From Gammaproteobacteria bacterium CG11_big_fil_rev_8_21_14_0_20_46_22 (GTDB taxonomy: Bacteria > Pseudomonadota > Gammaproteobacteria > UBA12402): 64,000 bases of DNA. The position numbers and the translations under genes are program-made. Below the pieces are notes generated by a model that was not told the origin of the DNA, made no database searches, and saw only the letters and a list, made by a program, of their open reading frames with translations. Below, one piece after another: positions 1 to 64,000 of this stretch. Numbering within the stretch: position 1 is the first letter of the stretch; every line of letters starts with the position of its first letter. The stretch covers positions 5,790 through 69,789 of the forward strand of contig PCWT01000048.1 of NCBI GenBank assembly GCA_002796245.1. The letters are read 5' to 3'.

Positions 1-2076
1 AATACCAACGCTGAGCCAGGCTGCCGTGTGCTGGTCAATCTGGGGCGACGAAAGTGCATAGGCCTTATCATCGAAGCGAATACTCAGCCCTCCTTTGACC
101 CTAAAAAAATAAAGCCCATTATTGCCTTGATTGATGAGAGGCCTATTCTAAGCTCAGCTTTGCTCGAGCTCTGCCGTTTTGCGAGCGATTATTATCAACA
201 CCCCTTGGGTGAAACCTTTGCTGCTGCTCTGCCTAATGCACTGCGCGGTGAACAACACCCCGATCAGCCGTATTACTGGCAGCGCACAGCGCAAGCTTTA
301 CCTAAAAAACTCAGCGTAAAACAGCAAGAAAGCCTAAGCCTGATAGAAAACACAATCTGTGACTCGAGCACTTTACTGGCAAAAGGCATAGGCTCTCGCA
401 CGCTAAAAGCCCTAGAAATCAGTGGATTAATTGAACGCAGAATATATGAAGACCTGCCAAAAATACCGGCCCAGATACAGCGTCTTTCATTCAATCAAGA
501 ACAACTTGCCGCATTTGAAGCGGCGAAAAGCTCGCTGGACAAATTTGCGATTCATTTAGTTGAAGGTGTGACAGGCAGTGGTAAAACCGAAATTTATATT
601 CAGCTGTGTCATGAGGTACTTTTAAAAAATCAGCAAGTGTTGATTATTGTCCCCGAAATTAGCCTAACTCCGCAATTACTTGAACGATTTGAAGCACGCT
701 TTGGCGCCAACTTATGCACCAGCTTTCACTCTCAACTCAATGATCAGGAGCGCTTAACTGCCTGGGAAAAGGCCAAACACGGTATAGCACGAATCATTAT
801 AGGCACACGCTCGGCGATTTTTTGTGAGCTTAAATCACTCGGCTTGATCATTATCGACGAAGAACACGATGCTTCATTAAAGCAACAAGACCACCTAAAA
901 TACTCCGCGCGAGACCTTGCTTGCGTTCGCGCCAAACAAGAAAGTCTGCCCCTGCTACTAGGCTCGGCCACGCCATCCTTTGAAACCTTGCATAACGCTC
1001 TACAAGGGCGCTACGCTCACCACCGCCTAACGCGGCGGGCCACCGCCGTGACGATGCCGCGCTGGCAATTGATTGATATGCGCAGAGAACGGCCCGAAAG
1101 TGGATTATCCAAACCACTGATCGACGCGATAAAAACGGCCTTATCTAAAGAAGAACAAGTGCTGATTTTTCTCAACCGCCGAGGCTTCTCGCCCGTACTA
1201 TTATGTTTATCTTGTGGGTATTCGGCGACTTGCCAACACTGTTCAACACGACTCATTTACCATCAGCGTGAAAACAAATTGCGCTGCCATCATTGTGATG
1301 CGATCTATCGCCCCGAAACACAGTGCCCAAGCTGCCACGCCGCGCTCACTCCAACCGGTTTTGGTACAGAGCGCGTAGAATCAGCATTGTCAGACTTGTT
1401 TCCCGATACAGAAATCGTGCGGATCGATCGAGACACCACGCGCAACAAACACGCTTTAGAACAAAAGCTGCTGCCTGCCTATGCCGGGCGCTCACAAATT
1501 TTACTCGGTACGCAAATGCTCGCCAAAGGGCATCATTTTCCGAAAGTGAACTTAGTCGCCCTGCTCAATATCGACAGCAGTTTATACAGCATGGATTTTC
1601 GAGCCTTAGAGCGTTTGGGGCAGCTAATCACCCAAGTGGCAGGGCGCGCCGGACGTGAGTCGGATGAAAGCCAAGTCTACTTGCAAACACTCAACCCAGA
1701 TAACGATTATTTACGTTTTTTGTTAAAAGAAGGCTACCACAGCTTTGCCAAACGACTTTTGAAAGAGCGGAAACTGGCGCAATTACCACCGTATCAATCG
1801 CTATGCCTCATCAAAGCTCAGCACAAATCTCAAGCCCAATGTTTGGATTTTCTGGGTGAATGCAAGCAGCGGCTTTCGAATACAGTCGAGTCTTTTGGCC
1901 CAACACCTGCGCCCATTGAAAAAAAAGCCGGCCTATTTCGTGGCCAGCTTCTCTTGCAGTCGCCCTCTCGGCAGGCCTTGCATCACGCCATCAAACAGCT
2001 AATCAATACACTGCCTCAAAAAATCAGCGCATCGATTAAGTGGACGATTGATGTGGACCCGCAGGATTTTTCATAG
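1..2076 (+). CDS. priA: Primosomal protein N' (PriA), 5' end cut by the window edge
   Basis: The reading frame is open from nt 1. Helicase motifs GSGKTE and IIDEEHD are present, with CxxC...CxxC zinc-binding cysteines. The sequence aligns to E. coli PriA from about residue 25 onward. Confidence 0.92.
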   Translation, partial: NTNAEPGCRVLVNLGRRKCIGLIIEANTQPSFDPKKIKPIIALIDERPILSSALLELCRFASDYYQHPLGETFAAALPNALRGEQHPDQPYYWQRTAQALPKKLSVKQQESLSLIENTICDSSTLLAKGIGSRTLKALEISGLIERRIYEDLPKIPAQIQRLSFNQEQLAAFEAAKSSLDKFAIHLVEGVTGSGKTEIYIQLCHEVLLKNQQVLIIVPEISLTPQLLERFEARFGANLCTSFHSQLNDQERLTAWEKAKHGIARIIIGTRSAIFCELKSLGLIIIDEEHDASLKQQDHLKYSARDLACVRAKQESLPLLLGSATPSFETLHNALQGRYAHHRLTRRATAVTMPRWQLIDMRRERPESGLSKPLIDAIKTALSKEEQVLIFLNRRGFSPVLLCLSCGYSATCQHCSTRLIYHQRENKLRCHHCDAIYRPETQCPSCHAALTPTGFGTERVESALSDLFPDTEIVRIDRDTTRNKHALEQKLLPAYAGRSQILLGTQMLAKGHHFPKVNLVALLNIDSSLYSMDFRALERLGQLITQVAGRAGRESDESQVYLQTLNPDNDYLRFLLKEGYHSFAKRLLKERKLAQLPPYQSLCLIKAQHKSQAQCLDFLGECKQRLSNTVESFGPTPAPIEKKAGLFRGQLLLQSPSRQALHHAIKQLINTLPQKISASIKWTIDVDPQDFS

Positions 2077-2134
2077 TTATTCGCTCAAAAATGTGCTTTT
2101 GAATTAAATGAAAGAGCCGCCTGAATTTTATCGA

Positions 2135-2155
2135 AAAAACCCGCGGGTTTTACTT
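2135..2155. terminator. Weak palindromic hairpin (AAAAACCCGCGGGTTTT) between convergent priA and yrdA-like genes
   Basis: A perfect palindrome with an A-run and a T-run overlaps the yrdA-like stop codon. It could act as a bidirectional intrinsic terminator. Confidence 0.3.
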
Positions 2156-2680
2156 TGAGGCATGTTGCTTCGACAGTTGCACATAACTTTCGGCGCTGTA
2201 GCGCAAGAATGTTTTTTCCTGATCTGTCAGCGGGCGGATCTTTTTGGCGGGAGCGCCCACGTACAAAAAACCGGTCTCTAAGACTTTGCCCGGCGGCACC
2301 AAGCTTGCCGCACCCAACATGACCTCGTCTTCAAGTACTGCGCCATCAAGAACGGTGGAGCCCATGCCAATTAGGCAGCGATGACCAATAGTGCAGGCAT
2401 GCAAAATCACACGATGCCCAACAGTGACATCATCGCCAATCTGTAAAGCTTGCCCGCCAGGTACATACTCGCTGTCATGTGTCACATGCAGCACACTGCC
2501 ATCTTGAATATTGCTTCGCGCACCGATATGAATACTGTGCACGTCACCACGGATCACCGTCATAGGCCAAATAGAAGAGTCCTCACCGATCACGACATTA
2601 CCCAAAACCAAGCTGGCCTCATCAATATACGCCGTGATAGCGATGCGTGGTGTTTTACCATCAAAAGAGCGAATTGTCAT
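2150..2680 (-). CDS. Gamma-carbonic-anhydrase-like hexapeptide-repeat protein (YrdA/PaaY family)
   Basis: Strong similarity to E. coli YrdA, with the motifs IGARTNIQDGSxLHVTH and GHxVxLHxCTIG. Its start abuts the tdh stop. Confidence 0.8.
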   Translation of the reverse strand: MTIRSFDGKTPRIAITAYIDEASLVLGNVVIGEDSSIWPMTVIRGDVHSIHIGARSNIQDGSVLHVTHDSEYVPGGQALQIGDDVTVGHRVILHACTIGHRCLIGMGSTVLDGAVLEDEVMLGAASLVPPGKVLETGFLYVGAPAKKIRPLTDQEKTFLRYSAESYVQLSKQHASK

Positions 2681-2681
2681 A

Positions 2682-3719
2682 TCAAGTCCAGTCTAAAATA
2701 ATCTTACCCGACTTGCCTGAACGCATAGTTTCAAAGGCTGTTTGGAAATCGTCAATCGAAAAATGGTGCGTAATGATCGGCGAAACATCCAACCCGCTTT
2801 GCAGCATGCTGGACATTTTGTACCAAGTCTCAAACATTTCTCGACCGTAAATACCTTTCAGCACTAATCCCTTCATAATAAAGGCATTCCAGTTAAACCG
2901 CGTGTCTTCGGGCAAAAAACCAAGGTTGGCAATGCGGCCGCCGTGATTCATGTGTGCCACCATATCATTAAAAGCGTGTGCATTACCTGACATTTCCAAA
3001 CCCACATCAAAACCTTCCGTCATGCCTAAGGTTTTCATCACTTCAGTCAAAGATGTTTCACGCGTGTCGACAGCCAGCGTTGCGCCTAAGGTTTTGGCTA
3101 AAGCTAAGCGGTAAGGATTGATATCCGTGACTACGACATATCGGGCGCCTGCAAATTTTGCAATCGCTGCAGCCATGCAACCAATGGGGCCAGCACCCGT
3201 GATTAAAACATCTTCACCCACCAAATCGAAGGACAGGGCCGTATGGACCGCATTACCTAAAGGGTCCATGATCGACGCAACTTGATTTGGAATACTGTCC
3301 GGCAGTTTAAACGCATTGTAAGCAGGAATCACCAAGTATTCAGCAAAGGCGCCATCGCGATTGACACCAACACCCGCTGTGTTTCGGCATAAATGCACGC
3401 GACCCGCGCGACAGTTTCGGCAGTGCCCGCAGGTGATATGGCCCTCGCCTGAAACACGGTCACCTTCTTTAAACCCTTTAACTTCTGAACCCATGCCCAC
3501 AATGCGGCCTGCAAACTCATGGCCTGCGGTAATAGGAATCGGCAGGGTTTTTTGCGCCCAGTCATCCCAATTATAAATATGAATATCGGTTCCACAGATG
3601 GCTGTTGTTTCAATTTGAATTAACACATCATTCGGGCCAGGTGTAGGCTTTGGAATATCTTCCAACCAGATACCGACTTCTTTTTTAATTTTTCGTAAGG
3701 CTTTCATATTAAATAACAC
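2682..3719 (-). CDS. tdh: L-threonine 3-dehydrogenase
   Basis: Zinc-ADH fold, near-identical to E. coli Tdh motifs ([28 protein letters not shown]). Confidence 0.93.
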
Positions 3720-4899
3720 TCAATTGTTTGCCGACTTTTTCGAAAGCAGCAATCGCTTTATCTAAATCCGCACGCGTTAAACCAGCCGACATTTGTGTAC
3801 GAATACGGGCTTTTTCACGAGGCACCACCGGGAATGAAAAGGCGATAACATACACGCCTTCTTTTAACATTGCATCGGCAAAGGTTTTAGCAAGCTTAGC
3901 ATCACCCAGCATGACGGGAATAATGGCATGATGGCCCGGCACCAGCTCAAACCCCAATGCTTGCATTTTTTCTCTGAAATATTGGCTGTTTTCACGCAAT
4001 CTTTGACGATACTCTGGTTTTTCTTTAAGCAACTCAATCGCGCGCACCGAAGCTTTCGCAATCATCGGGGCGAGTGAATTTGAAAACAAATACGGGCGTG
4101 AACGCTCGCGAAGCCAGGTAATAATGTCTTTTCGGCCGCTGGTGTAACCGCCGGATGCGCCACCTAAAGCTTTGCCCAGTGTGCCAGTAATAATATCGAC
4201 CCGACCTTCAACACCACAATACTCAGGCGTACCGCGCCCATGTTCGCCCACAAAACCCACAGCATGTGAATCATCAACCATGACTAATGCGTTGTACTTA
4301 TCGGCCAAATCACAAATTGATTTAAGGTCAGCCAAGATACCATCCATAGAAAAAACACCGTCTGTCACAATCAACTTAAAACGCGCGTCAGCCGCCGCTT
4401 TTAACTGCTCTTCAAGATCAGCCATATTGTTATTTTTGTAGCGAAAACGCTGCGCTTTACATAAGCGCACGCCATCAATAATACTCGCGTGATTCAATTC
4501 ATCGCTGATGATTGCATCTTCAGGACCCAACAATGTTTCAAACAATCCTGTGTTCGCATCAAAGCACGATGAATATAAAATGGTATCTTCAGTCCCCAAA
4601 AACTCACTGATCATCTTTTCTAATGTTTTGTGAACACTTTGCGTGCCACAAATAAAACGCACAGAAGCCATGCCATAGCCATAGTGGTCTAAAGCCTGTT
4701 TTGCGGCTTCAATGAGAGCAGGATCATCAGCAAGCCCAAGATAATTATTCGCACAAAGGTTTAGTACCTTCTCGCCCGAGTCGACCTTAATAGAGGCGCT
4801 CTGTGGTGAAGTAATCACTCGTTCGCCCTTATACAAGCCAACTTCTTTCAAGCCTTCAATTTCGGTATGTAGGTGTTTTAAAAACTCGGTGTTACTCAT
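3709..4899 (-). CDS. kbl: 2-amino-3-ketobutyrate CoA ligase (glycine C-acetyltransferase)
   Basis: High similarity to E. coli Kbl along its length ([32 protein letters not shown]). The start ATG is nested in the last codons of the upstream tfuA-like gene. Confidence 0.93.
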
Positions 4900-6136
4900 G
4901 CTGCTCTCCTATGAGATATTGATAGGCCTGAAGGACCCAACGACGGCTGTCCATAATAATAGGAATATCCAACAAATCAAAGCCATTTGTAAGCACTGCA
5001 TATTCAAATAGTGACAAGTACTCAACAAACAGGGGCAAAGCCTGCGTTTCATCCAAATCATTATTCTTAAGCCACTGCAGCGTGGCCTCACGCTGTTTAA
5101 GGCCGTGGCGTTTTCTAAAGCGATTAAAAAAAGCTTGAGCCATACCTGGCGAAAGACTTACCTTGATATCACGATAATAGCTATAAATAAGCGCAAACGC
5201 TTTTGCGATCAACCTAGCCTCAACACCCTTCTCAACATCACGATATAAAGCATAAAATTTTTCAAATTGTGTTTCAGCGTATTCTGTCGATAAAGTTGAA
5301 AAACCCTGAGACCGAATCTCATGTTCGATCTGCAGCACTTTTGCCAAATCAATCAATCGCTGTTTTTGTGCATCTGAACACCCGCACAAAGCGCGCTCAG
5401 TCTCAGGGAGCCAATCATAGTTATTGTCAAACGGCCGACTTATGGCTTCACGGTAAATACGCTTAGTAAAGTAGCTCGGCAGCGCCTGCGGCTTTTTTAT
5501 TTTTGAGCGGATGGGGGTTTGATGAGCAAGCGAAAGTGCCGCTCGCGCATCACAGGCCTTTTGATCGACAGTGTACTTTTTAAAAATCTCGACCGAGAGC
5601 CCAAGCGATGTTAACGTTTGATACACATCACGCTGGTAATACGGTTGTTGCTTAAGCGCATCAATAACCTTCTGAGCATCAATCATCTCAATAGCTTGTT
5701 TTTTTATGGCGTTTTTTAGCGTAGCCCGCACATTTACCAAGGGGACAACCCTTGATTGAAACCCAGCTTCCTGGCTTGAATGCGGCAACGAAACCTCGTC
5801 GTCACCATCAATAAAGCCTGAGTGATACCATTGAAAAATCTCGCCCACACCACGCATACCCTCATCACAGAGCTCAGCAGCACGCAAAGCACCCATGCTC
5901 GCTGCCCCCCAAACTTCAACACCCGAGTCCAGGGCGAATAAAATTTCTTTATGCCATACTGAAGCAGTTTGCTCGAACAAGCCATCAATAATAATTAAAC
6001 GCTTCGGCGATAAGCTCATCAGTTTAAACACATCACCGCAACGTACAGGGTCTGAAAAACAGGCTTCTGGTAAGCATTCTTTTGCCTCCTGCCGGGAAAG
6101 TGTTGGGCCCAAAAAAACGATCGTATCTGTACTCAT
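4892..6136 (-). CDS. tfuA: TfuA-like protein (YcaO partner), N-terminal TfuA domain plus a ~200-aa C-terminal extension
   Basis: N-terminal TfuA-domain hallmarks: [46 protein letters not shown]. Its start overlaps the ycaO stop by 4 nt (ATGA). Confidence 0.8.
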
Positions 6137-7233
6137 ACACTAACTCCTGGTGCAATAAGCTGCACAACAGCAATCGCATCATCGGGTTTTGTGTAAACTA
6201 AACGGTAAATATCGTGTGAAATTGAGGCAAGCAAATGTGTCTGCATCGCTTTAAACGATTGAAACAGCATTGATGATTGTGTTGTGTAATCGATTGTTGC
6301 TTTAAAATTAATCGATTGATTTTTCTGCTCATACAGGGTGTCGACCACATCATCTCGCGAACCTGAAATCAAAGTTAATCGCGACTGAACAGCCTCTGTG
6401 AGCGCACGACTCAGGGCGATATCTTTATTGACGTGTGCACCATAGCCCGAAAAAACACCAACACGTCGAAAAAAGCGCTCGTCAAACAGCGTGGCCATAT
6501 AGCTTGGCATCGTGTTTGCAGTAGAGCTTACATCCACTATGACAAGCGACAGACCCTTTTCCTGCAAAGCCTTTATTCGATCGCGAAGAGGTGGGCAATC
6601 AATAGTATTCAATTTAATCGCACGATGCGCTTTTTCTGCATCAGAGAGACGGTGATAACGATAGGCATTCATACGTTCAATGATTTCAAGTAAAGCATGA
6701 CAACTTGCCTCTTCTAGATTATTACCCGAGGCCAAACCCGTCGTTGTTCGCTTAAAGAGCGTGTTTTCCAGCGTGCATTCGGTTAAATCAAATGAAATGG
6801 CTGCGCGAGGAATATAATACACCTCACCGCTCAAACAATGTCTTAGCGCTGTCCAGGCAATTGGCAAGTTCAAAAGATCATCGTGTTTAAATGTGCCTTG
6901 CTGAAAAACATCAGGACTAATGCAAGCATATTCATGGCTAAGCGCATGGTAGCTTCCAACAAGGTCAGACGGTGTTTGCTCAGCGTAGTAGTGTTCAATC
7001 GCTTCCATGTACGCGCTACACATCGACAACTCAGGCGTTAAACCTTTACCCTGCGAGGTGCTTAAATTTTTAGAGCGCGGGCGAATACAAGTATGAACCG
7101 GCAAACCCACATCATCCAAACCGGTTAAATCCGCAATACGTGAGATGCCCGCCTGTTTTGCATACGGCTTTAAACAGGCCAAGGTTTCTTCTGGGGTTCT
7201 GGCACGCAATGTCCCGCCAACATCAATAATCAC
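6133..7233 (-). CDS. ycaO: YcaO-domain protein of the TfuA-associated type (GTG start)
   Basis: N-terminus GTLRARTPEETL...GISRIADLTGLDDVGLPV...IRP is typical of TfuA-associated YcaO proteins. The ORF is about 366 aa. It is translationally coupled to the upstream E1 gene and the downstream tfuA. Confidence 0.8.
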   Translation of the reverse strand: MIIDVGGTLRARTPEETLACLKPYAKQAGISRIADLTGLDDVGLPVHTCIRPRSKNLSTSQGKGLTPELSMCSAYMEAIEHYYAEQTPSDLVGSYHALSHEYACISPDVFQQGTFKHDDLLNLPIAWTALRHCLSGEVYYIPRAAISFDLTECTLENTLFKRTTTGLASGNNLEEASCHALLEIIERMNAYRYHRLSDAEKAHRAIKLNTIDCPPLRDRIKALQEKGLSLVIVDVSSTANTMPSYMATLFDERFFRRVGVFSGYGAHVNKDIALSRALTEAVQSRLTLISGSRDDVVDTLYEQKNQSINFKATIDYTTQSSMLFQSFKAMQTHLLASISHDIYRLVYTKPDDAIAVVQLIAPGVSV

Positions 7234-8339
7234 TAATAACTCGACTTATGAGGCTCAAAGTCTTTTATCCAAGCGATAATGCCACCTTGTAAATTATACA
7301 CATCTTTAAGTCCGCGATTTTTCAGCCAGTACACTGCCTGTGCAGAGCGCCCCCCTGAGCGGCAATATATGACGAGTGGTGACTTGAATTCGCTGACATC
7401 CATTTCTCTAATGTCCGCTAAAGGCACGGCTTTATCGCCATCGATTTGACAAATGTCTCGCTCCCAAGCTTCACGCACATCGATTAAAGTAAAAGCTTTC
7501 CCTGAGTCAAACCAGCTTTTCAAAGCTTCACACGTCAACACAGGAATGGCATTGGCTTTCTTGGGGGCTTCAGATAAATCTTTCAATGGTTTATGTAACT
7601 GACAAGTTGGGCAATCTTTTCGTGTGATGATAGGATGACGCTTCATCTGCATATTCAAAAGATCCAACTGAACAAAACTATTGTTGAGTTTTTCTGGCAA
7701 ATTAAGCAAGTGTTTGATCGCCTCGGTGGCAGCCAATGTACCCAAAACGCCCGGCACCGTACCCAATACACCGGCTTGTGCACAATTAGGTATGACACCT
7801 TCTGGTGGCGGGTTGGGGTATAAACAACGGTAACAGGGCGAGCTTTGATGACTTAGAGCGATCAACTGACCCGAAAACTGATAAATGCTGGCTGAAATTA
7901 AGGGTATCTTTTTTTGTGCGCAGGCATCAGCAACCAAGTAGCGTGTTTCATAATTATCGCTACCATCAATCACCAGGTCATAACCGTCTAACAGAACATC
8001 AATATTCGCTAAACTTAAGCGATCATTAATTGGAACAAGCTCACAAGCCGTATTAAGCGCAAACAGCTTATCGCGTGCGCACTCAACTTTTGCACGCCCT
8101 TCATCCCTCTCTGAGAACAACACCTGCCGCTGTAAGTTTGATAGCTCGACACTATCGTCATCAATAAACGCAAGCTTACCTACGCCACAAGCCGCTAAAT
8201 ATAATAACGCCGGTGAGCCAATCCCGCCGGCGCCAATACAAAGTATCGAGGATTGTTTTAATGTTTCCTGACCGGCTCGACCTATTTTCTCTACAGAGAA
8301 GTGCCGCGCATAACGAAGGTTTTCAGCTTGAGTGAACAT
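7233..8339 (-). CDS. MoeB/ThiF-type E1-like adenylyltransferase with C-terminal rhodanese domain (MoeZ-like sulfur-carrier activase)
   Basis: Rossmann motif GAGGIGS, CxxC...CxxC zinc motifs, and a C-terminal rhodanese active site CRSGGRS. Confidence 0.8.
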   Translation of the reverse strand: MFTQAENLRYARHFSVEKIGRAGQETLKQSSILCIGAGGIGSPALLYLAACGVGKLAFIDDDSVELSNLQRQVLFSERDEGRAKVECARDKLFALNTACELVPINDRLSLANIDVLLDGYDLVIDGSDNYETRYLVADACAQKKIPLISASIYQFSGQLIALSHQSSPCYRCLYPNPPPEGVIPNCAQAGVLGTVPGVLGTLAATEAIKHLLNLPEKLNNSFVQLDLLNMQMKRHPIITRKDCPTCQLHKPLKDLSEAPKKANAIPVLTCEALKSWFDSGKAFTLIDVREAWERDICQIDGDKAVPLADIREMDVSEFKSPLVIYCRSGGRSAQAVYWLKNRGLKDVYNLQGGIIAWIKDFEPHKSSY

Positions 8340-8602
8340 TATCCACCCGAAACCGATGTGATAAGCTCAAGCTCATCACCCGAGCTAAACGTGACATCAT
8401 CTAAATCGTCGACTAACGGCTTGCCATTGTGGTACACATTTAAAAACCCGTGAAGCTCATCGCCTTGATACATGACACGGAACAAAGCCGGCTCATGCTC
8501 ATGAAGGTAAGCCTTCAAGCTTGACATTGAGTTCACATCTAATGTCTTCTCACGCCAGTGGCTAAAACGCTCTAGTGCTTCGGGTAATAATAACTTGATC
8601 AT
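8339..8602 (-). CDS. MoaD/ThiS-family beta-grasp sulfur-carrier protein ending in Gly-Gly
   Basis: The 87-aa product has the N-terminus MIKLLL and the C-terminus SGDELELITSVSGG-stop, which is the MoaD/ThiS signature. Its Shine-Dalgarno sequence AAGGAGG lies in the last codons of the upstream methyltransferase, and its stop overlaps the E1 start. Confidence 0.65.
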   Translation of the reverse strand: MIKLLLPEALERFSHWREKTLDVNSMSSLKAYLHEHEPALFRVMYQGDELHGFLNVYHNGKPLVDDLDDVTFSSGDELELITSVSGG

Positions 8603-9271
8603 TCAAACCTCCTTTATGGCGAACGTTAAGCCATCGCCAATTGGCAAAATGACAGTCTTTAAGCCGGGGTGCTGAGCCAAGGCTGTGTTACACGCCAGTA
8701 TATTTTTTAGCAAGGTATTGGGTTTGGCTTGACTGATCACCTCACCTTTCCACAAAGTATTATCCAAAAGTAAAACTCCACCCCTGGGTAACAAGTCAAA
8801 GCACGCTTCTGCGTAATACAAGTATTTTGACTTATTCGCGTCGATAAAGCACAGGTCAAACCGCTGCTGATCTTGCTTTAACTGCAGCAAAGAAGCTCCA
8901 GCTTCACCTTCTAGGCAGGTAATTTTATTCGCCATGCCAGCCTTTTCCCAAAACGGCCGACCAAAATCAGGCATTTCAGTGTCAATGTCACAAGTGATAA
9001 TTTCACCGTTCACAGGCAAGGCCATAGCCATGGCCAGGGTCGAAAAACCTGTGAAGGTGCCAAGCTCTAAGACGCGCTGTGCCCCAGAAAGCTTAATCAG
9101 CATTTGTAAAAAAGCGGCTAAGTCCATGCTGGATTGCATCTGCCCTTTCGGCAAAGAAGCTGTTTCCGCATGAAGTTCGAGTAAAATCGGATCCAGCGGC
9201 GTCATGTGTGCTTCTAAGTAGCCTTGAAGGCCGTCGGGTAAAAGGTGGTTTTGCGTGCTCATAGCGCTCAT
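8603..9271 (-). CDS. Class I SAM-dependent, cation-dependent O-methyltransferase (caffeoyl-CoA OMT / catechol-OMT / TrmR-like family)
   Basis: SAM-binding motif LELGTFTGFS. Metal-binding residues in IDANK and LLLDNTLW are typical of the Methyltransf_3 family. Confidence 0.75.
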   Translation of the reverse strand: MSAMSTQNHLLPDGLQGYLEAHMTPLDPILLELHAETASLPKGQMQSSMDLAAFLQMLIKLSGAQRVLELGTFTGFSTLAMAMALPVNGEIITCDIDTEMPDFGRPFWEKAGMANKITCLEGEAGASLLQLKQDQQRFDLCFIDANKSKYLYYAEACFDLLPRGGVLLLDNTLWKGEVISQAKPNTLLKNILACNTALAQHPGLKTVILPIGDGLTFAIKEV

Positions 9272-9353
9272 AATATCATGCTGGAATCCCTGATAAAAGC
9301 GGCTTTAGAGGCGTGTGTGAATATGTTAGCATCACTCAAAATGAGGATGCACG

Positions 9354-11342
9354 ATGTTAGAAATTTTACCTAAATTCAGTGAGTTAAAAACTCAAACCCT
9401 AGAAGAAACGCTCAACACGCTCATCAAATCCGCTAAAACCGAGATTGAAAAAGCCATACCCCAAAAAGATCTTGGCTTGCTACAGACGATTGAAGACAAG
9501 CAAGAAATGATTAATCGTTACTTCGCCCCCATCTCTGCCTTAAATGCCGGCAAAAGCAGCCCTGAGTTATCCGCAGTCTACCAACACTGTTTAACCACCT
9601 TAAGCCATTTCGGGACAGAGCTTTTACACCATCGTGATCTATTTGAAGCACTGGCCTCAATCGATGAAAACACGCTTAACGAAACAGAAAAAGCCTGCCT
9701 TGCTTATCACCTGCGCGACTTTAAATTAGAAGGCGTTAATCTCGATCAAGGCACTCAAGCTCGCCTAAAAGTGATTAATGAGCGCTTGGCGACACTGTGC
9801 CATCAATTTGAAGAAAACGTTCGACTCAGCACAGAGGCTTTTTGTTTACACATCGAAAGCAAAGAAAAGCTTAGCGGCCTGCCCGCATCCAGTCTTGCAC
9901 TGTGTGCAGAATTCGCAAAACAACAAGGCAAGCCGGGTTACTGTGTCAGCCTAGATTTCCCCATTTATTACGCCATTATGCAGTTCGCTGATAACCGTGA
10001 ATTAAGAAAAACGCTGTATGATGCTTACTCAACACGAGCCTCAAACTTAAGTGCTCACAAAGATCATGACAACGGTTCATTAATGATAGAAATTTTAAAC
10101 CTTCGCCAAGAAATGGCCAGATTATTAGGCTTTAAAGACTACCCAGAATATAGCCTTAAGACCAAGATGGCGAAAGACGCAGATGAAGTCTTAAGCTTTT
10201 TAACACGCTTGTGTAAAGCGGTTAAGCCCAAAGCGCAAGAAGAGCTAGAAACGCTTAAAGTCTTCGCAAAAAAACACGGCCTTGAAACATTGGAAGCACA
10301 CGACATCCCCTATTATGCTGAAAAGCTCAAACAATCGCGCTTTAGTTTTTCAAGCGAAGAGGTACGTCAATATTTTCCCGCTCAAAAAGTGGTTAAAGGG
10401 GTATTTAAAACCGTCGGCCGATTGTTTGCGCTCGACTTTCAAGCTGTCGAACACGCTGACTGTATGGATGAAAGTGTAACCCTATATGAAGTCAAAAGCC
10501 TCTCTAGCGAAACGCTTGCTTTTCTGTATGTGGATCTTTACACGCGACAGGGCAAGCGGCAGGGCGCCTGGATGGCCGAGTGCCATAACCGCCACGTTTT
10601 TTCCGATGGAAGCCTGCAAAAACCCGTGGCGTTTTTAAACTGTAACTTCAACCCCGCAAGCAACAAGACCCCGGCCTTGTTAACCCATGACGACATAACA
10701 ACCTTATTTCACGAACTGGGTCATTGCTTACATCATCTATTGACCGAGGTAAACCTCGCGAGTGTCTCAGGCATTAACAATGTGGCTTGGGATGCGGTTG
10801 AGCTGCCCAGTCAGTTTCTCGAAAACTGGGCCTGGGATTTCACAGTACTCACTGAACTTGCCGAACACATTGAAACGGGTGAAAGCTTGCCTCAAACATT
10901 ATTTGAGAAAATGCAGGCCGCCAAACATTTTAACAACGGTTTATTTCTCGCGCGCCAGCTAGAGTTCGCGTGTTTTGACTTTAATCTGCATCTTCAGCAA
11001 AGCATCAAAACCGAAGCAGATATTCAAGCCGTACTCGATGATGCAAGAGCAAGCATTGCCGTGGTTAAACCGCCTGAAACCAACCGCTTTCAAAACAGCT
11101 TTAGCCATATTTTTGCCGGGGGTTATGCGGCAGCTTACTACAGCTATCTTTGGGCAGAAGCTTTATCAGCTGATGCTTTCTCACTCTTTGAAGAAAGCGA
11201 TTTATTCAATAAAACACTCAGCCAGCGCTACCGAAAAACCATTTTGGCTCAAGGTGCGGTCAAGCCCATGAGCGAATTATTGAAAGCCTACTTACAACGA
11301 GAAACTAAACCTGAAGCACTACTTAAAGCTTATGGGCTATAA
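9354..11342 (+). CDS. M3-family zinc oligopeptidase (oligopeptidase A / Dcp-like)
   Basis: HELGHCLHH zinc motif. The 662-aa length is typical of OpdA/Dcp. A GAGGA Shine-Dalgarno sequence sits 6 nt upstream. Confidence 0.85.
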   Translation: MLEILPKFSELKTQTLEETLNTLIKSAKTEIEKAIPQKDLGLLQTIEDKQEMINRYFAPISALNAGKSSPELSAVYQHCLTTLSHFGTELLHHRDLFEALASIDENTLNETEKACLAYHLRDFKLEGVNLDQGTQARLKVINERLATLCHQFEENVRLSTEAFCLHIESKEKLSGLPASSLALCAEFAKQQGKPGYCVSLDFPIYYAIMQFADNRELRKTLYDAYSTRASNLSAHKDHDNGSLMIEILNLRQEMARLLGFKDYPEYSLKTKMAKDADEVLSFLTRLCKAVKPKAQEELETLKVFAKKHGLETLEAHDIPYYAEKLKQSRFSFSSEEVRQYFPAQKVVKGVFKTVGRLFALDFQAVEHADCMDESVTLYEVKSLSSETLAFLYVDLYTRQGKRQGAWMAECHNRHVFSDGSLQKPVAFLNCNFNPASNKTPALLTHDDITTLFHELGHCLHHLLTEVNLASVSGINNVAWDAVELPSQFLENWAWDFTVLTELAEHIETGESLPQTLFEKMQAAKHFNNGLFLARQLEFACFDFNLHLQQSIKTEADIQAVLDDARASIAVVKPPETNRFQNSFSHIFAGGYAAAYYSYLWAEALSADAFSLFEESDLFNKTLSQRYRKTILAQGAVKPMSELLKAYLQRETKPEALLKAYGL

Positions 11343-11373
11343 AAAAGCCGCGGACTTAGCGGCTTTTAAAAAA
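11341..11373. terminator. Bidirectional rho-independent terminator between the convergent peptidase and transporter genes
   Basis: AAAAAAGCCGCggacttaGCGGCTTTTAAAAAA: a GC-rich stem flanked by an A-run and a T-run. Confidence 0.6.
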
Positions 11374-11379
11374 CAAGGG

Positions 11380-13389
11380 TTATGCCCGTTTCGGGTTAAG
11401 TGTTCGGTAAAACCAACGGCAAACTAACACTAACATCACAACAGACAAAATACTGGCAATCGGTGTAAAGCCATCTGGCACAATTTTTAGCGCATCAGAC
11501 GTTTTCTCAATCGCGAATGGAACAGCCAAAACCACGCCGATCAATGATGAGCCTGCCACCATACCGCAAGCAATCAACAAAGCATTATGCAGTCGCAAGC
11601 GAATACTGTGGTCTTCGTAAAAAGCTTGACGACCAACGCGTTTTTTCAGCGATTTGCTCGATAGATACGCCAGAATACCGCCAACCACCATGGGCCAAGA
11701 CGACGCCATCGGTAAGTAAATACCCAAGCCCATCGCCAAAACCGGAAAACTTAAACCCCGTTGTCTTGTGCGAATATTCACAATAATGGCTAAGATACCA
11801 ACACCCACGCCAATGAGAATCATTGACCACGGTAAATTGTGATTAAACACGCCTTTAACGACCGCGGCCATCATGGCCGCTTGTGGGGCAGCCAGCATTT
11901 GTGAGTGCGGCATGCCGGCATGGGGGAAAACACCACCGATGCCGTAAGCTTGAAACAGCAACTCTAAGGTTGGGCCGACAACCAGGGCTGCAATAACAAC
12001 ACCAATAAAAAGCACAACTTCTTGCTTCCACGGCGTTGCACCAACCAACTGACCTGACTTCATGTCTTGACTGGAATCATTGGCAATGGGGATAGCGCAG
12101 CCCAGCAAGGTATTCACTAACAACACAAAACCCGCCAAATGTAGGCCGCGACTTTGAAGCACAGCCGGTTCAAAGAATGAAAAGAACAGCAGCGTAATCA
12201 AGGAAAATAAGATCACGCCGGCTAAGATAAAGCCTGAACCCGGACAATTCGTCGCACCCACAAGGCCAGCAAAATAAGCCGCGAGCGAGGCGAACAAAAA
12301 CCCAAAAACCATCGCAAAAATAATGGCTAGCAAGCAAAATGACAAGGTAAAAAACGTTGAGCTGCCAGGAACATACAAGTGAAAAACATACAAAAAGAAA
12401 AGATAGCCAAAGACTAAGACGCCCAAAGAAAATAAGGCCAGCGTCTTTAGTCGCATATCCTGCTCGGTACGCAATGTTGTCGTCTCATCAAGGCCTCTGC
12501 TCGCTTTAATCGACAAAAAGATACCCTTGAAAATGGGCCCGACCAAACTAATTAACGTCCACAGACCGCCGACTAACATTTCGCCGACACCGATATAGCG
12601 AATATGGTCTGACCATAACATGCCTGCTGCTGTGACGGCATCCACACCATGTGGCACACCAAACATATACCCAACGACCGGCACACCCATTAGCCAACCA
12701 ATTAACATACCCACAAACATTGAAATGCCCACGGCTGGTCCAATAATGTAGCCTGCGCCTAATAGTGCAGGAGAAAAACCAAAACCAAAACCAAACAAAG
12801 AACCGGCTTTATGAAACCAAACCGATGTGGCGTCTGACAACACCTGAAAACCGTCCTGCAAAAAACTGATCAGAGCACCCACAAGGCCACCCAAAACTAA
12901 AGGTTTCGCGTTAGATGAGGTTTCGGCACTGGCCTTGAGCACTTCAGCAATGGCCGTACCTTCAGGAAAACGAAGATCTTTGTGGTCCATCATCACACGG
13001 CGAATCAATACTGTTGTGACAACGCCGAGAAAGCCGCCCAGCACAGTCAGAACAAAGACCTTACCAAAATCAAAACCATGCCAAAGATTTAAAATTAACA
13101 TCGCCGGTGTAATGAACGCGACACCGGCAACCACCGCTTCACCCACAGAAGCCATCGTTTGGACGATATTGTTCTCTAACACGTTTGAATGTTTAAACCA
13201 ACGCAAAACAGCCATTGCGATAATGGCTGCAGGGATGGAAGCAGATACGGTCGCTCCGACTTTCAAACCTAAGTAAGCGTTAGAAGCACACAGCAGTACC
13301 GTGAGTAAAATACCTAATAAAATCGCTTTTAAGGTTAGCTCGGGCAGCTTCTTCTCAGGACCTATAAAAGGTTCAAATTTATTATCCAA
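11380..13389 (-). CDS. Large polytopic membrane protein, probably an OPT-family oligopeptide transporter
   Basis: The 669-aa product is highly hydrophobic with many predicted TM segments. It lies convergent to the M3 peptidase gene. The family assignment is from overall architecture only. Confidence 0.5.
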   Translation of the reverse strand: MDNKFEPFIGPEKKLPELTLKAILLGILLTVLLCASNAYLGLKVGATVSASIPAAIIAMAVLRWFKHSNVLENNIVQTMASVGEAVVAGVAFITPAMLILNLWHGFDFGKVFVLTVLGGFLGVVTTVLIRRVMMDHKDLRFPEGTAIAEVLKASAETSSNAKPLVLGGLVGALISFLQDGFQVLSDATSVWFHKAGSLFGFGFGFSPALLGAGYIIGPAVGISMFVGMLIGWLMGVPVVGYMFGVPHGVDAVTAAGMLWSDHIRYIGVGEMLVGGLWTLISLVGPIFKGIFLSIKASRGLDETTTLRTEQDMRLKTLALFSLGVLVFGYLFFLYVFHLYVPGSSTFFTLSFCLLAIIFAMVFGFLFASLAAYFAGLVGATNCPGSGFILAGVILFSLITLLFFSFFEPAVLQSRGLHLAGFVLLVNTLLGCAIPIANDSSQDMKSGQLVGATPWKQEVVLFIGVVIAALVVGPTLELLFQAYGIGGVFPHAGMPHSQMLAAPQAAMMAAVVKGVFNHNLPWSMILIGVGVGILAIIVNIRTRQRGLSFPVLAMGLGIYLPMASSWPMVVGGILAYLSSKSLKKRVGRQAFYEDHSIRLRLHNALLIACGMVAGSSLIGVVLAVPFAIEKTSDALKIVPDGFTPIASILSVVMLVLVCRWFYRTLNPKRA

Positions 13390-13415
13390 AAAAATACTCC
13401 TTATTATTTTGCGAA

Positions 13416-13928
13416 CTAATGAAGCATTTTACGGTGCTGACAGCTCGCAAACACCAACATCGCAATCGTGCGAATATATTCTTCTAGCTCAACTAACATC
13501 GTTTCTGACTCGTTATCTTGACTCACCGCATCCAGGTCAAGCTGGCTAATTTCACCCAGATCCAACAAAGCTTCTTTAATATCATCGCCAAGGCTTGCGT
13601 TTGGAATATTCATGAGCGAAAAACCGCTGACAAAACCGTGGCACCAGAGCGCGAGGCTGCGCGCATAATCTAAAACACCGTGCTCGCTATCTAAGACCAA
13701 TAATTCAAAACCTAAGTCCTCACCGTCTAGCGCTTGCCACGTAACCTCATACAAATCATCTAATAATGGCAATGGTTTTTGCGCTGCAAGCAAAGCCGCT
13801 TGCCAACCGGCTTTGTCTTTACTTAAGCAAGCATGCGCAACCAATAAGCCATGAGCCTCAGCGGCAGTTAAGCCCAAGCCTGATTCTTCCAGTGCATTGC
13901 TATACGTTTGATAAGTCTCTGAATACAT
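13416..13928 (-). CDS. UPF0149-family protein (YgfB-like)
   Basis: Resembles E. coli YgfB (LTAAEAHGLL versus LTPAEMHGLI, and an acidic C-terminal helix). Confidence 0.55.
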   Translation of the reverse strand: MYSETYQTYSNALEESGLGLTAAEAHGLLVAHACLSKDKAGWQAALLAAQKPLPLLDDLYEVTWQALDGEDLGFELLVLDSEHGVLDYARSLALWCHGFVSGFSLMNIPNASLGDDIKEALLDLGEISQLDLDAVSQDNESETMLVELEEYIRTIAMLVFASCQHRKMLH

Positions 13929-14727
13929 CCTGTGAGTTAGCCTTTACCTTGTAGCGTTTGTCTTCTTCCACACAATACGCTGTTAATACACCGCCCCAAA
14001 CGCAACCCGTGTCGAGTGCGAGAACGTTTGTTTGCTTTGCTTGTCCTTGCAGCGCAGCCCAGTGGCCGAATAACACACGCTTATCGTGCCAAGAAGAGTG
14101 AAGCAAATTGTACCAGGCGAGCAAATTCTGTCCAGGGGCTTCTCGCTGACCCAAGGCATTATTTAATACAACTGTACCATCAGGCTCGCAAAAACGAATA
14201 TTGGTGATCACTTCAGCCAAGTCGGCATCATTTTTAATAGCACTTATTTTACCCAAACGCCTTAAAGGCTCGATGGCTGCCACCAGGGTTTTTGGAGCTT
14301 GATGAAAGGCCTGAGTTAAGGTTTGGCTACGCTGACAAAAGACCTCAAACGGCATACCCGGCGGAATGCCCCCGTGTACACACACAAGGGTATCGTCTTG
14401 CAAATTTAAAGAAAACGTCTGCTGGCAAAGCCAAGTCCATAAATGTTCTCGATCTTTTGCGACTAACACCGCGTCTAAGGTATCGCTTGATTTTTTGGCG
14501 TACAAACCCCAAGCGCGACCGAGCAGATGAAGATCATGATTGCCCAGTACGGCCTGGCAGTTTTTCGCCTGACTTGCAAAACGTAAGACTTCGAGCGAGC
14601 CCGGCCCGCGATTAACCAAATCACCTAAAAAAATCAAACGATCGGCATCTGAGTAATGAACAGCCTCCAGCAAAGCCATTAAACTTTGGTAGCAGCCTTG
14701 TACATCGCCAATCACAAAGGTTTTCAT
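13900..14727 (-). CDS. apaH: Bis(5'-nucleosyl)-tetraphosphatase, symmetrical (ApaH)
   Basis: MKTFVIGDVQGCY...LGDLVNRGPGSLEVL matches the ApaH metallophosphatase N-terminus. Confidence 0.9.
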   Translation of the reverse strand: MKTFVIGDVQGCYQSLMALLEAVHYSDADRLIFLGDLVNRGPGSLEVLRFASQAKNCQAVLGNHDLHLLGRAWGLYAKKSSDTLDAVLVAKDREHLWTWLCQQTFSLNLQDDTLVCVHGGIPPGMPFEVFCQRSQTLTQAFHQAPKTLVAAIEPLRRLGKISAIKNDADLAEVITNIRFCEPDGTVVLNNALGQREAPGQNLLAWYNLLHSSWHDKRVLFGHWAALQGQAKQTNVLALDTGCVWGGVLTAYCVEEDKRYKVKANSQDVFRDLSNV

Positions 14728-14764
14728 GATTCGTATCCTCGCACCCTTTTTCTGGGCTTACAAT

Positions 14765-14780
14765 CTAGGGCGTGTCCCTA
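14765..14780 (-). repeat. Intercistronic hairpin motif CTAGGGCGTGTCCCTA (TAGGG-n5-CCCTA), copy 1
   Basis: Lies between the apaG stop and the apaH start. A second copy with 16 of 17 nt identical is at 43361-43377. Partial copies are at 40687-40694 and near 17461. Confidence 0.4.
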
Positions 14781-14792
14781 AAGTTGTTTTAT

Positions 14793-15176
14793 TTAATGCA
14801 ACTTATCCGGATCGAACAAGGCAAACATCGGAATATCAATTTCCAGCTCGCTGCCATCAGCCGCTTGCATTTCATAGGTGCCCTGCATGGTGCCAATAGG
14901 TGTGTCAATCATGGCTGAACTTTGGTAACGGTATTGTTCGCCCGGTTGGATGGTCGGCTGCTCGCCGACCACGCCCACGCCTTTAACTTCGTACACGTCG
15001 CCCTCAGCATTGGTGATCCACCAACGCCGGCCTAATAATTTCACTGCCACATCACCGCAATTGACGATCGCAATGTCATATTCAAAAACATACTGATCTT
15101 GTTCAGGGTCAGACGCCTCAGGCACGTAATGTTTTTCAACCAATACATCGATTCGATAAGGGGTTTTATTTTTCAT
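14793..15176 (-). CDS. apaG: ApaG protein
   Basis: Matches the E. coli ApaG core (GRRWWITNAEGDVYEVKGVGVVGEQP...TPIGTMQGTYEM). The start was chosen at the internal ATG (MKNKTPY) to fit the ~125-aa family length; the longer ORF extends to 15212. Confidence 0.8.
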   Translation of the reverse strand: MKNKTPYRIDVLVEKHYVPEASDPEQDQYVFEYDIAIVNCGDVAVKLLGRRWWITNAEGDVYEVKGVGVVGEQPTIQPGEQYRYQSSAMIDTPIGTMQGTYEMQAADGSELEIDIPMFALFDPDKLH

Positions 15177-15957
15177 GCGCTTTAATACCGTTACTAAGCT
15201 GAACAAATTCATCCACCGAGACTCTTTCAGGTCTTAAGGTGGGGTCGATGCCGGCATTTTCAATAAGCTTAATATCACAAAAATGTTTTAAGTTATTGCG
15301 CAGTGTTTTTCGCCGCATGGAAAAAGCTTGCTTAACCAGCGCTTCAAAGTGTTTTTCATCGCGCGCATTGCGCTCGCTTTTACCACGGGGCACACCGCGC
15401 AAAATCGCCGAGTCCACTTTGGGCTCAGGCTTAAAGGCACTTGGCGGCACATCCAGCATATAGGTGACTTTAAAATAATACTGCAACACCACACTCAAAC
15501 GGCCGTAATTATTTTCACCGTCTTTGGCACAAATGCGTGCCGCCACTTCTTTTTGCAGCATCACATGCACATCCTGCAGGCGATCAATCATTCTGGCCAA
15601 GGTAAATAAAATGGGCGTGGAAATATTGTACGGAAGATTACCCACCACGCGCAGTGGCTCATCGGGCTTGAAGGCTGCAAAATTAAACGCCAAAACATCG
15701 CCTTGGTGAATCGTAAGTTTTTCAATGGGTTTAATGTGCTCTATCAAATACGCAATCGCATCGCGGTCAAGCTCAATGGCATCTAAATGATTCAAGTGTG
15801 GCAATAAAACTTGTGTCATCGCACCCAGACCTGGACCGATTTCCAACATCACGTCATCGGCTTTGGGTGAAATGATTGCGACAATATCGTCCAGTACTTG
15901 TCGATCTTTTAAAAAGTTTTGACCAAAACGTTTTTTGGCGCGCGGTTCAAATGACAT
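15166..15957 (-). CDS. rsmA: 16S rRNA (adenine1518/1519-N6)-dimethyltransferase
   Basis: FGQNFLKD and EIGPGLGAMT motifs of KsgA. Confidence 0.92.
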   Translation of the reverse strand: MSFEPRAKKRFGQNFLKDRQVLDDIVAIISPKADDVMLEIGPGLGAMTQVLLPHLNHLDAIELDRDAIAYLIEHIKPIEKLTIHQGDVLAFNFAAFKPDEPLRVVGNLPYNISTPILFTLARMIDRLQDVHVMLQKEVAARICAKDGENNYGRLSVVLQYYFKVTYMLDVPPSAFKPEPKVDSAILRGVPRGKSERNARDEKHFEALVKQAFSMRRKTLRNNLKHFCDIKLIENAGIDPTLRPERVSVDEFVQLSNGIKAHEK

Positions 15958-16688
15958 TAGCGACCCAAAATAATTTTCTGCGCAAGCTCGAGTTCCTCAG
16001 GTGTATTGATTTCCAAGGTACCATGTGGAATGGGGCAGACTTTAATTTTATACCCATGCTCTAACACACGAAGCTGCTCTAGTGACTCTGCGGTTTCTAG
16101 CGGTGTTTGTTTTAAAGTCGTGTACGTTTTTAAAAAGTCGGCACGAAAGGCATAGACACCCATGTGATTCAACACCGGTGCATAATCAATCTCTTGGCGA
16201 AAGTAGGGAATGGGCGAGCGTGAAAAATACAAAGCATAGCCTTGCTGATCATAAATCACTTTCACGCGGTGCGGTGTAAAGTAGGCTTTTTCCATGTCCA
16301 ATGGATAAGCCACCGTGGCCATATCCGGCATTTCACCCTCTAAATACGGCTGCAATAAACGTGTGAGCATATCAGGCTCGATAAAGGGCTCATCACCTTG
16401 AAGATTAATGACCACATCCATGTCAGGATACATCGTCGCCACAGCAGCCACGCGATCGGAACCCGTGGGTAAGCTTGGGTCTGTCATCACAGCCTTCCCG
16501 CCAAAGCTTTCAACCGTTTTTATGACTTCTTCGCTATCGGTCGCCACCACCAATTCATTGATGTGCGGACAATCTTTTGCCCCTTCATAGGTGTGCTGAA
16601 TAATCGGCTTTGTACCGAGCATTTGTAGCGGCTTGCGTTTCAATCGTGTTGACGCAATACGTGCTGGAATCACACATAATACTTTCAT
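15957..16688 (-). CDS. kdsB: 3-deoxy-manno-octulosonate cytidylyltransferase (CMP-KDO synthetase)
   Basis: N-terminus VIPARIASTRLKRKPL and overall similarity to KdsB. Confidence 0.92.
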   Translation of the reverse strand: MKVLCVIPARIASTRLKRKPLQMLGTKPIIQHTYEGAKDCPHINELVVATDSEEVIKTVESFGGKAVMTDPSLPTGSDRVAAVATMYPDMDVVINLQGDEPFIEPDMLTRLLQPYLEGEMPDMATVAYPLDMEKAYFTPHRVKVIYDQQGYALYFSRSPIPYFRQEIDYAPVLNHMGVYAFRADFLKTYTTLKQTPLETAESLEQLRVLEHGYKIKVCPIPHGTLEINTPEELELAQKIILGR

Positions 16689-16727
16689 TTCAACTCCTAG
16701 CCCAATCTGGCTTTCGTTTATTTACGT

Positions 16728-17396
16728 TTAAAAATGATACGCAATATTCAAAAAAATGCGCTGAATGCGCGGCATCGTACTTTTCCAAACTTCAGCATTG
16801 GGATCACTCCCTGTTTTTTCTGTTTGGTACCAAGTATAACTATAGCCAAGGCTACTCGACCAATGCGTATTGAAATGATACTTCAAGCCTAGACCAAGCT
16901 CGCCGCCCCAACGATTGAAATCATGTCCTGCCTCAACACTCGTTGTATTGTTATATGTACTGTGTCTGAAGAAGCCACGCTCTAAACCTAAAATAGCAAA
17001 TGGTGTGAAGTGATCATTGATACGCCAGCCCGGTAATATTTCTAGGCCTGCATTCCAATAAAACTTTTTCGTCGAATTGTGCGTTGTACCATAATGTGTA
17101 TGCTTTGCATTATCGTAGGTCACATTGATCTGTGCGGCGAGGTCAAGCGCACGATAAAGATAATCATAGCCAAGCAAGAGCCCCGGTGTAATGCCTCGAT
17201 CATTGTCGGTGCCTTTCATTACCGTATACGGTGAGGATTTCAAGGTCACGCGATTATGAAACCCCGTCATTTGATACGCGCCTTCAAGACCGACATAAAA
17301 GCCACCATGATTATTGACTATCGTTGATCCCGCATAAACGGTACTCATACCCAACACGATTAAAGTTGCAGATAGCGCTTTTAGCATGGGTTTCAC
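16728..17396 (-). CDS. Small outer-membrane beta-barrel protein (OmpW/opacity-like)
   Basis: Signal peptide MKPMLKALSATLIVLGMSTVYA. Alternating amphipathic beta-strands. The C-terminus ends in an aromatic residue (AYHF). Confidence 0.5.
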   Translation of the reverse strand: MKPMLKALSATLIVLGMSTVYAGSTIVNNHGGFYVGLEGAYQMTGFHNRVTLKSSPYTVMKGTDNDRGITPGLLLGYDYLYRALDLAAQINVTYDNAKHTHYGTTHNSTKKFYWNAGLEILPGWRINDHFTPFAILGLERGFFRHSTYNNTTSVEAGHDFNRWGGELGLGLKYHFNTHWSSSLGYSYTWYQTEKTGSDPNAEVWKSTMPRIQRIFLNIAYHF

Positions 17397-17502
17397 CTCA
17401 AATGTTTGTGATTTGAGTATACCGGGTTTACTTGAAATTTAAACCTCATGTTTAGGTAACATCCCTAAAGTCGTTGCTGACACAGCCATTCAAGTTGTTT
17501 AT

Positions 17503-17531
17503 AAAAAAAGCCCCTATTAGGGGCTTTTTTT
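17503..17531 (-). terminator. Rho-independent terminator downstream of groEL
   Basis: AAAAAAAGCCCCtattaGGGGCTTTTTTT. The symmetry means it can work in both directions. Confidence 0.7.
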
Positions 17532-17558
17532 ATATCAGCGAAAAGCGCTGGGTGATGA

Positions 17559-19205
17559 TTACATCATGCCGCCCATGCCGCCCATTCCACCCATGCCGCC
17601 CATACCGCCGCCAGCAGGTTCTTCTTCTCTTGGCATGTCAGTGATCATGCACTCAGTAGTCAGCATCAAACCCGCGATCGACGCCGCTTTTTCAAGTGCT
17701 GTACGTGTCACTTTCGTTGGATCTAAAATACCCATTTCGATCATGTCACCGAACTCGCCTGTCGCTGCGTTGTAGCCGTAGTTACCTTTGGCTTCCAAAA
17801 CTTTGTTCACAACCACAGCCGGCTCGTCGCCCGCATTTTTAGTGATTTGACGCAAAGGTGCTTGAAGCGCACGACGTGCGATCGCAATACCCATGTCTTG
17901 ATCGGCATTGTCACCTTTGACTTTTTCAATGGCTTGCATCACGCGAATCAGTGCAACACCGCCACCGGCAACCACGCCCTCTTCAACTGCAGCGCGTGTC
18001 GCATGCAAGGCATCATCCACACGCATTTTCTTTTCTTTCATTTCAGCTTCAGTTGACGCACCCACTTTGATCACTGCAACACCGCCGGCTAATTTTGCCA
18101 AACGTTCTTGCAATTTTTCTTTGTCGTAGTCAGAGCTTGTGTCTTCGATGTGTTTGCGAATGCTTTCAACACGCGCTTTAATCGCTTTGCCGTCACCTTC
18201 ACCATCGATCACTGTAGTTTCATCTTTTGTGACCACAATACGTTTGGCGGTACCCAAGTCTTCAAGTGTCGACTTTTCAAGGCTTAAACCGATTTCTTCA
18301 GAAATCACTTTACCGCCTGTCAAAATCGCGATGTCTTCCATCATGGCTTTACGACGATCACCAAAACCTGGTGCTTTCACCGCACACACTTTTACCGTGC
18401 CGCGCATATTATTCACAACCAAGGTTGCCAAGGCTTCGCCTTCGACATCTTCAGCAATGATCAATAAAGGATGACCTGATTTAGCCACGCCTTCTAACAC
18501 GGGCAACATTTCACGGATATTAGAGATTTTCTTATCAACCAATAGAATGTAGGGCTTTTCAAGCTCGACAGACATGGTTTCTTGGTTGTTAACAAAGTAC
18601 GGCGATAAATAACCGCGATCAAATTGCATACCTTCGACCACTGATAATTCGTTATCAAAACCCGAACCCTCTTCAACCGTGATAACACCTTCTTTGCCGA
18701 CTTTTTCCATCGCTTTTGCAATGATTTCACCAACAGAAGCATCAGCGTTCGCTGAAATCGTACCCACTTGGGCAATCGATTTATTATCAGTGCAAGGTTT
18801 AGACAAGCTTTTTAAATGCCCAACCGCCGCTTGAACAGCTTTTTCGATACCGCGTTTGATATCCATTGGGCTCATACCCGCCACAACGGCTTTTTCACCT
18901 TCAAGCACAAATTCACGCGCCAAAACCGTGGCCGTTGTTGTGCCATCGCCAGCTTCGTCTGCTGTTTGAGACGCCACTTCTTTGACAAACTGTGCGCCCA
19001 TGTTTTGAAGCTTGTGTTCAAGCTCTATTTCTTTAGCCACAGTCACGCCATCTTTGGTCATCAACGGTGCGCCGAAAGATTTATCAATCATGACATTACG
19101 GCCTTTTGGACCCATAGTCACCGCAACCGCATCAGCCAAGACATTCATACCAATGATCAAATGACGGCGCGCTTCTAATCCATGTTCTACTAATTTAGCA
19201 CTCAT
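17559..19205 (-). CDS. groEL: Chaperonin GroEL (Hsp60) with C-terminal GGM repeat
   Basis: Full-length similarity to Legionella and Coxiella Hsp60. The C-terminus is [14 protein letters not shown]. Confidence 0.97.
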
Positions 19206-19219
19206 AGTTTTCTCCCCAA

Positions 19220-19504
19220 TTATTCTTCAATACCCATGATGTCTTCTTCACGCATGACAACGAATTCTTTGCCATCGATTTTGACATCCGTACCGGCATA
19301 TTTACCAAACCAAACCATATCGCCCGCTTTAACTTCAACAGCCACCAAATTGCCATTGTTGTCATGCTTGCCTTTACCGGCTGCGACCACCTTGCCGCGG
19401 CTTGGTTTTTCTTTTGCATTATCAGGAATCACGATGCCACCGGCCGTCACTTCTTCTTCAAAACGTTCGATCAAAACACGATCGTGTAATGGTCTGAAAT
19501 TCAT
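19220..19504 (-). CDS. groES: Co-chaperonin GroES
   Basis: [14 protein letters not shown] matches GroES. A GGAGG Shine-Dalgarno sequence lies upstream. The ORF-track extension to 19540 uses an upstream GTG. Confidence 0.95.
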
Positions 19505-19533
19505 AGGTTTTTCCTCCAATTGTACAGTGAGTA

Positions 19534-19560
19534 TTAGCACTCAGTGTCTGAGAGTGCCAA
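19534..19560 (-). promoter_or_regulatory. CIRCE inverted repeat (HrcA operator) in the groES 5' leader
   Basis: TTAGCACTC-N9-GAGTGCCAA matches the CIRCE consensus TTAGCACTC-N9-GAGTGCTAA at 17 of 18 positions. Confidence 0.7.
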
Positions 19561-19569
19561 TCATAGGTG

Positions 19570-19600
19570 ATATGGGGTTGAGGTCAAGAAATTTCAAGGC
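19570..19600 (-). promoter_or_regulatory. Sigma32-type heat-shock promoter for groESL
   Basis: On the minus strand: GGCCTTGAAA, then a 14-nt spacer, then CCCCATAT. This matches the sigma32 consensus CCCTTGAA-N13-15-CCCCATNT. The -35 element overlaps the stop codon of the upstream GT-C gene. Confidence 0.55.
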
Positions 19601-21105
19601 CTGCGGCGATAAACCAAAAAATCTTTTGTTTGGTCGGACAAATAATAACCAGCCGCGAATTCACGGTACCTTGGAAAACGGCGCAGTATGTCATTGTAGT
19701 GTCGTTTCCTAAAGAAAATGATCAGTTTAGGGCGCGTACTTTCCAGGGAATCAAAAAACAAATTTTCGGCTTGCCTCACCCAGTAGTGCTGTCTAAGCGT
19801 CAACTTACCTTTAGCTTCAAGCTTTGGTATCGCCGGCATAAATAGCAGCGAGGGTGTTTTGATCGCTGAGTAAAGCCCAGGGTAATTGTTCCAAAGCACT
19901 TCATTTAAACCAATGTTCTCATCCGCCATCAACACAGCACCCTGCTCAACGTGCATTTTTTTGGGTATTTTCAATAAGCGTACATATACGCTTTTATTGC
20001 TGTTGGCTAAGAAAACACCGGTGTAGTTTACTTTTAGGATGACTGAAAGCACGACAGCTATCATAAAAAACAGACTAATAATCAGCATAACCGTTGATTT
20101 AAGCTCGCGCCCAAACGCAAAACCTTTCGCTTTTAAGTCGGCATAGTAATGTCCACAGGTTAAAAATAACATTGCCGTCATGAGAACAATAAAAGGATAA
20201 ATATGGTAATACCAGGCTTTGTGCTGAATAAAATATGCGCCCCATAAATAGCCTGCAGCTGCAATTAAGCAAACACGAGCAAACGGACCTTTTAGGTGGC
20301 GCAAAGCCACACAGGCGAAAAGGAACGCGGCTATCCAAGCGAGACAGGCATTGTAGGAAAGCAACAAAGTCCAACTCGCTTGCCAGAAAGGCAAATAGAG
20401 CGTTGTCACCAGCGGCAACATTTTCGTGTAGTACTCTGGTGTAAAATAAGCGATCAAAACCAGGTAAAGGCAGCCCAACACAAAAAAGCTAACCAGCTCG
20501 ACGCTCAAAAGCACCCGCAATCTTCTGGCGCGAACAGCCGCATAAAATTCAACCAACAATAAAGGCAGCAAAAAGTAAGGCTTAAGAAAAAAACCTAAGG
20601 CAGCAAAGCCAATCACAAGTCCTCGCATCAAGGGGCTTACACTTTTCCCCGTTAACGCGACCGAGCGCATACAAAAATACGGCACAGAAAAAACGATCGC
20701 GAAACATTCTCGCTCACCAAAAATCGTGCCGCTGAGCAAAAAATACCCCACACACAAACCCAAGATAATCGCCTGATATTCTTGAATCGACTTGAGCGAT
20801 TGCTTAATAAAGCGCGCCGAAAGCCACAAAGAGGCAAGGCCGACCAAGTAGTAAAAAAGCAAAAGACTCGCGTGCAAAGAGAGCTGAAAAAGTTTGCTCA
20901 GACCTATAATAAGAAAACCCAGCCAAAGGATTAAAGGTGGGTTCGTTTCAGCAAAGTCGTAATAGTAACGCCCGCCATGAAGCATACTCTGCCCACAATG
21001 CAAAAGCCAAGAAGCGTCCCAGTTCATTAAGCTGTAGGTTTGTATGAAAGTGCTCGCTATGACAATCAAGACGATCCAGGGCAAAATCCGCAATAGACTC
21101 ATCAC
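19594..21105 (-). CDS. GT-C-fold membrane glycosyltransferase (ArnT/PMT_2-like, GT39/GT83 type)
   Basis: The 503-aa product has about 11 predicted TM helices. The first loop carries YDFAETNPPLILW, which is close to the ArnT/PMT motif around EKPPL. Its start overlaps the GT2 stop by 4 nt. Confidence 0.6.
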   Translation of the reverse strand: MMSLLRILPWIVLIVIASTFIQTYSLMNWDASWLLHCGQSMLHGGRYYYDFAETNPPLILWLGFLIIGLSKLFQLSLHASLLLFYYLVGLASLWLSARFIKQSLKSIQEYQAIILGLCVGYFLLSGTIFGERECFAIVFSVPYFCMRSVALTGKSVSPLMRGLVIGFAALGFFLKPYFLLPLLLVEFYAAVRARRLRVLLSVELVSFFVLGCLYLVLIAYFTPEYYTKMLPLVTTLYLPFWQASWTLLLSYNACLAWIAAFLFACVALRHLKGPFARVCLIAAAGYLWGAYFIQHKAWYYHIYPFIVLMTAMLFLTCGHYYADLKAKGFAFGRELKSTVMLIISLFFMIAVVLSVILKVNYTGVFLANSNKSVYVRLLKIPKKMHVEQGAVLMADENIGLNEVLWNNYPGLYSAIKTPSLLFMPAIPKLEAKGKLTLRQHYWVRQAENLFFDSLESTRPKLIIFFRKRHYNDILRRFPRYREFAAGYYLSDQTKDFLVYRRRP

Positions 21106-21818
21106 CTAGGCCCAAACTTAAACATCACTAGCTTTAAAAAATGCGTAAAAAACTTAAGTATTTCACGAAAAGATAATTTACTTTTACCGTGCAAGCGATT
21201 ACCAAATTCAATGGGCACCTCCACGATCTTTGGTTTTTTAAGCTTAACCATTAGCTCAAGACCAATTTTGTAACCAATCGGGCTTAGGGTATTTTTCACA
21301 GCGGCATAGTCACTCTGACGCAAAGCAAAGAAACCCGACAAAGGATCATTAATGCGCACAAGACAACGGCCCAACTGTTTGGCAACCCAAGCATTAATAT
21401 GCCTTAGTCCGCTCCACTGTTCGTCGATTTTGGCTGAATGCACATAGCGGGAACCCAAAACCATATCCGCCCTTTCAAGTACCTCAACCAGTGCCGGAAT
21501 TTTCTCTGGCGGGTGAGAAAGATCAGCGTCCATGCACAACAGGATATCACCCAAGGCTTGATTAAAACCTTCAATCACAGAAAGGCTTAAGCTTCGATTC
21601 GCTTTTCGTACCTTAAGCTTTAACCAGGGATATTGTGCTTGTAATGATGCAACAATAACTTGTGTGTCATCCCCCGAGTCATCGTCAACCAAGATCACTT
21701 CAAAGACTGAAAACTCAGGAGCAATACTTGCCAAACGCTCACACAACGGCGAAATATTCTCTGCCTCTTGATAGCAAGGAATAATGACGGAGAGTCGCTG
21801 TTGCTTTAAATTTTTCAT
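21102..21818 (-). CDS. GT2-family polyprenol-phosphate glycosyltransferase (ArnC/DPM1-like)
   Basis: LSVIIPCYQEAENI...VILVDDDSGDDT is the GT-A DxD signature. The 238-aa size matches the ArnC/Dpm1 family. Confidence 0.8.
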   Translation of the reverse strand: MKNLKQQRLSVIIPCYQEAENISPLCERLASIAPEFSVFEVILVDDDSGDDTQVIVASLQAQYPWLKLKVRKANRSLSLSVIEGFNQALGDILLCMDADLSHPPEKIPALVEVLERADMVLGSRYVHSAKIDEQWSGLRHINAWVAKQLGRCLVRINDPLSGFFALRQSDYAAVKNTLSPIGYKIGLELMVKLKKPKIVEVPIEFGNRLHGKSKLSFREILKFFTHFLKLVMFKFGPR

Positions 21819-21840
21819 GGATACACACTAGCCTAAAAAT

Positions 21841-23202
21841 TTAGGATGATCCAGCGCTTATTAACATAAGAAACAAATACCACCAAGGATGATTTTTAGA
21901 CCGTGTGGCAATCATGTCCGCGTTTAAACGCACGATGATCCAATCAAAAATATAAACCGCTCGAATAAACCCCGGGTAGTCCTCCAAGCTTAAGCCGCCA
22001 GCGTTTAAAAAATGATTTAAATCATCTTGATAAATCAAGCTGCGCTCGTAACGAAAGCGTGTCGAGAATGCTTCAAGTTTTCCAGGCGCAATCAAAAACC
22101 CTTTCCTGTCAACGAGCCGAACCAAAGACGACCATGCCTGGGCTAAGTGTGTTTGAACAAAGGGCTGGGCCTTAGGAAATAATTGCTGGGTGTAGACAAG
22201 GTATAATGGCTGAAGTTTCGATAAGGGCGCTTTTTTAAGCAGCCCTTCACACTCATCAACCAATGATTGATGCACGAGATAATGCTTGGATGATGCTTTA
22301 AAGTGCTCAATGGCTTGGAGCAGCTCATCTGCCTCATTTGCACGCCCATCGTTTACATTGCTTAAAATCAACCATGCTCTAGCTAAATACTGCCAAGCCT
22401 TTTCAGCCTCAAGAACGTGCTCTTTCGCCCAATAGCTTATATGAAATTCTGCGGGCATTGCAGGGTGCTTAATCGACAGGCCCTGTGTCGCAGACAGCAA
22501 AGACAAGGTGGTCATCGCCTGAGTCATTACAGGCTTTTGAGTTTTTCTGCTCTGCTCAATATCCCCTTTTGCTAAAGTTTTGAGTAATAAAATAGCATCC
22601 TCACGTTTAAAGTCTTTAACGCCTGCTTTAAGATATTTTTTGGCTTGAGCTTTGAGCTCAGAATCACGCATTAAGCGAAGTATTTGTGCGGGTTTTCTAT
22701 CTAAGAAAGCTAACGCTTGAGTTGCGTTAATTAGTGCTCTTGAAAGCGCTGGCGATACGTTTTTTTTCGCACATTGTTCTTCAAGGTCATAACGCAAATT
22801 AACCAAGGCGATGGTGTGGGGCGTATACTGCTCATCGTGCAATAAAGCGACCTCGTCATCTCCCGTGAGCCTACCATCGTAAAAATCTTCAAAAATTCGT
22901 CCAACGCCTTTCATGCCGAAATCGCAAAGCTCGGCGGCACGCAGAGCACCCATGCTCGCGGCACCATAGACAGGAATGCCTTGGCCCATCACCCACAAAA
23001 TTTCTTTGTGCCACACACTGGCTTGCTCATAAAAATAGCCGTCGATAATCGCGATCGCTTTCGGTTTTAATCGAGCCGCTGATAACAAATCACCACAACG
23101 CACCGGTGGAAAACACAACGCACAATCTAGTATGGCTTCAACGTCTTGGTGTGCAATACTGGGCCCTGAAAAAACAATAATGTTATCGCTCAGCAAACTC
23201 AT
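21841..23202 (-). CDS. tfuA: TfuA-like protein, second paralog, with a long C-terminal extension
   Basis: [45 protein letters not shown]. It is about 50% identical to the first TfuA over the domain. The ATG chosen here lies 2 nt after the ycaO-2 stop; the track ORF runs further up to 23256. Confidence 0.75.
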   Translation of the reverse strand: MSLLSDNIIVFSGPSIAHQDVEAILDCALCFPPVRCGDLLSAARLKPKAIAIIDGYFYEQASVWHKEILWVMGQGIPVYGAASMGALRAAELCDFGMKGVGRIFEDFYDGRLTGDDEVALLHDEQYTPHTIALVNLRYDLEEQCAKKNVSPALSRALINATQALAFLDRKPAQILRLMRDSELKAQAKKYLKAGVKDFKREDAILLLKTLAKGDIEQSRKTQKPVMTQAMTTLSLLSATQGLSIKHPAMPAEFHISYWAKEHVLEAEKAWQYLARAWLILSNVNDGRANEADELLQAIEHFKASSKHYLVHQSLVDECEGLLKKAPLSKLQPLYLVYTQQLFPKAQPFVQTHLAQAWSSLVRLVDRKGFLIAPGKLEAFSTRFRYERSLIYQDDLNHFLNAGGLSLEDYPGFIRAVYIFDWIIVRLNADMIATRSKNHPWWYLFLMLISAGSS

Positions 23203-23204
23203 TT

Positions 23205-24314
23205 TTAACGCTGGCTCCCAAAAACAAAACCCGGTATTAAGACACTGACAACCCAAATGCCCAAAGCATCAAGCTGCCGATTCATAAAGATCAACTCGTC
23301 AAAACCAGCTTTAGACAGCAACGTCGTTAGCTCAGAAAAGCCGGCCTCATCTTGAGAGAAACCCTGTGTTTCTTCGATAGACTGAAAGGACAAGGTGCCA
23401 AGCTGTGAAACCGCTTGACCACCCTGAACTGCTTGAAAGCCTTTTTGATAATAGTGAGGGAAAATATCATCGCGGCTACCACTGGTGATCGCAACCTTTG
23501 CTTGAATCGCTTCTGTCAGGGATCGCATAAGCGCGTGATTTCGAGTAAAACTTGCACCACTACCCGAAAAACAATCCTGTCGCCCTAAGCCTTCAGAACT
23601 TATCGTACAATAAAAGCTTGGCACCCCGGCTATGCAGTGAATATCCCAAACACGAACCTGAAAGCCTTTAGAAGCACATCGGTTTATCCAATGACATAAA
23701 GCGGGATCATCAATGGTGCTAATATCAAGCTCATATTGTCTTTGTAATTTAGGTAGGCGAGCATTCCACGCCGTAAGCGCATGGCGCTCAATGGCTTCAA
23801 ACATGGCATGGCAGGCGGCAAAGTACCGTGTTTCACCACCACCCATTCCATTACTGCTGATGTGAAAATAACTAAAATCAGACCGCTCAACACTAGAGTC
23901 TATATCAAACACATTTTGGGGCACAAAAAGAGCTTGTGTGTTTTTTCGATGAAGGCGCTCAGCCAAAACCCAAGCGAGAGGTTGATCATGAATATTACAG
24001 AGAAAAGCACTCTGGCAAAATAAAGCTGGATCGACCAAGGCATGTTCATCTTTTAGCGCATTGTAAGCCCCATGAAGCAAGGCTTTGGGAGGGTTCTCTA
24101 AGCAATCGCTCTCAACAGCCTCCATCAATGCGGACAATTTCGCTTGTTCAGCTGTTTGCCCTTTTCCCAAAGCTACCGATAAATGCTTCGCTTGTGGGCG
24201 TATGGCTGAAAAAACGGGCAGACCGATAGGGTCTAGGCGGGTCAAGTCAGCCAGCCTTGTTACACCAAACGTTTGCCTTTGCTCAAGCAACTTTGTTAAA
24301 CAAGGCTGGCTCAA
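23205..24314 (-). CDS. ycaO: YcaO-domain protein of the TfuA-associated type, second paralog (TTG start)
   Basis: GVTRLADLTRLDPIGLPVFSAIRP and overall collinearity with YcaO-1. The N-terminus is about 15 aa shorter than YcaO-1. The start codon is TTG. Confidence 0.75.
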   Translation of the reverse strand: MSQPCLTKLLEQRQTFGVTRLADLTRLDPIGLPVFSAIRPQAKHLSVALGKGQTAEQAKLSALMEAVESDCLENPPKALLHGAYNALKDEHALVDPALFCQSAFLCNIHDQPLAWVLAERLHRKNTQALFVPQNVFDIDSSVERSDFSYFHISSNGMGGGETRYFAACHAMFEAIERHALTAWNARLPKLQRQYELDISTIDDPALCHWINRCASKGFQVRVWDIHCIAGVPSFYCTISSEGLGRQDCFSGSGASFTRNHALMRSLTEAIQAKVAITSGSRDDIFPHYYQKGFQAVQGGQAVSQLGTLSFQSIEETQGFSQDEAGFSELTTLLSKAGFDELIFMNRQLDALGIWVVSVLIPGFVFGSQR

Positions 24315-24322
24315 AATAGTGA

Positions 24323-24445
24323 TTAGCTCAATTGATCCACTAAATCATTACTGGTAAAGACAGGACCAATAACGGGCGTACTAAAATGCACGACATCCTC
24401 TGCTAGATCTTGTGTTAATGCGCAATTAAACGATTGTGTTTTCAT
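24323..24445 (-). CDS. Unannotated 40-codon ORF (MKTQSFNCALTQDLAEDVVHFSTPVIGPVFTSNDLVDQLS) directly upstream of ycaO-2; candidate precursor peptide
   Basis: ATG preceded by AAGGAG at 8-nt spacing. Its stop lies 8 nt before the ycaO-2 start. It is absent from the ORF track only because it falls below the 60-aa cutoff. No homology is recognised. Confidence 0.3.
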   Translation of the reverse strand: MKTQSFNCALTQDLAEDVVHFSTPVIGPVFTSNDLVDQLS

Positions 24446-24520
24446 GGGATAAACTCCTTTAGTATAGAACCGTATTATTTTTATGCGCGTATTCTAGCAA
24501 AAACCCGATGAAAATCGCAA

Positions 24521-25891
24521 TCATTCCTCTAACTTTTTAGCTGAAACACGAATAGCGCCTCGCAACAAAGGGGAAGCCTCACAAAATGGCATACCCTCAA
24601 AACCAGCAAGCACCGATTTTAAATTAGCATCGCTATCAGGCAAATGTGACGTTGATAAGATACTACCGTCGCTCGACGCTTCAAAGTGAAAACCCTTAAA
24701 TGCCGTATTCGCGATTTTTTGAATCATATCAGTCGTTTTAATACCCAGCGAATCATCCATAAACTCAGCCTGTGTTTTACGCAAAATATACATCAAGTTT
24801 TCCATGTCATTGAGCTTGCTGGTCGTTTTTTTTGAACGCGGGTAAAACTCAAGCAGTGTTGGATAGGCCAAGCTGTAATAAATTGGATTATCCGGCGCGT
24901 CAGAAAATACATTAAGATAATCTTGGTAAGCAAACGTTGGCGCATAACGCAAGCCATAGACATCAACAAAAATTTTACTGAGCATATCAACCGGGCCTGG
25001 CTCGTTTTGTGTTGCGATACGAAAGCCCGTGGCACTGCCCAAGGCCAGCTGATAGATATGGCTAATCGTATCCAACAAGTACGGGTTCTGCTTCAAGTTT
25101 TTTTGATTGATGATGCACGAATAAGCATAATCAAAGACCACCTGATTTCGTAATCCTGACGTTTTATTTAAAACCACGCTGGCTAAGTACTCACGAAACA
25201 AGCGCCATTTAAATTCTTTTTTCTCTTTTAACCAATCTTCGCTAAAAAACAACACATCAACAGTCCAAGCGGGCGAGAGTGTTTGCTTAGTCATGATTTC
25301 ATGAAAAATGCGATATTGATCCGCCAGATCAATGGGCGGGTCACCTTTAAGTGCAAACGTACGCTGTAATTTTCTAAAGTAGGTTTTATCAGAAAATTTT
25401 GACAGAAGAAAAAAACTTCTAGCGCCGGCAGAGATGGTCCATACCTTACCTAAGTGCGCAGAGCTTTTAACATCTAAGGCGGTCCATAAAGCAAAAATGG
25501 ACCCTGCTTTCATGTATTGAAAAGGGGTTGCTTGGCCGCCTTCTAACTCAATAAACAGCTCCAAGGAGTGATCAAGCACGACACCCATTGGCATCGCGTG
25601 CGTATACGATAAGGCTTTAGCGTAGTGTGGATCCAGACTGGGATCATTCAATGACACAACCCCACCTCTAGTGCGAGGCAAATTAAGCTGGCCTTTATCC
25701 AGAATAGCCTCGCCCCAACGGTATCTTGCTTTGTAGAGTTTATAATCGTCAGAAGGCGATAACTCATCAATGGCATTTGCAAGTTCAGGGTTCGCTTGCT
25801 TAACAAGCGTTCGCGCTTCTTTCCATGTTAAGACATCAACCGCGAGTGTATTATTTGAATCCGTCATAGGATAATGCCGCTTCCTTTTCAC
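24521..25891 (-). CDS. Hypothetical 456-aa protein, no recognisable family
   Basis: A long ORF with its start immediately upstream of the small ORF. It has no motifs I recognise and no signal peptide. Confidence 0.5.
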   Translation of the reverse strand: MKRKRHYPMTDSNNTLAVDVLTWKEARTLVKQANPELANAIDELSPSDDYKLYKARYRWGEAILDKGQLNLPRTRGGVVSLNDPSLDPHYAKALSYTHAMPMGVVLDHSLELFIELEGGQATPFQYMKAGSIFALWTALDVKSSAHLGKVWTISAGARSFFLLSKFSDKTYFRKLQRTFALKGDPPIDLADQYRIFHEIMTKQTLSPAWTVDVLFFSEDWLKEKKEFKWRLFREYLASVVLNKTSGLRNQVVFDYAYSCIINQKNLKQNPYLLDTISHIYQLALGSATGFRIATQNEPGPVDMLSKIFVDVYGLRYAPTFAYQDYLNVFSDAPDNPIYYSLAYPTLLEFYPRSKKTTSKLNDMENLMYILRKTQAEFMDDSLGIKTTDMIQKIANTAFKGFHFEASSDGSILSTSHLPDSDANLKSVLAGFEGMPFCEASPLLRGAIRVSAKKLEE

Positions 25892-25987
25892 ACGACATTC
25901 TGACAGTTTTTTAAAGCCCTGCCAATCTCAGTTGAAGGTTTCAAGAAGGCCGTAAAACCTTCCCTGGCGGCTCTTGGCGTAGAGAAA

Positions 25988-27409
25988 CTACTCAACCTTA
26001 TGGATCACAAGGCTATTGGTGCCACCATCAACACCCAGTGTTGCGCCACGCGTTACAATGACACGATCACCAACCTGAAGTCGCCCCATGTTTTTTAAAT
26101 GTGCGATAGCTTCATTCAATGGATTGCGATGCTCATCCAAAGACAGGTCGAAGAAAATCGGGAAAACATCGCGATACAGCGCCATTTTGCGCTGAGACCC
26201 AATATTGCGAGTCAGGGCAAAAATCGGTGTACCCGTGCGGATACGAGACATCCAGCGCGGCGTTGAACCGGACTCGGTGAGCGCAACAATGGCTGCGACA
26301 TCCAAATGGTTAGCAACATAGGTTGCTGCCATCGCGATAGCTTCATCCACTCGCTCAAAGTGGCATTCAACACGATGACCGGAGACTTTTGTTTCGGGTT
26401 GACGCTCAACCGCATCACAAATACGGGTCATAGCAGCAACCACTTTAACCGGATGTTTGCCTACAGCGCTCTCTGCTGAAAGCATAATGGCATCTGTATT
26501 ATCTAAAACCGCATTGGCCACATCCGAAACCTCAGCACGCGTAGGTACCGTGCTTTCAATCATAGACTCCATCATTTGCGTGGCTGTGATGGCAAGCCTG
26601 TCAAACTTACGCGCGCGACGAATAATTTTCTTTTGCACCGCGGGCACTTCCGCATCACCGATTTCAACGGCCAAGTCCCCGCGCGCGACCATGACGGCAT
26701 CAGAAGCCTTAATAATCTCGTCGAGATTTTCAACCGCTTCGGTACGCTCAATTTTTGCAACGATGTGCGCATCACCGTTGGCTTTTCGAATTAACTCGCG
26801 CGCTTCTTCAATATCACTGGCATCACGCGGAAATGACACGGCGATATAATCTGCACCCAGCCCTATCGCCGTAACGAGGTCTGCTTTATCTTTATCCGTG
26901 AGTGCTTTTGCTGATAGGCCGCCGCCTTGTCGGTTAATGCCTTTATTGTTGGAAAGCTTGCCGCCCACCTCGACACAACACGCTATACGTGTTCCCTCAA
27001 CGCGCTCAACATTCAGGGTTAGGCGACCATCATCCAGCAATAAAACATCACCCGGGCTGACATCATTGGCCAAAGTTTTATAGTCCACACTCACGCAGCT
27101 GTCATCGCCGGCATTTTCATCTAAGGCGGCGTCAAGTACAAAGCGTTGACCTGCAGTCAACTCAACCGAACCGTTTTTAAAACGAGAAACACGAATCTTA
27201 GGCCCTTGTAAGTCGGCCATGATCGCCACTTCACGACCAAGTCTGTCAGAAGCTTGCCGTACCAAAGAAAAACGCTTGGCGTGCTCTTCTCTACTGCCGT
27301 GGGAAAAATTCACACGAAAGACGTCCGCACCGGCGTTCATCACACCGAGCAGACTGTCTAGGGAGTCAAGAGATGGGCCGAGCGTAACAATGATTTTTGT
27401 GCGCTTCAT
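25988..27409 (-). CDS. pyk: Pyruvate kinase
   Basis: MKRTKIIVTLGPS...FRVNFSHG...MADLQGPKIRV. Confidence 0.93.
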   Translation of the reverse strand: MKRTKIIVTLGPSLDSLDSLLGVMNAGADVFRVNFSHGSREEHAKRFSLVRQASDRLGREVAIMADLQGPKIRVSRFKNGSVELTAGQRFVLDAALDENAGDDSCVSVDYKTLANDVSPGDVLLLDDGRLTLNVERVEGTRIACCVEVGGKLSNNKGINRQGGGLSAKALTDKDKADLVTAIGLGADYIAVSFPRDASDIEEARELIRKANGDAHIVAKIERTEAVENLDEIIKASDAVMVARGDLAVEIGDAEVPAVQKKIIRRARKFDRLAITATQMMESMIESTVPTRAEVSDVANAVLDNTDAIMLSAESAVGKHPVKVVAAMTRICDAVERQPETKVSGHRVECHFERVDEAIAMAATYVANHLDVAAIVALTESGSTPRWMSRIRTGTPIFALTRNIGSQRKMALYRDVFPIFFDLSLDEHRNPLNEAIAHLKNMGRLQVGDRVIVTRGATLGVDGGTNSLVIHKVE

Positions 27410-27434
27410 GATCGGCCTCCTGGCACCAGAAAAC

Positions 27435-28628
27435 TTAAGCTTTTGCGTTCAGTGCTTCTATGGCAGGGAGTGTTCCCGCTTCAATAAATGCAAGAAATGC
27501 CCCACCGCCCGTTGAAATATAATCAATCTTATCGGCAATATCATATTTCTCAATGGCCACCAAGGTATCGCCGCCGCCGGCCACGCTGTAAGCTTTTGAC
27601 CCAGCAATGGCTTTCGCTAAACACTCCGTGCCGAATGAAAACTGATCGATTTCAAACGCGCCCACAGGGCCATTCCATAAAATAGTGCCGGCTTCTTTCA
27701 TCAAACCCGCATACGTTTTAGCGGTATCAGAACCGACATCAAAAATCTTTTCACCTTCACCAATTTGACCGATGCTTTCTTCAAAGGCTTCTGCATCGTT
27801 TCGCATTTTCTCAGCAACCACCACATCAGTCGGCAAGGGCAGCTTGGCATTTCTTGCCATCATCTTTTCTTTCACCGTTTCTGCAGCGTCGAGAAGCTCT
27901 TCTTCATACAGAGAATCGCCGATATCATAGCCTTCCGCGGCTAAAAACGTATTCGCGATACCGCCACCGACAATCAAAGTATCGACCTTGTCAGCCAAGG
28001 ACTCAAGAAGCTTCAATTTTGTTGAAACCTTTGAACCACCCACAACAGCAATTAGCGGGCGCTTAGGTTCATGCAGCACTTTTTTTAGGGCTTCAATTTC
28101 TTTCGTGAGCAAAGGCCCTGCGCAAGCCACGGAAGCAAATTTTGCCACACCCACTGTTGAGGCCTCAACACGGTGCGCCGTGGCAAAGGCGTCCATCACA
28201 AACACATCACACAAATTTGCGAGCTTTTGTGAAAGCTCGGCATCGTTGGCGCGTTCACCATAATTAAAACGGACATTTTCAAACAACACAACTTCGCCTT
28301 CGCCAAGATCAAAAGGTTTATCGAGATAATCTTGAATTAAGCGGACCTCTTGCCCTAGAAGCTCGCCTAGACGAACAGCAACGGGTGCCAAAGAAAACTC
28401 ATCAGGCGTGGCGCCTTCTGCAGGACGACCCAAGTGAGACATAACCATGACACGAGCATTAGCCTTGATAGCTGTTTTGATCGCGGGTAATGCTGCCTTA
28501 ATGCGTGCATCACTAACAATTTGCCCATCTTTCATGGGTACGTTTAAGTCTTCGCGCAATAAAACGCGTTTATGTTTGATATCGACATCGGCTAACGTCA
28601 GCACGAACTTCTCCCTTATGTGTCGCAA
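27435..28628 (-). CDS. pgk: Phosphoglycerate kinase
   Basis: Overall similarity to Pgk, including MSHLGRP and GGGA motifs. Confidence 0.95.
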
Positions 28629-28682
28629 TGTTAAGGCATTCTGCCGGGTTTCTTTGGGCGATGCAACACGTCGGAAAAGGTT

Positions 28683-29690
28683 TTATCGCATGCCCATCAT
28701 GGCCAAACTGGTATCCAACATACGGTTAGCAAATCCCCACTCATTGTCATACCAGGCACACACTTTCACAAGGTTGCCCTTAACGCGGGTTAAGTCGCCG
28801 TCCACAATAGACGAAGCCGGGTTGTGCTTAAAATCGATCGAAACCAAAGGTTCTTCATTAAATTGCAACACGCCTGCCATCGCCCCTTGCGAAGCGGCCT
28901 TTAGCGCCTCATTAATCTCTTCAACACAGGTTTCTCGAGAAGCTTCAAAGGTTAAATCAACAACAGAAACATTCGCGGTTGGCACGCGCATCGCAAAGCC
29001 ATCGAGCTTACCAGCAAGCTCTGGCAACACTAAGCCAACGGCTTTAGCTGCCCCAGTTTTTGTTGGGATAATTGACTGCGTGGCACTTCTGGCGCGACGC
29101 ATATCTTTATGTTTGGCATCAACCAAACGCTGGTCTGCTGTGTACGCATGCACCGTATTCATCAAGCCCTTCTCAATACCGACAGTGTCTTGCATGACTT
29201 TAGCCACCGGTGCCAAACAATTCGTGGTGCAAGATGCATTCGAAACAATAATATCGCCAGGCTTTAGCGTGTGATGATTAACGCCATACACAATCGTAGC
29301 ATCCACATCCTGGCCTGGCGCAGAAATTAACACTTTTTTAGCGCCGGCTTGAATATGCTTCATCGCACCTTCTCGATCGCAAAAGGCGCCTGTGCATTCA
29401 TAAACCACGTCGATACCGAGGTCTTTCCAGGGTAATTTTAAAGGATCACGCTCTGCCGTGATAACCACCTCATGACCGTTGACATACAATTCGCCGTCGA
29501 TCGTTTCAACTTTGCCAGGAAAAATGCCGTGTACTGAATCGTATTTTGTGCTTAAAGCAATGGATTCTAGGCCACTGACATCATTGATAATCACCGAATC
29601 GATATCGCCCATACGGCCACTTTCAAAAATAGCCCGCAAAGCCATGGTTCCAATTCGACCATAACCATTAATCGCAATACGAATAGACAT
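28683..29690 (-). CDS. gap: Glyceraldehyde-3-phosphate dehydrogenase
   Basis: [21 protein letters not shown]. Confidence 0.95.
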
Positions 29691-29704
29691 TATTTTCTCT
29701 TTCC

Positions 29705-31696
29705 TTATAAAGTATTAATTTTTTCGACAATATTCTCGACAGTAAAACCAAATGTTTCAAATAATTGCTCGGCTGGCGCAGAAAAACCAAAGCTTTCCAT
29801 ACCTATCACGCAGCCATTCAAACCCACGAAACGGTACCAAGTCTCTGGGCTTGCCGCCTCAACCGCAACACGCTTAGTGATAGACGCAGGCAGTACCGCT
29901 TCTTGATAAGCAGGGTCTTGCGCTAGAAAAACTTCAACACAAGGCATCGAGACCACGCGCGCTGAAAGACCTTGGGCTTCGAGCGTTTTTGCAGCCTCAA
30001 TAATCAGAGCCGCTTCCGAGCCTGTGGCCATCAACAAAACATCGGGGGTTTTACCCGCGCCCCAAACCACATAGCCACCGCGTTTAATGCTCTGTGCAAC
30101 CGCGCGATCTCGTGGCAACTGAGGCAGGGCTTGGCGAGATAAAATTAAAGCGCTAGGCCCTTGCTGATACGCCAAAGCAGATTGCCAGGCCACCACCGTT
30201 TCCAGCATGTCGCAGGGACGCCAAACTTGCATCCCAGGTGTCGCGCGCAAGGTGCCTAATTCCATCACCGGCTGGTGGGTTGGGCCATCTTCACCCAAAC
30301 CAATGGAGTCGTGCGTGAAGACGTAGATCACACGTTGTTTCATCAACGCTGACATGCGCGTGGCGTTCGCACAGTAGCTTTGAAATACCAAAAAAGTACC
30401 GCCATACGGCACAAACCATTTCGTCAGCGCCAAGCCATTCATGATCGCAGCCATAGCAAACTCACGCACACCATAGTGTATATAATTACCGTGAAGGTTT
30501 TCTAAGCTAAAGGGTTGGCAGCCTTTCCAGTTCGTATTGTTGGACCCGCTTAAATCTGCTGAGCCGCCTAGTAGCTCTGGCATTATCGGGCCCAACACAT
30601 CAAGCACATCGCCCGACGCTTTACGCGTAGCCACTGTGATATCACTTGAAGCAATATCATCAAATAATTTTGCCAAGGCATCATCAACGGTTTGGGACAA
30701 CTCACCACTCAAACGACGGGTGAGCTCCTGATGTTGTTCTGGGTATTGCTGTGCATATTTTTCACGAAGGCCTTGCCATTGCGATTCACAAGCCTGGCCT
30801 GCTGCTTTAGCATTCCAAGCCTCATAAATCGTTTCTGGAATCACAAACGGCTCGTACTGCCAACCTAATGCCTGGCGCGTTAACATTGTTTCTTCTTCGC
30901 TTAACGGAGAGCCGTGTGCTTTTGCGGTACCTGCTGCATTAGGTGCGCCATAGCCGATCGTGGTTTTACAGCATAAAAGACTGGGTTTTTGGGTTTCAGC
31001 TCGGGCCGCTTCGATAGCTGCACGAACAGACTCTGCATCATGGCCGTCAACGGCTTCAACCACGTGCCACCCATAACTTCGAAAACGCTCAGCCGTGTTA
31101 TCACTAAACCATGGGGCCACCTTACCATCAATGGAAATACCGTTATCATCCCAAAAAACAATCAGCTTACCCAGGCCCCAGGTGCCGGCCAAAGAACAGG
31201 CTTCGTGTGAGATGCCCTCCATTAAACAACCATCACCCGCAAACACATAGGTGTGAAAATCGACCAACGCTAAACCGTCACGGTTCATGCGAGCGGCCAT
31301 GATTTTTTCCGCCAAGGCCATACCCACTGCGTTGGCAAGCCCCTGGCCCAGGGGGCCTGTTGTCGTTTCAACACCGGGGGTATCCGCATATTCAGGGTGA
31401 CCCGGCGTTTTAGAGTGCAATTGGCGAAAAGCCTTTAGATCGTCAATGGAAAGATCATAGCCTGTTAAGTGCAACAAGGCGTAGTGCAACATAGAACCGT
31501 GGCCGTTGGAAAGAATAAAGCGATCACGATTCGGCCAATCGGGGTTGGCAGGGTTATGCTTTAAATAGTCTCGCCACAATACCTCAGCAATATCAGCCAT
31601 GCCCATCGGCATACCTGGGTGACCGGAGTTGGCCCGCCTAACCGCATCATTAGCCAAACAACGAATCGCATTGGCAAGCTCACGACGAGAAATCAT
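29705..31696 (-). CDS. tkt: Transketolase
   Basis: 663 aa with a TPP-binding region and characteristic transketolase motifs. Confidence 0.95.
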
Positions 31697-31873
31697 GGGT
31701 AAAATCCACAGTGTTTTTGATGCAGCGACTATAACAAACTCTAGGCTTTATGAACAAGGCTTTGTTTGGACCCCAACCTTTGTGAGTGAACCCACTGAAC
31801 CCACTGAATCCAGTATTGCGCTAACAGAGCCGTTTAGCTAGAATTGTGCCCCCATTGCACTGAGAATCGCGTC

Positions 31874-33025
31874 ATGCCAAACAAGTTTTTATTCACATCA
31901 GAATCGGTTTCAGAAGGACATCCAGACAAAATCGCGGATCAAATTTCTGACGCCGTATTAGACGCTATCCTGTCGCAAGACCCTGCCGCACGTGTGGCTT
32001 GCGAAACGGTCGTAAAAACCGGCATGGCCTTAATCGGCGGCGAGATCACAACAAACGCCTGGGTAGACTTGGAAGCTCTCGCACGAAAAGTCATCCGAGA
32101 TATTGGCTACACCAGTTCTGATGTCGGTTTTGATGCCGACTCCTGTGCTGTATTGAACGCCATTGGCAAACAATCTCACGATATTGCCATGGGCGTGGAT
32201 CGTGATGATGATACACTGGGCGCGGGCGACCAAGGCCTAATGTTTGGTTATGCCAGCAACGAAACCGATGTGTTCATGCCAGCTCCGATCACCTATGCTC
32301 ACCGCTTGATGGCTCGTCAAGCACAATGCCGAAAAGAAGGCTTGCTGCCCTGGCTTCGCCCCGATGCAAAAGCTCAGCTGACATTTAAATACGAAAACCA
32401 CAAGCCGGTATCGATTGATACCGTGGTGCTATCGACTCAGCATGACGAAACCATTTCACAGAAAGATTTAATCGAGGCTGTACAAGAGCTCATCATTAAG
32501 CCGGTGTTGCCCAATGAGTGGCTCAATGAAAAAACGAAATATTTCATCAACCCGACGGGTCGATTTGTCATCGGTGGTCCTTTAGGTGATTGTGGCTTAA
32601 CGGGACGCAAAATCATTGTCGACACGTATGGCGGTATGGCGCGCCACGGTGGCGGTGCCTTTTCAGGCAAAGACGCCTCGAAAGTTGACCGCTCAGCGGC
32701 TTACATGGCGCGATACATTGCTAAACAGATTGTCGCTGCAAAGCTCGCAGAGCGCTGCGAAATCCAGCTGGCTTACGCGATTGGCATAGCAGAGCCGGTA
32801 TCGATTCATGTGGAAACCTTTGGCACGTCGAAGGTGGATTACGACAAATTGATTCGCGCCATCAGAGACACCTTCAAGCTCACACCCAGGGGCATTATTG
32901 AAACACTCGACTTGTTAAAGCCACGCTTTCAGACCACGGCAAGTTATGGCCACTTTGGCCGCACAGAAGCCTCGTTCACCTGGGAGTACTGCGATAAAGT
33001 CGATGCACTAAAAGCAGCGCTATGA
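31874..33025 (+). CDS. metK: S-adenosylmethionine synthetase
   Basis: [21 protein letters not shown] and GGGAFSGKD. The start was set at the MPNKFLF ATG; the track ORF starts 30 nt upstream. Confidence 0.95.
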
Positions 33026-33747
33026 GACAAACCAGATTATACGCACACGATCTGACACCAGAAAATCAACGTCTTGTATTACAAGATAAATCACACCACT
33101 ACTTAAGCCGAGTATTAAGACTCACAGCCAACACTGAAGTTTGCTTATTTAACGGTAAAGGCTTTGAAGTACTTGCCAAAATTAGTGACATCAAAAAAAA
33201 CGAAACACTCTGTGAGATTCTGGAATGCATTGATCGCAGCAATGAATCCCCTCTAAACATTCACTTGTTCCAAGCATTGGTTCGCAATGAAAAAATGGAC
33301 TGGATTATCCAAAAGGCCACAGAGCTTGGCGTTAAAAGCATCACACCCATTGTGAGTGAATTTTGCCAAGTTAAGTTGCCAAAAGACCGACAAGAAAAAC
33401 GAATCGCGCACTGGCAAGAGGTAATCATCAGCGCCTGCGAACAAAGCGAGCGCAGCCAGCTACCCACACTGAATGGGCCCGTGAGTTTTTCTGAGCTGCC
33501 CTTTAAAAACATTAAAACGGCGGTGATGCTCCATCCCCGCCAAAACAACCGCTTTGAACTAGAAAAAGAAACCCAGAATGATATTGCGATTTTCATCGGG
33601 CCAGAGGGCGGCTTTAGCGAAACCGAAATACACATGGCGGAAACGTTCGGTGTTCAATTTTGGTGCTTGGGTCCTCGTATTCTTCGCACAGAAACAGCAG
33701 GCCTTGCGGCTATCAGCGTCCTTCAATCACAGCTTGGTGATTTTTAA
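33022..33747 (+). CDS. rsmE: 16S rRNA (uracil1498-N3)-methyltransferase RsmE
   Basis: 241-aa RsmE-family architecture (PUA-like N-terminus plus SPOUT domain). It overlaps the metK stop. Confidence 0.75.
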
Positions 33748-35231
33748 TGGATGATACTTTGCAGGGCTTGCTAAGTAAAAACGATCTTGAGGGTGCGCTG
33801 AACCATCTAAACAAAGCCCTCAAATCACATCCTCATAACGCACAAATACTCAACCAAAAAAGCCTTATAGAAACGCGACTAGGTCTTGATGAAGCGGCCC
33901 AAAAAAGTCTAGAACAAGCGATCAAAGCCGACCCCAATTATGCCGCAAGCTATAACCACTTAGGGCTTTGCTTTTTTCGACAGGGTCAATTTACACAAGC
34001 AGAAAATCAGTTTGAGCAGGCCCTTAAAAAACAAAGCGACTACACCGATGCTTTGTATAATTTATCCCTATGTTACCGCAAACAACAAAAATTGGATGCT
34101 TGCGCAGGCGCACTGACCGCCATATTAGAGGTTAATCCTGAGCACTTACCCGCTCACTTTTTATTTGCAAAACTGCTGCTAGAAAAGAAAGCGTGGGCGC
34201 TTGCCACCCAACGGCTTGCGATGATTTCTGATATCACACGCCATGACGAGAGCGTGCTAAGCGACATCATTGCGCTCTTATTATCCTACGATCGATTTTT
34301 GGAAGCTGAACGTTTTTGTGAAATTGCTCTTGAACGCATGCCTGAAAATACACACCTTCATTATAACTTAGGTGTAATTGCCTCAAAAAAGGGGCAGCCA
34401 TCCAAAGCTATCCAGCATTATCTAGCCGCCATACACCATAAACCTGATTACTTTGAGGCCTTAAATAATTTAGGCGTGCTTTACATTGAAACACAACAAG
34501 TTGAAACGGCTAAATTCTATTTGGATAAAGCCCTGAGCCTTCGCCCTGATAATAAGGCGCTACAACACACACTGGCCGCCTTAGGTGGTGACAACACCGC
34601 AAGCGAGGCTTCGGCTGAATACATCAGCCAACTGTTTGACCATTACGCAGAGCACTTTGAAGAACACCTTGTGCACTCACTGGATTACTCGGCACCCAAA
34701 GTATTATCCGAGCTACTTTACAGCCACATAGAATCCAGACCCTCTGACTGGCTCATCGCCGACTTAGGCTGTGGCACCGGTTTAATGGGTGAAACCCTAA
34801 ACGGCTGTGCGCGTTATCTGCATGGTGTCGACCTGTCTGAAAAAATGCTCCAGCAAGCCGAAAAAAAAGGCTGTTACGATGAACTCTCTCATTCACACTA
34901 CGTCGACTTTTTGCATAAATACCCCGAGCACTTTGATTTAATTGTGGCTGCTGATGTCTTTGTGTACCAAGGCGACCTCACCCCCGCTTTTCGCGCCAGC
35001 ATTAAAACCCTAAAACCCGGAGGATATTTTCTTTTTTCACTTGAAGAGTGCCAAGGTGAGTCTTTTTATTTGAGTAAAAGCGGCCGCTTTCATCATTCAA
35101 AGACCTACATTGAGCAGCTTACTAACCAGTTTGGTTTCGAGCTTGTCGCCAACAAACTGGCTCAAACACGAAAACAACATGAGCAGACAGTGGTTGGCCA
35201 CTTGTTTCTTTTACAAAAACCCATCGCTTGA
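33747..35231 (+). CDS. TPR-repeat protein fused to a C-terminal class I SAM-dependent methyltransferase domain
   Basis: Multiple TPR units in the N-terminal ~280 aa, then the methyltransferase motif LIADLGCGTGL. Its start overlaps the rsmE stop. Confidence 0.6.
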   Translation: MDDTLQGLLSKNDLEGALNHLNKALKSHPHNAQILNQKSLIETRLGLDEAAQKSLEQAIKADPNYAASYNHLGLCFFRQGQFTQAENQFEQALKKQSDYTDALYNLSLCYRKQQKLDACAGALTAILEVNPEHLPAHFLFAKLLLEKKAWALATQRLAMISDITRHDESVLSDIIALLLSYDRFLEAERFCEIALERMPENTHLHYNLGVIASKKGQPSKAIQHYLAAIHHKPDYFEALNNLGVLYIETQQVETAKFYLDKALSLRPDNKALQHTLAALGGDNTASEASAEYISQLFDHYAEHFEEHLVHSLDYSAPKVLSELLYSHIESRPSDWLIADLGCGTGLMGETLNGCARYLHGVDLSEKMLQQAEKKGCYDELSHSHYVDFLHKYPEHFDLIVAADVFVYQGDLTPAFRASIKTLKPGGYFLFSLEECQGESFYLSKSGRFHHSKTYIEQLTNQFGFELVANKLAQTRKQHEQTVVGHLFLLQKPIA

Positions 35232-35276
35232 CTTTTGACCCTGCCTCACCAAAAATGAGTCACTGTCGATTTAAAG

Positions 35277-36104
35277 GTGGGAACCATGCACAAAGCAATA
35301 AAGCTAACCGCATTGATCGGATTTTCGGGGCTCTTAGGTGCTTGTGCTCAGGCACACAAAGCAAGCAATATGCCGGTCAAAAAAACAGTGCCTTTAAACC
35401 AAGTGAATGAGATTGTTGTCACTGACGTCACTCAAGTTACCGTTCAAAAAACGAAAAGCCACCCCCAAATTAGCTTTATCACCAGGCCTGAACAAGCACC
35501 AGATATGCGCTTGTCCTCTGACCACCACCGTCTAACTATCGAGGGCAACTCTGCCTCTACGCACATCACTATTCAAGCCTCTGGCTTAACCCTTTTATCT
35601 GTCAATGATGTGAATCATTTGAGCGTTGGCCAAGGTCTTCGCATTAAATCCATGGCGCTCAACGATGTCGCACAGACGCGCATTCGTGGCACAGTGTATT
35701 TAGATAGACTGAGCCTATATAATCAAAGCCACCTTAACGCTTACGCAATCTGGCTGAAACAGCTTTCTTTATACGATCAAAGTACGGCGAACATCAACAC
35801 CTTAAGCGCTAAAGAGTTCAACCTTGACATGCACGGTCAAACTCAAGCTGTTATCTCGGGTCATGCTAATGTTATGCAAGCTACGCTTTTAAACAACAGT
35901 AAACTAGCCGCCAAACGCTTTTACACGCAACGTGCTTTTGTCAAAGCGTTTGGGCATAGTTTCGCTCGCGTATCTGTGAGGAAAACGCTGTTTAGCTTTA
36001 ATGAACCAACCAGCGTGATTGAATATTACGGCACACCAAAAGTGTATCGCCGAGCCCTTAACGGCAGCGCGACACTTCCCATGTCAAAAGAGGCGAGCTT
36101 TTAA
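35277..36104 (+). CDS. Putative lipoprotein with repetitive beta-strand (DUF2807/GIN-like) body
   Basis: Lipobox LLGAC after an N-terminal signal sequence. The family assignment is uncertain. Confidence 0.4.
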   Translation: MGTMHKAIKLTALIGFSGLLGACAQAHKASNMPVKKTVPLNQVNEIVVTDVTQVTVQKTKSHPQISFITRPEQAPDMRLSSDHHRLTIEGNSASTHITIQASGLTLLSVNDVNHLSVGQGLRIKSMALNDVAQTRIRGTVYLDRLSLYNQSHLNAYAIWLKQLSLYDQSTANINTLSAKEFNLDMHGQTQAVISGHANVMQATLLNNSKLAAKRFYTQRAFVKAFGHSFARVSVRKTLFSFNEPTSVIEYYGTPKVYRRALNGSATLPMSKEASF

Positions 36105-36640
36105 AACTTGCCTCGCTGCTGGCAACAATTAGGCTTAATGAAAACTTCCACTCGACGATTATTCGCCATGCCGGTGAAATAGCGGTTACTGGAGACGGGG
36201 CGTTTCGTACCCATCCCTTTATAGCTCAAGGTTTGCGTTTGATTGGGCACACCGTATGCCCACAAATAACCTGCGACTTCTCGCGCCTGCGCCTGAGTGA
36301 GTGCCTTGGCATTTTTGGGCGGTAAAACGGTATCGGTGTACGCATGCACACTGATGTTGGCCTTAGGGTAAGACTGTATATATTTCCACAAAAAGTACTG
36401 TGTATAACGACCAATCGATGTCACCTCATCGCTGCCTGTCTCAAAAAGCTCATCGCTCGGTATGACAATCAAGGTGCCCTTGGCAGTTTTGACCATGTTC
36501 ACCTGCTGCTTAGCTAGCTTCATTTGCAGCTTCGCCCGATGAATAACACAATCATTAGTGCGACCCTGTTCACAGGGATTTGAACTACAAGCAGACAGAA
36601 CACTAGCCGCAGCCATCAATAACAGAAAACGCTTAAACAC
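36101..36640 (-). CDS. OmpA-family (peptidoglycan-associated) lipoprotein
   Basis: Lipobox LSAC. The C-terminal OmpA-like region ends ...NRRVEVFIKPN. Confidence 0.6.
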   Translation of the reverse strand: MFKRFLLLMAAASVLSACSSNPCEQGRTNDCVIHRAKLQMKLAKQQVNMVKTAKGTLIVIPSDELFETGSDEVTSIGRYTQYFLWKYIQSYPKANISVHAYTDTVLPPKNAKALTQAQAREVAGYLWAYGVPNQTQTLSYKGMGTKRPVSSNRYFTGMANNRRVEVFIKPNCCQQRGKF

Positions 36641-36684
36641 GGAATCACTCCTTATGTGTTCCTTAGAGTAGACTTTTTTGAGTT

Positions 36685-36723
36685 AAAAAAAAAGCGCTGC
36701 TTCTTATTTTTATTCAGCGCTTT
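36685..36723 (-). terminator. Strong rho-independent terminator (minus-strand orientation)
   Basis: On the minus strand: a 9-bp stem AAAGCGCUG/CAGCGCUUU with a 15-nt loop, followed by about six U. No annotated minus-strand gene ends just upstream of it. Confidence 0.55.
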
Positions 36724-36725
36724 AG

Positions 36726-36937
36726 AGTTTAGGCTCTGCTGACAGCAAGGGGGGGCCATCAGCAGAAGGGTTCGGATAGCTCGAAGGGTGGCGAGTATCC
36801 GGTATGTCGCATTTATTATTTTTATTATCCTGCGACAGCGTTAAGTTTACACCAGCTCCCCTGTTTTGATAGGTGTAAATTAACTTGTAAATATTGTAAG
36901 TTAATTTTTTGGGCAAAATTTAGTTGTTGGCGATCCT
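36726..36937 (-). ncRNA. Candidate small RNA bounded by two minus-strand terminators (identity unknown)
   Basis: A ~210-nt non-coding stretch lies between the rdgB terminator and the strong terminator at 36685-36723. It contains several internal hairpins. No conserved RNA family is recognised. Confidence 0.15.
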
Positions 36938-36968
36938 TGATAAAAGAGCCCCTGAATAATCAGGGGCT
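36938..36968 (-). terminator. Probable rdgB terminator
   Basis: On the minus strand: AGCCCCUG-auuauu-CAGGGGCU followed by CUUUUAUC. Confidence 0.5.
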
Positions 36969-37094
36969 TGAAAGTTTAGATCGCATTATTATTACGCTTG
37001 AAGGGCTATAATTTTGCTTATAGCTGATTTGTTTTATGATTATTTTCAGCAAGCAGATCCTAATCCAAGCTTGAAATAAATTGTAGCCTTAATT

Positions 37095-37715
37095 TTAGAT
37101 GCAAATTGCTGGGGTAAACTTTATCTCATCGCCATATTGCGTGAGAAAAGCCCTCACCGCCTCACCTCGGTGGCTAAACCCGGCTTTTTCCTGAGGTGAA
37201 AGCTCAGCCGACGTTTTTTTAAGGGCTGGCAGATAAAAAACCGGGTCATAACCAAAGCCATGATGACCCAGCGCTTGTGCTGCAATTTCGCCTCGCCAAA
37301 CACCCTGAGCGAGCAGTGGCATAGGATCATTCTCGTCGCGCACAAAAGCCAACACGCAAACAAAACAGGCGCTTCGTTGCGGCTCGCCCTCTAAAGCCGA
37401 CAATAGCTTTTCCCGATTTTCTTTATCACTTGAGCCAGGACCTGCATAGCGTGCCGAATAAATGCCGGGACCGCCCCCCAAAACATCGACACACAAGCCT
37501 GAATCATCCGCCAAAGCGGGCAAGCCGCTGCACTTGGCAGCGTACCGGGCTTTTAATATCGCATTTTCCACAAAGCTCAAACCCGTCTCTTCAACAGCCT
37601 CTTGTGTATAATCCGATAACAAACGAAGCTTTACGGGTAAAGTAGAGAGAAGCTCTGAAAACTCTTTCAACTTCCCATTATTGAAACTTGCTAAAACCCA
37701 AGCGTTGCACACCAT
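37095..37715 (-). CDS. rdgB: dITP/XTP pyrophosphatase (RdgB/Ham1)
   Basis: ETGLSFVENAILKARYAAK...ADDSGLCVDVLGGGPGIYSARYAG. Confidence 0.9.
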   Translation of the reverse strand: MVCNAWVLASFNNGKLKEFSELLSTLPVKLRLLSDYTQEAVEETGLSFVENAILKARYAAKCSGLPALADDSGLCVDVLGGGPGIYSARYAGPGSSDKENREKLLSALEGEPQRSACFVCVLAFVRDENDPMPLLAQGVWRGEIAAQALGHHGFGYDPVFYLPALKKTSAELSPQEKAGFSHRGEAVRAFLTQYGDEIKFTPAICI

Positions 37716-37727
37716 CGCATACCCCGA

Positions 37728-38249
37728 TTAAAATAGCACCGTAAAAAGTGCGACCTCAATGAGCTTAATTAAAATAATCGCGACCACGGGAGAAAAATCC
37801 AAGCCAGCAATCGAAGGGAGTATTCGTCGAATCGGACGAAGAATCGGGCGAACAATAGCATTTAACGCTTCAATAACGGGGTGAACGCCGCCTTGAGAAA
37901 CCCAGCTTGCAATCGCAGTAATCAACAATATATAAAAATAAAAATCCATAATCTGCGAGACAAAACCAAAGAGCGCGATCAAAAGAAGATGTATCGGACT
38001 TCCTTGTGCCAAAATAAACGACTTAATCAAAACCAACACAAACACATACATCAATGCGGCCCAATCCAAGCCTTTTTTATAAGGCAGCACTTTATGAAAT
38101 AATTTGATAGGAAATTGTGTTAATTTAATAACAAACTGAGAAAGCGGATTATGGTAATCAGCCCGCACCCATTGAAGTGCTATTCGCAATAACACAACAG
38201 CAATATAAAGATTAAACACAACCATAAAAATATTAAGGATTTCGAACAT
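37728..38249 (-). CDS. yggT: YggT-family membrane protein
   Basis: A small 4-TM protein sitting between proC and rdgB, as in the E. coli yggS-yggT-yggU-rdgB cluster. Confidence 0.65.
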   Translation of the reverse strand: MFEILNIFMVVFNLYIAVVLLRIALQWVRADYHNPLSQFVIKLTQFPIKLFHKVLPYKKGLDWAALMYVFVLVLIKSFILAQGSPIHLLLIALFGFVSQIMDFYFYILLITAIASWVSQGGVHPVIEALNAIVRPILRPIRRILPSIAGLDFSPVVAIILIKLIEVALFTVLF

Positions 38250-38270
38250 ATGCTTTACTCCTGCATGTGG

Positions 38271-39095
38271 TTATCGTTTTGAAAGCTCAGCGCTCAGTTC
38301 ACAAGCCCTATCACAAGCCGCTCGCATGGCTTTTTCAACCATGCCGAGCAAGCCATCTTCAGAAAATGATTGAATAGCGCGCTCAGTTGTACCCTTAGGC
38401 GAAGTGACTCGCTGGCGTAGTATCTCGGGCGGGTCGCCTGATTCCAAAGCCAATTTGGCGGCGCCAAATACCGTCTGAACAGTTAAGGCCTGCGCGGCCT
38501 TTTTATCAAGCCCAAGCTTCTCGGCCGCCTCTTGCATCGCTTGCATTAGGAAAAATACATAAGCCGGGCCGCTACCCGATAAGGCGGCAATCACATCGAT
38601 TTTCGACTCATCATCGACCCATATTGTCATACCAACGGCGCGCATCAAGCTTTCTGCGAGTGTTTTTTCACGCGGAGAAACCTGTGAAGAGGCAAACAAA
38701 CCGGTCGCACCTGCACGCAATAATGATGGGGTATTCGGCATGGCGCGAACAACCCCCACCTTACCACCCAGCCATTCGTTCAAGGTCTCTGTGGTCAAAC
38801 CGACCGCCAACGAAATAACCAGGGGCTTTCGCTTTTCAACCATCGGGCGAATCTCTTCGCACAAAGCTCGCATGCCTTGAGGCTTTACACATAAAACCAG
38901 AACATCAACCTCAGAAACCAAGGCTTCATTTGAGGTGGCTGCATTGATAGAAAAACGCAAAGCAAAATTATCGCGCTTTTGCTCGCCGCGATTACTCACC
39001 CAGATCGCGCTTGGAGGATAACCGTCATCAATAAGACCGCCGACAATGCTATTTGCCATGTTACCCGCGCCAATGAAGCCTATTTTTTTCGTCAT
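38271..39095 (-). CDS. proC: Pyrroline-5-carboxylate reductase
   Basis: IGFIGAGNMA NAD(P)-binding motif and overall similarity. Confidence 0.92.
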   Translation of the reverse strand: MTKKIGFIGAGNMANSIVGGLIDDGYPPSAIWVSNRGEQKRDNFALRFSINAATSNEALVSEVDVLVLCVKPQGMRALCEEIRPMVEKRKPLVISLAVGLTTETLNEWLGGKVGVVRAMPNTPSLLRAGATGLFASSQVSPREKTLAESLMRAVGMTIWVDDESKIDVIAALSGSGPAYVFFLMQAMQEAAEKLGLDKKAAQALTVQTVFGAAKLALESGDPPEILRQRVTSPKGTTERAIQSFSEDGLLGMVEKAMRAACDRACELSAELSKR

Positions 39096-39106
39096 AATAC
39101 AAAAAA

Positions 39107-40665
39107 CTACACAGTGACGTTAACAAGGTCTGGTTGGGCAGATAAAACCGCATCAGACACATTAAATTTCTTAAAGTTTTCTTGAAACTTTTCAATCAAG
39201 CCAGCCGCGTTTTCTTCATACGCGCTGATGTTTCCATAATTTTTTCGCGGATCTAACAAGTTTGAATCAAGCGCTGGCAAGCTTTTTGGAATGGCCAAGT
39301 TAAATCCAGGCAAATGGTCGAACTCTGCCTTTTCAATGTCACCAGATAAAATGGCATCGACCACTGCGCGCGTTACCGGAATATCAAAACGTTCACCGCC
39401 TTGGCCATAGGCGCCGCCGACCCAGCCGGTATTAACCAAGTACACAGGGCAAGCTGCGTGCTGAACACGCTTGATCAACAGATCAGCATAGACCTGTGCC
39501 GGCCGCGGGAAAAACGGCTCACCAAAACAGGTGCTAAACGTCGGCTTGATTGGCTCAGACTGCCCAACCTCAGTACTTCCAACCAATGCCGTGTAGCCGC
39601 TTAAAAAATAATAGGCTGCTTGTTCGTGAGTTAAACGCGAGACCGCGGGCAAAACACCGTATAAATCACAGCACAAAAAGACAACCGCTTTAGGAATTCG
39701 CCCCTTATTTTCACCCACACGCTTTTCAATGTGTGTTCGAGGATAGGCGGCTCGCGTATTTTGCGTGAGGCTAGCATCATCAAAGACTGGATCATTTTGC
39801 TCATTAAGCACGACATTTTCCATGACAGCACCATGTTTAAGGGCCGCCCAAATCACAGGCTCTTTTTCAGCGGAAAGATTAATGCATTTCGCATAACAAC
39901 CGCCCTCAAAATTAAACACACCCTTTTCACTCCAACCATGCTCATCATCGCCAATTAAATAGCGATTGGGGTCAGAAGACAGCGTCGTTTTACCCGTCCC
40001 CGATAAACCAAAAAACAAAGCCACATCACCGTCAGGGCCCATGTTTGCCGCACAGTGCATCGGCAAAACATCATGCTCGGTCAGTAAAAAGTTAAGCACT
40101 GAAAACATCGCTTTTTTCATTTCGCCCGCATAATGTGTGCCACAAACTAAAATACGGCGCGTTGAAAACTCAATCATCACCGCAGCATCAGAATTGACAC
40201 CATCAACTGCAGGCTGTGTTTTCAAGTTTGCTGCATTGATTAGCGTCCAGCTTTCTTTAGCTTCGCTTTTTTCACGGATAAAAAGATTGTTAACAAACAG
40301 CGTGTGCCAGGCAAGCTCTGTTATCACAGTAACAGGTAAATGATGCTCTTCATCTTGGCCCACAGACAAATCTGAAACATACACCGCTTTATCGCTCAAA
40401 AAAGCCACCGCCTTTTGCCACAGCGTTTCGAATGTATCAGCATCAATCGCTTGGTTCACAGCGCCCCAATTAACAACATCAGCTGTCACCGTGTCTTTAA
40501 CAATAAAACGATCTTTAGGCGAGCGCCCTGTTCTTGATCCCGTTTCGGTCACCAGGGTGAAATTACTGGCAACAACCCCCTCTTTATTGTTCAGAGCCTC
40601 TTGTACAAGCTGATCAACGGAGAGCTGTTCTTTACGGTGTGGAAATAATGTTCGAATACTTGGCA
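39107..40665 (-). CDS. pckA: Phosphoenolpyruvate carboxykinase (ATP)
   Basis: [11 protein letters not shown] and other PckA motifs. The start was set at the first ATG (MPSIRT); the track ORF begins at an upstream TTG. Confidence 0.92.
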
Positions 40666-40840
40666 TAGACTGTTTTAACCCCTTATTGTCCCTAATTGAG
40701 CTTTTGTATAATTTCGCATACAAATGGGTTTGTATGCGCTTAGTGATTCATCTAATCATTAAAAATAACCCGATGGTCCAGAAAGCCCCCATAAATAGTA
40801 AGCCTTCATTTTACACACTTTACCCCACTTGAAAACGCCA

Positions 40841-41719
40841 TCAGTGGAGTTTTTGGCTCCCTAGACCATCACCAGCGACATCCTCGGCCAGGTCATCTGC
40901 CATGAAGGTATAATACTGATGACAAAAATCACAGCGAAGTGACATTTGCCCATCCTCTTCCAGTATTTGCTGAACTTCGTCAGTTGGCATTACCATAACC
41001 GCATTGCGCATTTTTTCCCGTGAGCAACCGCAATGAAACTGTAACGGCGTTGCGTCAAATAACCTGACATCATCTTGCTCATGAAACAGACGAAACACCA
41101 GCTGGTCAAAAGGTAAGCCCAATAGCTCTTTATCTTCAACCGTCTCACAGAACATGACAGCCTCATCCCAAAACGATGCCTCATCCATTTCGGGCAGGGC
41201 TTGAAGCAAAAAACCCGCAAACGTTTCACCGTCATCTTTTAACCACAGACGCGTTTTTAATTGCTCAGATTGTAAAAAGTAGTGCTCAATACAGCCCACC
41301 AAATCATGGTGATGAATAGGAATAATCGTTTGGTAAGGGTCGCGCATGGTTTCTGTGTAAAGCGAAACCAACATGTGCCCGCCTCGTGCAATTGCCAATA
41401 AGTCATCTGTTTCCAAAGGTGAATCTGACTGTAGCAAGGCCCTTAGTTGCTCTTGATTTGAAACCTGAACCAGCAGGAGTTTTAAATTGGAAGCGCTTTG
41501 TAATTGAATGCTGAATTTGCCCTTCACTTTAAGCATAGAAGACATCATGCACGCCACACAAATGACTTGAGCTAAAAGTCGTTTCTCGACAGGGTTATAA
41601 TCATGATGTTTCAACAAATCTTTTAAGGTTTGCTGTATTCGTATTAATTCGCCACGAATATGTTTTTTTTCAAAAAGAAAACGCTGGCTAAGGTCAACTG
41701 ATGGTTTACTTTTACTCAT
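40841..41719 (-). CDS. hslO: 33-kDa redox-regulated chaperonin Hsp33
   Basis: C-terminal CGCS...CDFC zinc centre and overall similarity. Confidence 0.9.
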   Translation of the reverse strand: MSKSKPSVDLSQRFLFEKKHIRGELIRIQQTLKDLLKHHDYNPVEKRLLAQVICVACMMSSMLKVKGKFSIQLQSASNLKLLLVQVSNQEQLRALLQSDSPLETDDLLAIARGGHMLVSLYTETMRDPYQTIIPIHHHDLVGCIEHYFLQSEQLKTRLWLKDDGETFAGFLLQALPEMDEASFWDEAVMFCETVEDKELLGLPFDQLVFRLFHEQDDVRLFDATPLQFHCGCSREKMRNAVMVMPTDEVQQILEEDGQMSLRCDFCHQYYTFMADDLAEDVAGDGLGSQKLH

Positions 41720-41776
41720 TTGCTATCATTTTTATACCGCTTTTGCTAGATTTGAGCATATCAAATAAATGCTAAA

Positions 41777-42205
41777 TTGAGTATGGAAAATATTACCCGC
41801 CTTTTAGGTTTCGACTTTGGTTTAAAACGCATTGGCGTTGCTTTTGGCCAAACTATCACCTGTTCAGCAAAACCTCTCTGCACACTCAAAGCCGATAGCG
41901 GGCTATGCGATGCTCGTGCAATCGCTAATCTCGTCAGTGAGTGGCGGCCCCAAGCTTTAATTGTCGGTCTTCCTCTAAATATGGATGATACCGAACAAGC
42001 CATCACCCAAAAGGCGCGGAAATTTTCTACTTTTCTTCAAAATGAAACAGGCCTACCTGTTCATTTATTTGATGAGCGGTTAACAACCATTGAAGCAAGA
42101 GAGCAGATTTTTAGACGGGGCGGTTGCAAAGCCCTTGAGCAAACCCAAATCGATGCGGTTGCTGCCGCCCTAATACTTGAAGGCTGGATGCAATACCGCC
42201 GTTGA
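41777..42205 (+). CDS. ruvX: Putative pre-16S rRNA nuclease / Holliday-junction-resolvase-like YqgF
   Basis: LLGFDFGLKRIGVA N-terminus; 142 aa. Confidence 0.85.
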   Translation: MSMENITRLLGFDFGLKRIGVAFGQTITCSAKPLCTLKADSGLCDARAIANLVSEWRPQALIVGLPLNMDDTEQAITQKARKFSTFLQNETGLPVHLFDERLTTIEAREQIFRRGGCKALEQTQIDAVAAALILEGWMQYRR

Positions 42206-42272
42206 TTTTTCTGCTTTTTTTCTCAATAATCTTTTCCAAGCCTAGCGAAACACCATTGACAGAGTAATTTTT

Positions 42273-42752
42273 ATGCAAAAAAAAGCCACTTTTCTTTTCT
42301 TTACGCTTCTTGTGGCCCTTTTTTTTGTCGCGGCTTCATATTACCTGGAGTTCGTTGAAGACTTAAGGCCTTGCCTTTTATGCTTTTTTCAACGCTGGCT
42401 GTTGATTTTATTTGCCGTCCTGGCCATTTTTGCTCTTTTTACCCCTTTTTTGCTACGGCGAATTTTTCTAATCATTAATGTCTTCACAGCGTTGCTCGGT
42501 AGCGTGTTCGCCATTCGCCAGATTTGGCTACAACACCAGCCCCCGTCTCAAGTGATCAGCTGCTTGCCAGATACAGCTTATTTGGTAAAGCATGTGCCAT
42601 TACCTTCTCTGGTTAAAATGGCTTTTCAAGGCACGCCAGATTGTGGCGTTGTTCACGAAAGAATCATTTTTCTAAGCTTATCTGAATGGTCGCTGCTGGG
42701 GTTTGTTGTCTTGTTGATAATGACACTTTTGGCGTTTAAACGGTCTAAATGA
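42273..42752 (+). CDS. dsbB: Disulfide bond formation protein B
   Basis: A 4-TM protein. The first periplasmic loop carries LRPCLLCFFQR (E. coli has PCVLCIYER). A second Cys pair sits in loop 2. Confidence 0.75.
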   Translation: MQKKATFLFFTLLVALFFVAASYYLEFVEDLRPCLLCFFQRWLLILFAVLAIFALFTPFLLRRIFLIINVFTALLGSVFAIRQIWLQHQPPSQVISCLPDTAYLVKHVPLPSLVKMAFQGTPDCGVVHERIIFLSLSEWSLLGFVVLLIMTLLAFKRSK

Positions 42753-42784
42753 AAAAAGGAGTGAACATCGTCCACTCCTTTTTT
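42752..42784. terminator. Rho-independent terminator after dsbB
   Basis: AAAAAAGGAGTGaacatcgtcCACTCCTTTTTT. Confidence 0.7.
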
Positions 42785-42959
42785 GCCACCCTTCAAGCAT
42801 CCGTGCGAGACAATCCATGTCTACTAACTTTCCTGCTTACATACAATCCTTTGTACCCGTTCATTCTATTACAGAAAGTGCATAAAACAAGGACAAAACC
42901 TTAAGAAAACATTAAATAAAACCATGCTTACAGGAAAAATGGCCGATATCCTACAAAAA

Positions 42960-43322
42960 TCAGAGCTTTTTTGGCCGTTTTTTCGATTTTTTCTGAAAAT
43001 AGCTCTGTATTTTCGATCCAAAATACCAGCCCAAAGCTGAGCCACCGAATAAAATCAACGCAATATAGGCGGGAATCAAAGCCACAATCAGGCCTTGAAG
43101 TTTTCCGTCTGTCGAATTAAACCAATCTATCCAGTTAGTAATCGACACCCCGTCGTCGATCGGAAATAGCAAGACGCCATACACTAAGCTCAAGCTCAGC
43201 AAAAACCCGATGACGCCACCTAGGCGCCCGGAAGATTGATACTGTGTACGACTCATGATCAACATACGGTTTATCCTCGGCCGCGCAGTGTAATAGGCAA
43301 AGCTTAAGGTAAAATTACGCAT
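42960..43322 (-). CDS. Hypothetical small membrane protein with lysine-rich C-terminal tail
   Basis: Two predicted TM helices and a C-terminus KKSKKRPKKL. No family is recognised. Confidence 0.4.
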   Translation of the reverse strand: MRNFTLSFAYYTARPRINRMLIMSRTQYQSSGRLGGVIGFLLSLSLVYGVLLFPIDDGVSITNWIDWFNSTDGKLQGLIVALIPAYIALILFGGSALGWYFGSKIQSYFQKKSKKRPKKL

Positions 43323-43360
43323 CGAAACTATTTTTTGCTGAGCCCAAGAAGGGGTGGACC

Positions 43361-43377
43361 CTAGAGCGTGTCCCTAG
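43361..43377 (-). repeat. Intercistronic hairpin motif CTAGAGCGTGTCCCTAG, copy 2
   Basis: Lies immediately after the psd stop. It is identical to the 14765-14780 copy at 16 of 17 positions. Confidence 0.4.
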
Positions 43378-44214
43378 TTAGCTGAATTGTGCTATCGATT
43401 GACCCAATTTTATATTGCCCTGGTGGTGCAACATTTCAAACCGCTTTTCTGTTAACACAATCACCGTTGAGCCCACATTAAAGTGCCCTATTTTATCACC
43501 ACAGGAAAAGCGCGGGCCATCATCATACACCTTGGCTTCAATTTGCTTAGGCGAGCGCGGCGTCACCTTGCCTGACCACTGGGTCACAATACCAGAAACA
43601 ATCATGGCACCGACAAAAATCAGCGTCATGTTACCTTGTTCTGTATCAAACTCACAAACCAAACGCTCATTACGCGCAAACAGTCCTGGTACATGATTCG
43701 CTGTCATTAAGTTCACCGAAAATAAGCGGCCAGGCACATACATGGTTTTCTTCAATCGACCATCGATGGGCATATGCACACAATGATAGTCCCTGGGTGA
43801 CAAATAAATCGTAAAATAACTCCCCTGAGAAAGCTGCTTTTCTAACTCATTATCGTTGGCTAGCAAGCTTTTCAAAGAATAATTCACCCCTTTGGCTTGA
43901 AACAATTGTCCCTGCCAAACATCTCCCGATTCGCTAATAAAGCCATCAGCAGGAGAAATCAAAGCGTTGGCATTTTTTTCAAACGGTCTTAAACCAGGCT
44001 TAAGCGCGCGTGTAAAAAAATCGTTAAAGTCGGTATAGTCTTCTGGTTTTTCACGCAAAGCTTCATTCATATTCACACCAAAGCGCTTTATGAACCAACG
44101 GATCAAGCCATTTTTGAGTGGCTTGAAGCGACACAACATCAAGCTTGCGAGAAAGCGTGAAAAAAGATGATGCGGAAATAAGTATTGAGTAAGAACAAAT
44201 AAAGGTTTTCTCAT
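43378..44214 (-). CDS. psd: Phosphatidylserine decarboxylase proenzyme
   Basis: C-terminal FNVGSTVIV matches the LGST self-cleavage region. Overall similarity to Psd. Confidence 0.88.
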   Translation of the reverse strand: MRKPLFVLTQYLFPHHLFSRFLASLMLCRFKPLKNGLIRWFIKRFGVNMNEALREKPEDYTDFNDFFTRALKPGLRPFEKNANALISPADGFISESGDVWQGQLFQAKGVNYSLKSLLANDNELEKQLSQGSYFTIYLSPRDYHCVHMPIDGRLKKTMYVPGRLFSVNLMTANHVPGLFARNERLVCEFDTEQGNMTLIFVGAMIVSGIVTQWSGKVTPRSPKQIEAKVYDDGPRFSCGDKIGHFNVGSTVIVLTEKRFEMLHHQGNIKLGQSIAQFS

Positions 44215-45152
44215 CGGCTTGCTCGTTTAAATAATGTCATGAAGTGTTCAAAACGTTCGGCGCTCATCAGGCCACCTTTCACCAGGCCTGTCAAGGCGCA
44301 ACCTGGTTCTGCTTCATGTTGGCAGTTTCTAAATTGACAAGAACCGGTCCGCATGAGCTCTGGAAAAGCCGTGAATAAATCTGATGCGCTAAACTCATTA
44401 AGCACAAATTCCCGCACACCGGGCGAGTCAATCACGCCACCGCCTTCGGGTAAAAGAAAATACTCACTCAGACTGGTTGTATGGCGGCCTAACTGCTGCT
44501 TTTCAGAAATTTCACCGACCTCTAGCGCCTTATGGGGTAATAAGGTCTGTAATAAGCTTGATTTACCCACACCAGACTGGCCGACAAAAATAGAGGTTTC
44601 ATCCAGTAAGGCCTGCTTTAATGCTACCAGTGTTTCTGGTTGGTTTACGCTACAAACATATAACTCAAAGCCCAAATCTTGATAAAGCTTATACGGTTCA
44701 AGCCCCGCTTCCAGAGATTCTGCCAGATCAACTTTATTCACCAGCAAAATCGGCTTAACGCCTAAATTAGCGGCTGCCAGTAAATAGTTATCGATTAAGC
44801 TAGCGCTGGTTTCAGGTACCACCGCCAGAACAATGATCATTTGGGTGATGTTCGCCGCTATCCATTTAGTTTTACCCAAGCGGCTATCCCGGGATAACAC
44901 GGTTTTTCTTGGAAACCTAGCCGTAACAACCCACCCTTTATCTTTGCTTAAAGCCACTTCATCGCCGGGCACAAGGTGATCAAGTGTTCGGCGAATAGAC
45001 GCTGTGACTTCTTCGCCTTGTTCAAGCCAAACAAGGGCTTCATCACGGTAGCGCTTCAAAACGATGGCTTTAGCATCATAAGATAACAGCTCAGCATCCT
45101 GGTTAGCCCGAATCCTGGCTTGTTGTTGGCCTGTTAATCGTCGTTTAGTCAT
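44211..45152 (-). CDS. rsgA: Ribosome small-subunit biogenesis GTPase RsgA (YjeQ)
   Basis: GQSGVGKSSL and a C-terminal CxxxCxHxxEPGC zinc finger. The start was set at MTKRRLTGQQQ by alignment to E. coli RsgA. Confidence 0.88.
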   Translation of the reverse strand: MTKRRLTGQQQARIRANQDAELLSYDAKAIVLKRYRDEALVWLEQGEEVTASIRRTLDHLVPGDEVALSKDKGWVVTARFPRKTVLSRDSRLGKTKWIAANITQMIIVLAVVPETSASLIDNYLLAAANLGVKPILLVNKVDLAESLEAGLEPYKLYQDLGFELYVCSVNQPETLVALKQALLDETSIFVGQSGVGKSSLLQTLLPHKALEVGEISEKQQLGRHTTSLSEYFLLPEGGGVIDSPGVREFVLNEFSASDLFTAFPELMRTGSCQFRNCQHEAEPGCALTGLVKGGLMSAERFEHFMTLFKRASR

Positions 45153-45203
45153 GGTATTTTTTCTGGTAAAATTTGCAGTATACAAAAGTGAAGGTCAAAA
45201 GTA

Positions 45204-46250
45204 TTGAAAATTTACCTGGTTGGCGGCGCGGTCCGCGATGAATGCTTAGGCCTCATTCCTAAAGAGCACGATTGGGTTGTGGTAGGCGCCACCCCTGAAG
45301 ATATGCTTTCACAAGGCTACAAACCTGTAGGCAAAGACTTCCCTGTTTTCTTACATCCCAGCACGCAAGAAGAATACGCTCTAGCACGCTCTGAGAAAAA
45401 AACCGGAAAAGGCTATCACGGGTTTGTGTTTCACACAGGCCTGGAGGTTTCTCTTGAAGAAGATTTAAAACGCCGTGATTTAACCATTAATGCGATGGCC
45501 AAAGATAACGATGGTCAAATCATCGACCCCCACCATGGCCTTGACGACCTTAAACAAAAAATGCTACGCCATGTTTCTGACGCTTTTATCGAAGACCCTG
45601 TTCGTATTCTGCGCATTGCGCGTTTTAACGCGCGCTTTCCAGAATTTTCTATTGCTGAAGAAACTCTAGCCTTGATGAAAACCATGGTCAGCAATGGCGA
45701 AGTTAACGCCCTAGTGGCAGAACGTGTTTGGCAAGAAACCCTTAAAGCACTTGTGGCAGAAAAACCGTCTTTATTTTTTAACGTACTTAAGCAGTGCGGA
45801 GCCATGGCCGTCATTTTTTCAGAGCTTACCTTAATTAATCCTTTAATCGACAAACCTAACGAGCCACTCATTCGCTTCACTCTTTTGTGTGCGGATATGC
45901 TGCCATTACAGTTGACGAGCTTGTGCAAACGCTTACGTGTTCCCAAACAATACTCTGAGCTTGCCAAGTCTTTCAACGGCATTGATAAACATCACTTAAA
46001 TTCACCAGAAGCTTACTTAACAGCCCTTGAAAAACTCGACGCTTTTCGACGGCCTGAACGCCTAGATCTCTACATCAGATATTTAAAAAGCTGTGATTTA
46101 AGCCGCGAAGCAACGACGCTAAACAGGGCATTTTTAGCCGCAAAAACTGACAGCCTAAAAACACTGATCGAACAAGAAAAGCCTGATGACATCAGCGCGT
46201 TTATCCATTCGATACGTCTACAGAAAATACACGATGCCCTCCGTCATTAA
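45204..46250 (+). CDS. cca: tRNA CCA-adding nucleotidyltransferase (short form lacking HD domain)
   Basis: [12 protein letters not shown]...[10 protein letters not shown]...RRDLTINA head-domain motifs. Confidence 0.88.
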
Positions 46251-47220
46251 ACCGATTACGCTCGGCAACTTACACTTACCTCACAATCTGATTCAAGCAC
46301 CTTTAGCCGGGGTGAGCTCTGCGCCTTTTCGTGAATTACCACAAGCTTTTTTACCACCCGCCTATGCTTGTACAGAGATGATGTCAGCCAAAGCGCTCTG
46401 TACCCAGCCGTTGCATTTACAAGGTCGCTTTTTGTATAAATCACCCCAAGAAGGTTTATTGTGCTATCAGCTCTCAGGCACAAACCCAACTGAACTAGCT
46501 CATGCCTGTAAAATCGTAGAAGCCCATGGCGCTGACCTAATCGATTTAAACTGTGGCTGTCCAAAACTAAAAATTCGTAAAAAAGGTTGTGGCTCGAAAC
46601 TCTTGGAGACCCCAGATAGTTTACGCATGATCATACGTGCAATGCGCCAAGCCACTGCGCTGCCTTTATCCATAAAAATTCGTTTGCCTGCTGAAAACAG
46701 CTTGGACTACTTGCCAGAATTGCTTAGCATCATTCACGAAGAGGCTCTCGACTTTATTGTCGTTCATGCGCGCAGCTGGAAAGATGACTATGACAAAGCG
46801 GTTGACTTAGATCGCCTTGCTACATTCAAAGCCAACTGTAAAATCCCGGTCATTGCCAATGGGGACGTAAAAGATTCAGCGTCGGTTAAGCATTGCCTGG
46901 AAAAAACGGGCTGTGACGGCGTAATGATTGGTAGAGCTAGTGTGGGACAACCCTGGCTATTTCAACAAATTGTTAACGAGCTTCAAGGACATGAGTTTCA
47001 TCGCCCACCCAACGCTTCTATTGCTCAACGACTCGTTCAACATGCAGAAGGTTTGGCCACATTATTAAACGCAGAAAAACCCGCCGTACTTCAAATGCGA
47101 AAACTCAGTAAGTACTATTCTCGTGAGCAACCTTGGCAAAAGGCATTTTTATCCGAGGTCTATCAATGCGAAAATCTTGAGGCTTTGCGTACGGTCATTT
47201 CAAGATTTTTTAGCGATTAA
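46234..47220 (+). CDS. tRNA-dihydrouridine synthase (Dus family)
   Basis: [11 protein letters not shown] and a TIM-barrel flavoenzyme pattern. The start was set at the MPSVIKP ATG, which overlaps the cca stop. Confidence 0.8.
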
Positions 47221-47232
47221 GGCGCGATGACT

Positions 47233-47556
47233 TTAAACGTTGTGAGCTTCCCGCAAAGCACGGATCGCTTCACGCATCGTTTTCATAGCCTGGTAATCGC
47301 CCTTATCTTGCGCCACCTCCAAACCCTTTTGGTACGCGCGCTTGGCTGCTTCGTACTGCATCAAAAGCTCTAGGGTTTGGCCATACATTTTCCAGGCTGC
47401 CGTATAGCGCGAATCCTGGTCCAACGCCGTCTCATAATGCAACAAAGCTTCTTCGGGGTTTCGTTCTTGAATATAGGCATTAGCCAGACCAAAACGTATC
47501 AAGGCATTATCTTGACCTTCGGCTAACATCGATTTGAGATTATCAATAACACTCAT
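47233..47556 (-). CDS. Small TPR-like helical-repeat protein
   Basis: About 108 aa of helical repeats. The start was chosen at MSVIDNL. Confidence 0.4.
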   Translation of the reverse strand: MSVIDNLKSMLAEGQDNALIRFGLANAYIQERNPEEALLHYETALDQDSRYTAAWKMYGQTLELLMQYEAAKRAYQKGLEVAQDKGDYQAMKTMREAIRALREAHNV

Positions 47557-47691
47557 GGTGACAACCTCCTTTTTGAACACCACTAGATAGGACTGGGTAG
47601 TTTAGACTACTGATGTATTTTTTGCACAAAAAAAGGTAAAAATTTACTTTTTGCCTTATAAATCAATGATTTTTCTCGAAAACAGCGGCGC

Positions 47692-50100
<2,409 letters not shown>

Positions 50101-50185
50101 TCAGCTCGCCAGTATAGCAATTTGTGGTTTTTTTAGCTATACAATCGCGTTATTATCACCTTTTAAATTGGGCTCACTGGCGTTG

Positions 50186-50713
50186 ATGAAAAATGAATGC
50201 TTAATTATTTTGGGTGCAACCAATGATGATGAAGGACAGTTATCTCCGCTAGCTATTTCACGCCTTGATAAAGCCATCGAGATCATCAAATCCAAGCCGC
50301 AACTTAGGCGAAGCTCTTCTGTTTTACTTACCGGTGGTTTTGGTGATCATTTTAACCGCACAACAAGCCCTCACGCCGAATTATTAAGAGGCTATCTTCT
50401 TAAAAAAGGTGTCGAAAATGACGCTATTTGTAGAGATCTTGTTTTATCTAGTAACACAATCGAAGATGCTGAGCTTTCAGCAAAGCGGCCTGACTGCTTA
50501 AATTTTGATCAAATTAACTTATTGACCTCGGATTTTCATCTTGAAAGAGCGCTTTTTCTTTTTCATGCCAACCTACCAAAACACACTATCGTCGGTATTG
50601 CCTCTAAAACCCCAGCTCATATTAATAGAAAGCCGCTGATAGAACACGAGACACGCACTTTGAAGTGGCTACAAGCTCACTATGTCCCCGCACAATCGGC
50701 TGCTGATCGTTAA
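50186..50713 (+). CDS. DUF218 (YdcF/ElyC-like) domain protein
   Basis: LTSDFHLERA motif. The start was chosen at MKNECL; the track ORF begins inside the gyrB 5' end. Confidence 0.55.
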   Translation: MKNECLIILGATNDDEGQLSPLAISRLDKAIEIIKSKPQLRRSSSVLLTGGFGDHFNRTTSPHAELLRGYLLKKGVENDAICRDLVLSSNTIEDAELSAKRPDCLNFDQINLLTSDFHLERALFLFHANLPKHTIVGIASKTPAHINRKPLIEHETRTLKWLQAHYVPAQSAADR

Positions 50714-51786
50714 ACGGATTTAACCTCGCCGCGTTCCACGTGGAACACGGCGGGCATTTTACCCAGCAACTCAAGCTCTACGTCGCCTTGCTCGATCACT
50801 GAAATAAATACCTGAGCATTTATGGCCCGCAAACAGGACAGCATTCGGCGCAATACCGCTTGGTCCAGCTCTGCTGCAATATCATCAACTAACACCAGCG
50901 GTCTGTTTTGAGACCGAGCCTCAGCTGAGTACATGGCAAACTGTGCCAATGAAACCGCTAGCAATAAGGCTTTTTGCTGCCCCCTGGAAAACACATCTTT
51001 TACCAAACCGTTTTCAGTTTTAAATAACAAATCCGCGCGGTGAGCACCATAATAAGTAAAGCCGCGTTGATAATCCTCAGCTAAACTCATCGCCAGAGAG
51101 TTTTTGAAGTCACATCCGGCTTTTGCACCTGATTTATACGTGACAACAATGGATAATCCAGGCAAAAACGCTGAAGCAAGCCTCGTTATCTCAGAAACAA
51201 AGCCGTCCCAGTATTTTTGGCGGAAATGGTCGATATTCTCGGCCATCGCGACAAGCTCGTCGTCCCAAGCCGTCACCTGGTCTTCAGAAAGACGCATTTT
51301 CAGCGCCTTATTGCGCTGCTTCAACGCTTTTTGGTAACGACTCCAATACGCAAAGAATTGAGGTTCCACGTGGAACAATAGCCAATCCAATAAATGACGT
51401 CGTTTTTGCGACCCGCCCATAAACACATCGAAAGAATCATAATTCAACAGCACCATAGGCAGAACCCGAGCGAGCTGGGAAACAGAGTCCGGTTTTTCAC
51501 CCGAAAGCTTAATAACAGCGGGTTCGGTCAGCGATTTTTGAATCCCTAGCGTGGTTGAATCGTCACATTCAGCAAATAAAGTAAACGCAGGCTGATCAAA
51601 AGCGATAACCCGTTGATTAATATGATTTCGAAAAGAACGACTGGTACTTAAATAGTAAATAGCTTCAAACAAGCTCGTTTTACCGGAGCCATTATCACCG
51701 TAAAATAGATTAAAATTTGGGCAAAAATTTAATGAAACGTGAGTCAGGTTTCTAAAATGATTAATAGTTAACCTTTTTAGTGTCAT
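50710..51786 (-). CDS. recF: DNA replication and repair protein RecF
   Basis: Walker A GDNGSGKTS. It sits in the dnaA-dnaN-recF-gyrB order. Confidence 0.95.
   Translation of the reverse strand: MTLKRLTINHFRNLTHVSLNFCPNFNLFYGDNGSGKTSLFEAIYYLSTSRSFRNHINQRVIAFDQPAFTLFAECDDSTTLGIQKSLTEPAVIKLSGEKPDSVSQLARVLPMVLLNYDSFDVFMGGSQKRRHLLDWLLFHVEPQFFAYWSRYQKALKQRNKALKMRLSEDQVTAWDDELVAMAENIDHFRQKYWDGFVSEITRLASAFLPGLSIVVTYKSGAKAGCDFKNSLAMSLAEDYQRGFTYYGAHRADLLFKTENGLVKDVFSRGQQKALLLAVSLAQFAMYSAEARSQNRPLVLVDDIAAELDQAVLRRMLSCLRAINAQVFISVIEQGDVELELLGKMPAVFHVERGEVKSV
50731..50746. other. parS-like centromere site cGTTCCACGTGGAACa (inside the recF 3' end)
   Basis: A 14-bp perfect palindrome. It matches the Pseudomonas-type parS consensus TGTTCCACGTGGAACA at 15 of 16 positions. 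Confidence 0.6.
51362..51377. other. Second parS-like site gGTTCCACGTGGAACa (inside recF)
   Basis: A 14-bp core identical to the first site, 630 bp away. Both encode F-H-V-E in RecF. Confidence 0.6.
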
Positions 51787-51807
51787 TCCGCGCTCATGAC
51801 CGAATTT

Positions 51808-52917
51808 TTACAAACGCATCGGCATGACAACATACAAGCTTGTCGAGCTGTCGTCTTCAGATTCAAACAACAGACTGCTATTGGCATTGCTCATCGAAAT
51901 TTTAAGCTCACCTGCTGGCAAGGCATTTAAAACATCTAAAACATAATTCACATTCACACCAAACTGCAACTCAGGGCCGTCGTAACGAGCGGGAATTTCA
52001 TCATGAGCTTGTTCTTGTTCTGGATTATTTGCTTCGATTTGCAGTAAATTTGCCTTGAACGTGAGACGAACTCCATGAAATTTCTCATTACACAGAATTG
52101 AGGCGCGAACCAAAGCCTGTTTAAACTGATCGCGGTCCAGATAAGCAAATTTATCGGCGCCCTTAGGTAGAACACGTTTGTAGTCCGGAAATTTGCCGTC
52201 AATAAGCTTCGAAGTGAATTGAAAACGCTCATGGGCAATATGAATATGGTTAATATTCAAATGGACCTGAAGCCTATGATCTTCCTGGCTGTTTAGCAGT
52301 CTAGAGAGTTCCATCACCCCCTTGCGAGGCACAATCACAGACATCGCCTCTTTAACGGACGTTTTTTCGGCAAAATCAGACAAAGCCAAACGATGACCGT
52401 CAGTTGCAACCATGTGAATATGATCTTTGGCCAACTCAAACAACATACCATTGAGATAATAGCGCACATCTTGTTGAGCCATTGCAAAAGCCGTATGGTC
52501 AATAAGCGATTTTAGGTCCGCTTCGGGCAAATTAAAGGAAACAGCCGCATTATCCATCGACACACTTGGAAACTCGTTAGCCGGCAACAATGCTAATTGA
52601 AAACGACTCTTGCCGGATTTTAAAGCTAAACGCTGTCCTTCTGTTTTAAATTGAATAGGATTTTCTTCATTTAAAGCGCGGCAAATATCCATCAACTTTT
52701 TTGCAGGAACAGTGATCATTGTATCGCTTTTAATATCAATAACATCAGCTGTGGCCATCAACTGCAATTCTAGATCCGTGGCTGTTATTCGAAGTTTTTT
52801 ATCGGCAATGGATAACAACACATGAGAAAGAATGGGTAGAGTTTGGCGTTTTTCAACCGCGCCAGAAACTTGATTTAACGCATTCAAAAGCGATGAACGT
52901 GAAATAGTGATTTCCAT
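51808..52917 (-). CDS. dnaN: DNA polymerase III beta sliding clamp
   Basis: 369 aa with a three-domain clamp pattern, located next to dnaA. Confidence 0.95.
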   Translation of the reverse strand: MEITISRSSLLNALNQVSGAVEKRQTLPILSHVLLSIADKKLRITATDLELQLMATADVIDIKSDTMITVPAKKLMDICRALNEENPIQFKTEGQRLALKSGKSRFQLALLPANEFPSVSMDNAAVSFNLPEADLKSLIDHTAFAMAQQDVRYYLNGMLFELAKDHIHMVATDGHRLALSDFAEKTSVKEAMSVIVPRKGVMELSRLLNSQEDHRLQVHLNINHIHIAHERFQFTSKLIDGKFPDYKRVLPKGADKFAYLDRDQFKQALVRASILCNEKFHGVRLTFKANLLQIEANNPEQEQAHDEIPARYDGPELQFGVNVNYVLDVLNALPAGELKISMSNANSSLLFESEDDSSTSLYVVMPMRL

Positions 52918-52929
52918 AGTCCTTTCCCG

Positions 52930-54273
52930 TTATGTGGTTAAAATTCGAATTAAATTTTTATAATCCTCAGCAATTTCACTGCTGGTATCCCTAAGCTCGA
53001 GCATTTTTCGACAAGCGTGTAAGACAGTAGTGTGATCTTTTCCACCAAATGCATCACCAATTTCTGGCAAGCTGTGATTAGTGAGCTCCTTTGATAAGGC
53101 CATTGCCATTTGACGAGGCCTGGCTACAGAGCGACTTCGACGCTTAGACAAAACATCTGAAACTTTGATTTTATAATATTCAGCCACCGTCTTAATAATA
53201 TTTTCTATACTGATTAATTTATCCTGAAGCGTCAGCAAATCTTTTAAGGCTTCTTTGACAAAATCCGTGGTAATTTCACGTCCGGTGAATTGCGCATTAG
53301 CAATCACACGCTTTAATGCGCCTTCTAATTCACGCACGTTTGATCGAATACGTTTTGCAATAAAGAAAGCGACATCACTATTTAAATGAACACCTTGAGC
53401 TTCTGCTTTACTCATTAAAATCGCTACACGAGTCTCTAATTCAGGCGGCTCAACAGCAACGGTTAAACCCCAGCCAAAACGAGAACGTAGCCGTTCCTCA
53501 AGGCCACTCACTTCTTTAGGATAACGATCACAAGTAATGATGATTTGTTTATTATTTTCTAACAAAGAATTAAACGTATGAAAAAATTCTTCTTGCGAAC
53601 GATCTTTGCCAGCGAAAAATTGAATATCATCGATCAATAGTAAATCAACTGAGCGATAAAAACGCTTGAACTCATCCATGGTATTGGTTTGAAGCGCTCT
53701 TACCATATTGGCTACAAAGCGTTCTGAATGCAAATATAAGACTTTGGCATTAGGCTTATCATGCAGCATAGCATTGCCAACAGCATGCATTAAGTGTGTT
53801 TTACCTAAGCCCACACCACCATAAATTAATAATGGGTTGTTGGCGCCACCGGGGCTTTCAGCCACTTGGTGAGCCGCTGCATACGCAAACTCATTGGATT
53901 TACCTTTTACAAACTTATCAAAAGTAAAGTTACGGTTCACATTGGATTTAAATTCAGTGACTTCGACTTTTTGAGCACTGGTGGTTGTGTTAACCCTTTT
54001 GACAGGAAAAGTAGGCGCATCGGCGGTTTTTCGGCTACCAACTTGTAGTGAAACAGTAGGCGGCTCATCATTACCTGACAGTTCAGCCACTAACTGACAA
54101 ATCGTATTATAGAATTTATCGTTGACCCAATCAATCACAAAACGATTCGGCGCGTACAAAATTAATCGAGAATCCTTTTCTTCAGCTTGCAAAGGCAAAA
54201 CCCAAGTATTGAAATCCTGTTCTTTAATTTGTGTTTGTAATTGCTGTAAACATTGTTGCCAAATGTCAGCCAC
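52930..54273 (-). CDS. dnaA: Chromosomal replication initiator DnaA
   Basis: AAA+ Walker [11 protein letters not shown] and a C-terminal DNA-binding helix-turn-helix. Confidence 0.97.
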
Positions 54274-54276
54274 GCG

Positions 54277-54749
54277 TTAGCCCTTTAAGCCCAGAGAAAA
54301 ATGAGGGGAAAGTGTATACGCCTTTACCCACAGAATCCAGGTTCTGTGGATAAAATTTTCAAAGCAAGTTTGTATAATTTTTTTACAGTTTCCTCTAAAA
54401 AATAGCTTCTTGTAAAATAAAAAGCTGTGCATAAAGGGGCTAATAAACCAGGAATAAGCTGTGCTTAATTGGCTTAACAACTCGCTCTGTGGATAACTCA
54501 AGCTTTTCACCCCAGTTTATACCGACTTATACGCGCCAAAAAATCGACTTATCAAATAAATAACTTATTGTTTTTATTATTTTTAATAATTTTATCCACA
54601 GAATGTATTCACATAATAATAACTATAATTAAATTATATATCTTATTTATATTATTTATGGGATGTGAACCATTTAGAAAAACAAGCTTTCAGATTGACA
54701 AGCCTTCAAAATAAAAATATGATGCTCGACCTGAATTTTAGGATTGGTT
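54277..54749. other. Probable oriC / dnaA promoter region: DnaA boxes plus an AT-rich unwinding element
   Basis: Three perfect DnaA boxes TTATCCACA/TGTGGATAA at 54345-54353, 54488-54496 and 54592-54600. A one-mismatch box TTACCCACA at 54324-54332 forms an inverted pair with the first. An AT-rich stretch, about 85% AT, runs from roughly 54540 to 54660. Confidence 0.6.
54695..54723 (+). promoter_or_regulatory. Sigma70-like promoter for rpmH (TTGACA-17-TATGAT)
   Basis: A perfect -35 hexamer, a 17-bp spacer and a -10 hexamer matching 5 of 6, about 27 nt before the rpmH ATG. Confidence 0.5.
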
Positions 54750-54884
54750 ATGAAAAGAACATATCAACCCAGTAACTTAAAACGAAAAAGAACCCACGGT
54801 TTTCGTGCACGCATGGCAACAAAAAGTGGTCGTCAATTAATCAATCGACGACGCGCTAAAGGACGTAAGCGCCTTTCTGCTTAA
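54750..54884 (+). CDS. rpmH: 50S ribosomal protein L34
   Basis: [44 protein letters not shown]. It is not in the ORF track because it is under 60 aa. Confidence 0.9.
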
Positions 54885-55222
54885 TGCCATTTTATTTCTC
54901 TAAGTTACTTAGGCTTCGAAAAAAAAACGAGTTTAATCGCTTAAAAAAAGGCGATGGTAAGCTCGTTTTTGATCAATTTGTATTAGTCAGTAAAAAGGCT
55001 GAACTTTCGATCCCGCGTTTGGGTATTATTGTTAGCAAAAAAGTGTCAAAGAAAGCGTGTATTCGAAATCAATACAAACGCGTCATTCGAGAAAGTTTTC
55101 GTTTAAAAGCCAACACATTAAAACCGGTCGATTATTTAGTGATCGTCAGGCATAATCTCACGCACGATAAATACCACTTACGTCAATCATTGGATAAAGC
55201 ATGGCAGCGCTACAGCGAGTAA
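54884..55222 (+). CDS. rnpA: RNase P protein component
   Basis: A basic 112-aa protein following rpmH, carrying the RnpA RNR-like motif. Confidence 0.9.
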   Translation: MPFYFSKLLRLRKKNEFNRLKKGDGKLVFDQFVLVSKKAELSIPRLGIIVSKKVSKKACIRNQYKRVIRESFRLKANTLKPVDYLVIVRHNLTHDKYHLRQSLDKAWQRYSE

Positions 55223-55443
55223 TACAAAAGATGTTATTCATCATGGTTGTCATGTACCAAAAAGCGCTCAGTCGCTTTTTGCCTGCCCGTTGTCGGTTTT
55301 ATCCCAGTTGCTCAGCTTACGCTAAAGAAGCCTTCCAAAAACATTATTTACTGACTTCAATTTTCCTTGTGAGTAAGCGCTTATTAAAGTGTCACCCTAT
55401 GTGTAATGGCGGGTATGATCCCGTCCCCGAAAAAAAGAGTTAA
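55201..55443 (+). CDS. yidD: Membrane protein insertion efficiency factor YidD
   Basis: CRFYPSCSAYA motif. Confidence 0.85.
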   Translation: MAALQRVIQKMLFIMVVMYQKALSRFLPARCRFYPSCSAYAKEAFQKHYLLTSIFLVSKRLLKCHPMCNGGYDPVPEKKS

Positions 55444-55449
55444 ACGATT

Positions 55450-57087
55450 ATGGATTTTAAACGGATTATTTTATATGTGATTATTTTTGCTTTGGGCATT
55501 CAATTATACAGCTTATGGTTAAAGGAAAATCCACCTGCAACAAAAAAAACAACACACGTTGTAAAAACAGCACAAATAGATTCAACAGAAATTAAGCAAG
55601 CTTTACCTGTGAATACGCATACAGGCGCTAAAGATGCGCATGGTACTGTTGCCCCGGATAAACAAATTCAAGTTCATACCGATGTTTTAAATGTATCAAT
55701 CGATGAAGCGACAGGTCGCTTATTAGAAACCAGCTTACCTAAATACCCACTATCGGTGAAAAATAAAAATACACCGTATGTCTTGCTAAACCAATCACCG
55801 AAAACCTACTACACAGCCATATCCGATGTCACAGGTTTAAATGCAATCGAATTTAAAAGCCAAAAAAGCCAGTACACCCTGCAACCTGGTGAAAAAACAC
55901 TGACAGTGAATTTATACGGTGAAAAAAATGGATTAAGTGTAACAAAACAATTTATTTTCACTAAAGGAAGTTATGCAATTAACACCAGTTATACGATTGT
56001 TAATCACGGAAGGCAGCCTTGGGAAGGTCGCTATTTTATGCAGACGATTCGAAAAGCGCCAAAAGACAGTACGCATTTAATCGGTCCACGTAAATTTTTA
56101 GGTGTTGCAACCTCATCAAAAAAAGAACCTTTTGATAAACACACATTTAAAGATTTAAAAGAAACACCCATTTCAGAATCCATCGAAGGCGGCTGGTTGG
56201 CTTTTGTTCAGCACTATTTTTTAACGGCTTGGATTCCTAATAAACAACAACCCTACTTTTATCAGAGCCAATCGTTAAACGGCGACTTATACTCAGTGAC
56301 ATTAATGGGGCCAAGTATATCGGCAGCCCATGGTGAAACCTTAGAAATGCGTTCCAATTTTTACGTAGGACCGGAACTCAAAAATCAATTAGATGCACTT
56401 TCACCCCATTTAGCATTAACGATTGATTACGGGTTTTTTGCAGTTATTTCAGTGCCTTTATTTGCCATCATGAAATATATCCATGCCGTTGTCGGTAATT
56501 GGGGCGTGGCGATTATTTTATTAACCGTACTCATTAAGCTAATTTTTTATAAACTTTCAGAAAAAAGTTTTAGATCAATGGCCATGATGCGAGATCTACA
56601 ACCAAAAATTCAGGCCCTAAAAGAACAATATAAAGACGATAGGCAGGCTCTGGGTCGTGCCACCATGGAGTTATACCGTAAAGAAGGGGTCAATCCCATG
56701 GGTGGTTGTTTACCTATGGTTGTTCAAATTCCTGTGTTCATTGCTTTGTATTATGTATTGGCAGAATCCGTACAGCTTCGTATGGCGGACTTTTTATGGA
56801 TACATGATTTATCGATGAAAGACCCTTACTATATTTTACCGATTCTTATGGGTGTGAGCATGTTTGTTCAGCAAAGACTTAGCCCACCGGCTGCAGATCC
56901 TATGCAAGCCAAAATGATGATGTTTATGCCAGTGTTTTTCACCATCATCTTTTTAAATTTTCCAGCAGGTTTAACGTTATATTGGCTAACCAATAATACC
57001 ATCACTGTTTTGCAACAATGGTATATTTTGCAAAAGCATAAAAAAGGCCATTACCAAAAGAAAGCTAAAAAAAAGCGTAAAAAGTAA
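55450..57087 (+). CDS. yidC: Membrane protein insertase YidC
   Basis: 545 aa with a large periplasmic domain and a conserved C-terminal 5-TM core. Confidence 0.95.
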   Translation: MDFKRIILYVIIFALGIQLYSLWLKENPPATKKTTHVVKTAQIDSTEIKQALPVNTHTGAKDAHGTVAPDKQIQVHTDVLNVSIDEATGRLLETSLPKYPLSVKNKNTPYVLLNQSPKTYYTAISDVTGLNAIEFKSQKSQYTLQPGEKTLTVNLYGEKNGLSVTKQFIFTKGSYAINTSYTIVNHGRQPWEGRYFMQTIRKAPKDSTHLIGPRKFLGVATSSKKEPFDKHTFKDLKETPISESIEGGWLAFVQHYFLTAWIPNKQQPYFYQSQSLNGDLYSVTLMGPSISAAHGETLEMRSNFYVGPELKNQLDALSPHLALTIDYGFFAVISVPLFAIMKYIHAVVGNWGVAIILLTVLIKLIFYKLSEKSFRSMAMMRDLQPKIQALKEQYKDDRQALGRATMELYRKEGVNPMGGCLPMVVQIPVFIALYYVLAESVQLRMADFLWIHDLSMKDPYYILPILMGVSMFVQQRLSPPAADPMQAKMMMFMPVFFTIIFLNFPAGLTLYWLTNNTITVLQQWYILQKHKKGHYQKKAKKKRKK

Positions 57088-58454
57088 TGGTGCAACCCAC
57101 TGATACGATTATTGCTATCGCCACACCACCGGGTCACGGTGGTGTAGGTATTGTAAGAGTATCAGGCCCACATGCCTTAGAGTGCGCAAAAAAATTAAGT
57201 AAAAAAACAGACATCCAGCCTAGAAAAGTTGTATTCACTGAATTTTTTGATGAAGATGATCAAATTATTGATCAAGGCTTAAGTCTATTTTTTCAATCAC
57301 CACGCTCATTCACAGGCGAAGATGTGGTTGAATTTCAGGCGCACGGCGGCCCTATTATTTTAGACAGTATTATTAAAACTTGTTTGAGCTTGAATAATGT
57401 TCGCTTGGCAAAACCTGGCGAATTTACAGAACGTGCATTTTTGAATAATAAAATCGATTTGGTGCAAGCTGAAGCCATTGCTGATTTAATCAACGCGAGC
57501 ACTAAACAAGCGGCTCAATCGGCTATTCAATCCTTACAGGGCACATTTTCAAAAGCAATTAATGAGCTTCTGGAAAAACTCATTCAGTTGCGTTTGTATG
57601 TGGAAGCAGCCATTGATTTTCCCGAAGAAGAAATTGATTTTATTAATGATGGGAAAATTGCATCAGCACTGAATAATTTAAAACATCAATTTAACGCCAT
57701 TTATGCGTCAGCAAAACAAGGCCATTTATTACAAGAGGGCATGAAGGTTGCGATTGTTGGCCATCCTAATGCCGGAAAATCGAGCTTATTAAATGCTTTG
57801 TCAGGCCGTGATACGGCAATTGTCACAGATATTGCCGGCACCACACGGGATATTATTCGTGAATCCATTAACATTGATGGTATGCCTTTGCATATTATTG
57901 ATACGGCAGGACTTAGAAAAACTACTGATAGCATTGAAAAAATGGGTATCGATCGTGCTTGGCAAGCCATGGATGAAGCAGATGTTATTTTAGTGCTATT
58001 GGATGGTTCCAAAGAAACTTTGGAAGACTTAGAACAGAATTGGCCCGAGCTAATTCAGCAAAAGCAGCATAAAAAATTCTGCGTTGTTGTGAATAAAATT
58101 GATTTAATGAATCAAACAGCAAGAATTGAAAAAAATGAAACATACGATGTGGTATTCATTTCTGCCAAGCTTCAACAAGGTTTGGAGCATTTAAAAACAC
58201 ATTTAAAAAGCTTAATGAATTACCAAAGTGATTCTGAAGGTCTGTTTATCGCACGCCGAAGACACATTGATGCACTTGAAAAAACGGATAAACACTTAAA
58301 GCTTGCTGATACCGCGCTTAATAATCATCAAGCCGGTGAAATAGTGGCTGAAGAATTACGTTTAGCGCAAAACCATCTTAATGAAATCACGGGTGAATTC
58401 ACTTCTGATGATTTACTCGGTAAAATTTTCTCGACCTTCTGTATTGGTAAATGA
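57087..58454 (+). CDS. mnmE: tRNA modification GTPase MnmE
   Basis: G-domain GHPNAGKSSLLN and the C-terminal CIGK motif. Confidence 0.95.
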   Translation: MVQPTDTIIAIATPPGHGGVGIVRVSGPHALECAKKLSKKTDIQPRKVVFTEFFDEDDQIIDQGLSLFFQSPRSFTGEDVVEFQAHGGPIILDSIIKTCLSLNNVRLAKPGEFTERAFLNNKIDLVQAEAIADLINASTKQAAQSAIQSLQGTFSKAINELLEKLIQLRLYVEAAIDFPEEEIDFINDGKIASALNNLKHQFNAIYASAKQGHLLQEGMKVAIVGHPNAGKSSLLNALSGRDTAIVTDIAGTTRDIIRESINIDGMPLHIIDTAGLRKTTDSIEKMGIDRAWQAMDEADVILVLLDGSKETLEDLEQNWPELIQQKQHKKFCVVVNKIDLMNQTARIEKNETYDVVFISAKLQQGLEHLKTHLKSLMNYQSDSEGLFIARRRHIDALEKTDKHLKLADTALNNHQAGEIVAEELRLAQNHLNEITGEFTSDDLLGKIFSTFCIGK

Positions 58455-58523
58455 CAGCACACTTTACTTTTTACACAATTCGTATTAAAAATAAACCCGA
58501 TTCAAAATCATAAGGAAAAAGGT

Positions 58524-58928
58524 ATGTTGAAAGGGTTTGGTTTAATTATTTTAATTATTTCAGTTAATGCGTTCGCGACAGATTCTATCTGTGATTTAAT
58601 GAATCATACAAATGGACAAAAGGTAATCTTTGCGACAAATAATTTAAAAGGTATTGATCACTATGGCCTTGCGCTTAAAAAAACAAATACGAATGAAATA
58701 GCAGGTACGTATTACCACCTGCGCATTGTCTCAAAAGATATTGCAGTGCCTTTTACGGCAAAATGTGAAAACAATAGTTTTACCTTCAATGTCGATCCAG
58801 AAGGCGTAAAAGATTTAGGGCAACGAACCGCAAGATTAGAAAACGGTAAATTGGTATTAGATTATTTCTTTAAAGATGATCATATCGTGACAAAAACATT
58901 GGAGCGTTGCACATCAGCCATGTGTTAA
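58524..58928 (+). CDS. Hypothetical secreted protein with four Cys
   Basis: Signal peptide MLKGFGLIILIISVNAFA. No family is recognised. It sits in a locally AT-rich block. Confidence 0.4.
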   Translation: MLKGFGLIILIISVNAFATDSICDLMNHTNGQKVIFATNNLKGIDHYGLALKKTNTNEIAGTYYHLRIVSKDIAVPFTAKCENNSFTFNVDPEGVKDLGQRTARLENGKLVLDYFFKDDHIVTKTLERCTSAMC

Positions 58929-59269
58929 GGCAGACGATAATTTTCTCTTCTTTGAGCAGAAGCGCCAATACATGTACCAATCAAACAACCTAACATTGAA
59001 CATACTATTAAAGTTAAGCCAAATGTAATCCTATTACCCAATGCACGTGGCGGCGTATTATCGAAAATATCTTGAGGGTGTTTTAAGTCAAATAAACGAA
59101 AGCCTAAACGATTTGAAAAGCAGTCGTTGTTAAGGCAAGAAAAGCCAAAATAAATATTTAAGCAAATAGCAAAAGACACACCAATAAAAGTTCCGAATTT
59201 TGCATGGCTTCGAATAACGTTTGGCATAGATTTAACCAGTTTATAATTGTTGTTTATTGATGATAACAA
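58925..59269 (-). CDS. Hypothetical small membrane protein
   Basis: Two hydrophobic segments. The start codon is uncertain: the track start is TTG and an internal ATG is possible. Confidence 0.3.
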   Translation of the reverse strand: MLSSINNNYKLVKSMPNVIRSHAKFGTFIGVSFAICLNIYFGFSCLNNDCFSNRLGFRLFDLKHPQDIFDNTPPRALGNRITFGLTLIVCSMLGCLIGTCIGASAQRRENYRLP

Positions 59270-59295
59270 AGGCTAGATTAACAAAGGCTAGATTA
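59266..59295. repeat. Tandem direct repeat 2 x 15 bp (ACAAAGGCTAGATTA) immediately upstream of the mnmG promoter
   Basis: Two exact adjacent copies. A third GATTAA half-motif follows. A perfect TATAAT hexamer lies at 59320-59325. Confidence 0.5.
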
Positions 59296-59353
59296 ACTTG
59301 ATCGAATAAGCGATTAATCTATAATAGGCCAAAATTTTTACAGAATAAGCACC

Positions 59354-61225
59354 ATGGATATCCATAAACAGTACGATGTGATTGTGGTCGGCGGCGGCCA
59401 TGCCGGCACAGAAGCCGCTTTAGCTGCAGCGCGTAGTGGCGCAGCCACCCTATTGCTTACACACAATATCGAAACCATCGGCCAGATGTCCTGCAATCCT
59501 TCGATTGGTGGTATCGGTAAAGGCCATTTGGTCAAAGAGGTGGATGCACTCGGTGGCATTATGGCACGAGCAAGTGATTTGGGTGGGATTCAATTTCGCA
59601 CCTTAAACGCGAGCAAAGGCCCCGCTGTAAGGGCCACACGTGCCCAGGCGGATCGTAACCTTTATAAGCAGGCCGTTCGTCATGCGGTTGAAAACCAAAC
59701 GAATCTCAGTCTTTTTCAGCAGGGTGTTGATGACCTAATCATTGAGCATGATTGTGTTACCGGTGTGGTGACCAATATGGGTTTAAGCTTTAAAGCTAAA
59801 ACGGTCGTAATGACCACCGGTACGTTTTTAGGCGGCACCCTACACGTTGGCGATAAAACATCCATTGGCGGACGCGCGGGTGACCAAGCCGCAACAACGC
59901 TAGCTAAAAAACTGCGAGAGCGCCCTTTTCGCATTGCGCGTTTGAAAACAGGCACGCCACCACGTATCGATGGCCGAACCTTAGATTACAGTAAAATGCA
60001 GGTTCAACCGGGTGATACGCCGACGCCGGTGTTTTCGTTTATGAGCTGCCGTGAAGAACATCCACAACAAGTGCCTTGCCATATCACGACCACCACGGAA
60101 AAAACCAAAGAGATCATTGAGAAAAACATCCATCGTTCAGCGATGTATTCTGGTCATATTGAAGGTATTGGGCCACGCTATTGCCCCTCGATCGAAGATA
60201 AAATCGTGCGTTTTAGTGACAAAGCCACACATCAAATATTTGTTGAGCCTGAAGGTTTAGATGTCTTTGAAATTTACCCTAATGGCATTTCAACCAGTCT
60301 ACCGTTCGATGTACAATTGGATTTTGTGCGCTCAATTGTGGGTTTTGAACACGCGCACATCACACGCCCGGGTTATGCAATTGAATACGACTTTTTTGAC
60401 CCGCGTGATTTAAAACAGAGCCTTGAAACCAAGCTCGTGGAAAATTTATTTTTCGCCGGCCAAATTAATGGCACAACAGGCTATGAAGAAGCGGCCGCAC
60501 AAGGCTTGATTGCCGGGCTAAATGCCGCCAGAAAAGCGCAAGAGAAAGAAGCATGGACGCCAAGGCGAGATGAAGCCTATATGGGTGTATTGATTGATGA
60601 TTTGATCACTAACGGCACGATGGAACCTTATCGTATGTTCACCTCGCGCGCAGAGTACCGTTTATTACTGCGAGAAGACAACGCGGATTTACGCTTGACC
60701 GCAAAAGGCTACGAGCTTGGCTTAATTGATGAAGTTCGCTGGCAAGCTTTTGGTGAAAAATGTGAGGCCATTGAAAAGGAATGTGAGCGATTGAAAAGCA
60801 CCTGGATTGTGCCAGGCAAGGAACAGGCTAAAAAAGCTGAAGCGATTTTAGGTCAAGCGTTAACACGCGAATACACCTTAGAAGATTTGTTGCGTCGGCC
60901 CGAAGTGAGTTACGAACAGATTCGCACGATTATCGATAGCGACATTATTCACGATGAAAAAGTGGCTGAGCAAGTCGAAATTCAAGCAAAGTATGCCGGT
61001 TATATCGATCGCATGCACGATGAAATTGCCCGCACCATAAAAAATGAACACACAAAAATTCCAGCTCACTTTGACTACTCGGCCATTTCAGGCTTGTCAG
61101 CTGAAATTACCCAAAAATTAAAACAAGCCAAACCTGAAACGATAGGCCAAGCTTCTCGAATTTCAGGCGTGACACCTGCAGCCATTTCCTTAATTTTGGT
61201 GATGTTAAAAAAGCAATCTCGTTAA
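59354..61225 (+). CDS. mnmG: tRNA uridine 5-carboxymethylaminomethyl modification enzyme MnmG (GidA)
   Basis: FAD-binding [14 protein letters not shown] and 623-aa full-length similarity. Confidence 0.97.
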
Positions 61226-61230
61226 TCAAC

Positions 61231-61800
61231 TTGAGCAATAATATGAACAACAGCGAGCAAAAACTTCAAGCCTATTTAGTCTTGCTTAAAAAATGGAACA
61301 AGGTGTTTAACCTCACTGCGATTGAGTCTGATGAGGCGATGATGGATTTGCATTTGCAAGACAGTTTAAATATACAGCCCTTTTTGCAGGGCGATAGAAT
61401 TTTAGATGTGGGCAGTGGCGCGGGCCTTCCAGGCATTCCTTTAGCGATTGCATGTCCGGATAAACAATTTTATTTGTTAGACACAAATGGCAAGCGCACA
61501 CGTTTTCTAACACAGGTCAAAATTGAGTTGGGTTTGAATAATGTTCATGTGATTAAATCGCGCGTTGAGACATATTCGCCTGACGGCTTATTTACAAGCA
61601 TCACGTCCAGAGCTTTTTCCTCACTGAGCGATTTTTTTGATAAAACCCATCATTTGCTCGAAAAAGAAGGCGTGTTATTAGCCATGAAGGGCCAATACCC
61701 TGAAGAAGAATTAAAAGCGATTCATACGCCGTATGAAGTCAAAACACTGCCTGCGCTAAAACAGCATGATGCGCGGCATTTGGTGGTTATAAAGCGTTAG
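61231..61800 (+). CDS. rsmG: 16S rRNA (guanine527-N7)-methyltransferase RsmG (GidB)
   Basis: LDVGSGAGLPGIPLAI SAM-binding motif. It follows mnmG. Confidence 0.9.
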   Translation: MSNNMNNSEQKLQAYLVLLKKWNKVFNLTAIESDEAMMDLHLQDSLNIQPFLQGDRILDVGSGAGLPGIPLAIACPDKQFYLLDTNGKRTRFLTQVKIELGLNNVHVIKSRVETYSPDGLFTSITSRAFSSLSDFFDKTHHLLEKEGVLLAMKGQYPEEELKAIHTPYEVKTLPALKQHDARHLVVIKR

Positions 61801-62156
61801 GCTGCGGCAGTTTTTTGCTTAAGTCTAGAAAGCTTCTTTTTATGACTTAATGTAACATTGTAATCCAACTTGGCTTTATCTAAGCTGTCTTGTATTGCGC
61901 GTTCCACAAAAATATAGTCTGGATAGCCTAAAGCTTCGGCGATATCTTTTGCACGATAAATACTGACGGGTTTTCTGTTTTTCTCAATATCACATAATTG
62001 CTGTTGAGAGATACCAATGCGTCTGGCAAGTTCAGCTTGTGTTATTTCATCAGCCGTTCTGTGAGAAAGCACGAGCTCGCCAAATGTTCTTACGCCGCCG
62101 ATGATTTTATCAAGTTTTTCTAGCGTTTTATCGGATAAGTTTTTTTTAGTACGCAT
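61797..62156 (-). CDS. higA: HTH XRE-family antitoxin (HigA-like)
   Basis: Helix-turn-helix QAELARRIGISQQQLCDIEKN. It lies downstream of a RelE/HigB-like toxin gene and overlaps it. Confidence 0.65.
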   Translation of the reverse strand: MRTKKNLSDKTLEKLDKIIGGVRTFGELVLSHRTADEITQAELARRIGISQQQLCDIEKNRKPVSIYRAKDIAEALGYPDYIFVERAIQDSLDKAKLDYNVTLSHKKKLSRLKQKTAAA

Positions 62157-62442
62157 GTTTGTTGACCTCTTCTATGTTAACAAAGGTGACTGCTTTGTTA
62201 GATTTAAGCTTGTCAATAATTCTATAAGCTTTATTGAGTCTCGCCGAACGTTGTCCTGTGCGATCTCCGCTCAAGGCTTCATCCTTATAACCTGGATATT
62301 GCTGAGCGGCCAATAAACCTTTGTTTTTCACAAAATAAACCCAGTCACGTAGGGCCAGTTTAATTTGTAGATTTTTTGGCAGCTTTTTTGTTTGTTTTAG
62401 AGCTTTTCGAGAAAACTCCACGTCAAAAACAGTAGTGTTCAT
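62146..62442 (-). CDS. higB: RelE/ParE-superfamily toxin of HigB type
   Basis: The C-terminal LSGDRTGQRSARLNKAYRII resembles Proteus HigB (LKGDREGYWSITVRANWRITF). The toxin gene comes first, as in higBA. The start was set at MNTTVFD. Confidence 0.6.
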   Translation of the reverse strand: MNTTVFDVEFSRKALKQTKKLPKNLQIKLALRDWVYFVKNKGLLAAQQYPGYKDEALSGDRTGQRSARLNKAYRIIDKLKSNKAVTFVNIEEVNKHAY

Positions 62443-62612
62443 AGTGTTTACCTTTAAAATATTACACAAAAAAAGTGAAAAACACAAGCCTAGAATACGA
62501 CTCGCATTGTTAGAATGGTTTTGGAATGTCTCTGAAGTAAGAGAAGAAACGCCATAGTAGCAAAAAAAGGCGAAGCTGTGTATGCTTTGGGCTACTCAAG
62601 AAGGACAGGCTC

Positions 62613-63371
62613 ATGGGCAAGATTATTGCAGTCACCAACCAAAAAGGTGGCGTAGGCAAAACGACATCCACGGTGAATCTCGCGGCATCGTTAGCGACGA
62701 TGAACCGTAAGGTATTGCTGATCGATTTAGACCCTCAGGGTAACGCCACCATGGCCAGCGGTGTGAATAAATACGAGCTTGATGGCTCCATTAACGATGT
62801 CTTACTCGGCAAAAAACCTGCTGCAGAGTTGGTGCGCGGTTCAAGCAATGTTTACGATATTTTGCCAGCCAATGGGGATCTTACGGAAGCCGAAGTCAAT
62901 TTGTTTCAACAAACGGATCGCGAATACGCACTGAAAAATGCCTTAGCACCCTTAAAGCCGCGCTACGATTTTATGTTGATAGACTGCCCGCCTACGTTAA
63001 ATATGTTAACGATTAATTCGCTGGTTGCGGCCGACTCAGTCATTATCCCTATGCAATGTGAATACTATGCCTTAGAAGGCTTGTCTTCATTGCTTGATAC
63101 AATTCGAAGTTTACAAGACGTCGCTAATCCTACGCTGCAAATTGAGGGTTTGCTCCGTACGATGTATGACACACGCAACCGCTTGGCCACAGATGTGTCT
63201 AAAGAATTGCTTACGCATTTTGGCGATAAAGTCTTTCGTACCGTAATCCCGCGCAATGTCCGCTTAGCCGAGGCGCCTAGCTACGGCCAGGCGGCGATAC
63301 AATATGATCGCTCCTCACAAGGTGCTCTGGCCTATATCGCTTTGGCTGGTGAGCTGTTGCGGCGCCAATAG
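62613..63371 (+). CDS. parA: Chromosome partitioning ATPase ParA (Soj)
   Basis: Deviant Walker A KGGVGKTT; 252 aa. Confidence 0.92.
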   Translation: MGKIIAVTNQKGGVGKTTSTVNLAASLATMNRKVLLIDLDPQGNATMASGVNKYELDGSINDVLLGKKPAAELVRGSSNVYDILPANGDLTEAEVNLFQQTDREYALKNALAPLKPRYDFMLIDCPPTLNMLTINSLVAADSVIIPMQCEYYALEGLSSLLDTIRSLQDVANPTLQIEGLLRTMYDTRNRLATDVSKELLTHFGDKVFRTVIPRNVRLAEAPSYGQAAIQYDRSSQGALAYIALAGELLRRQ

Positions 63372-63438
63372 CTCTTCTTAAGCTTGGCTTAAGCTTTTTC
63401 GGCTACAATTAACGAAAATAATAATAAAAGGTTAATTT

Positions 63439-64000
63439 ATGTCACGATCAAAAACCAAGGTTGTTCCTGTGCGCTTTCATGGTGCAGAGGCCACAGATAA
63501 TATCCCCGCTTATGTTGTGCTGGCTTTTTTGAAAAGGCAGCTCTTTCGTCGAGAGCGATGTTCTATACAGAATTTATTGCTAAAAGAGTCCTATATGAAC
63601 GTGGTTCGGGCACTTTTTGAACGAAATCACATGGAAAGTCAGACCGTGTTGAATGATAGTGACGATAGCCGGGCCGCGGTTCATGGTATCTTAAACCAGG
63701 TGCTTGCTGTTGATCGAGCAATAACCCGAGGCCAATTGGCTGACAAGAAGATGCTCTCAGTCTGTGTGGCGGTTTACCACGCGCTTTCTAATAATCTTGG
63801 GGTTTTTGGTGTAGCTGAGCAACTTAAGGGCTTGCAAGACTTTAGCGAGGAAAAAATTTTAGCGTTAGCGGCCTCAATGCATGAAATGAGAGAGGTTGCG
63901 GCTAAGCGTTTTGATGACCTTTCTGAGCCAGAAAGTGACGATAGTCGGCTTAACCAAGGCTTTGCAGTCGATGATAGTGACGGCTCTATGTTGGGCGGGC
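63439..64000 (+). CDS. Partial ORF of unknown function in the position normally held by parB (3' end beyond window)
   Basis: The frame is open for more than 187 codons from an ATG preceded by AAAGG. There is no ParB N-terminal box and no GxGxGL motif. Acidic SDDSR-like repeats occur three times. Confidence 0.35.
   Translation, partial: MSRSKTKVVPVRFHGAEATDNIPAYVVLAFLKRQLFRRERCSIQNLLLKESYMNVVRALFERNHMESQTVLNDSDDSRAAVHGILNQVLAVDRAITRGQLADKKMLSVCVAVYHALSNNLGVFGVAEQLKGLQDFSEEKILALAASMHEMREVAAKRFDDLSEPESDDSRLNQGFAVDDSDGSMLGG

Follow-up and report, generated by a model that had tools for sequence, protein, structure and literature searches.

A probable thioamidation system with its own sulfur carrier and E1-rhodanese, divided between two YcaO-TfuA loci and including a candidate precursor peptide

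Operon 1 and the proteins it encodes

In the window (the whole 64,000-nucleotide stretch of DNA that we analysed), five minus-strand ORFs run head to tail at 4892-9271 and encode, in order, an O-methyltransferase, a sulfur carrier, an E1-rhodanese, YcaO-1 and TfuA-1 (operon 1). Reading of the junctions revealed that the methyltransferase TGA abuts the carrier ATG (8603/8602), that the carrier TAA and the E1 ATG have one base in common in the TAATG at 8339, that base 7233 belongs to both the E1 TAG and the YcaO-1 GTG, and that YcaO-1 and TfuA-1 overlap by ATGA (6133-6136); the kbl ATG (4899) is nested 8 nt within the 3' end of tfuA-1, whose stop lies at 4892-4894. The ORFs, the coordinates and every junction given in the initial annotation were reproduced, and its gene identities were borne out by Pfam and NCBIfam profile searches, with the carrier just below the ThiS cut-off (21.1 bits for the carrier alone against Pfam ThiS; cut-off 22.5). 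Housekeeping genes (prlC, kbl, tdh and priA by Pfam and NCBIfam) surround the operon. Since no other non-coding gap precedes the five overlapping genes, the 82-bp divergent intergenic region at 9272-9353, between the methyltransferase gene and prlC, is the presumed promoter region; this call follows from layout alone, a consensus scan having listed no sigma-70-like site in that region.

The carrier (8339-8602, minus strand; 87 aa) is a GG-terminated beta-grasp protein resembling CysO, MoaD and SAMP1, with the C-terminus ...SVSGG. Its best NCBIfam match is SAMP1 (6.4e-6), and a profile built from nine syntenic carriers and run against structures matched 4n6e_B (5e-14), 3dwg_C (6.5e-14), which we take to be M. 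tuberculosis CysO, and a SAMP1 homologue (8.5e-13). The next gene (7233-8339, minus strand) encodes a 368-aa MoeZ/Uba4-type E1 adenylyltransferase with a C-terminal rhodanese domain (ThiF 1.5e-75; Rhodanese 3.4e-11). Its PDB matches were Uba4 (1e-45), ThiF (2.5e-45) and MoeB (1.2e-44), and among NCBIfam models it matched the SAMP-activating E1 UbaA at 1e-78 and MoeB/MoeZ at 353/308 bits, both under their equivalog cut-offs (647 for MoeZ). The translation contains RYARH, GAGGIGS, DGSDN, CYRC plus CPTC, NCAQAG and the rhodanese loop CRSGGR; judged by these residues, the E1 is a functional-looking enzyme in which the motifs for nucleotide binding, the Arg finger, the Asp and the Zn-Cys4 site are all present, as is the active-site Cys of the rhodanese. 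No RRE/PqqD domain was detected in it with Pfam.

YcaO-1 (6133-7233, minus strand; 366 aa) is a TfuA-associated, thioamide-type YcaO (Pfam YcaO 9.4e-50), and its nearest solved structure is MJ1094 (6pe3/6peu; 6.8e-19), presumably the thioamide-forming enzyme of M. jannaschii. TfuA-1 (4892-6136, minus strand; 414 aa; Pfam TfuA 6.1e-42) is long, with a TfuA fold at residues ~1-210, an uncharacterised helical C-terminal extension at ~211-414, and a resemblance by sequence and fold to 6xp8, its nearest solved relative. The best NCBIfam matches of the two proteins were the McrA-type YcaO and TfuA models, with the equivalog cut-offs (TIGR03266, NF033432) missed; TIGR03266, the model for the McrA-Gly thioamidation YcaO, gave 4.9e-42 on YcaO-1. 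The uL16-type model NF040716 gave 9.5e-14 on the same protein (50.7 bits; cut-off 700), and its pI of 6.2 is not markedly acidic. Residues S73/E77/E80, E183/E186/R187, R276/E280 and R293-D295 of YcaO-1 are invariant across 28 homologues and have equivalents in YcaO-2, so that both proteins retain the acidic and basic residues of the conserved core.

The first gene of the operon (8603-9271, minus strand) encodes a 222-aa class I cation-dependent O-methyltransferase (Pfam Methyltransf_3 1.1e-59). Its best PDB relatives are OMTs of the catechol/hydroxycinnamate kind, namely 3cbg (1e-44), 5lhm (7e-39), the O-methyltransferase entry 3tr6 (9e-37) and CCoAOMT 1sui (1.5e-35), whereas TrmR and YrrM score just 3e-15 and 1e-13. 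The protein, labelled CCoAOMT/TrmR family in the initial annotation, is far nearer to catechol-type OMTs than to TrmR.

A second YcaO-TfuA pair behind a candidate precursor

A second YcaO-TfuA pair lies at 21841-24314, ~15 kb from operon 1 and downstream of a 40-aa ORF and U456. U456 (24521-25891, minus strand; translation probably begins with the second Met, ~25867) encodes 456 aa without a family match and is a conserved partner of this YcaO-TfuA clade; in metagenomes it occurs mostly without YcaO, often with a POT transporter alone. The 40-aa ORF (24323-24445, minus strand), MKTQSFNCALTQDLAEDVVHFSTPVIGPVFTSNDLVDQLS, is a candidate precursor peptide with AAGGAG 8 nt upstream and its stop 8 nt before YcaO-2. 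YcaO-2 (23205-24314, minus strand; 369 aa; Pfam YcaO 2.7e-51) is 32% identical to YcaO-1 (tblastn 3.6e-45) and falls in the precursor-rich subclade A of our NJ tree. TfuA-2 (21841-23202, minus strand; ORF extending to 23256, probable ATG at 23202; Pfam TfuA 4.4e-40) fits the long-TfuA profile over positions 3-431, indicating that it belongs to the same C-terminal extension family as TfuA-1.

Homologous short ORFs occupy the same position, after U456 and before the carrier or YcaO, in five related clusters (L007, L009, L011, L015 and L016), all of which also have the carrier and/or E1 or U456; with the window counted, this first precursor family is syntenic in six loci. The syntenic ORFs have in common the motif h-h-G-[LI]-[SA]-[GQN]-[PA]-h...[ED], and five of the seven matches that a loose scan for it returned across all loci were these same ORFs; an extra copy in L011, left out of HMM building, scores 1.2e-3 against the precursor HMM. 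The window peptide fits the motif moderately, and the HMM that scored it included the peptide itself. In L089, L100 and L102 the equivalent position is held by a second precursor family (PYSMxKxTLIP). The initial annotation had held that no precursor peptide is linked, which these candidate ORFs speak against, and that the substrate is probably encoded elsewhere, which may still hold for YcaO-1 specifically.

Linkage in relatives, a proposed sulfur relay and its substrate

We noticed E1(-rhodanese) genes no more than a few kb from YcaO-TfuA in L001-L003, L006-L010, L012, L014, L016, L021 and L025, that is, in ~13 of 24 gammaproteobacterial-clade loci in comparison to 2 of ~58 other YcaO-TfuA loci. 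The carrier and E1(-rhodanese) adjoin the pair in several arrangements, orders and orientations, and GG-ending ORFs adjoin E1 or YcaO in ~12 related loci. The carrier/E1/YcaO/TfuA set is also present on two JGI contigs (one plasmid-like) and in the metagenome loci L100 and L102, and in L012 a class-V aminotransferase (cysteine-desulfurase-like) lies between carrier and YcaO. Related Gammaproteobacteria have a single cluster in the order [POT transporter] - U456 - short precursor - carrier - E1-rhodanese - YcaO - long TfuA. Of the five-gene set, the carrier, E1(-rhodanese), YcaO and TfuA are linked in these ~13 loci; the methyltransferase, proposed earlier as part of the module, is linked to it only in the 76%-identical relative L001 and is at best an accessory tailoring enzyme, or merely co-transcribed.

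These observations lead us to propose, with a probability of roughly two in three, that operon 1 couples a sulfur-delivery line to a backbone-thioamidating pair and forms half of a RiPP-like system that would most likely yield a short thioamidated peptide. By analogy with characterised families, the E1 domain would adenylate the C-terminal Gly-Gly of the carrier; the fused rhodanese would bear a persulfide received from a cysteine desulfurase whose gene lies elsewhere, and would turn the acyl-adenylate into the carrier thiocarboxylate; TfuA, beside YcaO, would bind and hydrolyse this thiocarboxylate; and YcaO would use ATP to O-phosphorylate the backbone amide of the substrate and swap O for S. 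As the work of Liu et al. (2021) is restated in PMC8939145 and PMC13063428, TfuA hydrolyses thiocarboxylated ThiS and makes YcaO bind its substrate with higher affinity. The dedicated relay from E1-rhodanese through carrier-COSH and TfuA to YcaO, already put forward in the initial annotation, gains support from the gene linkage seen in many related loci. In the window the system would be split between 4892-8602 (carrier, E1, YcaO-1 and TfuA-1) and 21841-25891 (U456, 40-aa precursor, YcaO-2 and TfuA-2); since there is only one carrier/E1 pair in the window, it is probably the sulfur source of both YcaO-TfuA pairs. YcaO-1 may act on a second site of the 40-aa peptide, on an unlinked peptide or on a protein.

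Protein thioamidation has precedents in McrA of methanogens and uL16 of E. coli. A less probable alternative is that YcaO-1, TfuA-1 and their private relay thioamidate a cellular protein and not a RiPP precursor, with the second cassette independent and U456 a conceivable target. We found no precursor-like ORF within or beside operon 1, nor in most loci of YcaO-1's own subclade B (L004, L005, L006, L083 and L084), and the housekeeping neighbours of the operon and the McrA-type models as top NCBIfam matches point the same way, as does a Pseudomonadota precedent for protein thioamidation by a YcaO (PMC13063428). In addition, operon 1 (L001) and U456 (L085/L086) both seem to be retained in the closest relative, without the precursor-YcaO-2-TfuA-2 cassette. 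In the 84%-identical relative a GT2 gene directly follows U456, which marks those three genes as a 2.7-kb present/absent cassette; from their common sample we infer that the L001 and L085/L086 contigs come from one organism, and if so, operon 1 can exist without the 40-aa peptide. Against a protein substrate, short precursor-like ORFs accompany the carrier/E1/YcaO/long-TfuA set in related clusters, uL16-type YcaOs never adjoin TfuA, and both the NF040716 score and the pI of YcaO-1 set it apart from the acidic uL16-modifying group.

It is improbable that the carrier and E1-rhodanese serve ordinary Moco (MoaD/MoeB) or cysteine (CysO/MoeZ) biosynthesis and neighbour ycaO-tfuA by chance. Although MoeB/MoeZ are the top family matches of the E1 and the carrier best matches CysO-type and MoaD-related structures, every equivalog cut-off was missed, the two genes are joined by start/stop overlaps to ycaO on one flank and to the methyltransferase on the other, and their linkage is repeated in ~13 loci of varied order and orientation, with a plasmid-like contig included. 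Among 20 annotated neighbours in ten loci, neither moa genes nor CysM-type cysteine synthases turned up. Very improbable is a catalytically silent E1-like docking partner for a YcaO that makes azolines and not thioamides, as in azoline-forming cyclodehydratases: YcaO is well known to have E1-like and Ocin-ThiF partners (PMC6511847, PMC5589413), and Ser, Thr or Cys occurs in some of the candidate cores, but the E1 retains its catalytic motifs and fused rhodanese, lacks a detected RRE/PqqD domain and is always adjoined by a GG-terminated carrier, and TfuA is present. Equally remote is a ubiquitin-like conjugation or tRNA-thiolation system (SAMP/Urm1/TtuB-like) with a TrmR-type tRNA methyltransferase, for although the SAMP1 and UbaA matches and the membership of TrmR in Methyltransf_3 would fit, Pfam and NCBIfam revealed no TtuA/NcsA-type ATPase or JAMM protease in the operon, the methyltransferase is ~30 orders of magnitude nearer to catechol OMTs than to TrmR, and it is YcaO and TfuA, not tRNA enzymes, that are conserved as neighbours.

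Comparison with known systems

The archaeal McrA thioglycine system has the same YcaO and TfuA families, with ycaO followed by an overlapping tfuA, and provides the nearest solved relatives of both proteins (MJ1094 6pe3/6peu; TfuA 6xp8). The thiF, moaD, moeB and rhodanese-domain genes that sometimes adjoin archaeal ycaO-tfuA were published in 2017 (Nayak et al., 2017, PMC5589413), and the arrangement seen here is thus not the departure from the usual picture that it had been taken for; in the restatements cited above, TfuA of that system likewise hydrolyses a thiocarboxylated carrier, with ThiS-COSH as donor. Unlike it, operon 1 is bacterial, without MCR and under the TIGR03266 and NF033432 cut-offs, its carrier is CysO/MoaD-like and not ThiS-like, TfuA-1 has a ~200-residue C-terminal extension absent from the 217-residue 6xp8, and its relatives bear short precursor ORFs.

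Thioamidated RiPP clusters (thioamitides/thioviridamide, thiovarsolins, thiopeptin) resemble the second locus and its relatives in that YcaO-TfuA adjoins a short precursor ORF and is accompanied by a transporter and, in some cases, tailoring enzymes; they differ in that the system described here has its own carrier and E1-rhodanese, the unannotated U456 and new precursor motifs, to which relatives add a POT-family transporter. Predicted TfuA-YcaO BGCs are mostly in Proteobacteria, whereas the characterised thioamidated RiPP products are all actinobacterial (Malit et al., 2021, PMC8120280). In the literature searched we found no link between TfuA and Legionella-, Coxiella- or Francisella-type bacteria.

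In mycobacterial CysO/MoeZ (MoeZR) and eukaryotic Urm1/Uba4, as proposed here, an E1-rhodanese fusion activates a GG-terminated beta-grasp carrier to the thiocarboxylate, and the nearest structures are indeed CysO-type for the carrier (4n6e_B, 3dwg_C) and Uba4 for the E1. The acceptor would however be a YcaO-activated amide reached via TfuA, not O-phosphoserine/CysM or tRNA; the MoeZ cut-off was missed (308 vs 647 bits), and cysM and mec are not adjacent. E. coli YcaO acting on uL16 (Rice et al., 2026, PMC13063428) is a Pseudomonadota YcaO that thioamidates the backbone of a protein and, like operon 1, has no precursor linked to it; it belongs to another YcaO type, longer and very acidic, E. 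coli is without TfuA, and TfuA lies near no uL16-type YcaO (PMC13063428). In contrast to that system, which has no established sulfur donor, operon 1 encodes the relay in cis. Together with its candidate precursor, the two-locus gene cluster looks like an uncharacterised modified-peptide system of which operon 1 is one half.

Operon 1 and its candidate sulfur relay

The five minus-strand genes of operon 1 (4892-9271) were present as the initial annotation had placed them, in the order O-methyltransferase (MT), carrier (87 aa, GG-terminated), E1-rhodanese, YcaO-1 and TfuA-1. Their junctions likewise read as described, with TGA directly followed by ATG (MT/carrier), TAATG (carrier/E1), TAGTG (E1/YcaO, GTG start) and ATGA (YcaO/TfuA); through this last overlap, at 6133-6136, ycaO-1 and tfuA-1 are translationally coupled. 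Pfam and NCBIfam searches bore out the gene identities (Methyltransf_3, 1.1e-59; ThiF, 1.5e-75, plus Rhodanese, 3.4e-11; YcaO, 9.4e-50; TfuA, 6.1e-42). No compositional sign of recent acquisition was seen in GC or GC3 for operon 1 or for locus 2 (21841-25891, minus), whose values match those of the flanking DNA, and Rfam gave no match across the whole window at the gathering threshold.

Downstream of operon 1 lie kbl (glycine C-acetyltransferase) and tdh (threonine dehydrogenase), both equivalog-level assignments (2682-4899, minus). As annotated, kbl begins before tfuA has ended, its ATG lying 8 nt within that gene, and tdh in turn shares 11 nt with the end of kbl. Because of these overlaps, the two genes of threonine-to-glycine catabolism probably belong to one transcript with the thioamidation operon. 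For comparison with relatives we used 80 genome loci chosen by YcaO similarity together with contigs encoding individual homologues (loci numbered L001 onward), mapped by tblastn and with HMMs built from the window proteins. Among these, kbl-tdh followed tfuA only in L002, which is of the same lineage as the window, and a functional tie of the two genes to the module is unsupported. Upstream and divergent is prlC (9354-11342, plus), whose top match, under the equivalog cut-off, is an oligopeptidase A-like M3 peptidase. Scans for sigma-70 promoters and terminators gave counts at background level, with no site in the 9272-9353 gap.

The carrier ends in SVSGG, and the GG is invariant across nine syntenic homologues. 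As a single sequence it scored slightly below the cut-off of Pfam ThiS (21.1 against 22.5 bits); a profile of the nine syntenic carriers matched the structures of CysO-type ThiS/MoaD proteins (4n6e_B, 5e-14; 3dwg_C, 6.5e-14), a SAMP1 homologue (8.5e-13) and a MoaD-related protein (2.4e-9), and the carrier is by its sequence a member of the ThiS/MoaD/CysO beta-grasp sulfur carriers. In the E1 protein, a ThiF domain (253.9 bits) is fused to a Rhodanese domain (43.9 bits), and its translation retains the Arg finger RYARH, GAGGIGS, DGSDN, two CxxC pairs (Zn), NCAQAG and the rhodanese loop CRSGGR. It is as near to Uba4, ThiF and MoeB (~1e-45 each) as those three are to one another, and it reached 308 bits against the NCBIfam MoeZ equivalog NF005902 (cut-off 647); it has MoeZ/Uba4-type architecture but is no MoeZ orthologue. 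Given these retained motifs, including the rhodanese loop, and the similarity to Uba4, ThiF and MoeB, it is not a degenerate azoline-type "docking" E1.

Both YcaO proteins of the window matched PF02624 well above the cut-off of 25.7 bits (YcaO-1: 170.2 bits; YcaO-2: 175.3 bits). Loss of the conserved ATP/Mg-binding residues had been named as a finding that would undercut the thioamidation reading; instead, the acidic and basic core of YcaO-1 is intact, with S73, E77, E80, E183, E186, R187, R276, E280 and R293-D295 invariant in 28 homologues. These core residues, which correspond to the ATP-site residues of E. coli YcaO, align with the motifs of MJ1094, and their equivalents are retained in YcaO-2. 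MJ1094, the thioamide-forming enzyme of M. jannaschii, is also the nearest solved YcaO to YcaO-1 (6.8e-19). Against TIGR03266, the equivalog for McrA-glycine thioamidation, YcaO-1 scored 144.2 bits (cut-off 365); it is a relative of the McrA-type YcaO but not its orthologue. The TfuA domain (PF07812) and fold were both found. Among residues that may catalyse thiocarboxylate hydrolysis, neither the SMGALRA motif (S80) nor D112-D113 varies across 46 long TfuAs, and SMGALRA aligns with 6xp8. The C-terminal extensions gave no match in Pfam or NCBIfam even at E<=10, and the extra domain of the long form has no known fold relative.

Locus 2 and candidate substrates

A tblastn search of the window with the module revealed a second YcaO-TfuA pair, YcaO-2 (23205-24314, minus; 32% identical to YcaO-1) and a long TfuA-2 (21841-23202, minus), whose genes are 2 nt apart. 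Upstream of YcaO-2 lies U456 (24521-25891, minus), a 456-aa protein without family match. The initial annotation had stated that no precursor peptide is linked; operon 1 indeed lacks an adjoining precursor ORF, but between U456 and YcaO-2 the window holds a candidate of 40 aa (MKTQSFNCALTQDLAEDVVHFSTPVIGPVFTSNDLVDQLS; 24323-24445, minus) with a good AAGGAG ribosome-binding site. Candidate short precursor ORFs stand beside the modifying enzymes in locus 2 and eight related loci and fall into two peptide families. The first, with the motif h-h-G-[LI]-[SA]-[GQN]-[PA]-h-x4-[ED], comprises the window peptide and same-position ORFs in L007, L009, L011, L015 and L016; a loose regex, applied to every locus translated in six frames, returned seven matches, five of them being these syntenic short ORFs. 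A precursor HMM added an independent copy in L011 and found no more elsewhere in the 64-kb window, near operon 1 or in 56 metagenome U456 loci. In the candidate of L007 (4300-4515) the core motif occurs twice (FVGLAGLVLVEN ... LMGLAQPLAALVEN), making a two-core precursor possible. The second family (...PYSM[NT]K[IV]TLIP...) is unrelated to the first but is encoded at the equivalent site, immediately following U456; it comes from three metagenome loci with carrier, E1 and YcaO (L089, 1521-1655; L100, ~11410; L102, 5356-5520). When the small ORFs downstream of U456 were compared all against all, a single genuine family emerged, and the remaining clusters seem to be artefacts (frames within neighbouring genes, and a CsrA-like ORF). 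No conserved family was found among small ORFs upstream of subclade-B YcaOs.

No window protein matched an RRE or PqqD profile, and a role in leader recognition might fall to the TfuA extension or to U456. Among the related loci, a PqqD domain was present only in L012, in a 667-aa protein adjoining the E1-rhodanese (5373-7376, minus) that combines two cNMP-binding domains, the RRE-like PqqD domain and Peptidase_M50. The U456 AF2 model contains a cNMP-binding-like beta-barrel; hhalign of the U456 profile against this L012 protein detected no relation, and the resemblance is therefore at fold level only. Taken together, the candidate precursor families and the layouts of the related clusters would be the hallmarks of a RiPP-like cluster that is split in this genome, the only carrier/E1 pair within the 64 kb being that of operon 1.

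In a neighbour-joining tree YcaO-1 and YcaO-2 fall into different subclades and are therefore no recent duplication. The precursor, YcaO-2 and TfuA-2 genes (21841-24445, minus) lie exactly between U456 and a GT2 glycosyltransferase gene, and in a relative with an 84%-identical U456 (L085/L086) the U456 and GT2 genes follow one another only 25 nt apart (L085, 5740-5830); the three genes therefore form a 2.7-kb present/absent cassette. The stretch between TfuA-2 and groES-groEL (19594-21818, minus) encodes two proteins: this GT2 enzyme, whose relatives include polyprenyl-phosphate sugar transferases, and a polytopic membrane protein of 503 aa that had no match in Pfam or NCBIfam even at E<=10. 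Both are kept next to U456 in the relative and are therefore placed outside the cassette; a functional tie to the module is unsupported, since in the locus lacking the cassette GT2 comes straight after U456.

For operon 1 we give good odds to a mechanism of sulfur relay plus thioamidation, in which sulfur would pass from the E1-rhodanese through the carrier thiocarboxylate and TfuA to YcaO. The odds are lower for the 40-aa peptide as the substrate of YcaO-1, which we regard as tentative and rather doubtful, because of the limits on the link between operon 1 and locus 2. A protein substrate in place of a peptide is a live rival: the YcaO-1 subclade (L003-L006, L025, L083, L084, L001 and L002) mostly lacks a recognisable precursor, and operon 1 apparently persists without the cassette, if L001 (a 76%-identical relative) and L085, which come from the same sample, represent one organism. 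In its fullest form, namely that YcaO-1/TfuA-1 with their own CysO/MoeZ-like relay thioamidate a cellular protein, possibly U456 itself, in this uncultured Legionellales-like lineage, we consider this rival unlikely; if true, McrA and uL16 would be joined by a third case of protein thioamidation, and no earlier one has all of its sulfur supply encoded in cis.

Recurrence of the carrier/E1 linkage and cluster layouts

The gammaproteobacterial YcaOs formed one clade in the tree, with members from MAGs labelled Francisellaceae, Coxiellaceae, Legionellaceae/Legionellales and Thiotrichales. In ~13 of the 24 clade loci an E1(-rhodanese) gene was no more than a few kb away from YcaO-TfuA, mostly directly upstream and twice divergent, and a GG-ending ORF of ~90 aa adjoined it in ~12 loci; outside the clade, any E1 was found in only 2 of ~58 loci. 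Of the five-gene set, whose conservation was raised in the initial annotation, carrier and E1 recur with YcaO-TfuA in these loci; the MT was linked only in L001. That carrier and E1 are Moco biosynthesis genes adjoining ycaO-tfuA by chance, the alternative named there, fails on this recurrent linkage and on the neighbours: no moa gene, nor a CysM-type cysteine synthase, occurred among 20 annotated neighbours in ten related loci, and in the window the pair is flanked by MT, ycaO, prlC and kbl, with no adjoining moaA, moaC or moaE. The relay reading therefore stands. The five-gene observation is confirmed and the interpretation first given for it is partly supported: the operon would be a thioamidation system of the TfuA-YcaO kind whose CysO/MoeZ-like sulfur relay is encoded in cis. 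In L012 a class-V aminotransferase gene (cysteine-desulfurase-like; 8906-10000, plus) lies between carrier and YcaO.

The MT (201.7 bits against PF01596; metal-binding D...DN motifs FIDAN and LLLDNTLW in translation) had been assigned to the CCoAOMT/TrmR family. Its nearest structures are catechol/CCoA OMTs (3cbg, 1e-44), upholding the first half of that assignment as a cation-dependent OMT, but YrrM/TrmR is far more distant (5zw3, 3e-15; 8k1f, 1e-13) and the protein is not TrmR-like. An unrelated COMT-like O-methyltransferase (Methyltransf_2 plus Dimerisation domain) is encoded divergently from U456 in L015 (2668-3678, minus), a weak hint that O-methylation may be a recurrent accessory of these clusters. 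Another tailoring-type gene, for a GNAT acetyltransferase, follows TfuA in L020 (12507-13052, plus).

In many relatives, U456 homologues adjoin YcaO and a long TfuA, and carrier and E1 accompany them. The order is E1-rhodanese (-) / U456, peptide, carrier, YcaO, TfuA, POT (-) in L016; U456, peptide, carrier, POT (-) and, further on, E1-rhodanese, YcaO, TfuA in L007 and L009; and carrier, E1-rhodanese, YcaO, TfuA, U456 (-), MFS (-) in L003. One JGI contig carries genes for a 467-aa and a 95-aa protein, E1-rhodanese, YcaO, TfuA and PTR2 (-). The JGI contig of P0243 carries carrier, E1-rhodanese, U456, a 1339-aa unknown protein, a called 40-aa gene, YcaO, a 522-aa TfuA, PTR2 (-) and an HTH protein; as it also encodes ParA, ParB and Rep3, it suggests a plasmid-borne, mobile version of the cluster. 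The U456 family is large and unannotated, with 1,537 representatives at 50% identity, all of about 430-470 aa, and U456 itself had no match in Pfam or NCBIfam even at E<=10. In metagenomes it stands mostly without YcaO, often beside a POT/PTR2 peptide transporter and sometimes in tandem copies, and no conserved small ORF was found downstream of it in these YcaO-less settings.

Peptide-handling genes recur near the clusters. In both the window and L001, operon 1 is flanked by genes for oligopeptidase A and for an oligopeptide transporter of the OPT family (window 11380-13389, minus); prlC and an M50 peptidase gene follow TfuA in L005 (13410-15503); and at least ten related clusters contain or adjoin a POT/PTR2 transporter gene (including L007, 4780-6306). 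Such genes could serve product export or processing, or reflect mere synteny.

Comparison with known systems

Thiocarboxylated ThiS is hydrolysed by TfuA, which also makes YcaO bind its own substrate with higher affinity (Liu et al., 2021, as restated in PMC8939145 and PMC13063428). The chemistry itself is predictable from known families; for aerobic bacteria, the route by which sulfide equivalents reach YcaOs that form thioamides is known only in part, and the compact operon (carrier, E1-rhodanese, TfuA, YcaO) offers a defined four-protein set for reconstituting the relay in vitro. Two diverged YcaO-TfuA pairs, one carrier/E1 pair and a relative without one cassette provide a natural experiment on a shared relay. 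A relay encoded in cis had been described as not the usual picture; archaeal ycaO-tfuA neighbours, however, include thiF, sufS, moaD, moaE, moeB and rhodanese-domain genes (Nayak et al., 2017, PMC5589413), and a linked relay is therefore not unprecedented.

Most predicted TfuA-YcaO BGCs are proteobacterial, with no characterised product among those (Malit et al., 2021, PMC8120280). Legionella also has tiarin/trifolitoxin clusters, but these encode TfxB/C dehydrogenases, lack TfuA and represent a separate system. In the literature searchable here we found no report linking TfuA to Legionella-, Coxiella- or Francisella-type bacteria and no description of U456 or either precursor motif; within that literature, the RiPP-like cluster family to which this system would belong, with members in bacteria resembling Legionellales, Coxiellaceae and Francisellaceae, appears undescribed. 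What looks new in it is the long TfuA, the unannotated partner U456 and the two precursor motifs. For uL16-type YcaOs, TfuA is never nearby, and how sulfur is donated in E. coli is described as unresolved (PMC13063428), whereas YcaO-1 of operon 1 has a coupled tfuA.

Follow-up and report, generated by a model that had tools for sequence, protein, structure and literature searches.

Two YcaO-TfuA gene pairs in a groundwater gammaproteobacterium, probably forming separate thioamidation modules

Among solved structures and NCBIfam models, the system nearest to both YcaO proteins and both TfuA cores reported here is that thioamidating a glycine of McrA in archaea (MA0165/MA0164 in M. acetivorans; MJ1094, 6PE3/6PEU; TfuA, 6XP8), in which ycaO and tfuA are adjacent and the sulfur donor is a ThiS thiocarboxylate; the model with TfuA as hydrolase of this thiocarboxylate is summarized in PMC13063428. 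A short precursor gene upstream of ycaO-tfuA characterizes the TfuA-related clusters for thioamidated RiPPs (thioviridamide/thioamitides, thiovarsolins); surveys of these (PMC8120280, PMC6511847) report genomes with several of them, horizontally transferred tfuA genes and clusters that include ThiS genes. With as many as six TfuA clusters on record for a single genome, finding two diverged pairs together is not surprising. In Legionella pneumophila/longbeachae, F-type conjugative plasmids and integrative elements carry ycaO and tfuA (PMC3218107, Figure 2), and among the Pseudomonadota the E. coli-type YcaO thioamidates uL16, a substrate encoded elsewhere (PMC13063428).

The stretch of DNA analyzed here (64 kb, referred to as the window) comes from a groundwater gammaproteobacterium and carries two ycaO-tfuA pairs, both on the minus strand (Table 1). 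We consider it probable (about 70%) that they belong to two evolutionarily separate modules for ATP-dependent backbone thioamidation, module 1 being an operon with its own sulfur-supply genes and module 2 a RiPP-type unit.

Table 1. Features of the two modules and of the neighboring gene, in window coordinates
Feature	Position	Strand	Evidence
Protein X, uncharacterized, 456 aa	24521..25891	-	alignment; no family model
Presence/absence segment relative to locus L008, 2,692 bp	21827..24518	-	blastn
Sigma-70-like promoter match, TTGCGA-18-TAGAAT with TG	24491..24520	-	consensus match only; upstream edge of module 2
Candidate precursor peptide, 40 aa, MKTQSFNCALTQDLAEDVVHFSTPVIGPVFTSNDLVDQLS	24323..24445	-	RBS, position, conserved C-terminal core
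YcaO-2, TfuA-associated thioamide-type YcaO, 369 aa	23205..24314	-	PF02624, 175.3 bits
TfuA-2, 453 aa from ATG at 23202	21841..23202	-	PF07812, 136.6 bits
SAM-dependent O-methyltransferase (Methyltransf_3), first operon gene	8603..9271	-	Pfam PF01596, 201.7 bits
ThiS/MoaD/SAMP-like sulfur carrier, 87 aa, C-terminus ...SVSGG	8339..8602	-	PF02597, SAMP1, GG terminus
ThiF/MoeB-type E1 adenylyltransferase with C-terminal rhodanese (MoeZ-like)	7233..8339	-	PF00899, 253.9 bits; PF00581, 43.9 bits
YcaO-1, TfuA-associated thioamide-type YcaO, 366 aa	6133..7233	-	PF02624, 170.2 bits
TfuA-1, 414 aa	4892..6136	-	PF07812, 142.6 bits

Relationship of the two pairs

An earlier note on this DNA had described the two pairs as homologous and well diverged, which they are. 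Both YcaOs exceed the Pfam cut-off of 25.7 bits over profile positions 1-324 of 325, both TfuAs exceed that of 30 bits, and TfuA-1 and TfuA-2 both contain the invariant motifs DG, HKE, SMGALRA.E and DDE. The YcaO proteins are collinear (355 aa aligned, 32% identity, E 9e-50). For the TfuA domains, the homology stands and the identity of about 50% given in the note does not; it is 43% over 175 aa (BLASTP) or 41% over 203 aligned columns. A duplication artefact of the assembly could be rejected, the pairs sharing just one stretch of 96 nt, 72% identical, at the DNA level. Each YcaO is accompanied by an adjacent, co-oriented tfuA and has thioamide-forming enzymes as closest characterized relatives: YcaO-1 and YcaO-2 match TIGR03266, the model of the McrA-glycine thioamidating YcaO, with E 5e-42 and 3e-34, and MJ1094 is the best PDB relative of both.

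The two TfuAs had also been thought to differ in their C-terminal extensions of about 200 aa. These are versions of one diverged domain: when the whole extensions were aligned with hhalign, using disjoint sets of 25 TfuA-1-type and 7 TfuA-2-type proteins, they matched over 209 columns with 99.6% probability (E 1.4e-23), at about 15% identity and with an insert in the TfuA-2 version. In TfuA-1 the canonical TfuA fold (residues 1 to about 210; profile match to 6XP8 over positions 5-212) is followed by an all-helical domain (about 222-410). The AF2 model of TfuA-1 (pLDDT 93.7, pTM 0.91) superimposes on 6xp8 in Foldseek with a TMt of 0.84, an rmsd of 2.4 Å and 36% identity, and its C-terminal domain returned no Foldseek match. 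The helical domain is common among bacterial TfuAs, having been detected in 41 of the 82 compared. Its sequence is linked to the "peptide maturation system" family TIGR04500, a link that points to substrate handling as a candidate role, and we infer that it may be a peptide- or partner-binding module. What could easily be misread as lineage-specific additions to bacterial TfuA is thus one conserved domain.

Neighbor-joining (NJ) trees, a crude phylogeny with a simple distance correction, were calculated for 82 YcaO-TfuA pairs; related loci are designated by L and a number. YcaO-1 grouped with L001/L003/L072/L079/L120 (bootstrap 83), and YcaO-2 with L004 (100) and then with L005/L006/L030/L073/L088/L092 (72). 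The two clades meet only at a weak node (32), inside a clade of 19 long-TfuA-associated YcaOs, mostly gammaproteobacterial and cyanobacterial (60). The TfuA tree was poorly resolved above the tips, and among 240 TfuA homologues at least 150 others were ahead of each paralogue of the window in identity to its partner (ranks 151 and 197). Each pair being closer to homologues of other organisms than to the other pair, the trees do not favor the in-genome duplication with subfunctionalization proposed in the note; judged from the sequences, the pairs did not arise by a recent duplication within this genome.

Pair 1 and sulfur supply

The genes of module 1 (8603-4892) form an operon with translational coupling, in the order O-methyltransferase, ThiS-like carrier, ThiF-rhodanese, YcaO-1 and TfuA-1. 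From the O-methyltransferase gene through kbl, start and stop codons abut or overlap, as seen in the junction sequences: the O-methyltransferase stop directly abuts the carrier start, the carrier gene and the ThiF start overlap by 1 nt, and the overlap between ycaO-1 and tfuA-1 is 4 nt. The putative carrier scores just under the PF02597 cut-off (21.1 versus 22.5 bits) and reaches 26.6 bits (E 6e-6; cut-off 60) with the NCBIfam model SAMP1; the GG terminus is found in all carrier homologues of eight related loci. The E1 combines a ThiF adenylation domain with a rhodanese whose active-site cysteine loop reads CRSGGRS, as in MoeZ-like enzymes; it matches the NCBIfam MoeB/MoeZ models, yet below the equivalog cut-offs of both MoeZ and MoeB. 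The synteny ThiS-ThiF/Rhd-YcaO-TfuA-kbl-tdh is kept in L003, from which the O-methyltransferase is absent, and from ThiF onward in L001, whose contig starts inside ThiF. The orthologues of pair 1 are 44-48% (YcaO-1), 38-43% (TfuA-1), 45-51% (ThiF) and 33% (ThiS) identical, and the neighbors Kbl (75-85%) and Tdh (71-78%) are better kept. No precursor gene was found close to pair 1.

By analogy with the archaeal system, the ThiF domain would adenylate the GG-ended carrier, which the fused rhodanese would turn into a thiocarboxylate; TfuA-1 would hydrolyze the thiocarboxylate and pass sulfide to YcaO-1, which would activate a backbone amide with ATP so that oxygen is replaced by sulfur. The substrate would be encoded away from the operon.

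Within the 64-kb window, as the note had stated, a ThiS-like carrier and an E1 accompany pair 1 only, none being found near pair 2. Lacking both, module 2 would have to draw its sulfur from elsewhere, most simply from ThiS/ThiF of module 1. Most loci related to pair 2 encode ThiS and/or ThiF beside their YcaO-TfuA (L006, L028, L030, L073, L088, L092 and a JGI plasmid-like contig), which makes it plausible that pair 2 borrows sulfur from pair 1 in trans. Beyond the window, the genome may encode another ThiS/ThiF that is functionally nearer to pair 2. Whether a carrier-less thioamide module is served by a carrier in trans could be tested directly in this genome.

Module 2, its peptide and protein X

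Module 2 (24518-21827, 2.7 kb) comprises a promoter-like site, the 40-aa precursor, YcaO-2 and TfuA-2, and lies on the chromosome some 30 kb away from dnaA. In the close relative L008 (81% nucleotide identity) the flanks are conserved and precisely this module is missing: in blastn, positions 1-5777 of L008 correspond to 30304-24519 of the window (80.8%), and 5792-6207 to 21826-21411 (76.5%). Sigma-70-like matches such as that at the upstream edge are no more numerous in the region than in shuffles. The ycaO-2 and tfuA-2 genes lie 2 nt apart; the mechanical reading frame of TfuA-2 begins at TTG 23256 (junction sequence). An arrangement of the pair-2 type is also found on the JGI plasmid-like contig, which carries ParA/ParB/Rep3/TraY, and related loci come from Legionella and Legionellaceae genomes.

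The precursor has what is expected of a RiPP precursor, being a short reading frame with a ribosome-binding site (AAGGAG upstream of the ATG) beside modifying enzymes and having a core under purifying selection. Its homologue in L004 stands at the same position and has the core PV[IV]GPVFTSNDLVDQL. Between the two, the 16 core codons show five synonymous changes and one conservative I/V change, and unlike this near-identical 16-residue core the flanks are unalignable. Looser relatives, peptides with a GP motif, occur in L005 and L088. The precursor is a called gene in JGI, ENA and Logan and is without an NCBI accession. As a conserved 40-aa precursor lies directly upstream of pair 2 and none is found near pair 1, at least two distinct substrates, as proposed in the note, are very likely. 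YcaO-2/TfuA-2 would thioamidate the peptide with its strongly conserved C-terminal core, and the neighboring protein X probably helps to recognize or process it.

The true start of protein X, going by the alignment, is likely the invariant Met9 (25867). The protein has no match in Pfam or NCBIfam; its AF2 model (pLDDT 84.7) gave just weak Foldseek matches to cNMP-binding barrels, and at least 1,537 representatives are present in a library clustered at 50%. Together with YcaO-TfuA and small acidic peptide genes it occurs in at least 10 loci, one of them plasmid-like. The arrangement X-peptide-YcaO-TfuA is found in L004, L005 and the JGI plasmid-like contig, and a looser X-YcaO-TfuA linkage in L006, L028, L030, L079, L088 and L120. 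At the majority of X loci, no YcaO-TfuA is encoded up to 10 kb away; X may therefore be unrelated to thioamidation. The precursor family and protein X are not mentioned in the literature searched. It is a tentative idea, and one we rather doubt, that X is an unrecognized RiPP recognition or maturation protein and that X, acidic precursors and YcaO-long-TfuA form a new family of thioamidated peptides, with the C-terminal domain of long TfuA as docking site. If so, loci of this family often also contain a POT/MFS transporter and sometimes ThiS/ThiF, the family would be spread in Legionellales-like gammaproteobacteria, partly on conjugative plasmids, and the substrate-docking element still missing from thioamide-forming YcaO systems would be the helical domain.

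Alternatives and comparison with known systems

An in-genome duplication of one YcaO-TfuA system, followed by subfunctionalization and loss of carrier and E1 from pair 2, would account for the homology of the pairs within the 19-member clade, for the common C-terminal domain of the TfuAs and for the GC content, which in both pairs equals the window mean. It is nevertheless improbable in view of the many closer homologues of each paralogue elsewhere, the separately supported YcaO clades, the absence of module 2 from the same site in L008 and the pair-2-type arrangement on a plasmid-like contig. Somewhat less so, and still unlikely, is a single pathway in which the 40-aa peptide is modified by both pairs, each at different residues, or in which pair 1 mainly serves as the sulfur arm for pair 2. 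Some clusters are known to contain several genes for YcaO or TfuA (PMC8120280), and here one pair lacks a nearby precursor and the other a nearby carrier and E1; yet 14.6 kb with housekeeping genes (groESL, ksgA, kdsB, apaG) separate the pairs, module 2 is variably present between conserved flanks, and L003 (17 kb) keeps pair 1 with ThiS/ThiF, and L001 (11 kb) the genes from ThiF on, without protein X or a similar peptide.

The substrate of pair 1 could instead be a cellular protein and not a RiPP, as McrA is for the methanogen YcaO-TfuA and uL16 for E. coli YcaO. The missing precursor, the chromosomal position kept across relatives and an operon self-sufficient in sulfur supply speak for this. 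We regard it as rather unlikely because YcaO-1, TfuA-1, ThiF and ThiS diverge fast (33-51% identity) compared with Kbl/Tdh (71-85%), a pattern tied to RiPP enzymes rather than to enzymes acting on a static protein (PMC13063428), and because YcaO-1 scores so low on the uL16/S12-type model (see below). That one or both YcaOs catalyze azoline or amidine formation, with TfuA in another role, is very improbable: the superfamily is chemically versatile (PMC13063428) and SagD-type models match weakly (E 1e-21 and 3e-19), but both ycaO genes adjoin and are translationally coupled to tfuA, the nearest NCBIfam and PDB relatives are thioamide-forming archaeal enzymes, neither a cyclodehydratase partner (E1-like/Ocin-ThiF) nor a dehydrogenase is encoded nearby, and the conserved core of the precursor lacks cysteine. 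We thus prefer two separate thioamidation modules.

Thioamidated peptides are rare, and the locus offers a compact example from the proteobacteria, in which a 40-aa precursor, its core sharply conserved, stands beside its YcaO-TfuA pair, and a separate operon of this genome encodes the complete relay proposed for sulfur (carrier, E1-rhodanese, TfuA). It is a fresh instance of an already known type of system, not a new type. With the archaeal McrA system it shares the adjacent ycaO-tfuA genes, to which module 1 adds the ThiS-like carrier and E1 needed by the proposed sulfur route. It differs in the bacterial host, which has no McrA, in the helical domain of about 200-240 aa absent from the 217-aa archaeal TfuA, in the dedicated small precursor of module 2, and in scores far below the equivalog cut-offs (YcaO, 144.2 and 118.6 versus 365 bits, TIGR03266; TfuA, 164.2 and 184.0 versus 235.2 bits, NF033432), so that the proteins are homologues only. 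The E. coli-type YcaO, likewise from Pseudomonadota and with a substrate encoded elsewhere, as that of pair 1 may be, has about 580 aa and no TfuA (PMC13063428); on its model (NF040716, cut-off 700 bits) the much shorter, TfuA-associated YcaOs of the window reach 50.7 and 20.6 bits. The ycaO-tfuA genes of Legionella, noted in PMC3218107 only as genes of unknown function, resemble the locus, by gene content as described, in their gammaproteobacterial, Legionellales-type context and mobility, but the window copy is chromosomal. The TfuA-related RiPP clusters, whose characterized products all come from Actinobacteria, share with module 2 the YcaO-TfuA pair and the short upstream precursor, which module 1 lacks.

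Gene order and genomic setting of the two pairs

The two YcaO-TfuA pairs (YcaO-1/TfuA-1, pair 1, and YcaO-2/TfuA-2, pair 2) are encoded, like all genes discussed here for both clusters, on the minus strand and have the GC content of the window mean (0.453 and 0.447). YcaO-1 and YcaO-2 can be aligned collinearly over 355 residues with 32% identity, and for the TfuA cores the identity is 43% by BLASTP (175 residues) and 41% when 203 trimmed columns are compared. The earlier note had described the YcaO proteins as collinear and the TfuA domains as homologous and diverged, which holds; its figure of about 50% identity for TfuA lies somewhat above the measured one. It had also regarded the pairs as too diverged for an assembly-duplication artefact, and such an artefact is indeed ruled out: the whole DNA-level similarity between them is a single 96-nt stretch of 72% identity. 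TfuA-2 more likely starts with the ATG at 23202, 2 nt past the YcaO-2 stop codon, than with the TTG at 23256, which is the mechanical ORF start.

Coordinates in the window of both YcaO-TfuA pairs and of protein X, the 456-aa protein beside pair 2
Feature	Position	Strand	Database match
TfuA domain (pair 1)	4892-6136	-	Pfam
YcaO domain (pair 1)	6133-7233	-	Pfam
TfuA domain (pair 2)	21841-23256	-	Pfam
YcaO domain (pair 2)	23205-24314	-	Pfam
Protein X	24521-25891	-	none (Pfam, NCBIfam)

The window also contains gyrB-recF-dnaN-dnaA and yidC-mnmE-gidA. Between dnaA (52930-54273, minus strand) and yidC (55450-57087, plus strand) the GC content falls to 0.36 (~54300-55450), and between the two gene groups, at ~54-56 kb, the GC skew switches sign. 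The stretch from ~54300 to 55450 is probably the chromosomal replication origin; both clusters are therefore chromosomal, at ~30-50 kb from the origin. Downstream of metK lies a gene (33747-35231, plus strand) for a 494-aa protein in which N-terminal TPR repeats are fused to a C-terminal class I SAM methyltransferase domain.

Pair 1 belongs to an operon (module 1) in which the stop codon of one gene overlaps or adjoins the start codon of the next, from an O-methyltransferase gene (8603-9271) via the genes for a ThiS-like carrier, a ThiF-rhodanese protein, YcaO-1 and TfuA-1 to kbl and tdh. The carrier, with a Pfam score slightly below the cut-off, has the C-terminus SVSGG, and the E1 combines a ThiF domain with a rhodanese domain (loop CRSGGRS). 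The order ThiS-ThiF/Rhd-YcaO-TfuA-kbl-tdh recurs in a metagenomic relative (L003) and, from ThiF onward, in a second one (L001), and both have also kept an M3 peptidase, a hexapeptide transferase and PriA as neighbors. The O-methyltransferase is not kept in the relatives' arrangement (L003; the L001 contig starts inside ThiF). L072, from a Thiotrichales MAG that is more distant, has YcaO-TfuA by itself, flanked by mutM and unrelated genes. The orthologues of pair 1 and its partners are 44-48% (YcaO), 38-43% (TfuA), 45-51% (ThiF) and 33% (ThiS) identical, far below Kbl (75-85%) and Tdh (71-78%); the housekeeping genes next to them thus change much more slowly than the genes for thioamidation. 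No conserved small ORF or precursor was found beside pair 1 or its orthologues (loci including L001, L003 and L072), nor did tblastn and a motif scan find a second precursor of the pair-2 type within the window.

The kbl and tdh homologues (2682-4899, minus strand) are translationally coupled to TfuA-1, with an overlap of 8 nt, and lie downstream of TfuA also in L001 and L003. They are coupled to TfuA of the TfuA-1 type in the window and in L001, 159 nt apart from it in L003 and missing in L072. Since the coupling varies in this way, Kbl and Tdh were set aside as members of a thioamide pathway, and their adjacency seems to reflect conserved synteny and not a common function.

Module 2, its candidate precursor peptide and the origin of the pairs

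Pair 2 is part of a 2.7-kb unit (module 2) whose limits are given by comparison with L008, a related locus. The DNA of the two loci is 81% identical over tkt-gap-pgk-pyk-X, and similarity returns at a GT2 glycosyltransferase gene with 76%. The 2,692 bp missing from L008 (window 24518 to 21827; counterpart junction L008 5778-5791) comprise exactly the promoter-like site, the precursor gene, YcaO-2 and TfuA-2, and X and the GT2 gene are left adjacent. Module 2 is thus present or absent as one discrete unit, and the difference may reflect either an insertion or a deletion. Window 19594-21818 (minus strand) encodes the GT2 glycosyltransferase (ArnC-like matches) and then a 503-aa multi-pass membrane protein that has no family match. 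Both were considered as tailoring enzymes of pair 2 and dropped, because the GT2 gene (21102-21818) is kept in L008, where it directly follows X without a module 2. Our guess is that they form a putative polyprenyl-phosphate sugar transfer pair, separate from the thioamide module.

The precursor gene is a 40-codon ORF (24323-24445), preceded by the ribosome-binding site AAGGAG, that ends 9 nt upstream of YcaO-2. In L004, in which TfuA is 37% and X 60% identical to the proteins of the window and YcaO falls with YcaO-2 into a clade of bootstrap 100, a 43-codon ORF takes the same position. The leaders of the two peptides differ and the last 16 residues, PV[IV]GPVFTSNDLVDQL, are almost identical; in the DNA the 16 core codons differ by five synonymous substitutions and one Ile/Val exchange and lie between flanks that cannot be aligned. 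Judged by this pattern the ORF is a translated peptide under selection, which we take to be the substrate of pair 2. Peptides with a related hydrophobic-GP-hydrophobic motif are found upstream of YcaO in L005 and L088. A second peptide family, ..PYSM[NT]K[IV]TLIP.., is encoded after X in L017, L028 and L030, and L079 has a weaker SMNKI variant of its motif.

A plasmid-like JGI contig (sample 3300072015) with ParA, ParB, Rep3, TraY and RepA_C encodes in this order a ThiS-like protein, ThiF-rhodanese, X, an uncharacterized protein of 1,339 aa, a 40-aa ORF, YcaO, TfuA (522 aa) and a POT transporter; by its gene content it is a complete mobile form of the pair-2-type cluster.

How the two pairs came into one chromosome was then a question of duplication, as the earlier note had proposed together with subfunctionalization, or of separate acquisition. 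Among 240 homologues ranked by identity of the TfuA core, each paralogue of the window is only 151st or 197th relative to the other. A phylogeny, as the note had suggested, was calculated by a simple method (neighbor joining, 200 bootstraps) from 82 YcaO-TfuA pairs of the loci compared. YcaO-1 groups with L001 (bootstrap 96) in a clade with L003, L072, L079 and L120 (83), YcaO-2 groups with L004 (100) in a clade with L005, L006, L030, L073, L088 and L092 (72), and the clades join only at a node with a support of 32. The TfuA tree agrees with the YcaO tree at the tips and is without resolution in its deeper part. Taken together, the trees and ranks, the indel of module 2 and the plasmid-borne relative favor two old lineages, each with its own history, over a duplication within the genome.

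A carrier and an E1 are encoded within the 64-kb window in module 1 alone, as had been noted before. The ThiF of module 1 has its nearest relatives in L001 and L003 and is so native to the module. In the pair-2 clade, ThiS and/or ThiF are encoded beside YcaO-TfuA in L006, L028, L030, L073, L088, L092 and the plasmid-like contig, the ThiS-like carriers found all being GG-ended. In the view of the literature, a thiocarboxylated ThiS homologue with TfuA as hydrolase is the usual route in organisms outside high-sulfide habitats (PMC13063428). It is therefore reasonable to assume that module 2 would draw its sulfur via the relay of module 1.

The C-terminal domain of TfuA and protein X

The profile of the long TfuA proteins matches the 217-aa TfuA from M. 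acetivorans (6XP8) only over positions 5-212; TfuA-1 therefore has an extension of ~205 aa and TfuA-2 one of ~240 aa. BLASTP finds no similarity between the extensions, which the earlier note had taken to be different. They reach in phmmer searches, however, the same intermediates (P0043 at 1e-10 and 2e-10; P0169 at 1e-16 and 1e-7), and profiles built from disjoint sets (25 TfuA-1-type and 7 TfuA-2-type sequences) align with 99.6% probability (E 1.4e-23) over 209 columns, the entire extension. By profile comparison the two are one domain. Its HMM matches 41 of 82 TfuA proteins, with hosts among gammaproteobacteria, alphaproteobacteria, Nostoc, a Nitrospirota magnetotactic bacterium and actinomycete MAGs. 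Structure prediction, also suggested in the note, gave for TfuA-1 a confident AF2 model (pLDDT 93.7, pTM 0.91). In it the N-terminal half can be superposed on 6xp8 (TMt 0.84) and residues 222-410 are all-helical; neither the PDB (Foldseek structure search, profile search) nor Pfam holds a match to this helical domain. NCBIfam TIGR04500 (putative peptide maturation system protein) is matched by 8 of 16 extensions (best E 7e-8) over their most conserved ~60 residues. From this match, the sole functional hint, and from the location of the domain we infer that it may bind the peptide or a partner.

Protein X has 9 relatives by word-based search and 1,537 representatives (counted at 50% clustering) by exhaustive search, all of ~430-465 aa; the ten that were looked up are all unnamed or "hypothetical." Its AF2 model, a good one (pLDDT 84.7), finds in the PDB (Foldseek) at most weak matches to cNMP-binding beta-barrels (TMq ~0.2). 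X is located near YcaO-TfuA in the window, in L004, L005, L006, L028, L030, L079, L088 and L120 and on the plasmid-like contig. Most X loci have no YcaO within 10 kb; recurrent neighbors there are POT/MFS transporters, methyltransferases, LuxR regulators and ATP-grasp enzymes. Besides the window, loci L004-L071, L079, L088 and L120 contain X, frequently in two copies per locus. In two unrelated loci the gene right after X encodes an ATP-grasp_4 protein: L120 (5526-6710), which has YcaO-TfuA downstream, and L013 (1837-3090), a 5-kb contig on which none was found.

A small conserved ORF (..KLTTTLG..SCA..LPQ) follows X after 70 nt in L045 and L046 and after 147 nt in L055, contigs of just 2-10 kb on which no YcaO or TfuA was found. 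This ORF is a hint that X may pair with peptides independently of thioamidation. Clustering of the small ORFs around all X loci yielded nothing beyond artefacts of near-identical contigs.

Relation to known thioamidation systems

The archaeal proteins that thioamidate a glycine of McrA are homologous to both YcaOs and both TfuA cores, the window proteins scoring well under the equivalog cut-offs; the YcaOs are also not of the E. coli uL16/S12 type. "TfuA-related" clusters (antiSMASH-style) comprise 613 gene-cluster families, with more than 1000 clusters in Proteobacteria, occur up to six per genome and are horizontally transferred (PMC8120280), and a paper of 2011 (PMC3218107) shows ycaO and tfuA, without assigned function, in its drawing of Legionella F-type conjugative elements. 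The case described here is therefore another example of a known system. Of the earlier note, part of the observation is confirmed and part of the reading supported. Less expected in this case are that a partner, X, recurs, that precursor families are conserved and that the TfuA proteins have a C-terminal domain in common. That X and this domain would be new substrate-handling parts of a Legionellales-centered family of thioamidated peptides is a tentative reading, to which we give about one chance in four.

Follow-up and report, generated by a model that had tools for sequence, protein, structure and literature searches.

The window analyzed here, a 64,000-nucleotide stretch of gammaproteobacterial DNA, contains a run of minus-strand genes in which a putative peptide thioamidation system is directly followed by a pair of glycosyltransferases. 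This raises the question of whether these genes form one pathway that combines backbone thioamidation with lipid-linked glycosylation, as a first-pass annotation had suggested, or whether they belong to systems that merely happen to be neighbors. On balance, we lean toward the latter, i.e., two independent units, a mobile thioamide RiPP-like cassette and a self-contained envelope glycosyltransferase pair, which lie side by side by chance. To our knowledge, all characterized YcaO-TfuA thioamide peptides are actinobacterial, and proteobacterial YcaO-TfuA clusters are known just through bulk genome mining.

Gene organization of the locus

The five ORFs of the first-pass annotation (19594-24445), all on the minus strand like every other feature described below, were recovered with exactly the same coordinates and junctions, and the locus was rightly called the second of its kind, since YcaO-1/TfuA-1 is found at 7233-4892. 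The first ORF (24323..24445; 40 codons) encodes the candidate precursor peptide MKTQSFNCALTQDLAEDVVHFSTPVIGPVFTSNDLVDQLS and carries an AAGGAG 7 nt 5' of its ATG. The TTG start of ycaO-2 (23205..24314) lies 8 nt past the stop of this mini-ORF, and tfuA-2 (21841..23202) starts 2 nt past the ycaO-2 stop (junction TAAAAATG). A gap of 22 nt separates the tfuA-2 stop from the GT2 gene (21102..21818), which overlaps the gene of a GT-C-fold membrane glycosyltransferase (19594..21105) by 4 nt if the latter begins with GTG and by 1 nt with the ATG start chosen by gene callers. While these five genes stand, the upstream limit of the span does not: it falls one gene short, having overlooked up456 (24521..25867; 448 amino acids, or 456 with a GTG start at 25891; no Pfam match), a conserved partner that is located directly before the peptide gene and is part of the YcaO unit.

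Past the up456 stop and ahead of the mini-ORF, a consensus scan found a promoter-like site (24491..24520; TTGCGA, an 18-nt spacer, and TG-n-TAGAAT), for which the position alone is suggestive, because the regional total of such sites equals the shuffle expectation. A hairpin whose outer stem is perfectly paired over 13 bp (24249..24311; -33 kcal/mol, z -2.8) begins 2 nt past the TTG start of ycaO-2; it is not followed by a U-tract on its 3' side, and the equivalent position in the related locus L015 held no significant hairpin. It might possibly act as a translational attenuator.

The glycosyltransferase pair is separable from the YcaO unit

Synteny does not support the proposed link between thioamidation and lipid-linked glycosylation, in either direction: the GT pair persists without ycaO/tfuA, and cassettes elsewhere occur without GTs. 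One relative has the order pyk-62aa-GT2-GT-C-groES with no ycaO/tfuA (L008), and others have pyk-up456-GT2-GT-C-groES (L013/L014 and L010, with the GT-C reconstructed from L013 and L010). When L013/L014 were compared with the window by blastn, the alignment ended at 24519 and restarted at 21826. This precise 2.7-kb indel, which is not flanked by direct repeats, leaves out a block (21827..24518) comprising the promoter-like site, the mini-ORF, ycaO-2, and tfuA-2. A GT2 (232 amino acids)-GT-C pair is also present in an unrelated context (L056/57), so that a short GT2 accompanies the GT-C in the window, in L008, and in L056/57. Conversely, a scan of 38 other related YcaO-TfuA loci detected no GT2 or GT-C within 10 kb of any of them.

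How does this affect the idea of a single five-gene operon, whose thioamidated peptide would be exported and then glycosylated by GT2/GT-C from a lipid-linked sugar? The genes are contiguous and co-directional, and glycosyltransferases are the commonest extra enzymes reported near TfuA clusters (PMC8120280). Moreover, no promoter of its own was found for the GT pair, and the 22-nt gap between tfuA-2 and GT2 contains no terminator; therefore, all genes are probably transcribed on one mRNA. However, co-transcription in a tightly packed co-directional array is no evidence of shared function, and here it is probably due solely to tight genome packing. Against a joint pathway, the GT pair stays together and in position in relatives without ycaO/tfuA, the cassette is present in at least 11 loci without a GT, a sister lineage lacks peptide-ycaO-tfuA with GT2/GT-C intact, the peptide lacks a signal sequence, and no exporter is encoded in the window cassette. 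Synteny strongly disfavors the single operon, which we regard as highly improbable, and the apparent thioamidation-plus-glycosylation operon, a false lead that can be set aside, would be an accident of insertion beside a resident glycosyltransferase pair.

The first-pass annotation had also offered an ordinary ArnC/ArnT lipid A operon as a fallback. The independence of the pair fits this suggestion, whereas the family does not. The GT2 protein (238 amino acids; PF00535, 7e-29) consists of the catalytic domain alone and has no TM segment. Its best sequence match is the P. furiosus dolichyl-phosphate mannose synthase (DPMS; 5mlz, 3.1e-46, residues 6-233), followed by ArnC (1e-16) and GtrB (1e-9), and it scored 69.6 bits with the ArnC model NF007986 (cut-off, 529). 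By these matches, it resembles a polyprenyl-phosphate hexose (mannose-type) synthase and is far closer to DPMS than to ArnC. It has no counterpart of the membrane anchor found in PfDPMS, ArnC, and GtrB, and C-terminal TM helices are missing. Among the annotated window genes, no arn-like domains (arnA, arnB, arnD, arnE/F) were found, the neighborhood genes being pyk, up456, groES, and groEL. For the 503-residue membrane protein, the GT-C label holds at the level of the predicted fold and not at that of sequence, since no Pfam, NCBIfam, or PDB-profile match to PMT, ArnT/PMT_2, or other curated GT-C families was obtained. Its AlphaFold2 model (pLDDT, 88.3) predicts a multi-TM GT-C fold whose C-terminal domain is periplasmic, and the 12 best Foldseek PDB matches are all GT-C enzymes, led by ArnT (5f15; E 1.6e-5, TM 0.54) and including AftA, STT3, DPY19, AglB, ALG3, AftD, EmbB, and Pmt4. 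The window pair would share the two-step logic of DPMS/PMT, mycobacterial Ppm1/Pmt, and ArnC/ArnT, in which a GT2 loads a lipid with sugar and a GT-C then acts. The pair (21818-19594), which was resident earlier in the interval between pyk and groES, might work as follows: the soluble DPM1/Ppm1-like GT2 would put a hexose, probably of the mannose type, onto polyprenyl phosphate, and the GT-C would move it to a periplasmic acceptor, leaving the product of the YcaO unit untouched.

A recurrent cassette in Gammaproteobacteria and Legionellales

The YcaO unit (25867-21841), i.e., up456, the 40-residue peptide, YcaO-2, and the long TfuA-2, recurs in metagenome-assembled genomes of Gammaproteobacteria/Legionellales and on plasmid-like contigs. 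The recurrent order is up456, peptide, (ThiS, ThiF-rhodanese), YcaO, long TfuA, (POT transporter), where parentheses mark genes that are not always present. L015 has the same four-gene form as the window, L016 reads ThiF-up456-peptide-YcaO-TfuA-POT, and L018, which adjoins ParA/ParB, reads up456-peptide-ThiS-ThiF/Rhod-YcaO-TfuA-POT. A further contig with ParA/ParB/Rep3/TraY carries ThiS-ThiF-up456-1339aa-40aa-YcaO-TfuA-MFS. In an HMM scan of 34 GTDB loci, 9 had up456 5' of the YcaO unit, a tenth had a distal partial copy, and many of the 34 have a convergent POT gene after TfuA. The cassette is apparently a horizontally mobile, undescribed thioamide-peptide unit, and its recurrent, partly plasmid-borne form can now be delimited in uncultured Gammaproteobacteria and Legionellales.

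The window copy has no POT gene and no ThiS or ThiF of its own, and these genes might have been lost from a plasmid-borne cluster whose decaying remnant now makes no product. The absence of peptide-ycaO-tfuA from the sister lineage and the splitting of up456 into two ORFs in L029/L006 are in line with such decay. On the other hand, all four ORFs are intact, the invariant motif columns of YcaO are kept, the sequence is identical in five assemblies of the same strain, L015 has the same four-gene form, and ThiS and ThiF-rhodanese are available 15 kb away at locus 1. We thus consider decay quite unlikely.

The 40-residue peptide belongs to a conserved family

The mini-ORF is annotated as a gene in independent assemblies, and its position, directly downstream of up456 (430-455 amino acids) and 5' of the YcaO unit, is kept in 11 loci. 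The family features the C-terminal motif LLGL[A/S]GP[LFM]xxx[VI]E, which is matched in 10 of the 11 loci (background rate, 1.1e-4 per residue). The window counterpart, PVIGPVFTSNDLVDQL (24329..24376), aligns to the family motif G-P-h-x-x-x-h-[E/D], and we propose that the core and the site of modification lie in this block. Relative to L015, nucleotide identity reaches 89% over 47 nt of the C-terminal block, compared with ~65% in the flanks, and the 6 nucleotide differences within the 16 codons comprise 5 synonymous changes and 1 Ile/Val exchange, whereas the enzymes flanking the peptide share merely 37-60% identity. A small ORF encoded beside modifying enzymes, conserved across 11 loci and under protein-level constraint relative to L015, agrees with the thioamide RiPP-like precursor-YcaO-TfuA layout that had been proposed. 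These comparisons mark the 40-codon ORF as a genuine gene that is conserved.

Family members vary in their N-terminal halves and agree in the C-terminal block; it is unusual for RiPP cores to be better conserved than leaders. No close homologues beyond L015 were found in a scan of 1.84 billion proteins, and other family members resemble the window peptide across the short motif alone. No signal sequence was found in the peptide, and neither an RRE nor a leader protease was identified at the cassette.

Alternatively, YcaO-2/TfuA-2 might thioamidate a full-length protein, as with McrA or uL16, possibly up456, with the small ORF serving as a leader for regulation or coupling. Pseudomonadota are known to thioamidate proteins (PMC13063428), no neighbor is more constant than up456, the best NCBIfam matches of both enzymes are McrA-glycine thioamidation models (below their cut-offs), and the weak TTG start of ycaO-2 is apparently translationally coupled to the small ORF. 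Yet uL16-type YcaOs have no TfuA (PMC13063428), and the small ORF seems to be more than a coupling device, because its C-terminal constraint and the motif in 10 of 11 loci exceed what coupling needs. L024 holds two peptide-like copies, as is typical of precursors. A full-length target is thus, in our view, unlikely.

Predicted thioamidation enzymes and proposed sulfur supply

Turning to the enzymes of the mobile cassette, YcaO-2 combines a PF02624 domain (residues 50-363; Pfam YcaO, 2.7e-51) with an adjoining tfuA (PF07812), as is characteristic of the TfuA-associated, thioamide-forming type within the superfamily, and is predicted to activate backbone amides in an ATP-dependent manner. Its closest relative found is the YcaO of L015 (41%), whose alignment supports the start, and its nearest solved structure is MJ1094 (6pe3/6peu; E 6.7e-7). 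It keeps E65, E68, E173, E176, and R177, at columns invariant among six related YcaOs, which we take to be ATP/Mg-binding positions. TfuA-2 contains a full TfuA domain (Pfam, 4.1e-40; residues 8-212 match the TfuA structure 6xp8, E 7.4e-30) and a C-terminal extension of ~240 amino acids that is weakly common (22-29% identity) to all long TfuAs of the group.

The best NCBIfam models for YcaO-2 and TfuA-2 are the McrA-glycine thioamidation YcaO and TfuA (TIGR03266/NF033432), with 118.6 bits against an equivalog cut-off of 365 and 184.2 bits against 235.2, respectively. For both window enzymes, the top NCBIfam and PDB hits come from the archaeal McrA thioglycine system (MJ1094-type YcaO and TfuA; PMC5589413), and rhodanese and sulfur-relay genes occur near ycaO-tfuA in some genomes (PMC5589413). 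In contrast to that system, the window enzymes score far below the cut-offs, and the window has no McrA, a bacterial host, and a dedicated small ORF adjoining.

Locus 1 encodes a ThiS-like sulfur carrier with a GG end (8339..8602; 87 amino acids; HMM ThiS, 1e-38) and a MoeZ/Uba4-like ThiF-rhodanese E1 (7233..8339; Pfam ThiF 1.5e-75, Rhodanese 3.4e-11), and we assume that these proteins supply sulfur to the cassette in trans. Published work on ThiS-COSH/TfuA sulfur transfer (PMC8939145, citing Liu et al. 2021; also PMC13063428) describes a mechanism with which the window shares TfuA, the GG-ended ThiS-like carrier, and the ThiF-rhodanese E1; here, however, carrier and E1 lie at the other YcaO locus rather than in cis, and TfuA has its C-terminal extension added. 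In the cassette, the peptide would be translated from its own RBS and the ycaO-2 TTG start read through translational coupling. YcaO-2 would then activate at least one backbone amide within PVIGPVFTSNDLVDQL at the expense of ATP, and TfuA-2 would release sulfide by hydrolyzing the ThiS-like carrier in its thiocarboxylated form. Charging of the carrier would fall to the ThiF-rhodanese, both being encoded at locus 1 (8602-7233) here and inside the cassette in relatives, and the product would be a thioamidated peptide.

Relation to known thioamide clusters and a possible role of up456

Like the thioviridamide/thioamitide and thiovarsolin clusters (surveys PMC6511847 and PMC8120280), the window features a small ORF beside a ycaO-tfuA pair and a TfuA-associated YcaO, for which ATP-dependent O-to-S backbone exchange is expected. 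Unlike these actinobacterial types, window-type cassettes reside in Gammaproteobacteria/Legionellales metagenome-assembled genomes and plasmids, harbor an acidic, Cys-free precursor family with the motif LLGLxGPLxxxVE, include a 430-455-residue partner without a Pfam family, and encode TfuAs with ~200-360 additional C-terminal amino acids. Relatives hold ThiS, ThiF-rhodanese, and the POT transporter in the cluster, and tailoring genes of the lanthipeptide type or of any other known type are absent from the window cassette. Now that a precursor family, a candidate motif for modification, sulfur-relay genes within the cluster, and a conserved partner protein are defined, the cassette offers a small expressible construct of four to six genes.

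It is tempting to speculate, albeit tentatively, that up456 and the LLGLxGPLxxxVE peptides represent a new, plasmid-spread RiPP family from host-associated Legionellales-like bacteria, in which the barrel protein up456 would bind or tailor the precursor as partner of a TfuA-dependent YcaO and stand in for the RRE missing from such YcaOs. Up456 is a candidate for substrate recognition by TfuA-dependent YcaOs; a peptide-binding or tailoring partner is our preferred guess, with a ligand-sensing regulator as the alternative. Its fold comprises a Crp/cNMP-like barrel plus an unassigned C-terminal domain. Up456 may also have a function of its own, because homologues with 30-36% identity stand without a nearby YcaO in L021 and L017, and in L013 it is under purifying selection (dN/dS ~0.06) even though peptide, YcaO, and TfuA are missing.

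Gene layout of the second YcaO-TfuA locus

Five minus-strand ORFs lie exactly where the first-pass annotation had placed them: a 40-codon mini-ORF (24445-24323), the candidate precursor peptide gene, with AAGGAG 7 nt 5' of its ATG; YcaO-2 (24314-23205; Pfam YcaO, 2.7e-51), whose TTG start lies 8 nt past the mini-ORF stop and has no obvious Shine-Dalgarno sequence; TfuA-2 (23202-21841; Pfam TfuA, 4.1e-40), which meets YcaO-2 at the junction TAAAAATG; a GT2 glycosyltransferase gene (21818-21102; Pfam GT2, 7e-29) after a 22-nt gap; and a gene for a 503-aa membrane protein, GT-C (21105-19594). The last two overlap by 4 nt from the GTG start, or by 1 nt if the ATG start picked by the gene callers used is taken. 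YcaO-2 and TfuA-2 are, as had also been noted, the second such pair, the first being at 7233-4892. Directly upstream of the mini-ORF, also on the minus strand, is a 448-aa ORF (24521-25867; 456 aa with an alternative start), here called up456.

Promoter and terminator scans stayed at background level and did not settle the operon structure, and Rfam found no RNA families in 19000-26500. The first 65 nt of ycaO-2, right after the peptide stop, contain a hairpin (24249-24311, minus strand; -33 kcal/mol, z -2.8) with a 13-bp perfect outer stem that is not followed by a U-tract; its counterpart in L015, one of the loci fetched for comparison, is not significant.

The glycosyltransferase pair is independent of the YcaO-TfuA genes

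GT2 consists of a catalytic domain alone (238 aa) and lacks a membrane anchor. Its best solved relative is the dolichyl-phosphate mannose synthase of P. furiosus (5mlz, 3.1e-46), with ArnC at 1e-16 and GtrB at 1e-9; assignment as an ArnC equivalog was rejected, since the 69.6 bits scored fall short of the 529-bit cut-off. For the 503-aa protein, the label “GT-C” fails at the sequence level, where Pfam, NCBIfam, and PDB profile searches gave no match, and holds at the level of fold: the twelve top Foldseek matches in the PDB to its AlphaFold2 model (pLDDT 88.3, with 13 homologues as input) are exclusively GT-C enzymes, ArnT first (5f15; E 1.6e-5, TM 0.54). A distant homologue (31% identity over 63%) occurs without GT2 in L011 (9529-11479) and L012 (144-2094), in divergent orientation to a gene resembling type IV pilin genes (N_methyl/ComP_DUS) and with a DsbA-like gene adjoining, a neighborhood which hints that some members of the GT-C family glycosylate pilins.

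Searching with the GT-C protein and the ORF upstream yielded three relatives. In L008 (GT-C 46% identical), the order is pgk-pyk-[62 aa]-GT2-GT-C-groES, and YcaO, TfuA, the mini-ORF, and the upstream ORF are all absent; the 62-aa ORF (2433-2621), which has a good ribosome-binding site and no homologue in the window, fills the slot between pyk and GT2 that in the window is taken up by the cassette running from up456 to tfuA-2. L013/L014 (~81% nucleotide identity) carry gap-pgk-pyk-up456-[24 nt]-GT2, and L010, from the same sample, goes on GT2-GT-C-groES, so that pyk-up456-GT2-GT-C-groES was here pieced together across two contigs from a single sample. The blastn alignment of L013/L014 with the window ends at 24519 and restarts at 21826, making a promoter-like site, the mini-ORF, ycaO-2, and tfuA-2 one precise 2.7 kb indel, at whose boundaries no direct repeats were found. 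Finally, L056/L057 (GT-C 25% identical) hold a 232-aa GT2 overlapping GT-C in a neighborhood unrelated to that of the window (HMG-CoA lyase, enoyl-CoA hydratase, membrane-fusion protein, and epimerase). These arrangements identify the short GT2 and GT-C as a self-contained two-gene unit. No homologue of this GT2 or GT-C (E <= 1e-5; the GT2 HMM was built from two sequences) was found in 34 YcaO loci from GTDB genomes or in L006, L015, L016, and L018.

The first-pass annotation had read the five genes as a locus that combines thioamidation with lipid-linked glycosylation. Such coupling is unsupported: the genes are contiguous in the window, but the GT pair occurs without ycaO/tfuA and related YcaO loci lack the GT pair, which leaves a glyco-thioamide product scarcely credible. 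Judged from gene order, the pair keeps its partner and, in the window's lineage, its pyk-groES place, with or without ycaO/tfuA, and is an independent, older resident.

up456 is part of a recurrent cassette

What does recur is up456 followed by a peptide gene, ycaO, and tfuA. The up456 protein falls in no Pfam family, and 32 homologues of it were found. L015 has the order up456 (60% identical to the window), 43-aa ORF, YcaO (41%), and TfuA (37%); L016 has ThiF/rhodanese, up456, 46-aa ORF, YcaO, TfuA, and a convergent POT transporter; and L018 (1-12949) has ParA, ParB, HTH, an ankyrin-repeat protein, up456, 51-aa ORF, ThiS, ThiF/rhodanese, YcaO, TfuA, and a convergent POT. A 41-kb contig (JGI 3300072015) encodes ThiS-like, ThiF/rhodanese, up456, 1339-aa, 40-aa, YcaO, and TfuA products and a convergent MFS/PTR2; its 1235-aa and 1339-aa proteins both lack a Pfam family. 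The ParA/ParB genes beside the complete cassette in L018, and the ParA/ParB, Rep3, TraY, and RepA_C genes of the JGI contig, indicate that the cassette is plasmid-borne in some hosts.

The 34 GTDB species-genome loci, fetched with a YcaO alignment, were scanned with purpose-built HMMs (that for ThiS from three sequences). In nine of them (L023, L024, L025, L026, L029, L030, L031, L051, and L054), all MAGs of Gammaproteobacteria, Proteobacteria, or Legionellales, the ThiS/ThiF/YcaO unit is preceded by up456, and a convergent POT transporter follows TfuA in many of them. A tenth, L027, has only a partial up456, on the opposite strand ~8 kb downstream of TfuA. Searching with a up456 alignment gave no loci in GTDB genomes and three in metagenomes, L018 alone being long enough; several of the relatives are short metagenome contigs. 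In L006/L029 (6338-7771; OY968770.1, a 2.17-Mb MAG chromosome), up456 is broken into two neighboring ORFs, by frameshift or as a pseudogene, with ThiS-ThiF-YcaO-TfuA-POT downstream and no family peptide detected. Legionella massiliensis (L034, 6272-13683) and L032 differ in architecture: in these loci from cultured Legionella, ThiF, TfuA, two tandem YcaO genes, and a second TfuA occur without up456 or the peptide family.

The strict adjacency of up456 to the peptide gene, seen wherever both are found, suggests a binding or tailoring partner of the peptide. Alternatively, its persistence in L013, under purifying selection without a peptide gene (dN/dS ~0.06), and homologues of 30-36% identity without a nearby YcaO (L017 and L021) would favor an autonomous function, perhaps regulatory. 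The L021 homologue (30% identical; 7643-11299) is preceded by a ParA-like gene and a 406-aa ORF; its contig resembles a conjugative element, with a relaxase and two T4CP genes, and the up456 family at large may have its own plasmid-related role.

The same adjacency makes a deletion of peptide-ycaO-tfuA in the L013 lineage the simplest account of its solitary up456. The four-gene cassette would then be a later arrival, inserted between pyk and GT2 once the L008 lineage had diverged, with plasmid-borne copies like those of L018 and the JGI contig as its possible vehicle.

The mini-ORF belongs to a conserved peptide family

A 40- to 50-codon ORF directly follows up456 on the same strand in 11 loci (71 codons as called in L031). 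Its products share one layout, an acidic N-terminal half that varies, followed by ...LLGL[A/S]GP[L/F/M]xxx[V/I]E..., and then 6 to 10 residues. A loose motif regex matches 10 of the 11 (background, 1.1e-4 per residue in 763,150 ORF residues), and a peptide HMM recovers these ORFs alone, plus a second copy in L024, where two ORFs with LLGLSxPLxxxIE (9063-9170 and 9419-9565) between up456 and ThiS are possibly two precursor genes. The mini-ORF, whose conservation had been left to be checked, is thus a conserved gene. An exhaustive search of 1.84 billion representatives found no credible relatives of the peptide beyond itself; the giant repeat proteins P0140 and P0141 were rejected as spurious, their scores being sums over 9 to 16 repeats of a short PxVxPxFTSD-like string.

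The window and L015 peptides have PV[I/V]GPVFTSNDLVDQL in common. Across this 16-codon block they differ by 6 nt, five synonymous and one Ile/Val, while the flanking enzymes are only 37 to 60% identical, which amounts to purifying selection at the protein level. Five copies of the locus in metagenomes match the window at 100% identity. That the cassette is an inactive remnant is quite improbable.

Enzymes, proposed substrate, and proposed sulfur supply

The best solved relative of YcaO-2 is MJ1094 of M. jannaschii (6pe3/6peu, 6.7e-7), which we take to be a YcaO of the McrA-thioamidation type. TfuA-2 matches the solved 217-aa TfuA 6xp8 over residues 8-212 (7.4e-30), beyond which an extension of ~240 residues is weakly common to all long TfuAs of the group (414-575 aa; 22-29% identity). 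As McrA equivalogs, both enzymes were rejected, well under the cut-offs. No YcaO-2 orthologue above 35% besides itself was found in an index of 5.8 billion proteins, whose word index overlooked the 41% YcaO of L015, recovered later through up456.

We infer that the substrate of YcaO-2/TfuA-2 is the mini-ORF peptide, with the thioamide(s) presumably in the conserved block PVIGPVFTSNDLVDQL. An unlikely alternative is that the enzymes modify a protein and that the small ORF serves as a leader. Translation of ycaO-2 would be coupled to the peptide ORF, and the hairpin at its start might reduce enzyme output relative to precursor.

Sulfur would be supplied in trans by the first pair's locus (4892-8602, minus strand), which comprises a ThiS-like gene (8339-8602; 87 aa, ending in GG), a ThiF-rhodanese gene (7233-8339), YcaO-1, and a long TfuA-1 (414 aa), with an O-methyltransferase gene adjoining on the upstream side and kbl/tdh-like genes on the other; up456 and a family peptide are both absent from it. 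Locus 1 may thioamidate another substrate and/or feed sulfur to locus 2. Outside sulfide-rich habitats, thioamide-forming YcaOs obtain sulfide via a thiocarboxylated ThiS homologue and a TfuA hydrolase (PMC13063428), as likewise attributed to Liu et al. 2021 where PMC8939145 cites it; rhodanese and Moco genes have been found adjoining ycaO-tfuA (PMC5589413).

Relation to known systems and genome setting

With its putative ThiS/TfuA sulfur route, the cassette would resemble the actinobacterial YcaO-TfuA thioamide RiPP clusters in working mode. In contrast to these, it has another host range and precursor family, a constant partner protein without known family, an extended TfuA and, in relatives, sulfur-relay genes and a POT transporter in-cluster. 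Large-scale genome mining has already tallied numerous TfuA clusters in proteobacteria, and glycosyltransferases were reported close by (PMC8120280); we found no description of the up456-peptide-ycaO-tfuA cassette in the open-access literature searched.

The source organism is a groundwater MAG, and the window is chromosomal. The origin region (~47700-63400) carries gyrB-recF-dnaN-dnaA on the minus strand and then, on the plus strand, yidC-mnmE-mnmG-parA; GC drops to 0.36-0.40, the GC skew switches sign near 55 kb, and oriC probably lies between 54273 and 55450.

Follow-up and report, generated by a model that had tools for sequence, protein, structure and literature searches.

According to genome mining, proteobacterial YcaO-TfuA clusters are numerous and for the most part uncharacterised (PMC8120280, PMC9576775). 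The enzyme pairs now number in the thousands, and almost none of them has an assigned substrate. To our knowledge, the thioamidated peptides characterised so far all come from Actinobacteria, with the exception of one example from Desulforegula. The question of what such a pair acts on is raised by a 64,000-nucleotide stretch of DNA (hereafter the window), which derives from groundwater metagenome-assembled genomes (MAGs) deposited as 'Gammaproteobacteria bacterium CG11/CG12_big_fil_rev...'. In this DNA, a 40-codon open reading frame (ORF) lies between a gene of an orphan family and the genes ycaO-2 and tfuA-2.

A 40-codon reading frame ahead of ycaO-2

The ORF is located on the minus strand at positions 24323..24445, runs from ATG to TAA and has the translation MKTQSFNCALTQDLAEDVVHFSTPVIGPVFTSNDLVDQLS. 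Residues 1-22 form a variable acidic N-terminal half, and residues 23-40 constitute a conserved C-terminal segment. A Shine-Dalgarno (SD) sequence, AAAGGAG, is present on the same strand at 24454..24460, with AAGGAG at 24459-24454, 8 nt ahead of the ATG. Another 8 nt (tcactatt) separate the TAA from the TTG at 24314 that opens the 369-aa ORF of YcaO-2, and tfuA-2 follows directly after ycaO-2. A short ORF that carries its own translation signal thus adjoins ycaO and tfuA, in frame, spacing and strand as the initial annotation had described it. The TTG start of ycaO-2 is weak, and no good SD precedes it.

By itself, the arrangement AAGGAG-N8-ATG is not significant (one occurrence for 0.48 expected, and at least one in 38 of 100 shuffles). 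The hexamer AAGGAG is rarer in the window than expected, with 10 copies versus 23, and half of these copies (5 of 10) are found 6-9 nt before the start codon of an ORF of at least 40 codons, which indicates that the motif behaves as a real SD sequence in this DNA. Upstream, in the 75-nt gap between the stop of the orphan gene and the SD of the peptide, a sigma-70-like match (TTGCGA-18-TAGAAT, with an upstream TG; 24491..24520, minus strand) may be the own promoter of the peptide/ycaO-2/tfuA-2 cassette. This match is a positional hint, and the number of sigma-70-like matches in the region is not above that of shuffled sequences.

In the GenBank record of the MAG, PIQ42907 is the pyruvate kinase and PIQ42909 the YcaO; the one accession between them belongs to the 456-aa gene, and the peptide has none. 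The earlier description of the ORF as unannotated therefore holds for this record, whereas the gene callers of metagenome collections predicted the 40-aa ORF on 22 contigs, all of the same species as the window. The YcaO of GenBank starts at an ATT at 24332, so that its coding sequence runs over the stop codon of the peptide and the three sense codons before it. We also considered whether the SD and the ATG could belong to an extended N-terminus of YcaO-2, a possibility that the initial annotation had raised against its own proposal. This is ruled out, since the peptide and ycaO-2 are read in different frames and a TGA at 24347-24345 closes the ycaO-2 frame before it could extend to the ATG or the SD of the peptide.

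Conservation of the peptide and its association with ycaO and tfuA

Direct protein searches gave no relatives of the peptide. A word-indexed search of 5.8 billion proteins returned the query itself only, an exhaustive phmmer search of 1.84 billion representatives gave no true relative beyond it, tblastn against plasmids produced a chance match only, and nothing was obtained for the peptide from Pfam or NCBIfam. Two giant repeat proteins of the Ig/DUF11 type (P0085 and P0086), which scored in phmmer, were rejected as repeat-inflated chance matches, because each score adds up 9-16 weak matches of repeated strands that resemble 'TPPVGPVVTDTD'. The search was therefore conducted through the neighbouring genes.

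A divergent metagenome contig (L012) carries, in this order, an orphan gene, a 43-aa ORF, a YcaO gene and a TfuA gene; its orphan and YcaO are 60% and 41% identical to those of the window. The 43-aa ORF, MIIENSIFDLTATLSACEQATMPVAVPVVGPVFTSNDLVDQLY, has the same position and orientation as the window peptide. Over their last 17 residues, the two peptides agree at 15 positions (PV[IV]GPVFTSNDLVDQL), whereas their N-terminal halves are barely alignable, and the overall similarity lies above that of all 2000 shuffles (p<0.0005). Over the last 17 sense codons minus the final one, five of the six nucleotide differences are synonymous and fall at third positions. The SD is kept as well, as AAAAGGAG-N7-ATG with the same AAAGGAG. 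At the nucleotide level, the identity between the window and L012 is 60% in the orphan gene, 47% in the intergenic spacer, 41% in codons 1-22 of the peptide, 79% in codons 23-40 with the stop, 49% in YcaO and 44% in TfuA. The best 45-nt segment of the aligned 4-kb block (24373-24329, 89%) is located inside the C-terminal half of the peptide.

No Rfam family was found over the peptide region, and RNA folding across the peptide/ycaO-2 junction revealed no significant structure (z=0.21). Together with the in-frame synonymous pattern and the conserved C-terminal half, this indicates protein-coding conservation in the frame of the peptide. The ORF is under purifying selection in its frame, and we regard it as a real gene with high confidence. 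The initial annotation had held that a lack of conservation in frame or position would speak against the ORF; the 43-aa ORF of L012 is conserved in both respects, with differences that are mostly synonymous. A second variant of the L012-type peptide (P0088) has changes at residues 3 and 23 only, and recognisably homologous peptides outside the window's own species come from one lineage only. The small ORF of another locus, L013, is marginal (p=0.009 against the L012 peptide, not significant against the window peptide). In the metagenome contig collection, the degenerate DNA pattern for GPxFTxNDLxDQL, which does match the window and L012, gave no hit, and a second scan of this collection, with the YcaO alignment, gave 160 pattern matches and 0 confirmed relatives.

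The peptide travels with ycaO and tfuA. At two loci (L010 and L011), the orphan is 84% identical and the tkt-gap-pgk-pyk context is that of the window. At these loci the GT2 gene starts 24 nt after the stop of the orphan gene, whereas in the window it comes after tfuA-2. The spacer, the peptide, ycaO and tfuA, which form one 2.7-kb block, are missing together, and the leftover orphan-GT2 spacer resembles the tfuA-GT2 spacer of the window. On a plasmid-like locus (P0078), a 40-aa ORF is located directly upstream of YcaO, with a 1339-aa gene between this ORF and the orphan gene.

An alignment of the orphan was scanned against 185,579 species genomes, which gave 65 loci, and these were inspected for SD-preceded ORFs of 30-60 aa that lie at most 250 nt downstream of the orphan gene. 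Such an ORF is present at 6 of the 9 loci with YcaO/TfuA versus 2 of the 56 loci without (Fisher p=2.6e-5), in a test whose criteria were fixed after some loci had been seen and whose 65 loci are not phylogenetically independent. Most of the small ORFs after the orphan gene are unrelated in sequence to each other; in most of them, the N-terminal half is acidic and an SD-like motif is present. At the corresponding position, L018 and L031 encode members of a second family of conserved peptides (PYSM[NT]K[IV]TLIP). RiPP precursors usually show this combination of a fixed position, a variable sequence and a tie to the modifying enzymes. Thus, the ORF is both conserved in frame and position, in one independent homologous lineage, and co-inherited with the enzymes. 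The small ORFs of L013, L027, L070, L009, L014 and L043 were considered as homologues of the window peptide; homology is not demonstrable, and they are positional analogues only. The motif GP.?F is enriched, with nine occurrences versus 1.8 expected, a count for a pattern picked post hoc that is inflated by related loci.

The packing of the conservation into the last 17 codons, by the stop, the position of this stop just before a weak TTG and a cassette devoid of protease or exporter would also suit a putative regulatory uORF or leader peptide, which would control YcaO-2 and TfuA-2 by arrest or attenuation of the TnaC/SecM type or by coupling at the stop. We regard such a role as unlikely. Neither a fixed stop/start geometry nor the structure of an RNA switch was found: the gap between the stop and ycaO is not kept (8 nt in the window versus ∼50 nt in L012 and L013), and the junction shows no significant fold and matches no Rfam family, as described earlier. 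The small ORF of L070 faces ycaO and tfuA in convergent orientation, and in L027 and L031, YcaO is separated from the small ORF by ThiS or ThiF genes, so that coupling to ycaO is not general. Moreover, entirely different small ORFs occupy this position from cluster to cluster, as is the case for RiPP precursors.

YcaO-2, TfuA-2 and the proposed thioamidation

YcaO-2 (23205..24314, minus strand, 369 aa) matches PF02624 over positions 2-324 of 325 (2.7e-51), and S61/E65/E68 and E173/E176/R177 are invariant across 10 related YcaOs. It is nevertheless an outlier, whose best database relatives are 32-35% identical. TfuA-2 (21841..23202, minus strand, 453 aa) consists of an N-terminal TfuA domain, which matches PF07812 over positions 1-118 of 119 (4.4e-40), and a C-terminal extension of ∼240 aa for which Pfam and NCBIfam gave nothing. 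Residues 8-212 of the protein match the solved TfuA 6xp8 (7e-30), and the AF2 model, made from an alignment of 2 sequences only, has a pLDDT of 39. Long TfuAs recur in related clusters (340-522 aa, most of them 410-520 aa). The ATP-binding domain of the YcaO and the TfuA domain both look intact.

A sulfur donor system, composed of a ThiS-type carrier and a ThiF-type activator, is encoded in the same window, ∼15 kb from the cassette, in a group of genes that we call cluster 1. The ThiS/MoaD-like sulfur carrier (8339..8602, minus strand, 87 aa) ends in GG and is probably a sulfur donor usable by TfuA-2. The ThiF/MoeB-rhodanese fusion (7233..8339, minus strand, 368 aa), with homologues that contain PF00899 and PF00581, is the activating enzyme of this ThiS-like protein. 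In relatives, the corresponding genes separate YcaO from the small ORF. Cluster 1 also contains a second pair on the minus strand at 4892..7233, with YcaO-1 at 6133-7233 and TfuA-1 at 4892-6136, and no small ORF was recognisable beside it. The peptide/ycaO-2/tfuA-2 cassette is chromosomal and lies within a row of glycolysis genes; its neighbours in the window are the orphan, GT2, a membrane protein, groES/EL and the glycolysis genes. In the cassette itself, we found no protease, exporter or recognisable RRE domain.

On these genetic and genomic grounds, we favour, with moderate confidence, the reading that the 40-codon ORF encodes the precursor peptide of a minimal peptide/ycaO-2/tfuA-2 cassette located between the orphan and GT2. 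The initial annotation had proposed a candidate precursor peptide, and this proposal is strengthened by the conservation in L012, the joint absence with the enzymes in L010 and the enrichment of small ORFs at loci with YcaO/TfuA. The cassette would be a minimal three-gene unit (a 40-aa peptide, a YcaO and a TfuA) with a conserved 17-residue segment.

The peptide would be translated from its own SD, and ycaO-2 would be translationally coupled to it across the 8-nt gap. Surveys of thioamidated RiPPs describe YcaO as an enzyme that phosphorylates a backbone amide oxygen with ATP (PMC5589413, PMC8120280), and TfuA delivers sulfide from the ThiS thiocarboxylate according to Liu et al. 2021, as cited in PMC9576775. 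By analogy, YcaO-2 would spend ATP to phosphorylate an amide oxygen in the backbone of the peptide, whereupon TfuA-2 would release sulfide through hydrolysis of the thiocarboxylate on a ThiS-type carrier charged by the ThiF-rhodanese, in the relay encoded at 7233-8602. The end product would carry one or more backbone thioamides, in which oxygen is exchanged for sulfur. We infer this chemistry, the sulfur route and the role of the peptide as substrate from published YcaO/TfuA work. The PV[IV]GPVFTSNDLVDQL segment would serve as the modified core or as the recognition sequence of the enzymes.

The layout proposed in the initial annotation, with an N-terminal leader and a C-terminal core, may apply; a conserved C-terminal half behind a variable N-terminal half fits a C-terminal follower or recognition sequence equally well. 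Bottromycin is made from a precursor with an N-terminal core and a C-terminal follower that its YcaOs recognise; these enzymes form an azoline and a macroamidine without a TfuA. The window peptide would resemble the bottromycin precursor BotA in this follower-type layout and in its modification by a YcaO, but it has no sequence similarity to BotA, and the comparison is made on 2-3 sequences.

Judged by analogy, the cassette would work like those of thioamidated RiPPs of the YcaO-TfuA type (thioviridamide-type thioamitides, thiovarsolins, thioamidated thiopeptides and Desulforegula Tha-1), in which a short gene-encoded peptide is modified by the products of ycaO and tfuA and ThiS/ThiF homologues are at hand for sulfur. 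However, the window peptide is without similarity to any known precursor family, TfuA-2 has its long extra C-terminus, and the cluster is tied to a Legionellales family of ∼450 aa. The enzymes score below every NCBIfam equivalog cutoff tried, which included models of the McrA, E. coli and SagD types; for the azoline-forming SagD type (TIGR03604), YcaO-2 reaches 69.1 versus a cutoff of 219, and TOMM partner genes for an E1-like/RRE protein or a dehydrogenase are absent, with a TfuA instead. In contrast to thioamitide clusters, the cassette has no tailoring genes for AviCys formation or methylation, no protease and no exporter; with neither the precursor likeness nor the AviCys tailoring genes, it does not belong to the thioviridamide-like thioamitides. 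The long TfuA, the orphan partner family and the placement of a minimal cassette in a glycolysis gene row are unusual traits of this locus.

The orphan family and other possible substrates

The orphan gene (24521..25867, minus strand) encodes 448 aa from the start chosen by the gene callers, and the longest ORF, to 25891, encodes 456 aa. Pfam and NCBIfam gave nothing for it. Its AF2 model is confident and shows weak similarity to a cyclic-nucleotide-binding beta-roll, with no close solved relative. The homologues are graded in identity (84, 60, 46, 40, 37 ... 27%) and occupy >70 loci, both chromosomal and plasmid-borne; the family is present on ∼30 Legionella and Francisella plasmids, and the 65 loci of the genome scan are nearly all from Legionellales, Coxiellaceae or unclassified Gammaproteobacteria. 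In the annotation, which covered up to 10 kb on each side, a minority of these 65 loci (about 5) have YcaO/TfuA genes. Even so, the orphan family adjoins YcaO/TfuA far more often than expected by chance, and its gene is often the nearest one upstream of peptide/YcaO/TfuA. The other downstream neighbours comprise SAM methyltransferases, TP_methylase, SAH-hydrolase-like genes, ATP-grasp and transporters, and one locus (L086) has the order orphan, ATP-grasp, AlaDH-like.

YcaO enzymes are known to act on the full-length proteins McrA and uL16 (PMC5589413, PMC13063428), and the initial annotation had named the adjacent 456-aa orphan as an alternative substrate. The substrate would then be the orphan or a protein encoded elsewhere, and the 40-aa product an unrelated accessory protein. 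The proposed chemistry and the type of enzyme pair are indeed those of McrA thioglycine formation by the YcaO/TfuA of methanogens and of uL16 modification by the YcaO of E. coli, and YcaO thioamidation of uL16 is established in Pseudomonadota (PMC13063428). The orphan adjoins YcaO/TfuA beyond chance, and the best NCBIfam matches of YcaO-2 and TfuA-2 are the McrA-thioamidation models.

However, these matches stay far below the equivalog cutoffs (TIGR03266 and NF033432: 118.6 versus 365 and 184 versus 235.2, respectively), and the organism is a gammaproteobacterium without MCR in which a short ORF accompanies the enzymes. Against the E. coli-type model NF040716, YcaO-2 scores 20.6 versus a cutoff of 700; YcaOs of that type have ∼580 aa and need no TfuA, whereas YcaO-2 has 369 aa and a TfuA partner. 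Moreover, most orphans occur without YcaO/TfuA, and L010 keeps its orphan without the cassette, which was lost there or never gained. This weakens the case for the orphan as substrate: from its gene contexts, the orphan resembles a pathway protein or a hub more than an obligate thioamidation substrate. Its remaining neighbours (methyltransferases, SAH-hydrolase-like genes, ATP-grasp and transporters) likewise speak against such a role, and the strong purifying selection on the peptide would be left unexplained. We consider a full-length protein substrate improbable.

The conjugative Legionella plasmid pLPL carries a related cluster with the order PTR2, orphan, ATP-grasp, ThiS, ThiF, YcaO and TfuA, an order that is also found on ∼25 other Legionella plasmids. 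Its ycaO and tfuA are listed as 'unknown function' (PMC3218107). The pLPL cluster is like that of the window in its orphan family, YcaO type, long TfuA and adjacent ThiS/ThiF. It differs in that the plasmid adds an ATP-grasp ligase and PTR2 and that no small ORF is evident in clusters of this type, whereas the window cassette is chromosomal and has a small ORF. The YcaO clade may thus not always use a gene-encoded short peptide. A di/tripeptide transporter of the POT/PTR2 type is a recurrent neighbour in relatives and may indicate that the final product is very small; the window lacks both such a transporter gene and a protease.

These plasmids, the ATP-grasp and AlaDH-like genes at L086 and the recurrence of PTR2 would fit a pair YcaO-2/TfuA-2 that acts on a small non-ribosomal peptide or metabolite, with the 40-aa ORF being incidental. 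For the window, we judge this very unlikely. The cassette contains neither ATP-grasp nor PTR2, and an SD-preceded small ORF is present where ATP-grasp is absent. Moreover, every characterised TfuA-dependent YcaO that we know of acts on gene-encoded peptides or proteins. Finally, an untranslated frame that arose by chance in the spacer is hardly credible as an explanation of the ORF: it is short, AAGGAG-N8-ATG arises in 38% of shuffles and GenBank has no annotation, but the frame is conserved with synonymous changes and a kept SD although the flanking enzymes are only 41-60% identical, and the best-conserved 45 nt of the aligned block fall within it.

A precursor peptide modified by YcaO-2 and TfuA-2 would tie this enzyme pair to a conserved uncharacterised family that is common in Legionella, in Coxiella-like bacteria and on their conjugative plasmids, in which the label 'unknown function' has stood against ycaO and tfuA since 2011. 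A broader reading, which we hold to be doubtful, is that the orphan family stands at the centre of a so far undescribed system of Legionellales for peptide natural products. In such a system, the orphan would act as a maturase or scaffold for short gene-encoded peptides, served by interchangeable tailoring modules (YcaO/TfuA thioamidation, ATP-grasp ligases, SAM methyltransferases) and by POT/MFS exporters, and the window cassette would be one variant. Among these short gene-encoded peptides, several have a G-P-x-F-type motif, and one has a double-glycine leader.

Start site of YcaO-2 and AAGGAG usage

The YcaO-2 protein deposited in GenBank (PIQ42909.1) has 375 aa and starts with an ATT codon at window position 24332 (minus strand), 18 nt upstream of the TTG (24314) chosen by other gene callers. 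This ATT, which overlaps the final three sense codons and the stop codon of the 40-aa ORF (the candidate precursor peptide gene, 24323-24445, minus strand), is probably a start-site mis-call. The AAGGAG hexamer that precedes the ATG of the 40-aa ORF is strongly depleted when both strands of the whole window are considered (10 copies versus 23 expected from shuffles), and half of the copies are located 6-9 nt 5' of start codons. Depletion and placement are consistent with selection against internal Shine-Dalgarno-like sequences.

The orphan family and its plasmid relatives

The family of the orphan, the 448-aa protein encoded upstream of the 40-aa ORF (24521-25867, minus strand), was found at >70 loci (L007, L009-L080 and L081-L088). 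With few exceptions these belong to Legionellales, Coxiellaceae and related MAGs or to Legionella and Francisella plasmids, and several paralogues in one genome are frequent. The AF2 model of the orphan is confident; no close relative was found for it in the PDB, where only a cNMP-binding-like beta-roll was matched. The gene neighbours of the family are variable and include genes for methyltransferases, TP_methylase, SAH-hydrolase-like proteins, ATP-grasp proteins, PTR2/MFS transporters and YcaO/TfuA.

On the L. pneumophila Lens plasmid pLPL (L081, NC_006366.1, 3036-11821), the gene order is PTR2 transporter, hypothetical protein, orphan homologue, ATP-grasp, MoaD/ThiS, MoeB/ThiF, YcaO and TfuA, with no small precursor ORF evident in this cluster. 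Many conjugative plasmids of Legionella share this arrangement; ycaO and tfuA of a Legionella plasmid were given as being of unknown function in a genome paper from 2011 (PMC3218107). The P0078 locus (JGI 3300072015), a plasmid-like contig that carries ParB and Rep3, encodes ThiS, ThiF-rhodanese, an orphan homologue, a 1339-aa unannotated protein, a 40-aa ORF of its own, YcaO, TfuA and PTR2, and another unannotated protein, of 1235 aa, upstream.

Other small ORFs adjoining orphan genes

A second conserved family of small ORFs lies immediately 3' of the orphan gene in loci L018 (11361-11495, plus strand) and L031 (11396-11560, plus strand). Both members contain PYSM[NT]K[IV]TLIP, and their N-terminal halves are acidic; ThiF, YcaO and TfuA come after the small ORF in L031. 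An ORF of locus L070 (ASMNKIDP) is possibly related to them. In loci L043 (9622-9798, minus strand) and L047 (9587-9763, minus strand), a 58-aa ORF divergent to the adjoining orphan gene has a leader of the classic double-glycine type, LAKEISIEEADAVSGG|QSETLMTTGPTFKG...; the surroundings include TP_methylase and MFS genes, and no YcaO/TfuA was found within about 6-10 kb on each side. A G-P-x-F motif, a pattern picked post hoc, recurs in small ORFs near orphans (the window, L012, L013, L043/47 and L050/56).

Second thioamidation cluster and genes downstream of the cassette

Besides the cassette formed by the 40-aa ORF, ycaO-2 and tfuA-2, the window contains a second thioamidation cluster (4892-9271, minus strand). 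It encodes an O-methyltransferase-like protein (8603-9271), a ThiS-like protein ending in GG (8339-8602), ThiF-rhodanese (7233-8339), YcaO-1 (6133-7233) and a long TfuA-1 (4892-6136), and kbl and tdh come next. No Shine-Dalgarno-preceded small ORF adjoins the cluster. The cassette itself is followed 3' by genes for a family-2 glycosyltransferase (GT2) and a 503-aa polytopic membrane protein, which has no Pfam match, and then by groES/groEL (19594-21818 and 17559-19500, minus strand). We place these genes outside the cassette, because GT2 comes straight after the orphan in L010, a relative lacking the cassette.
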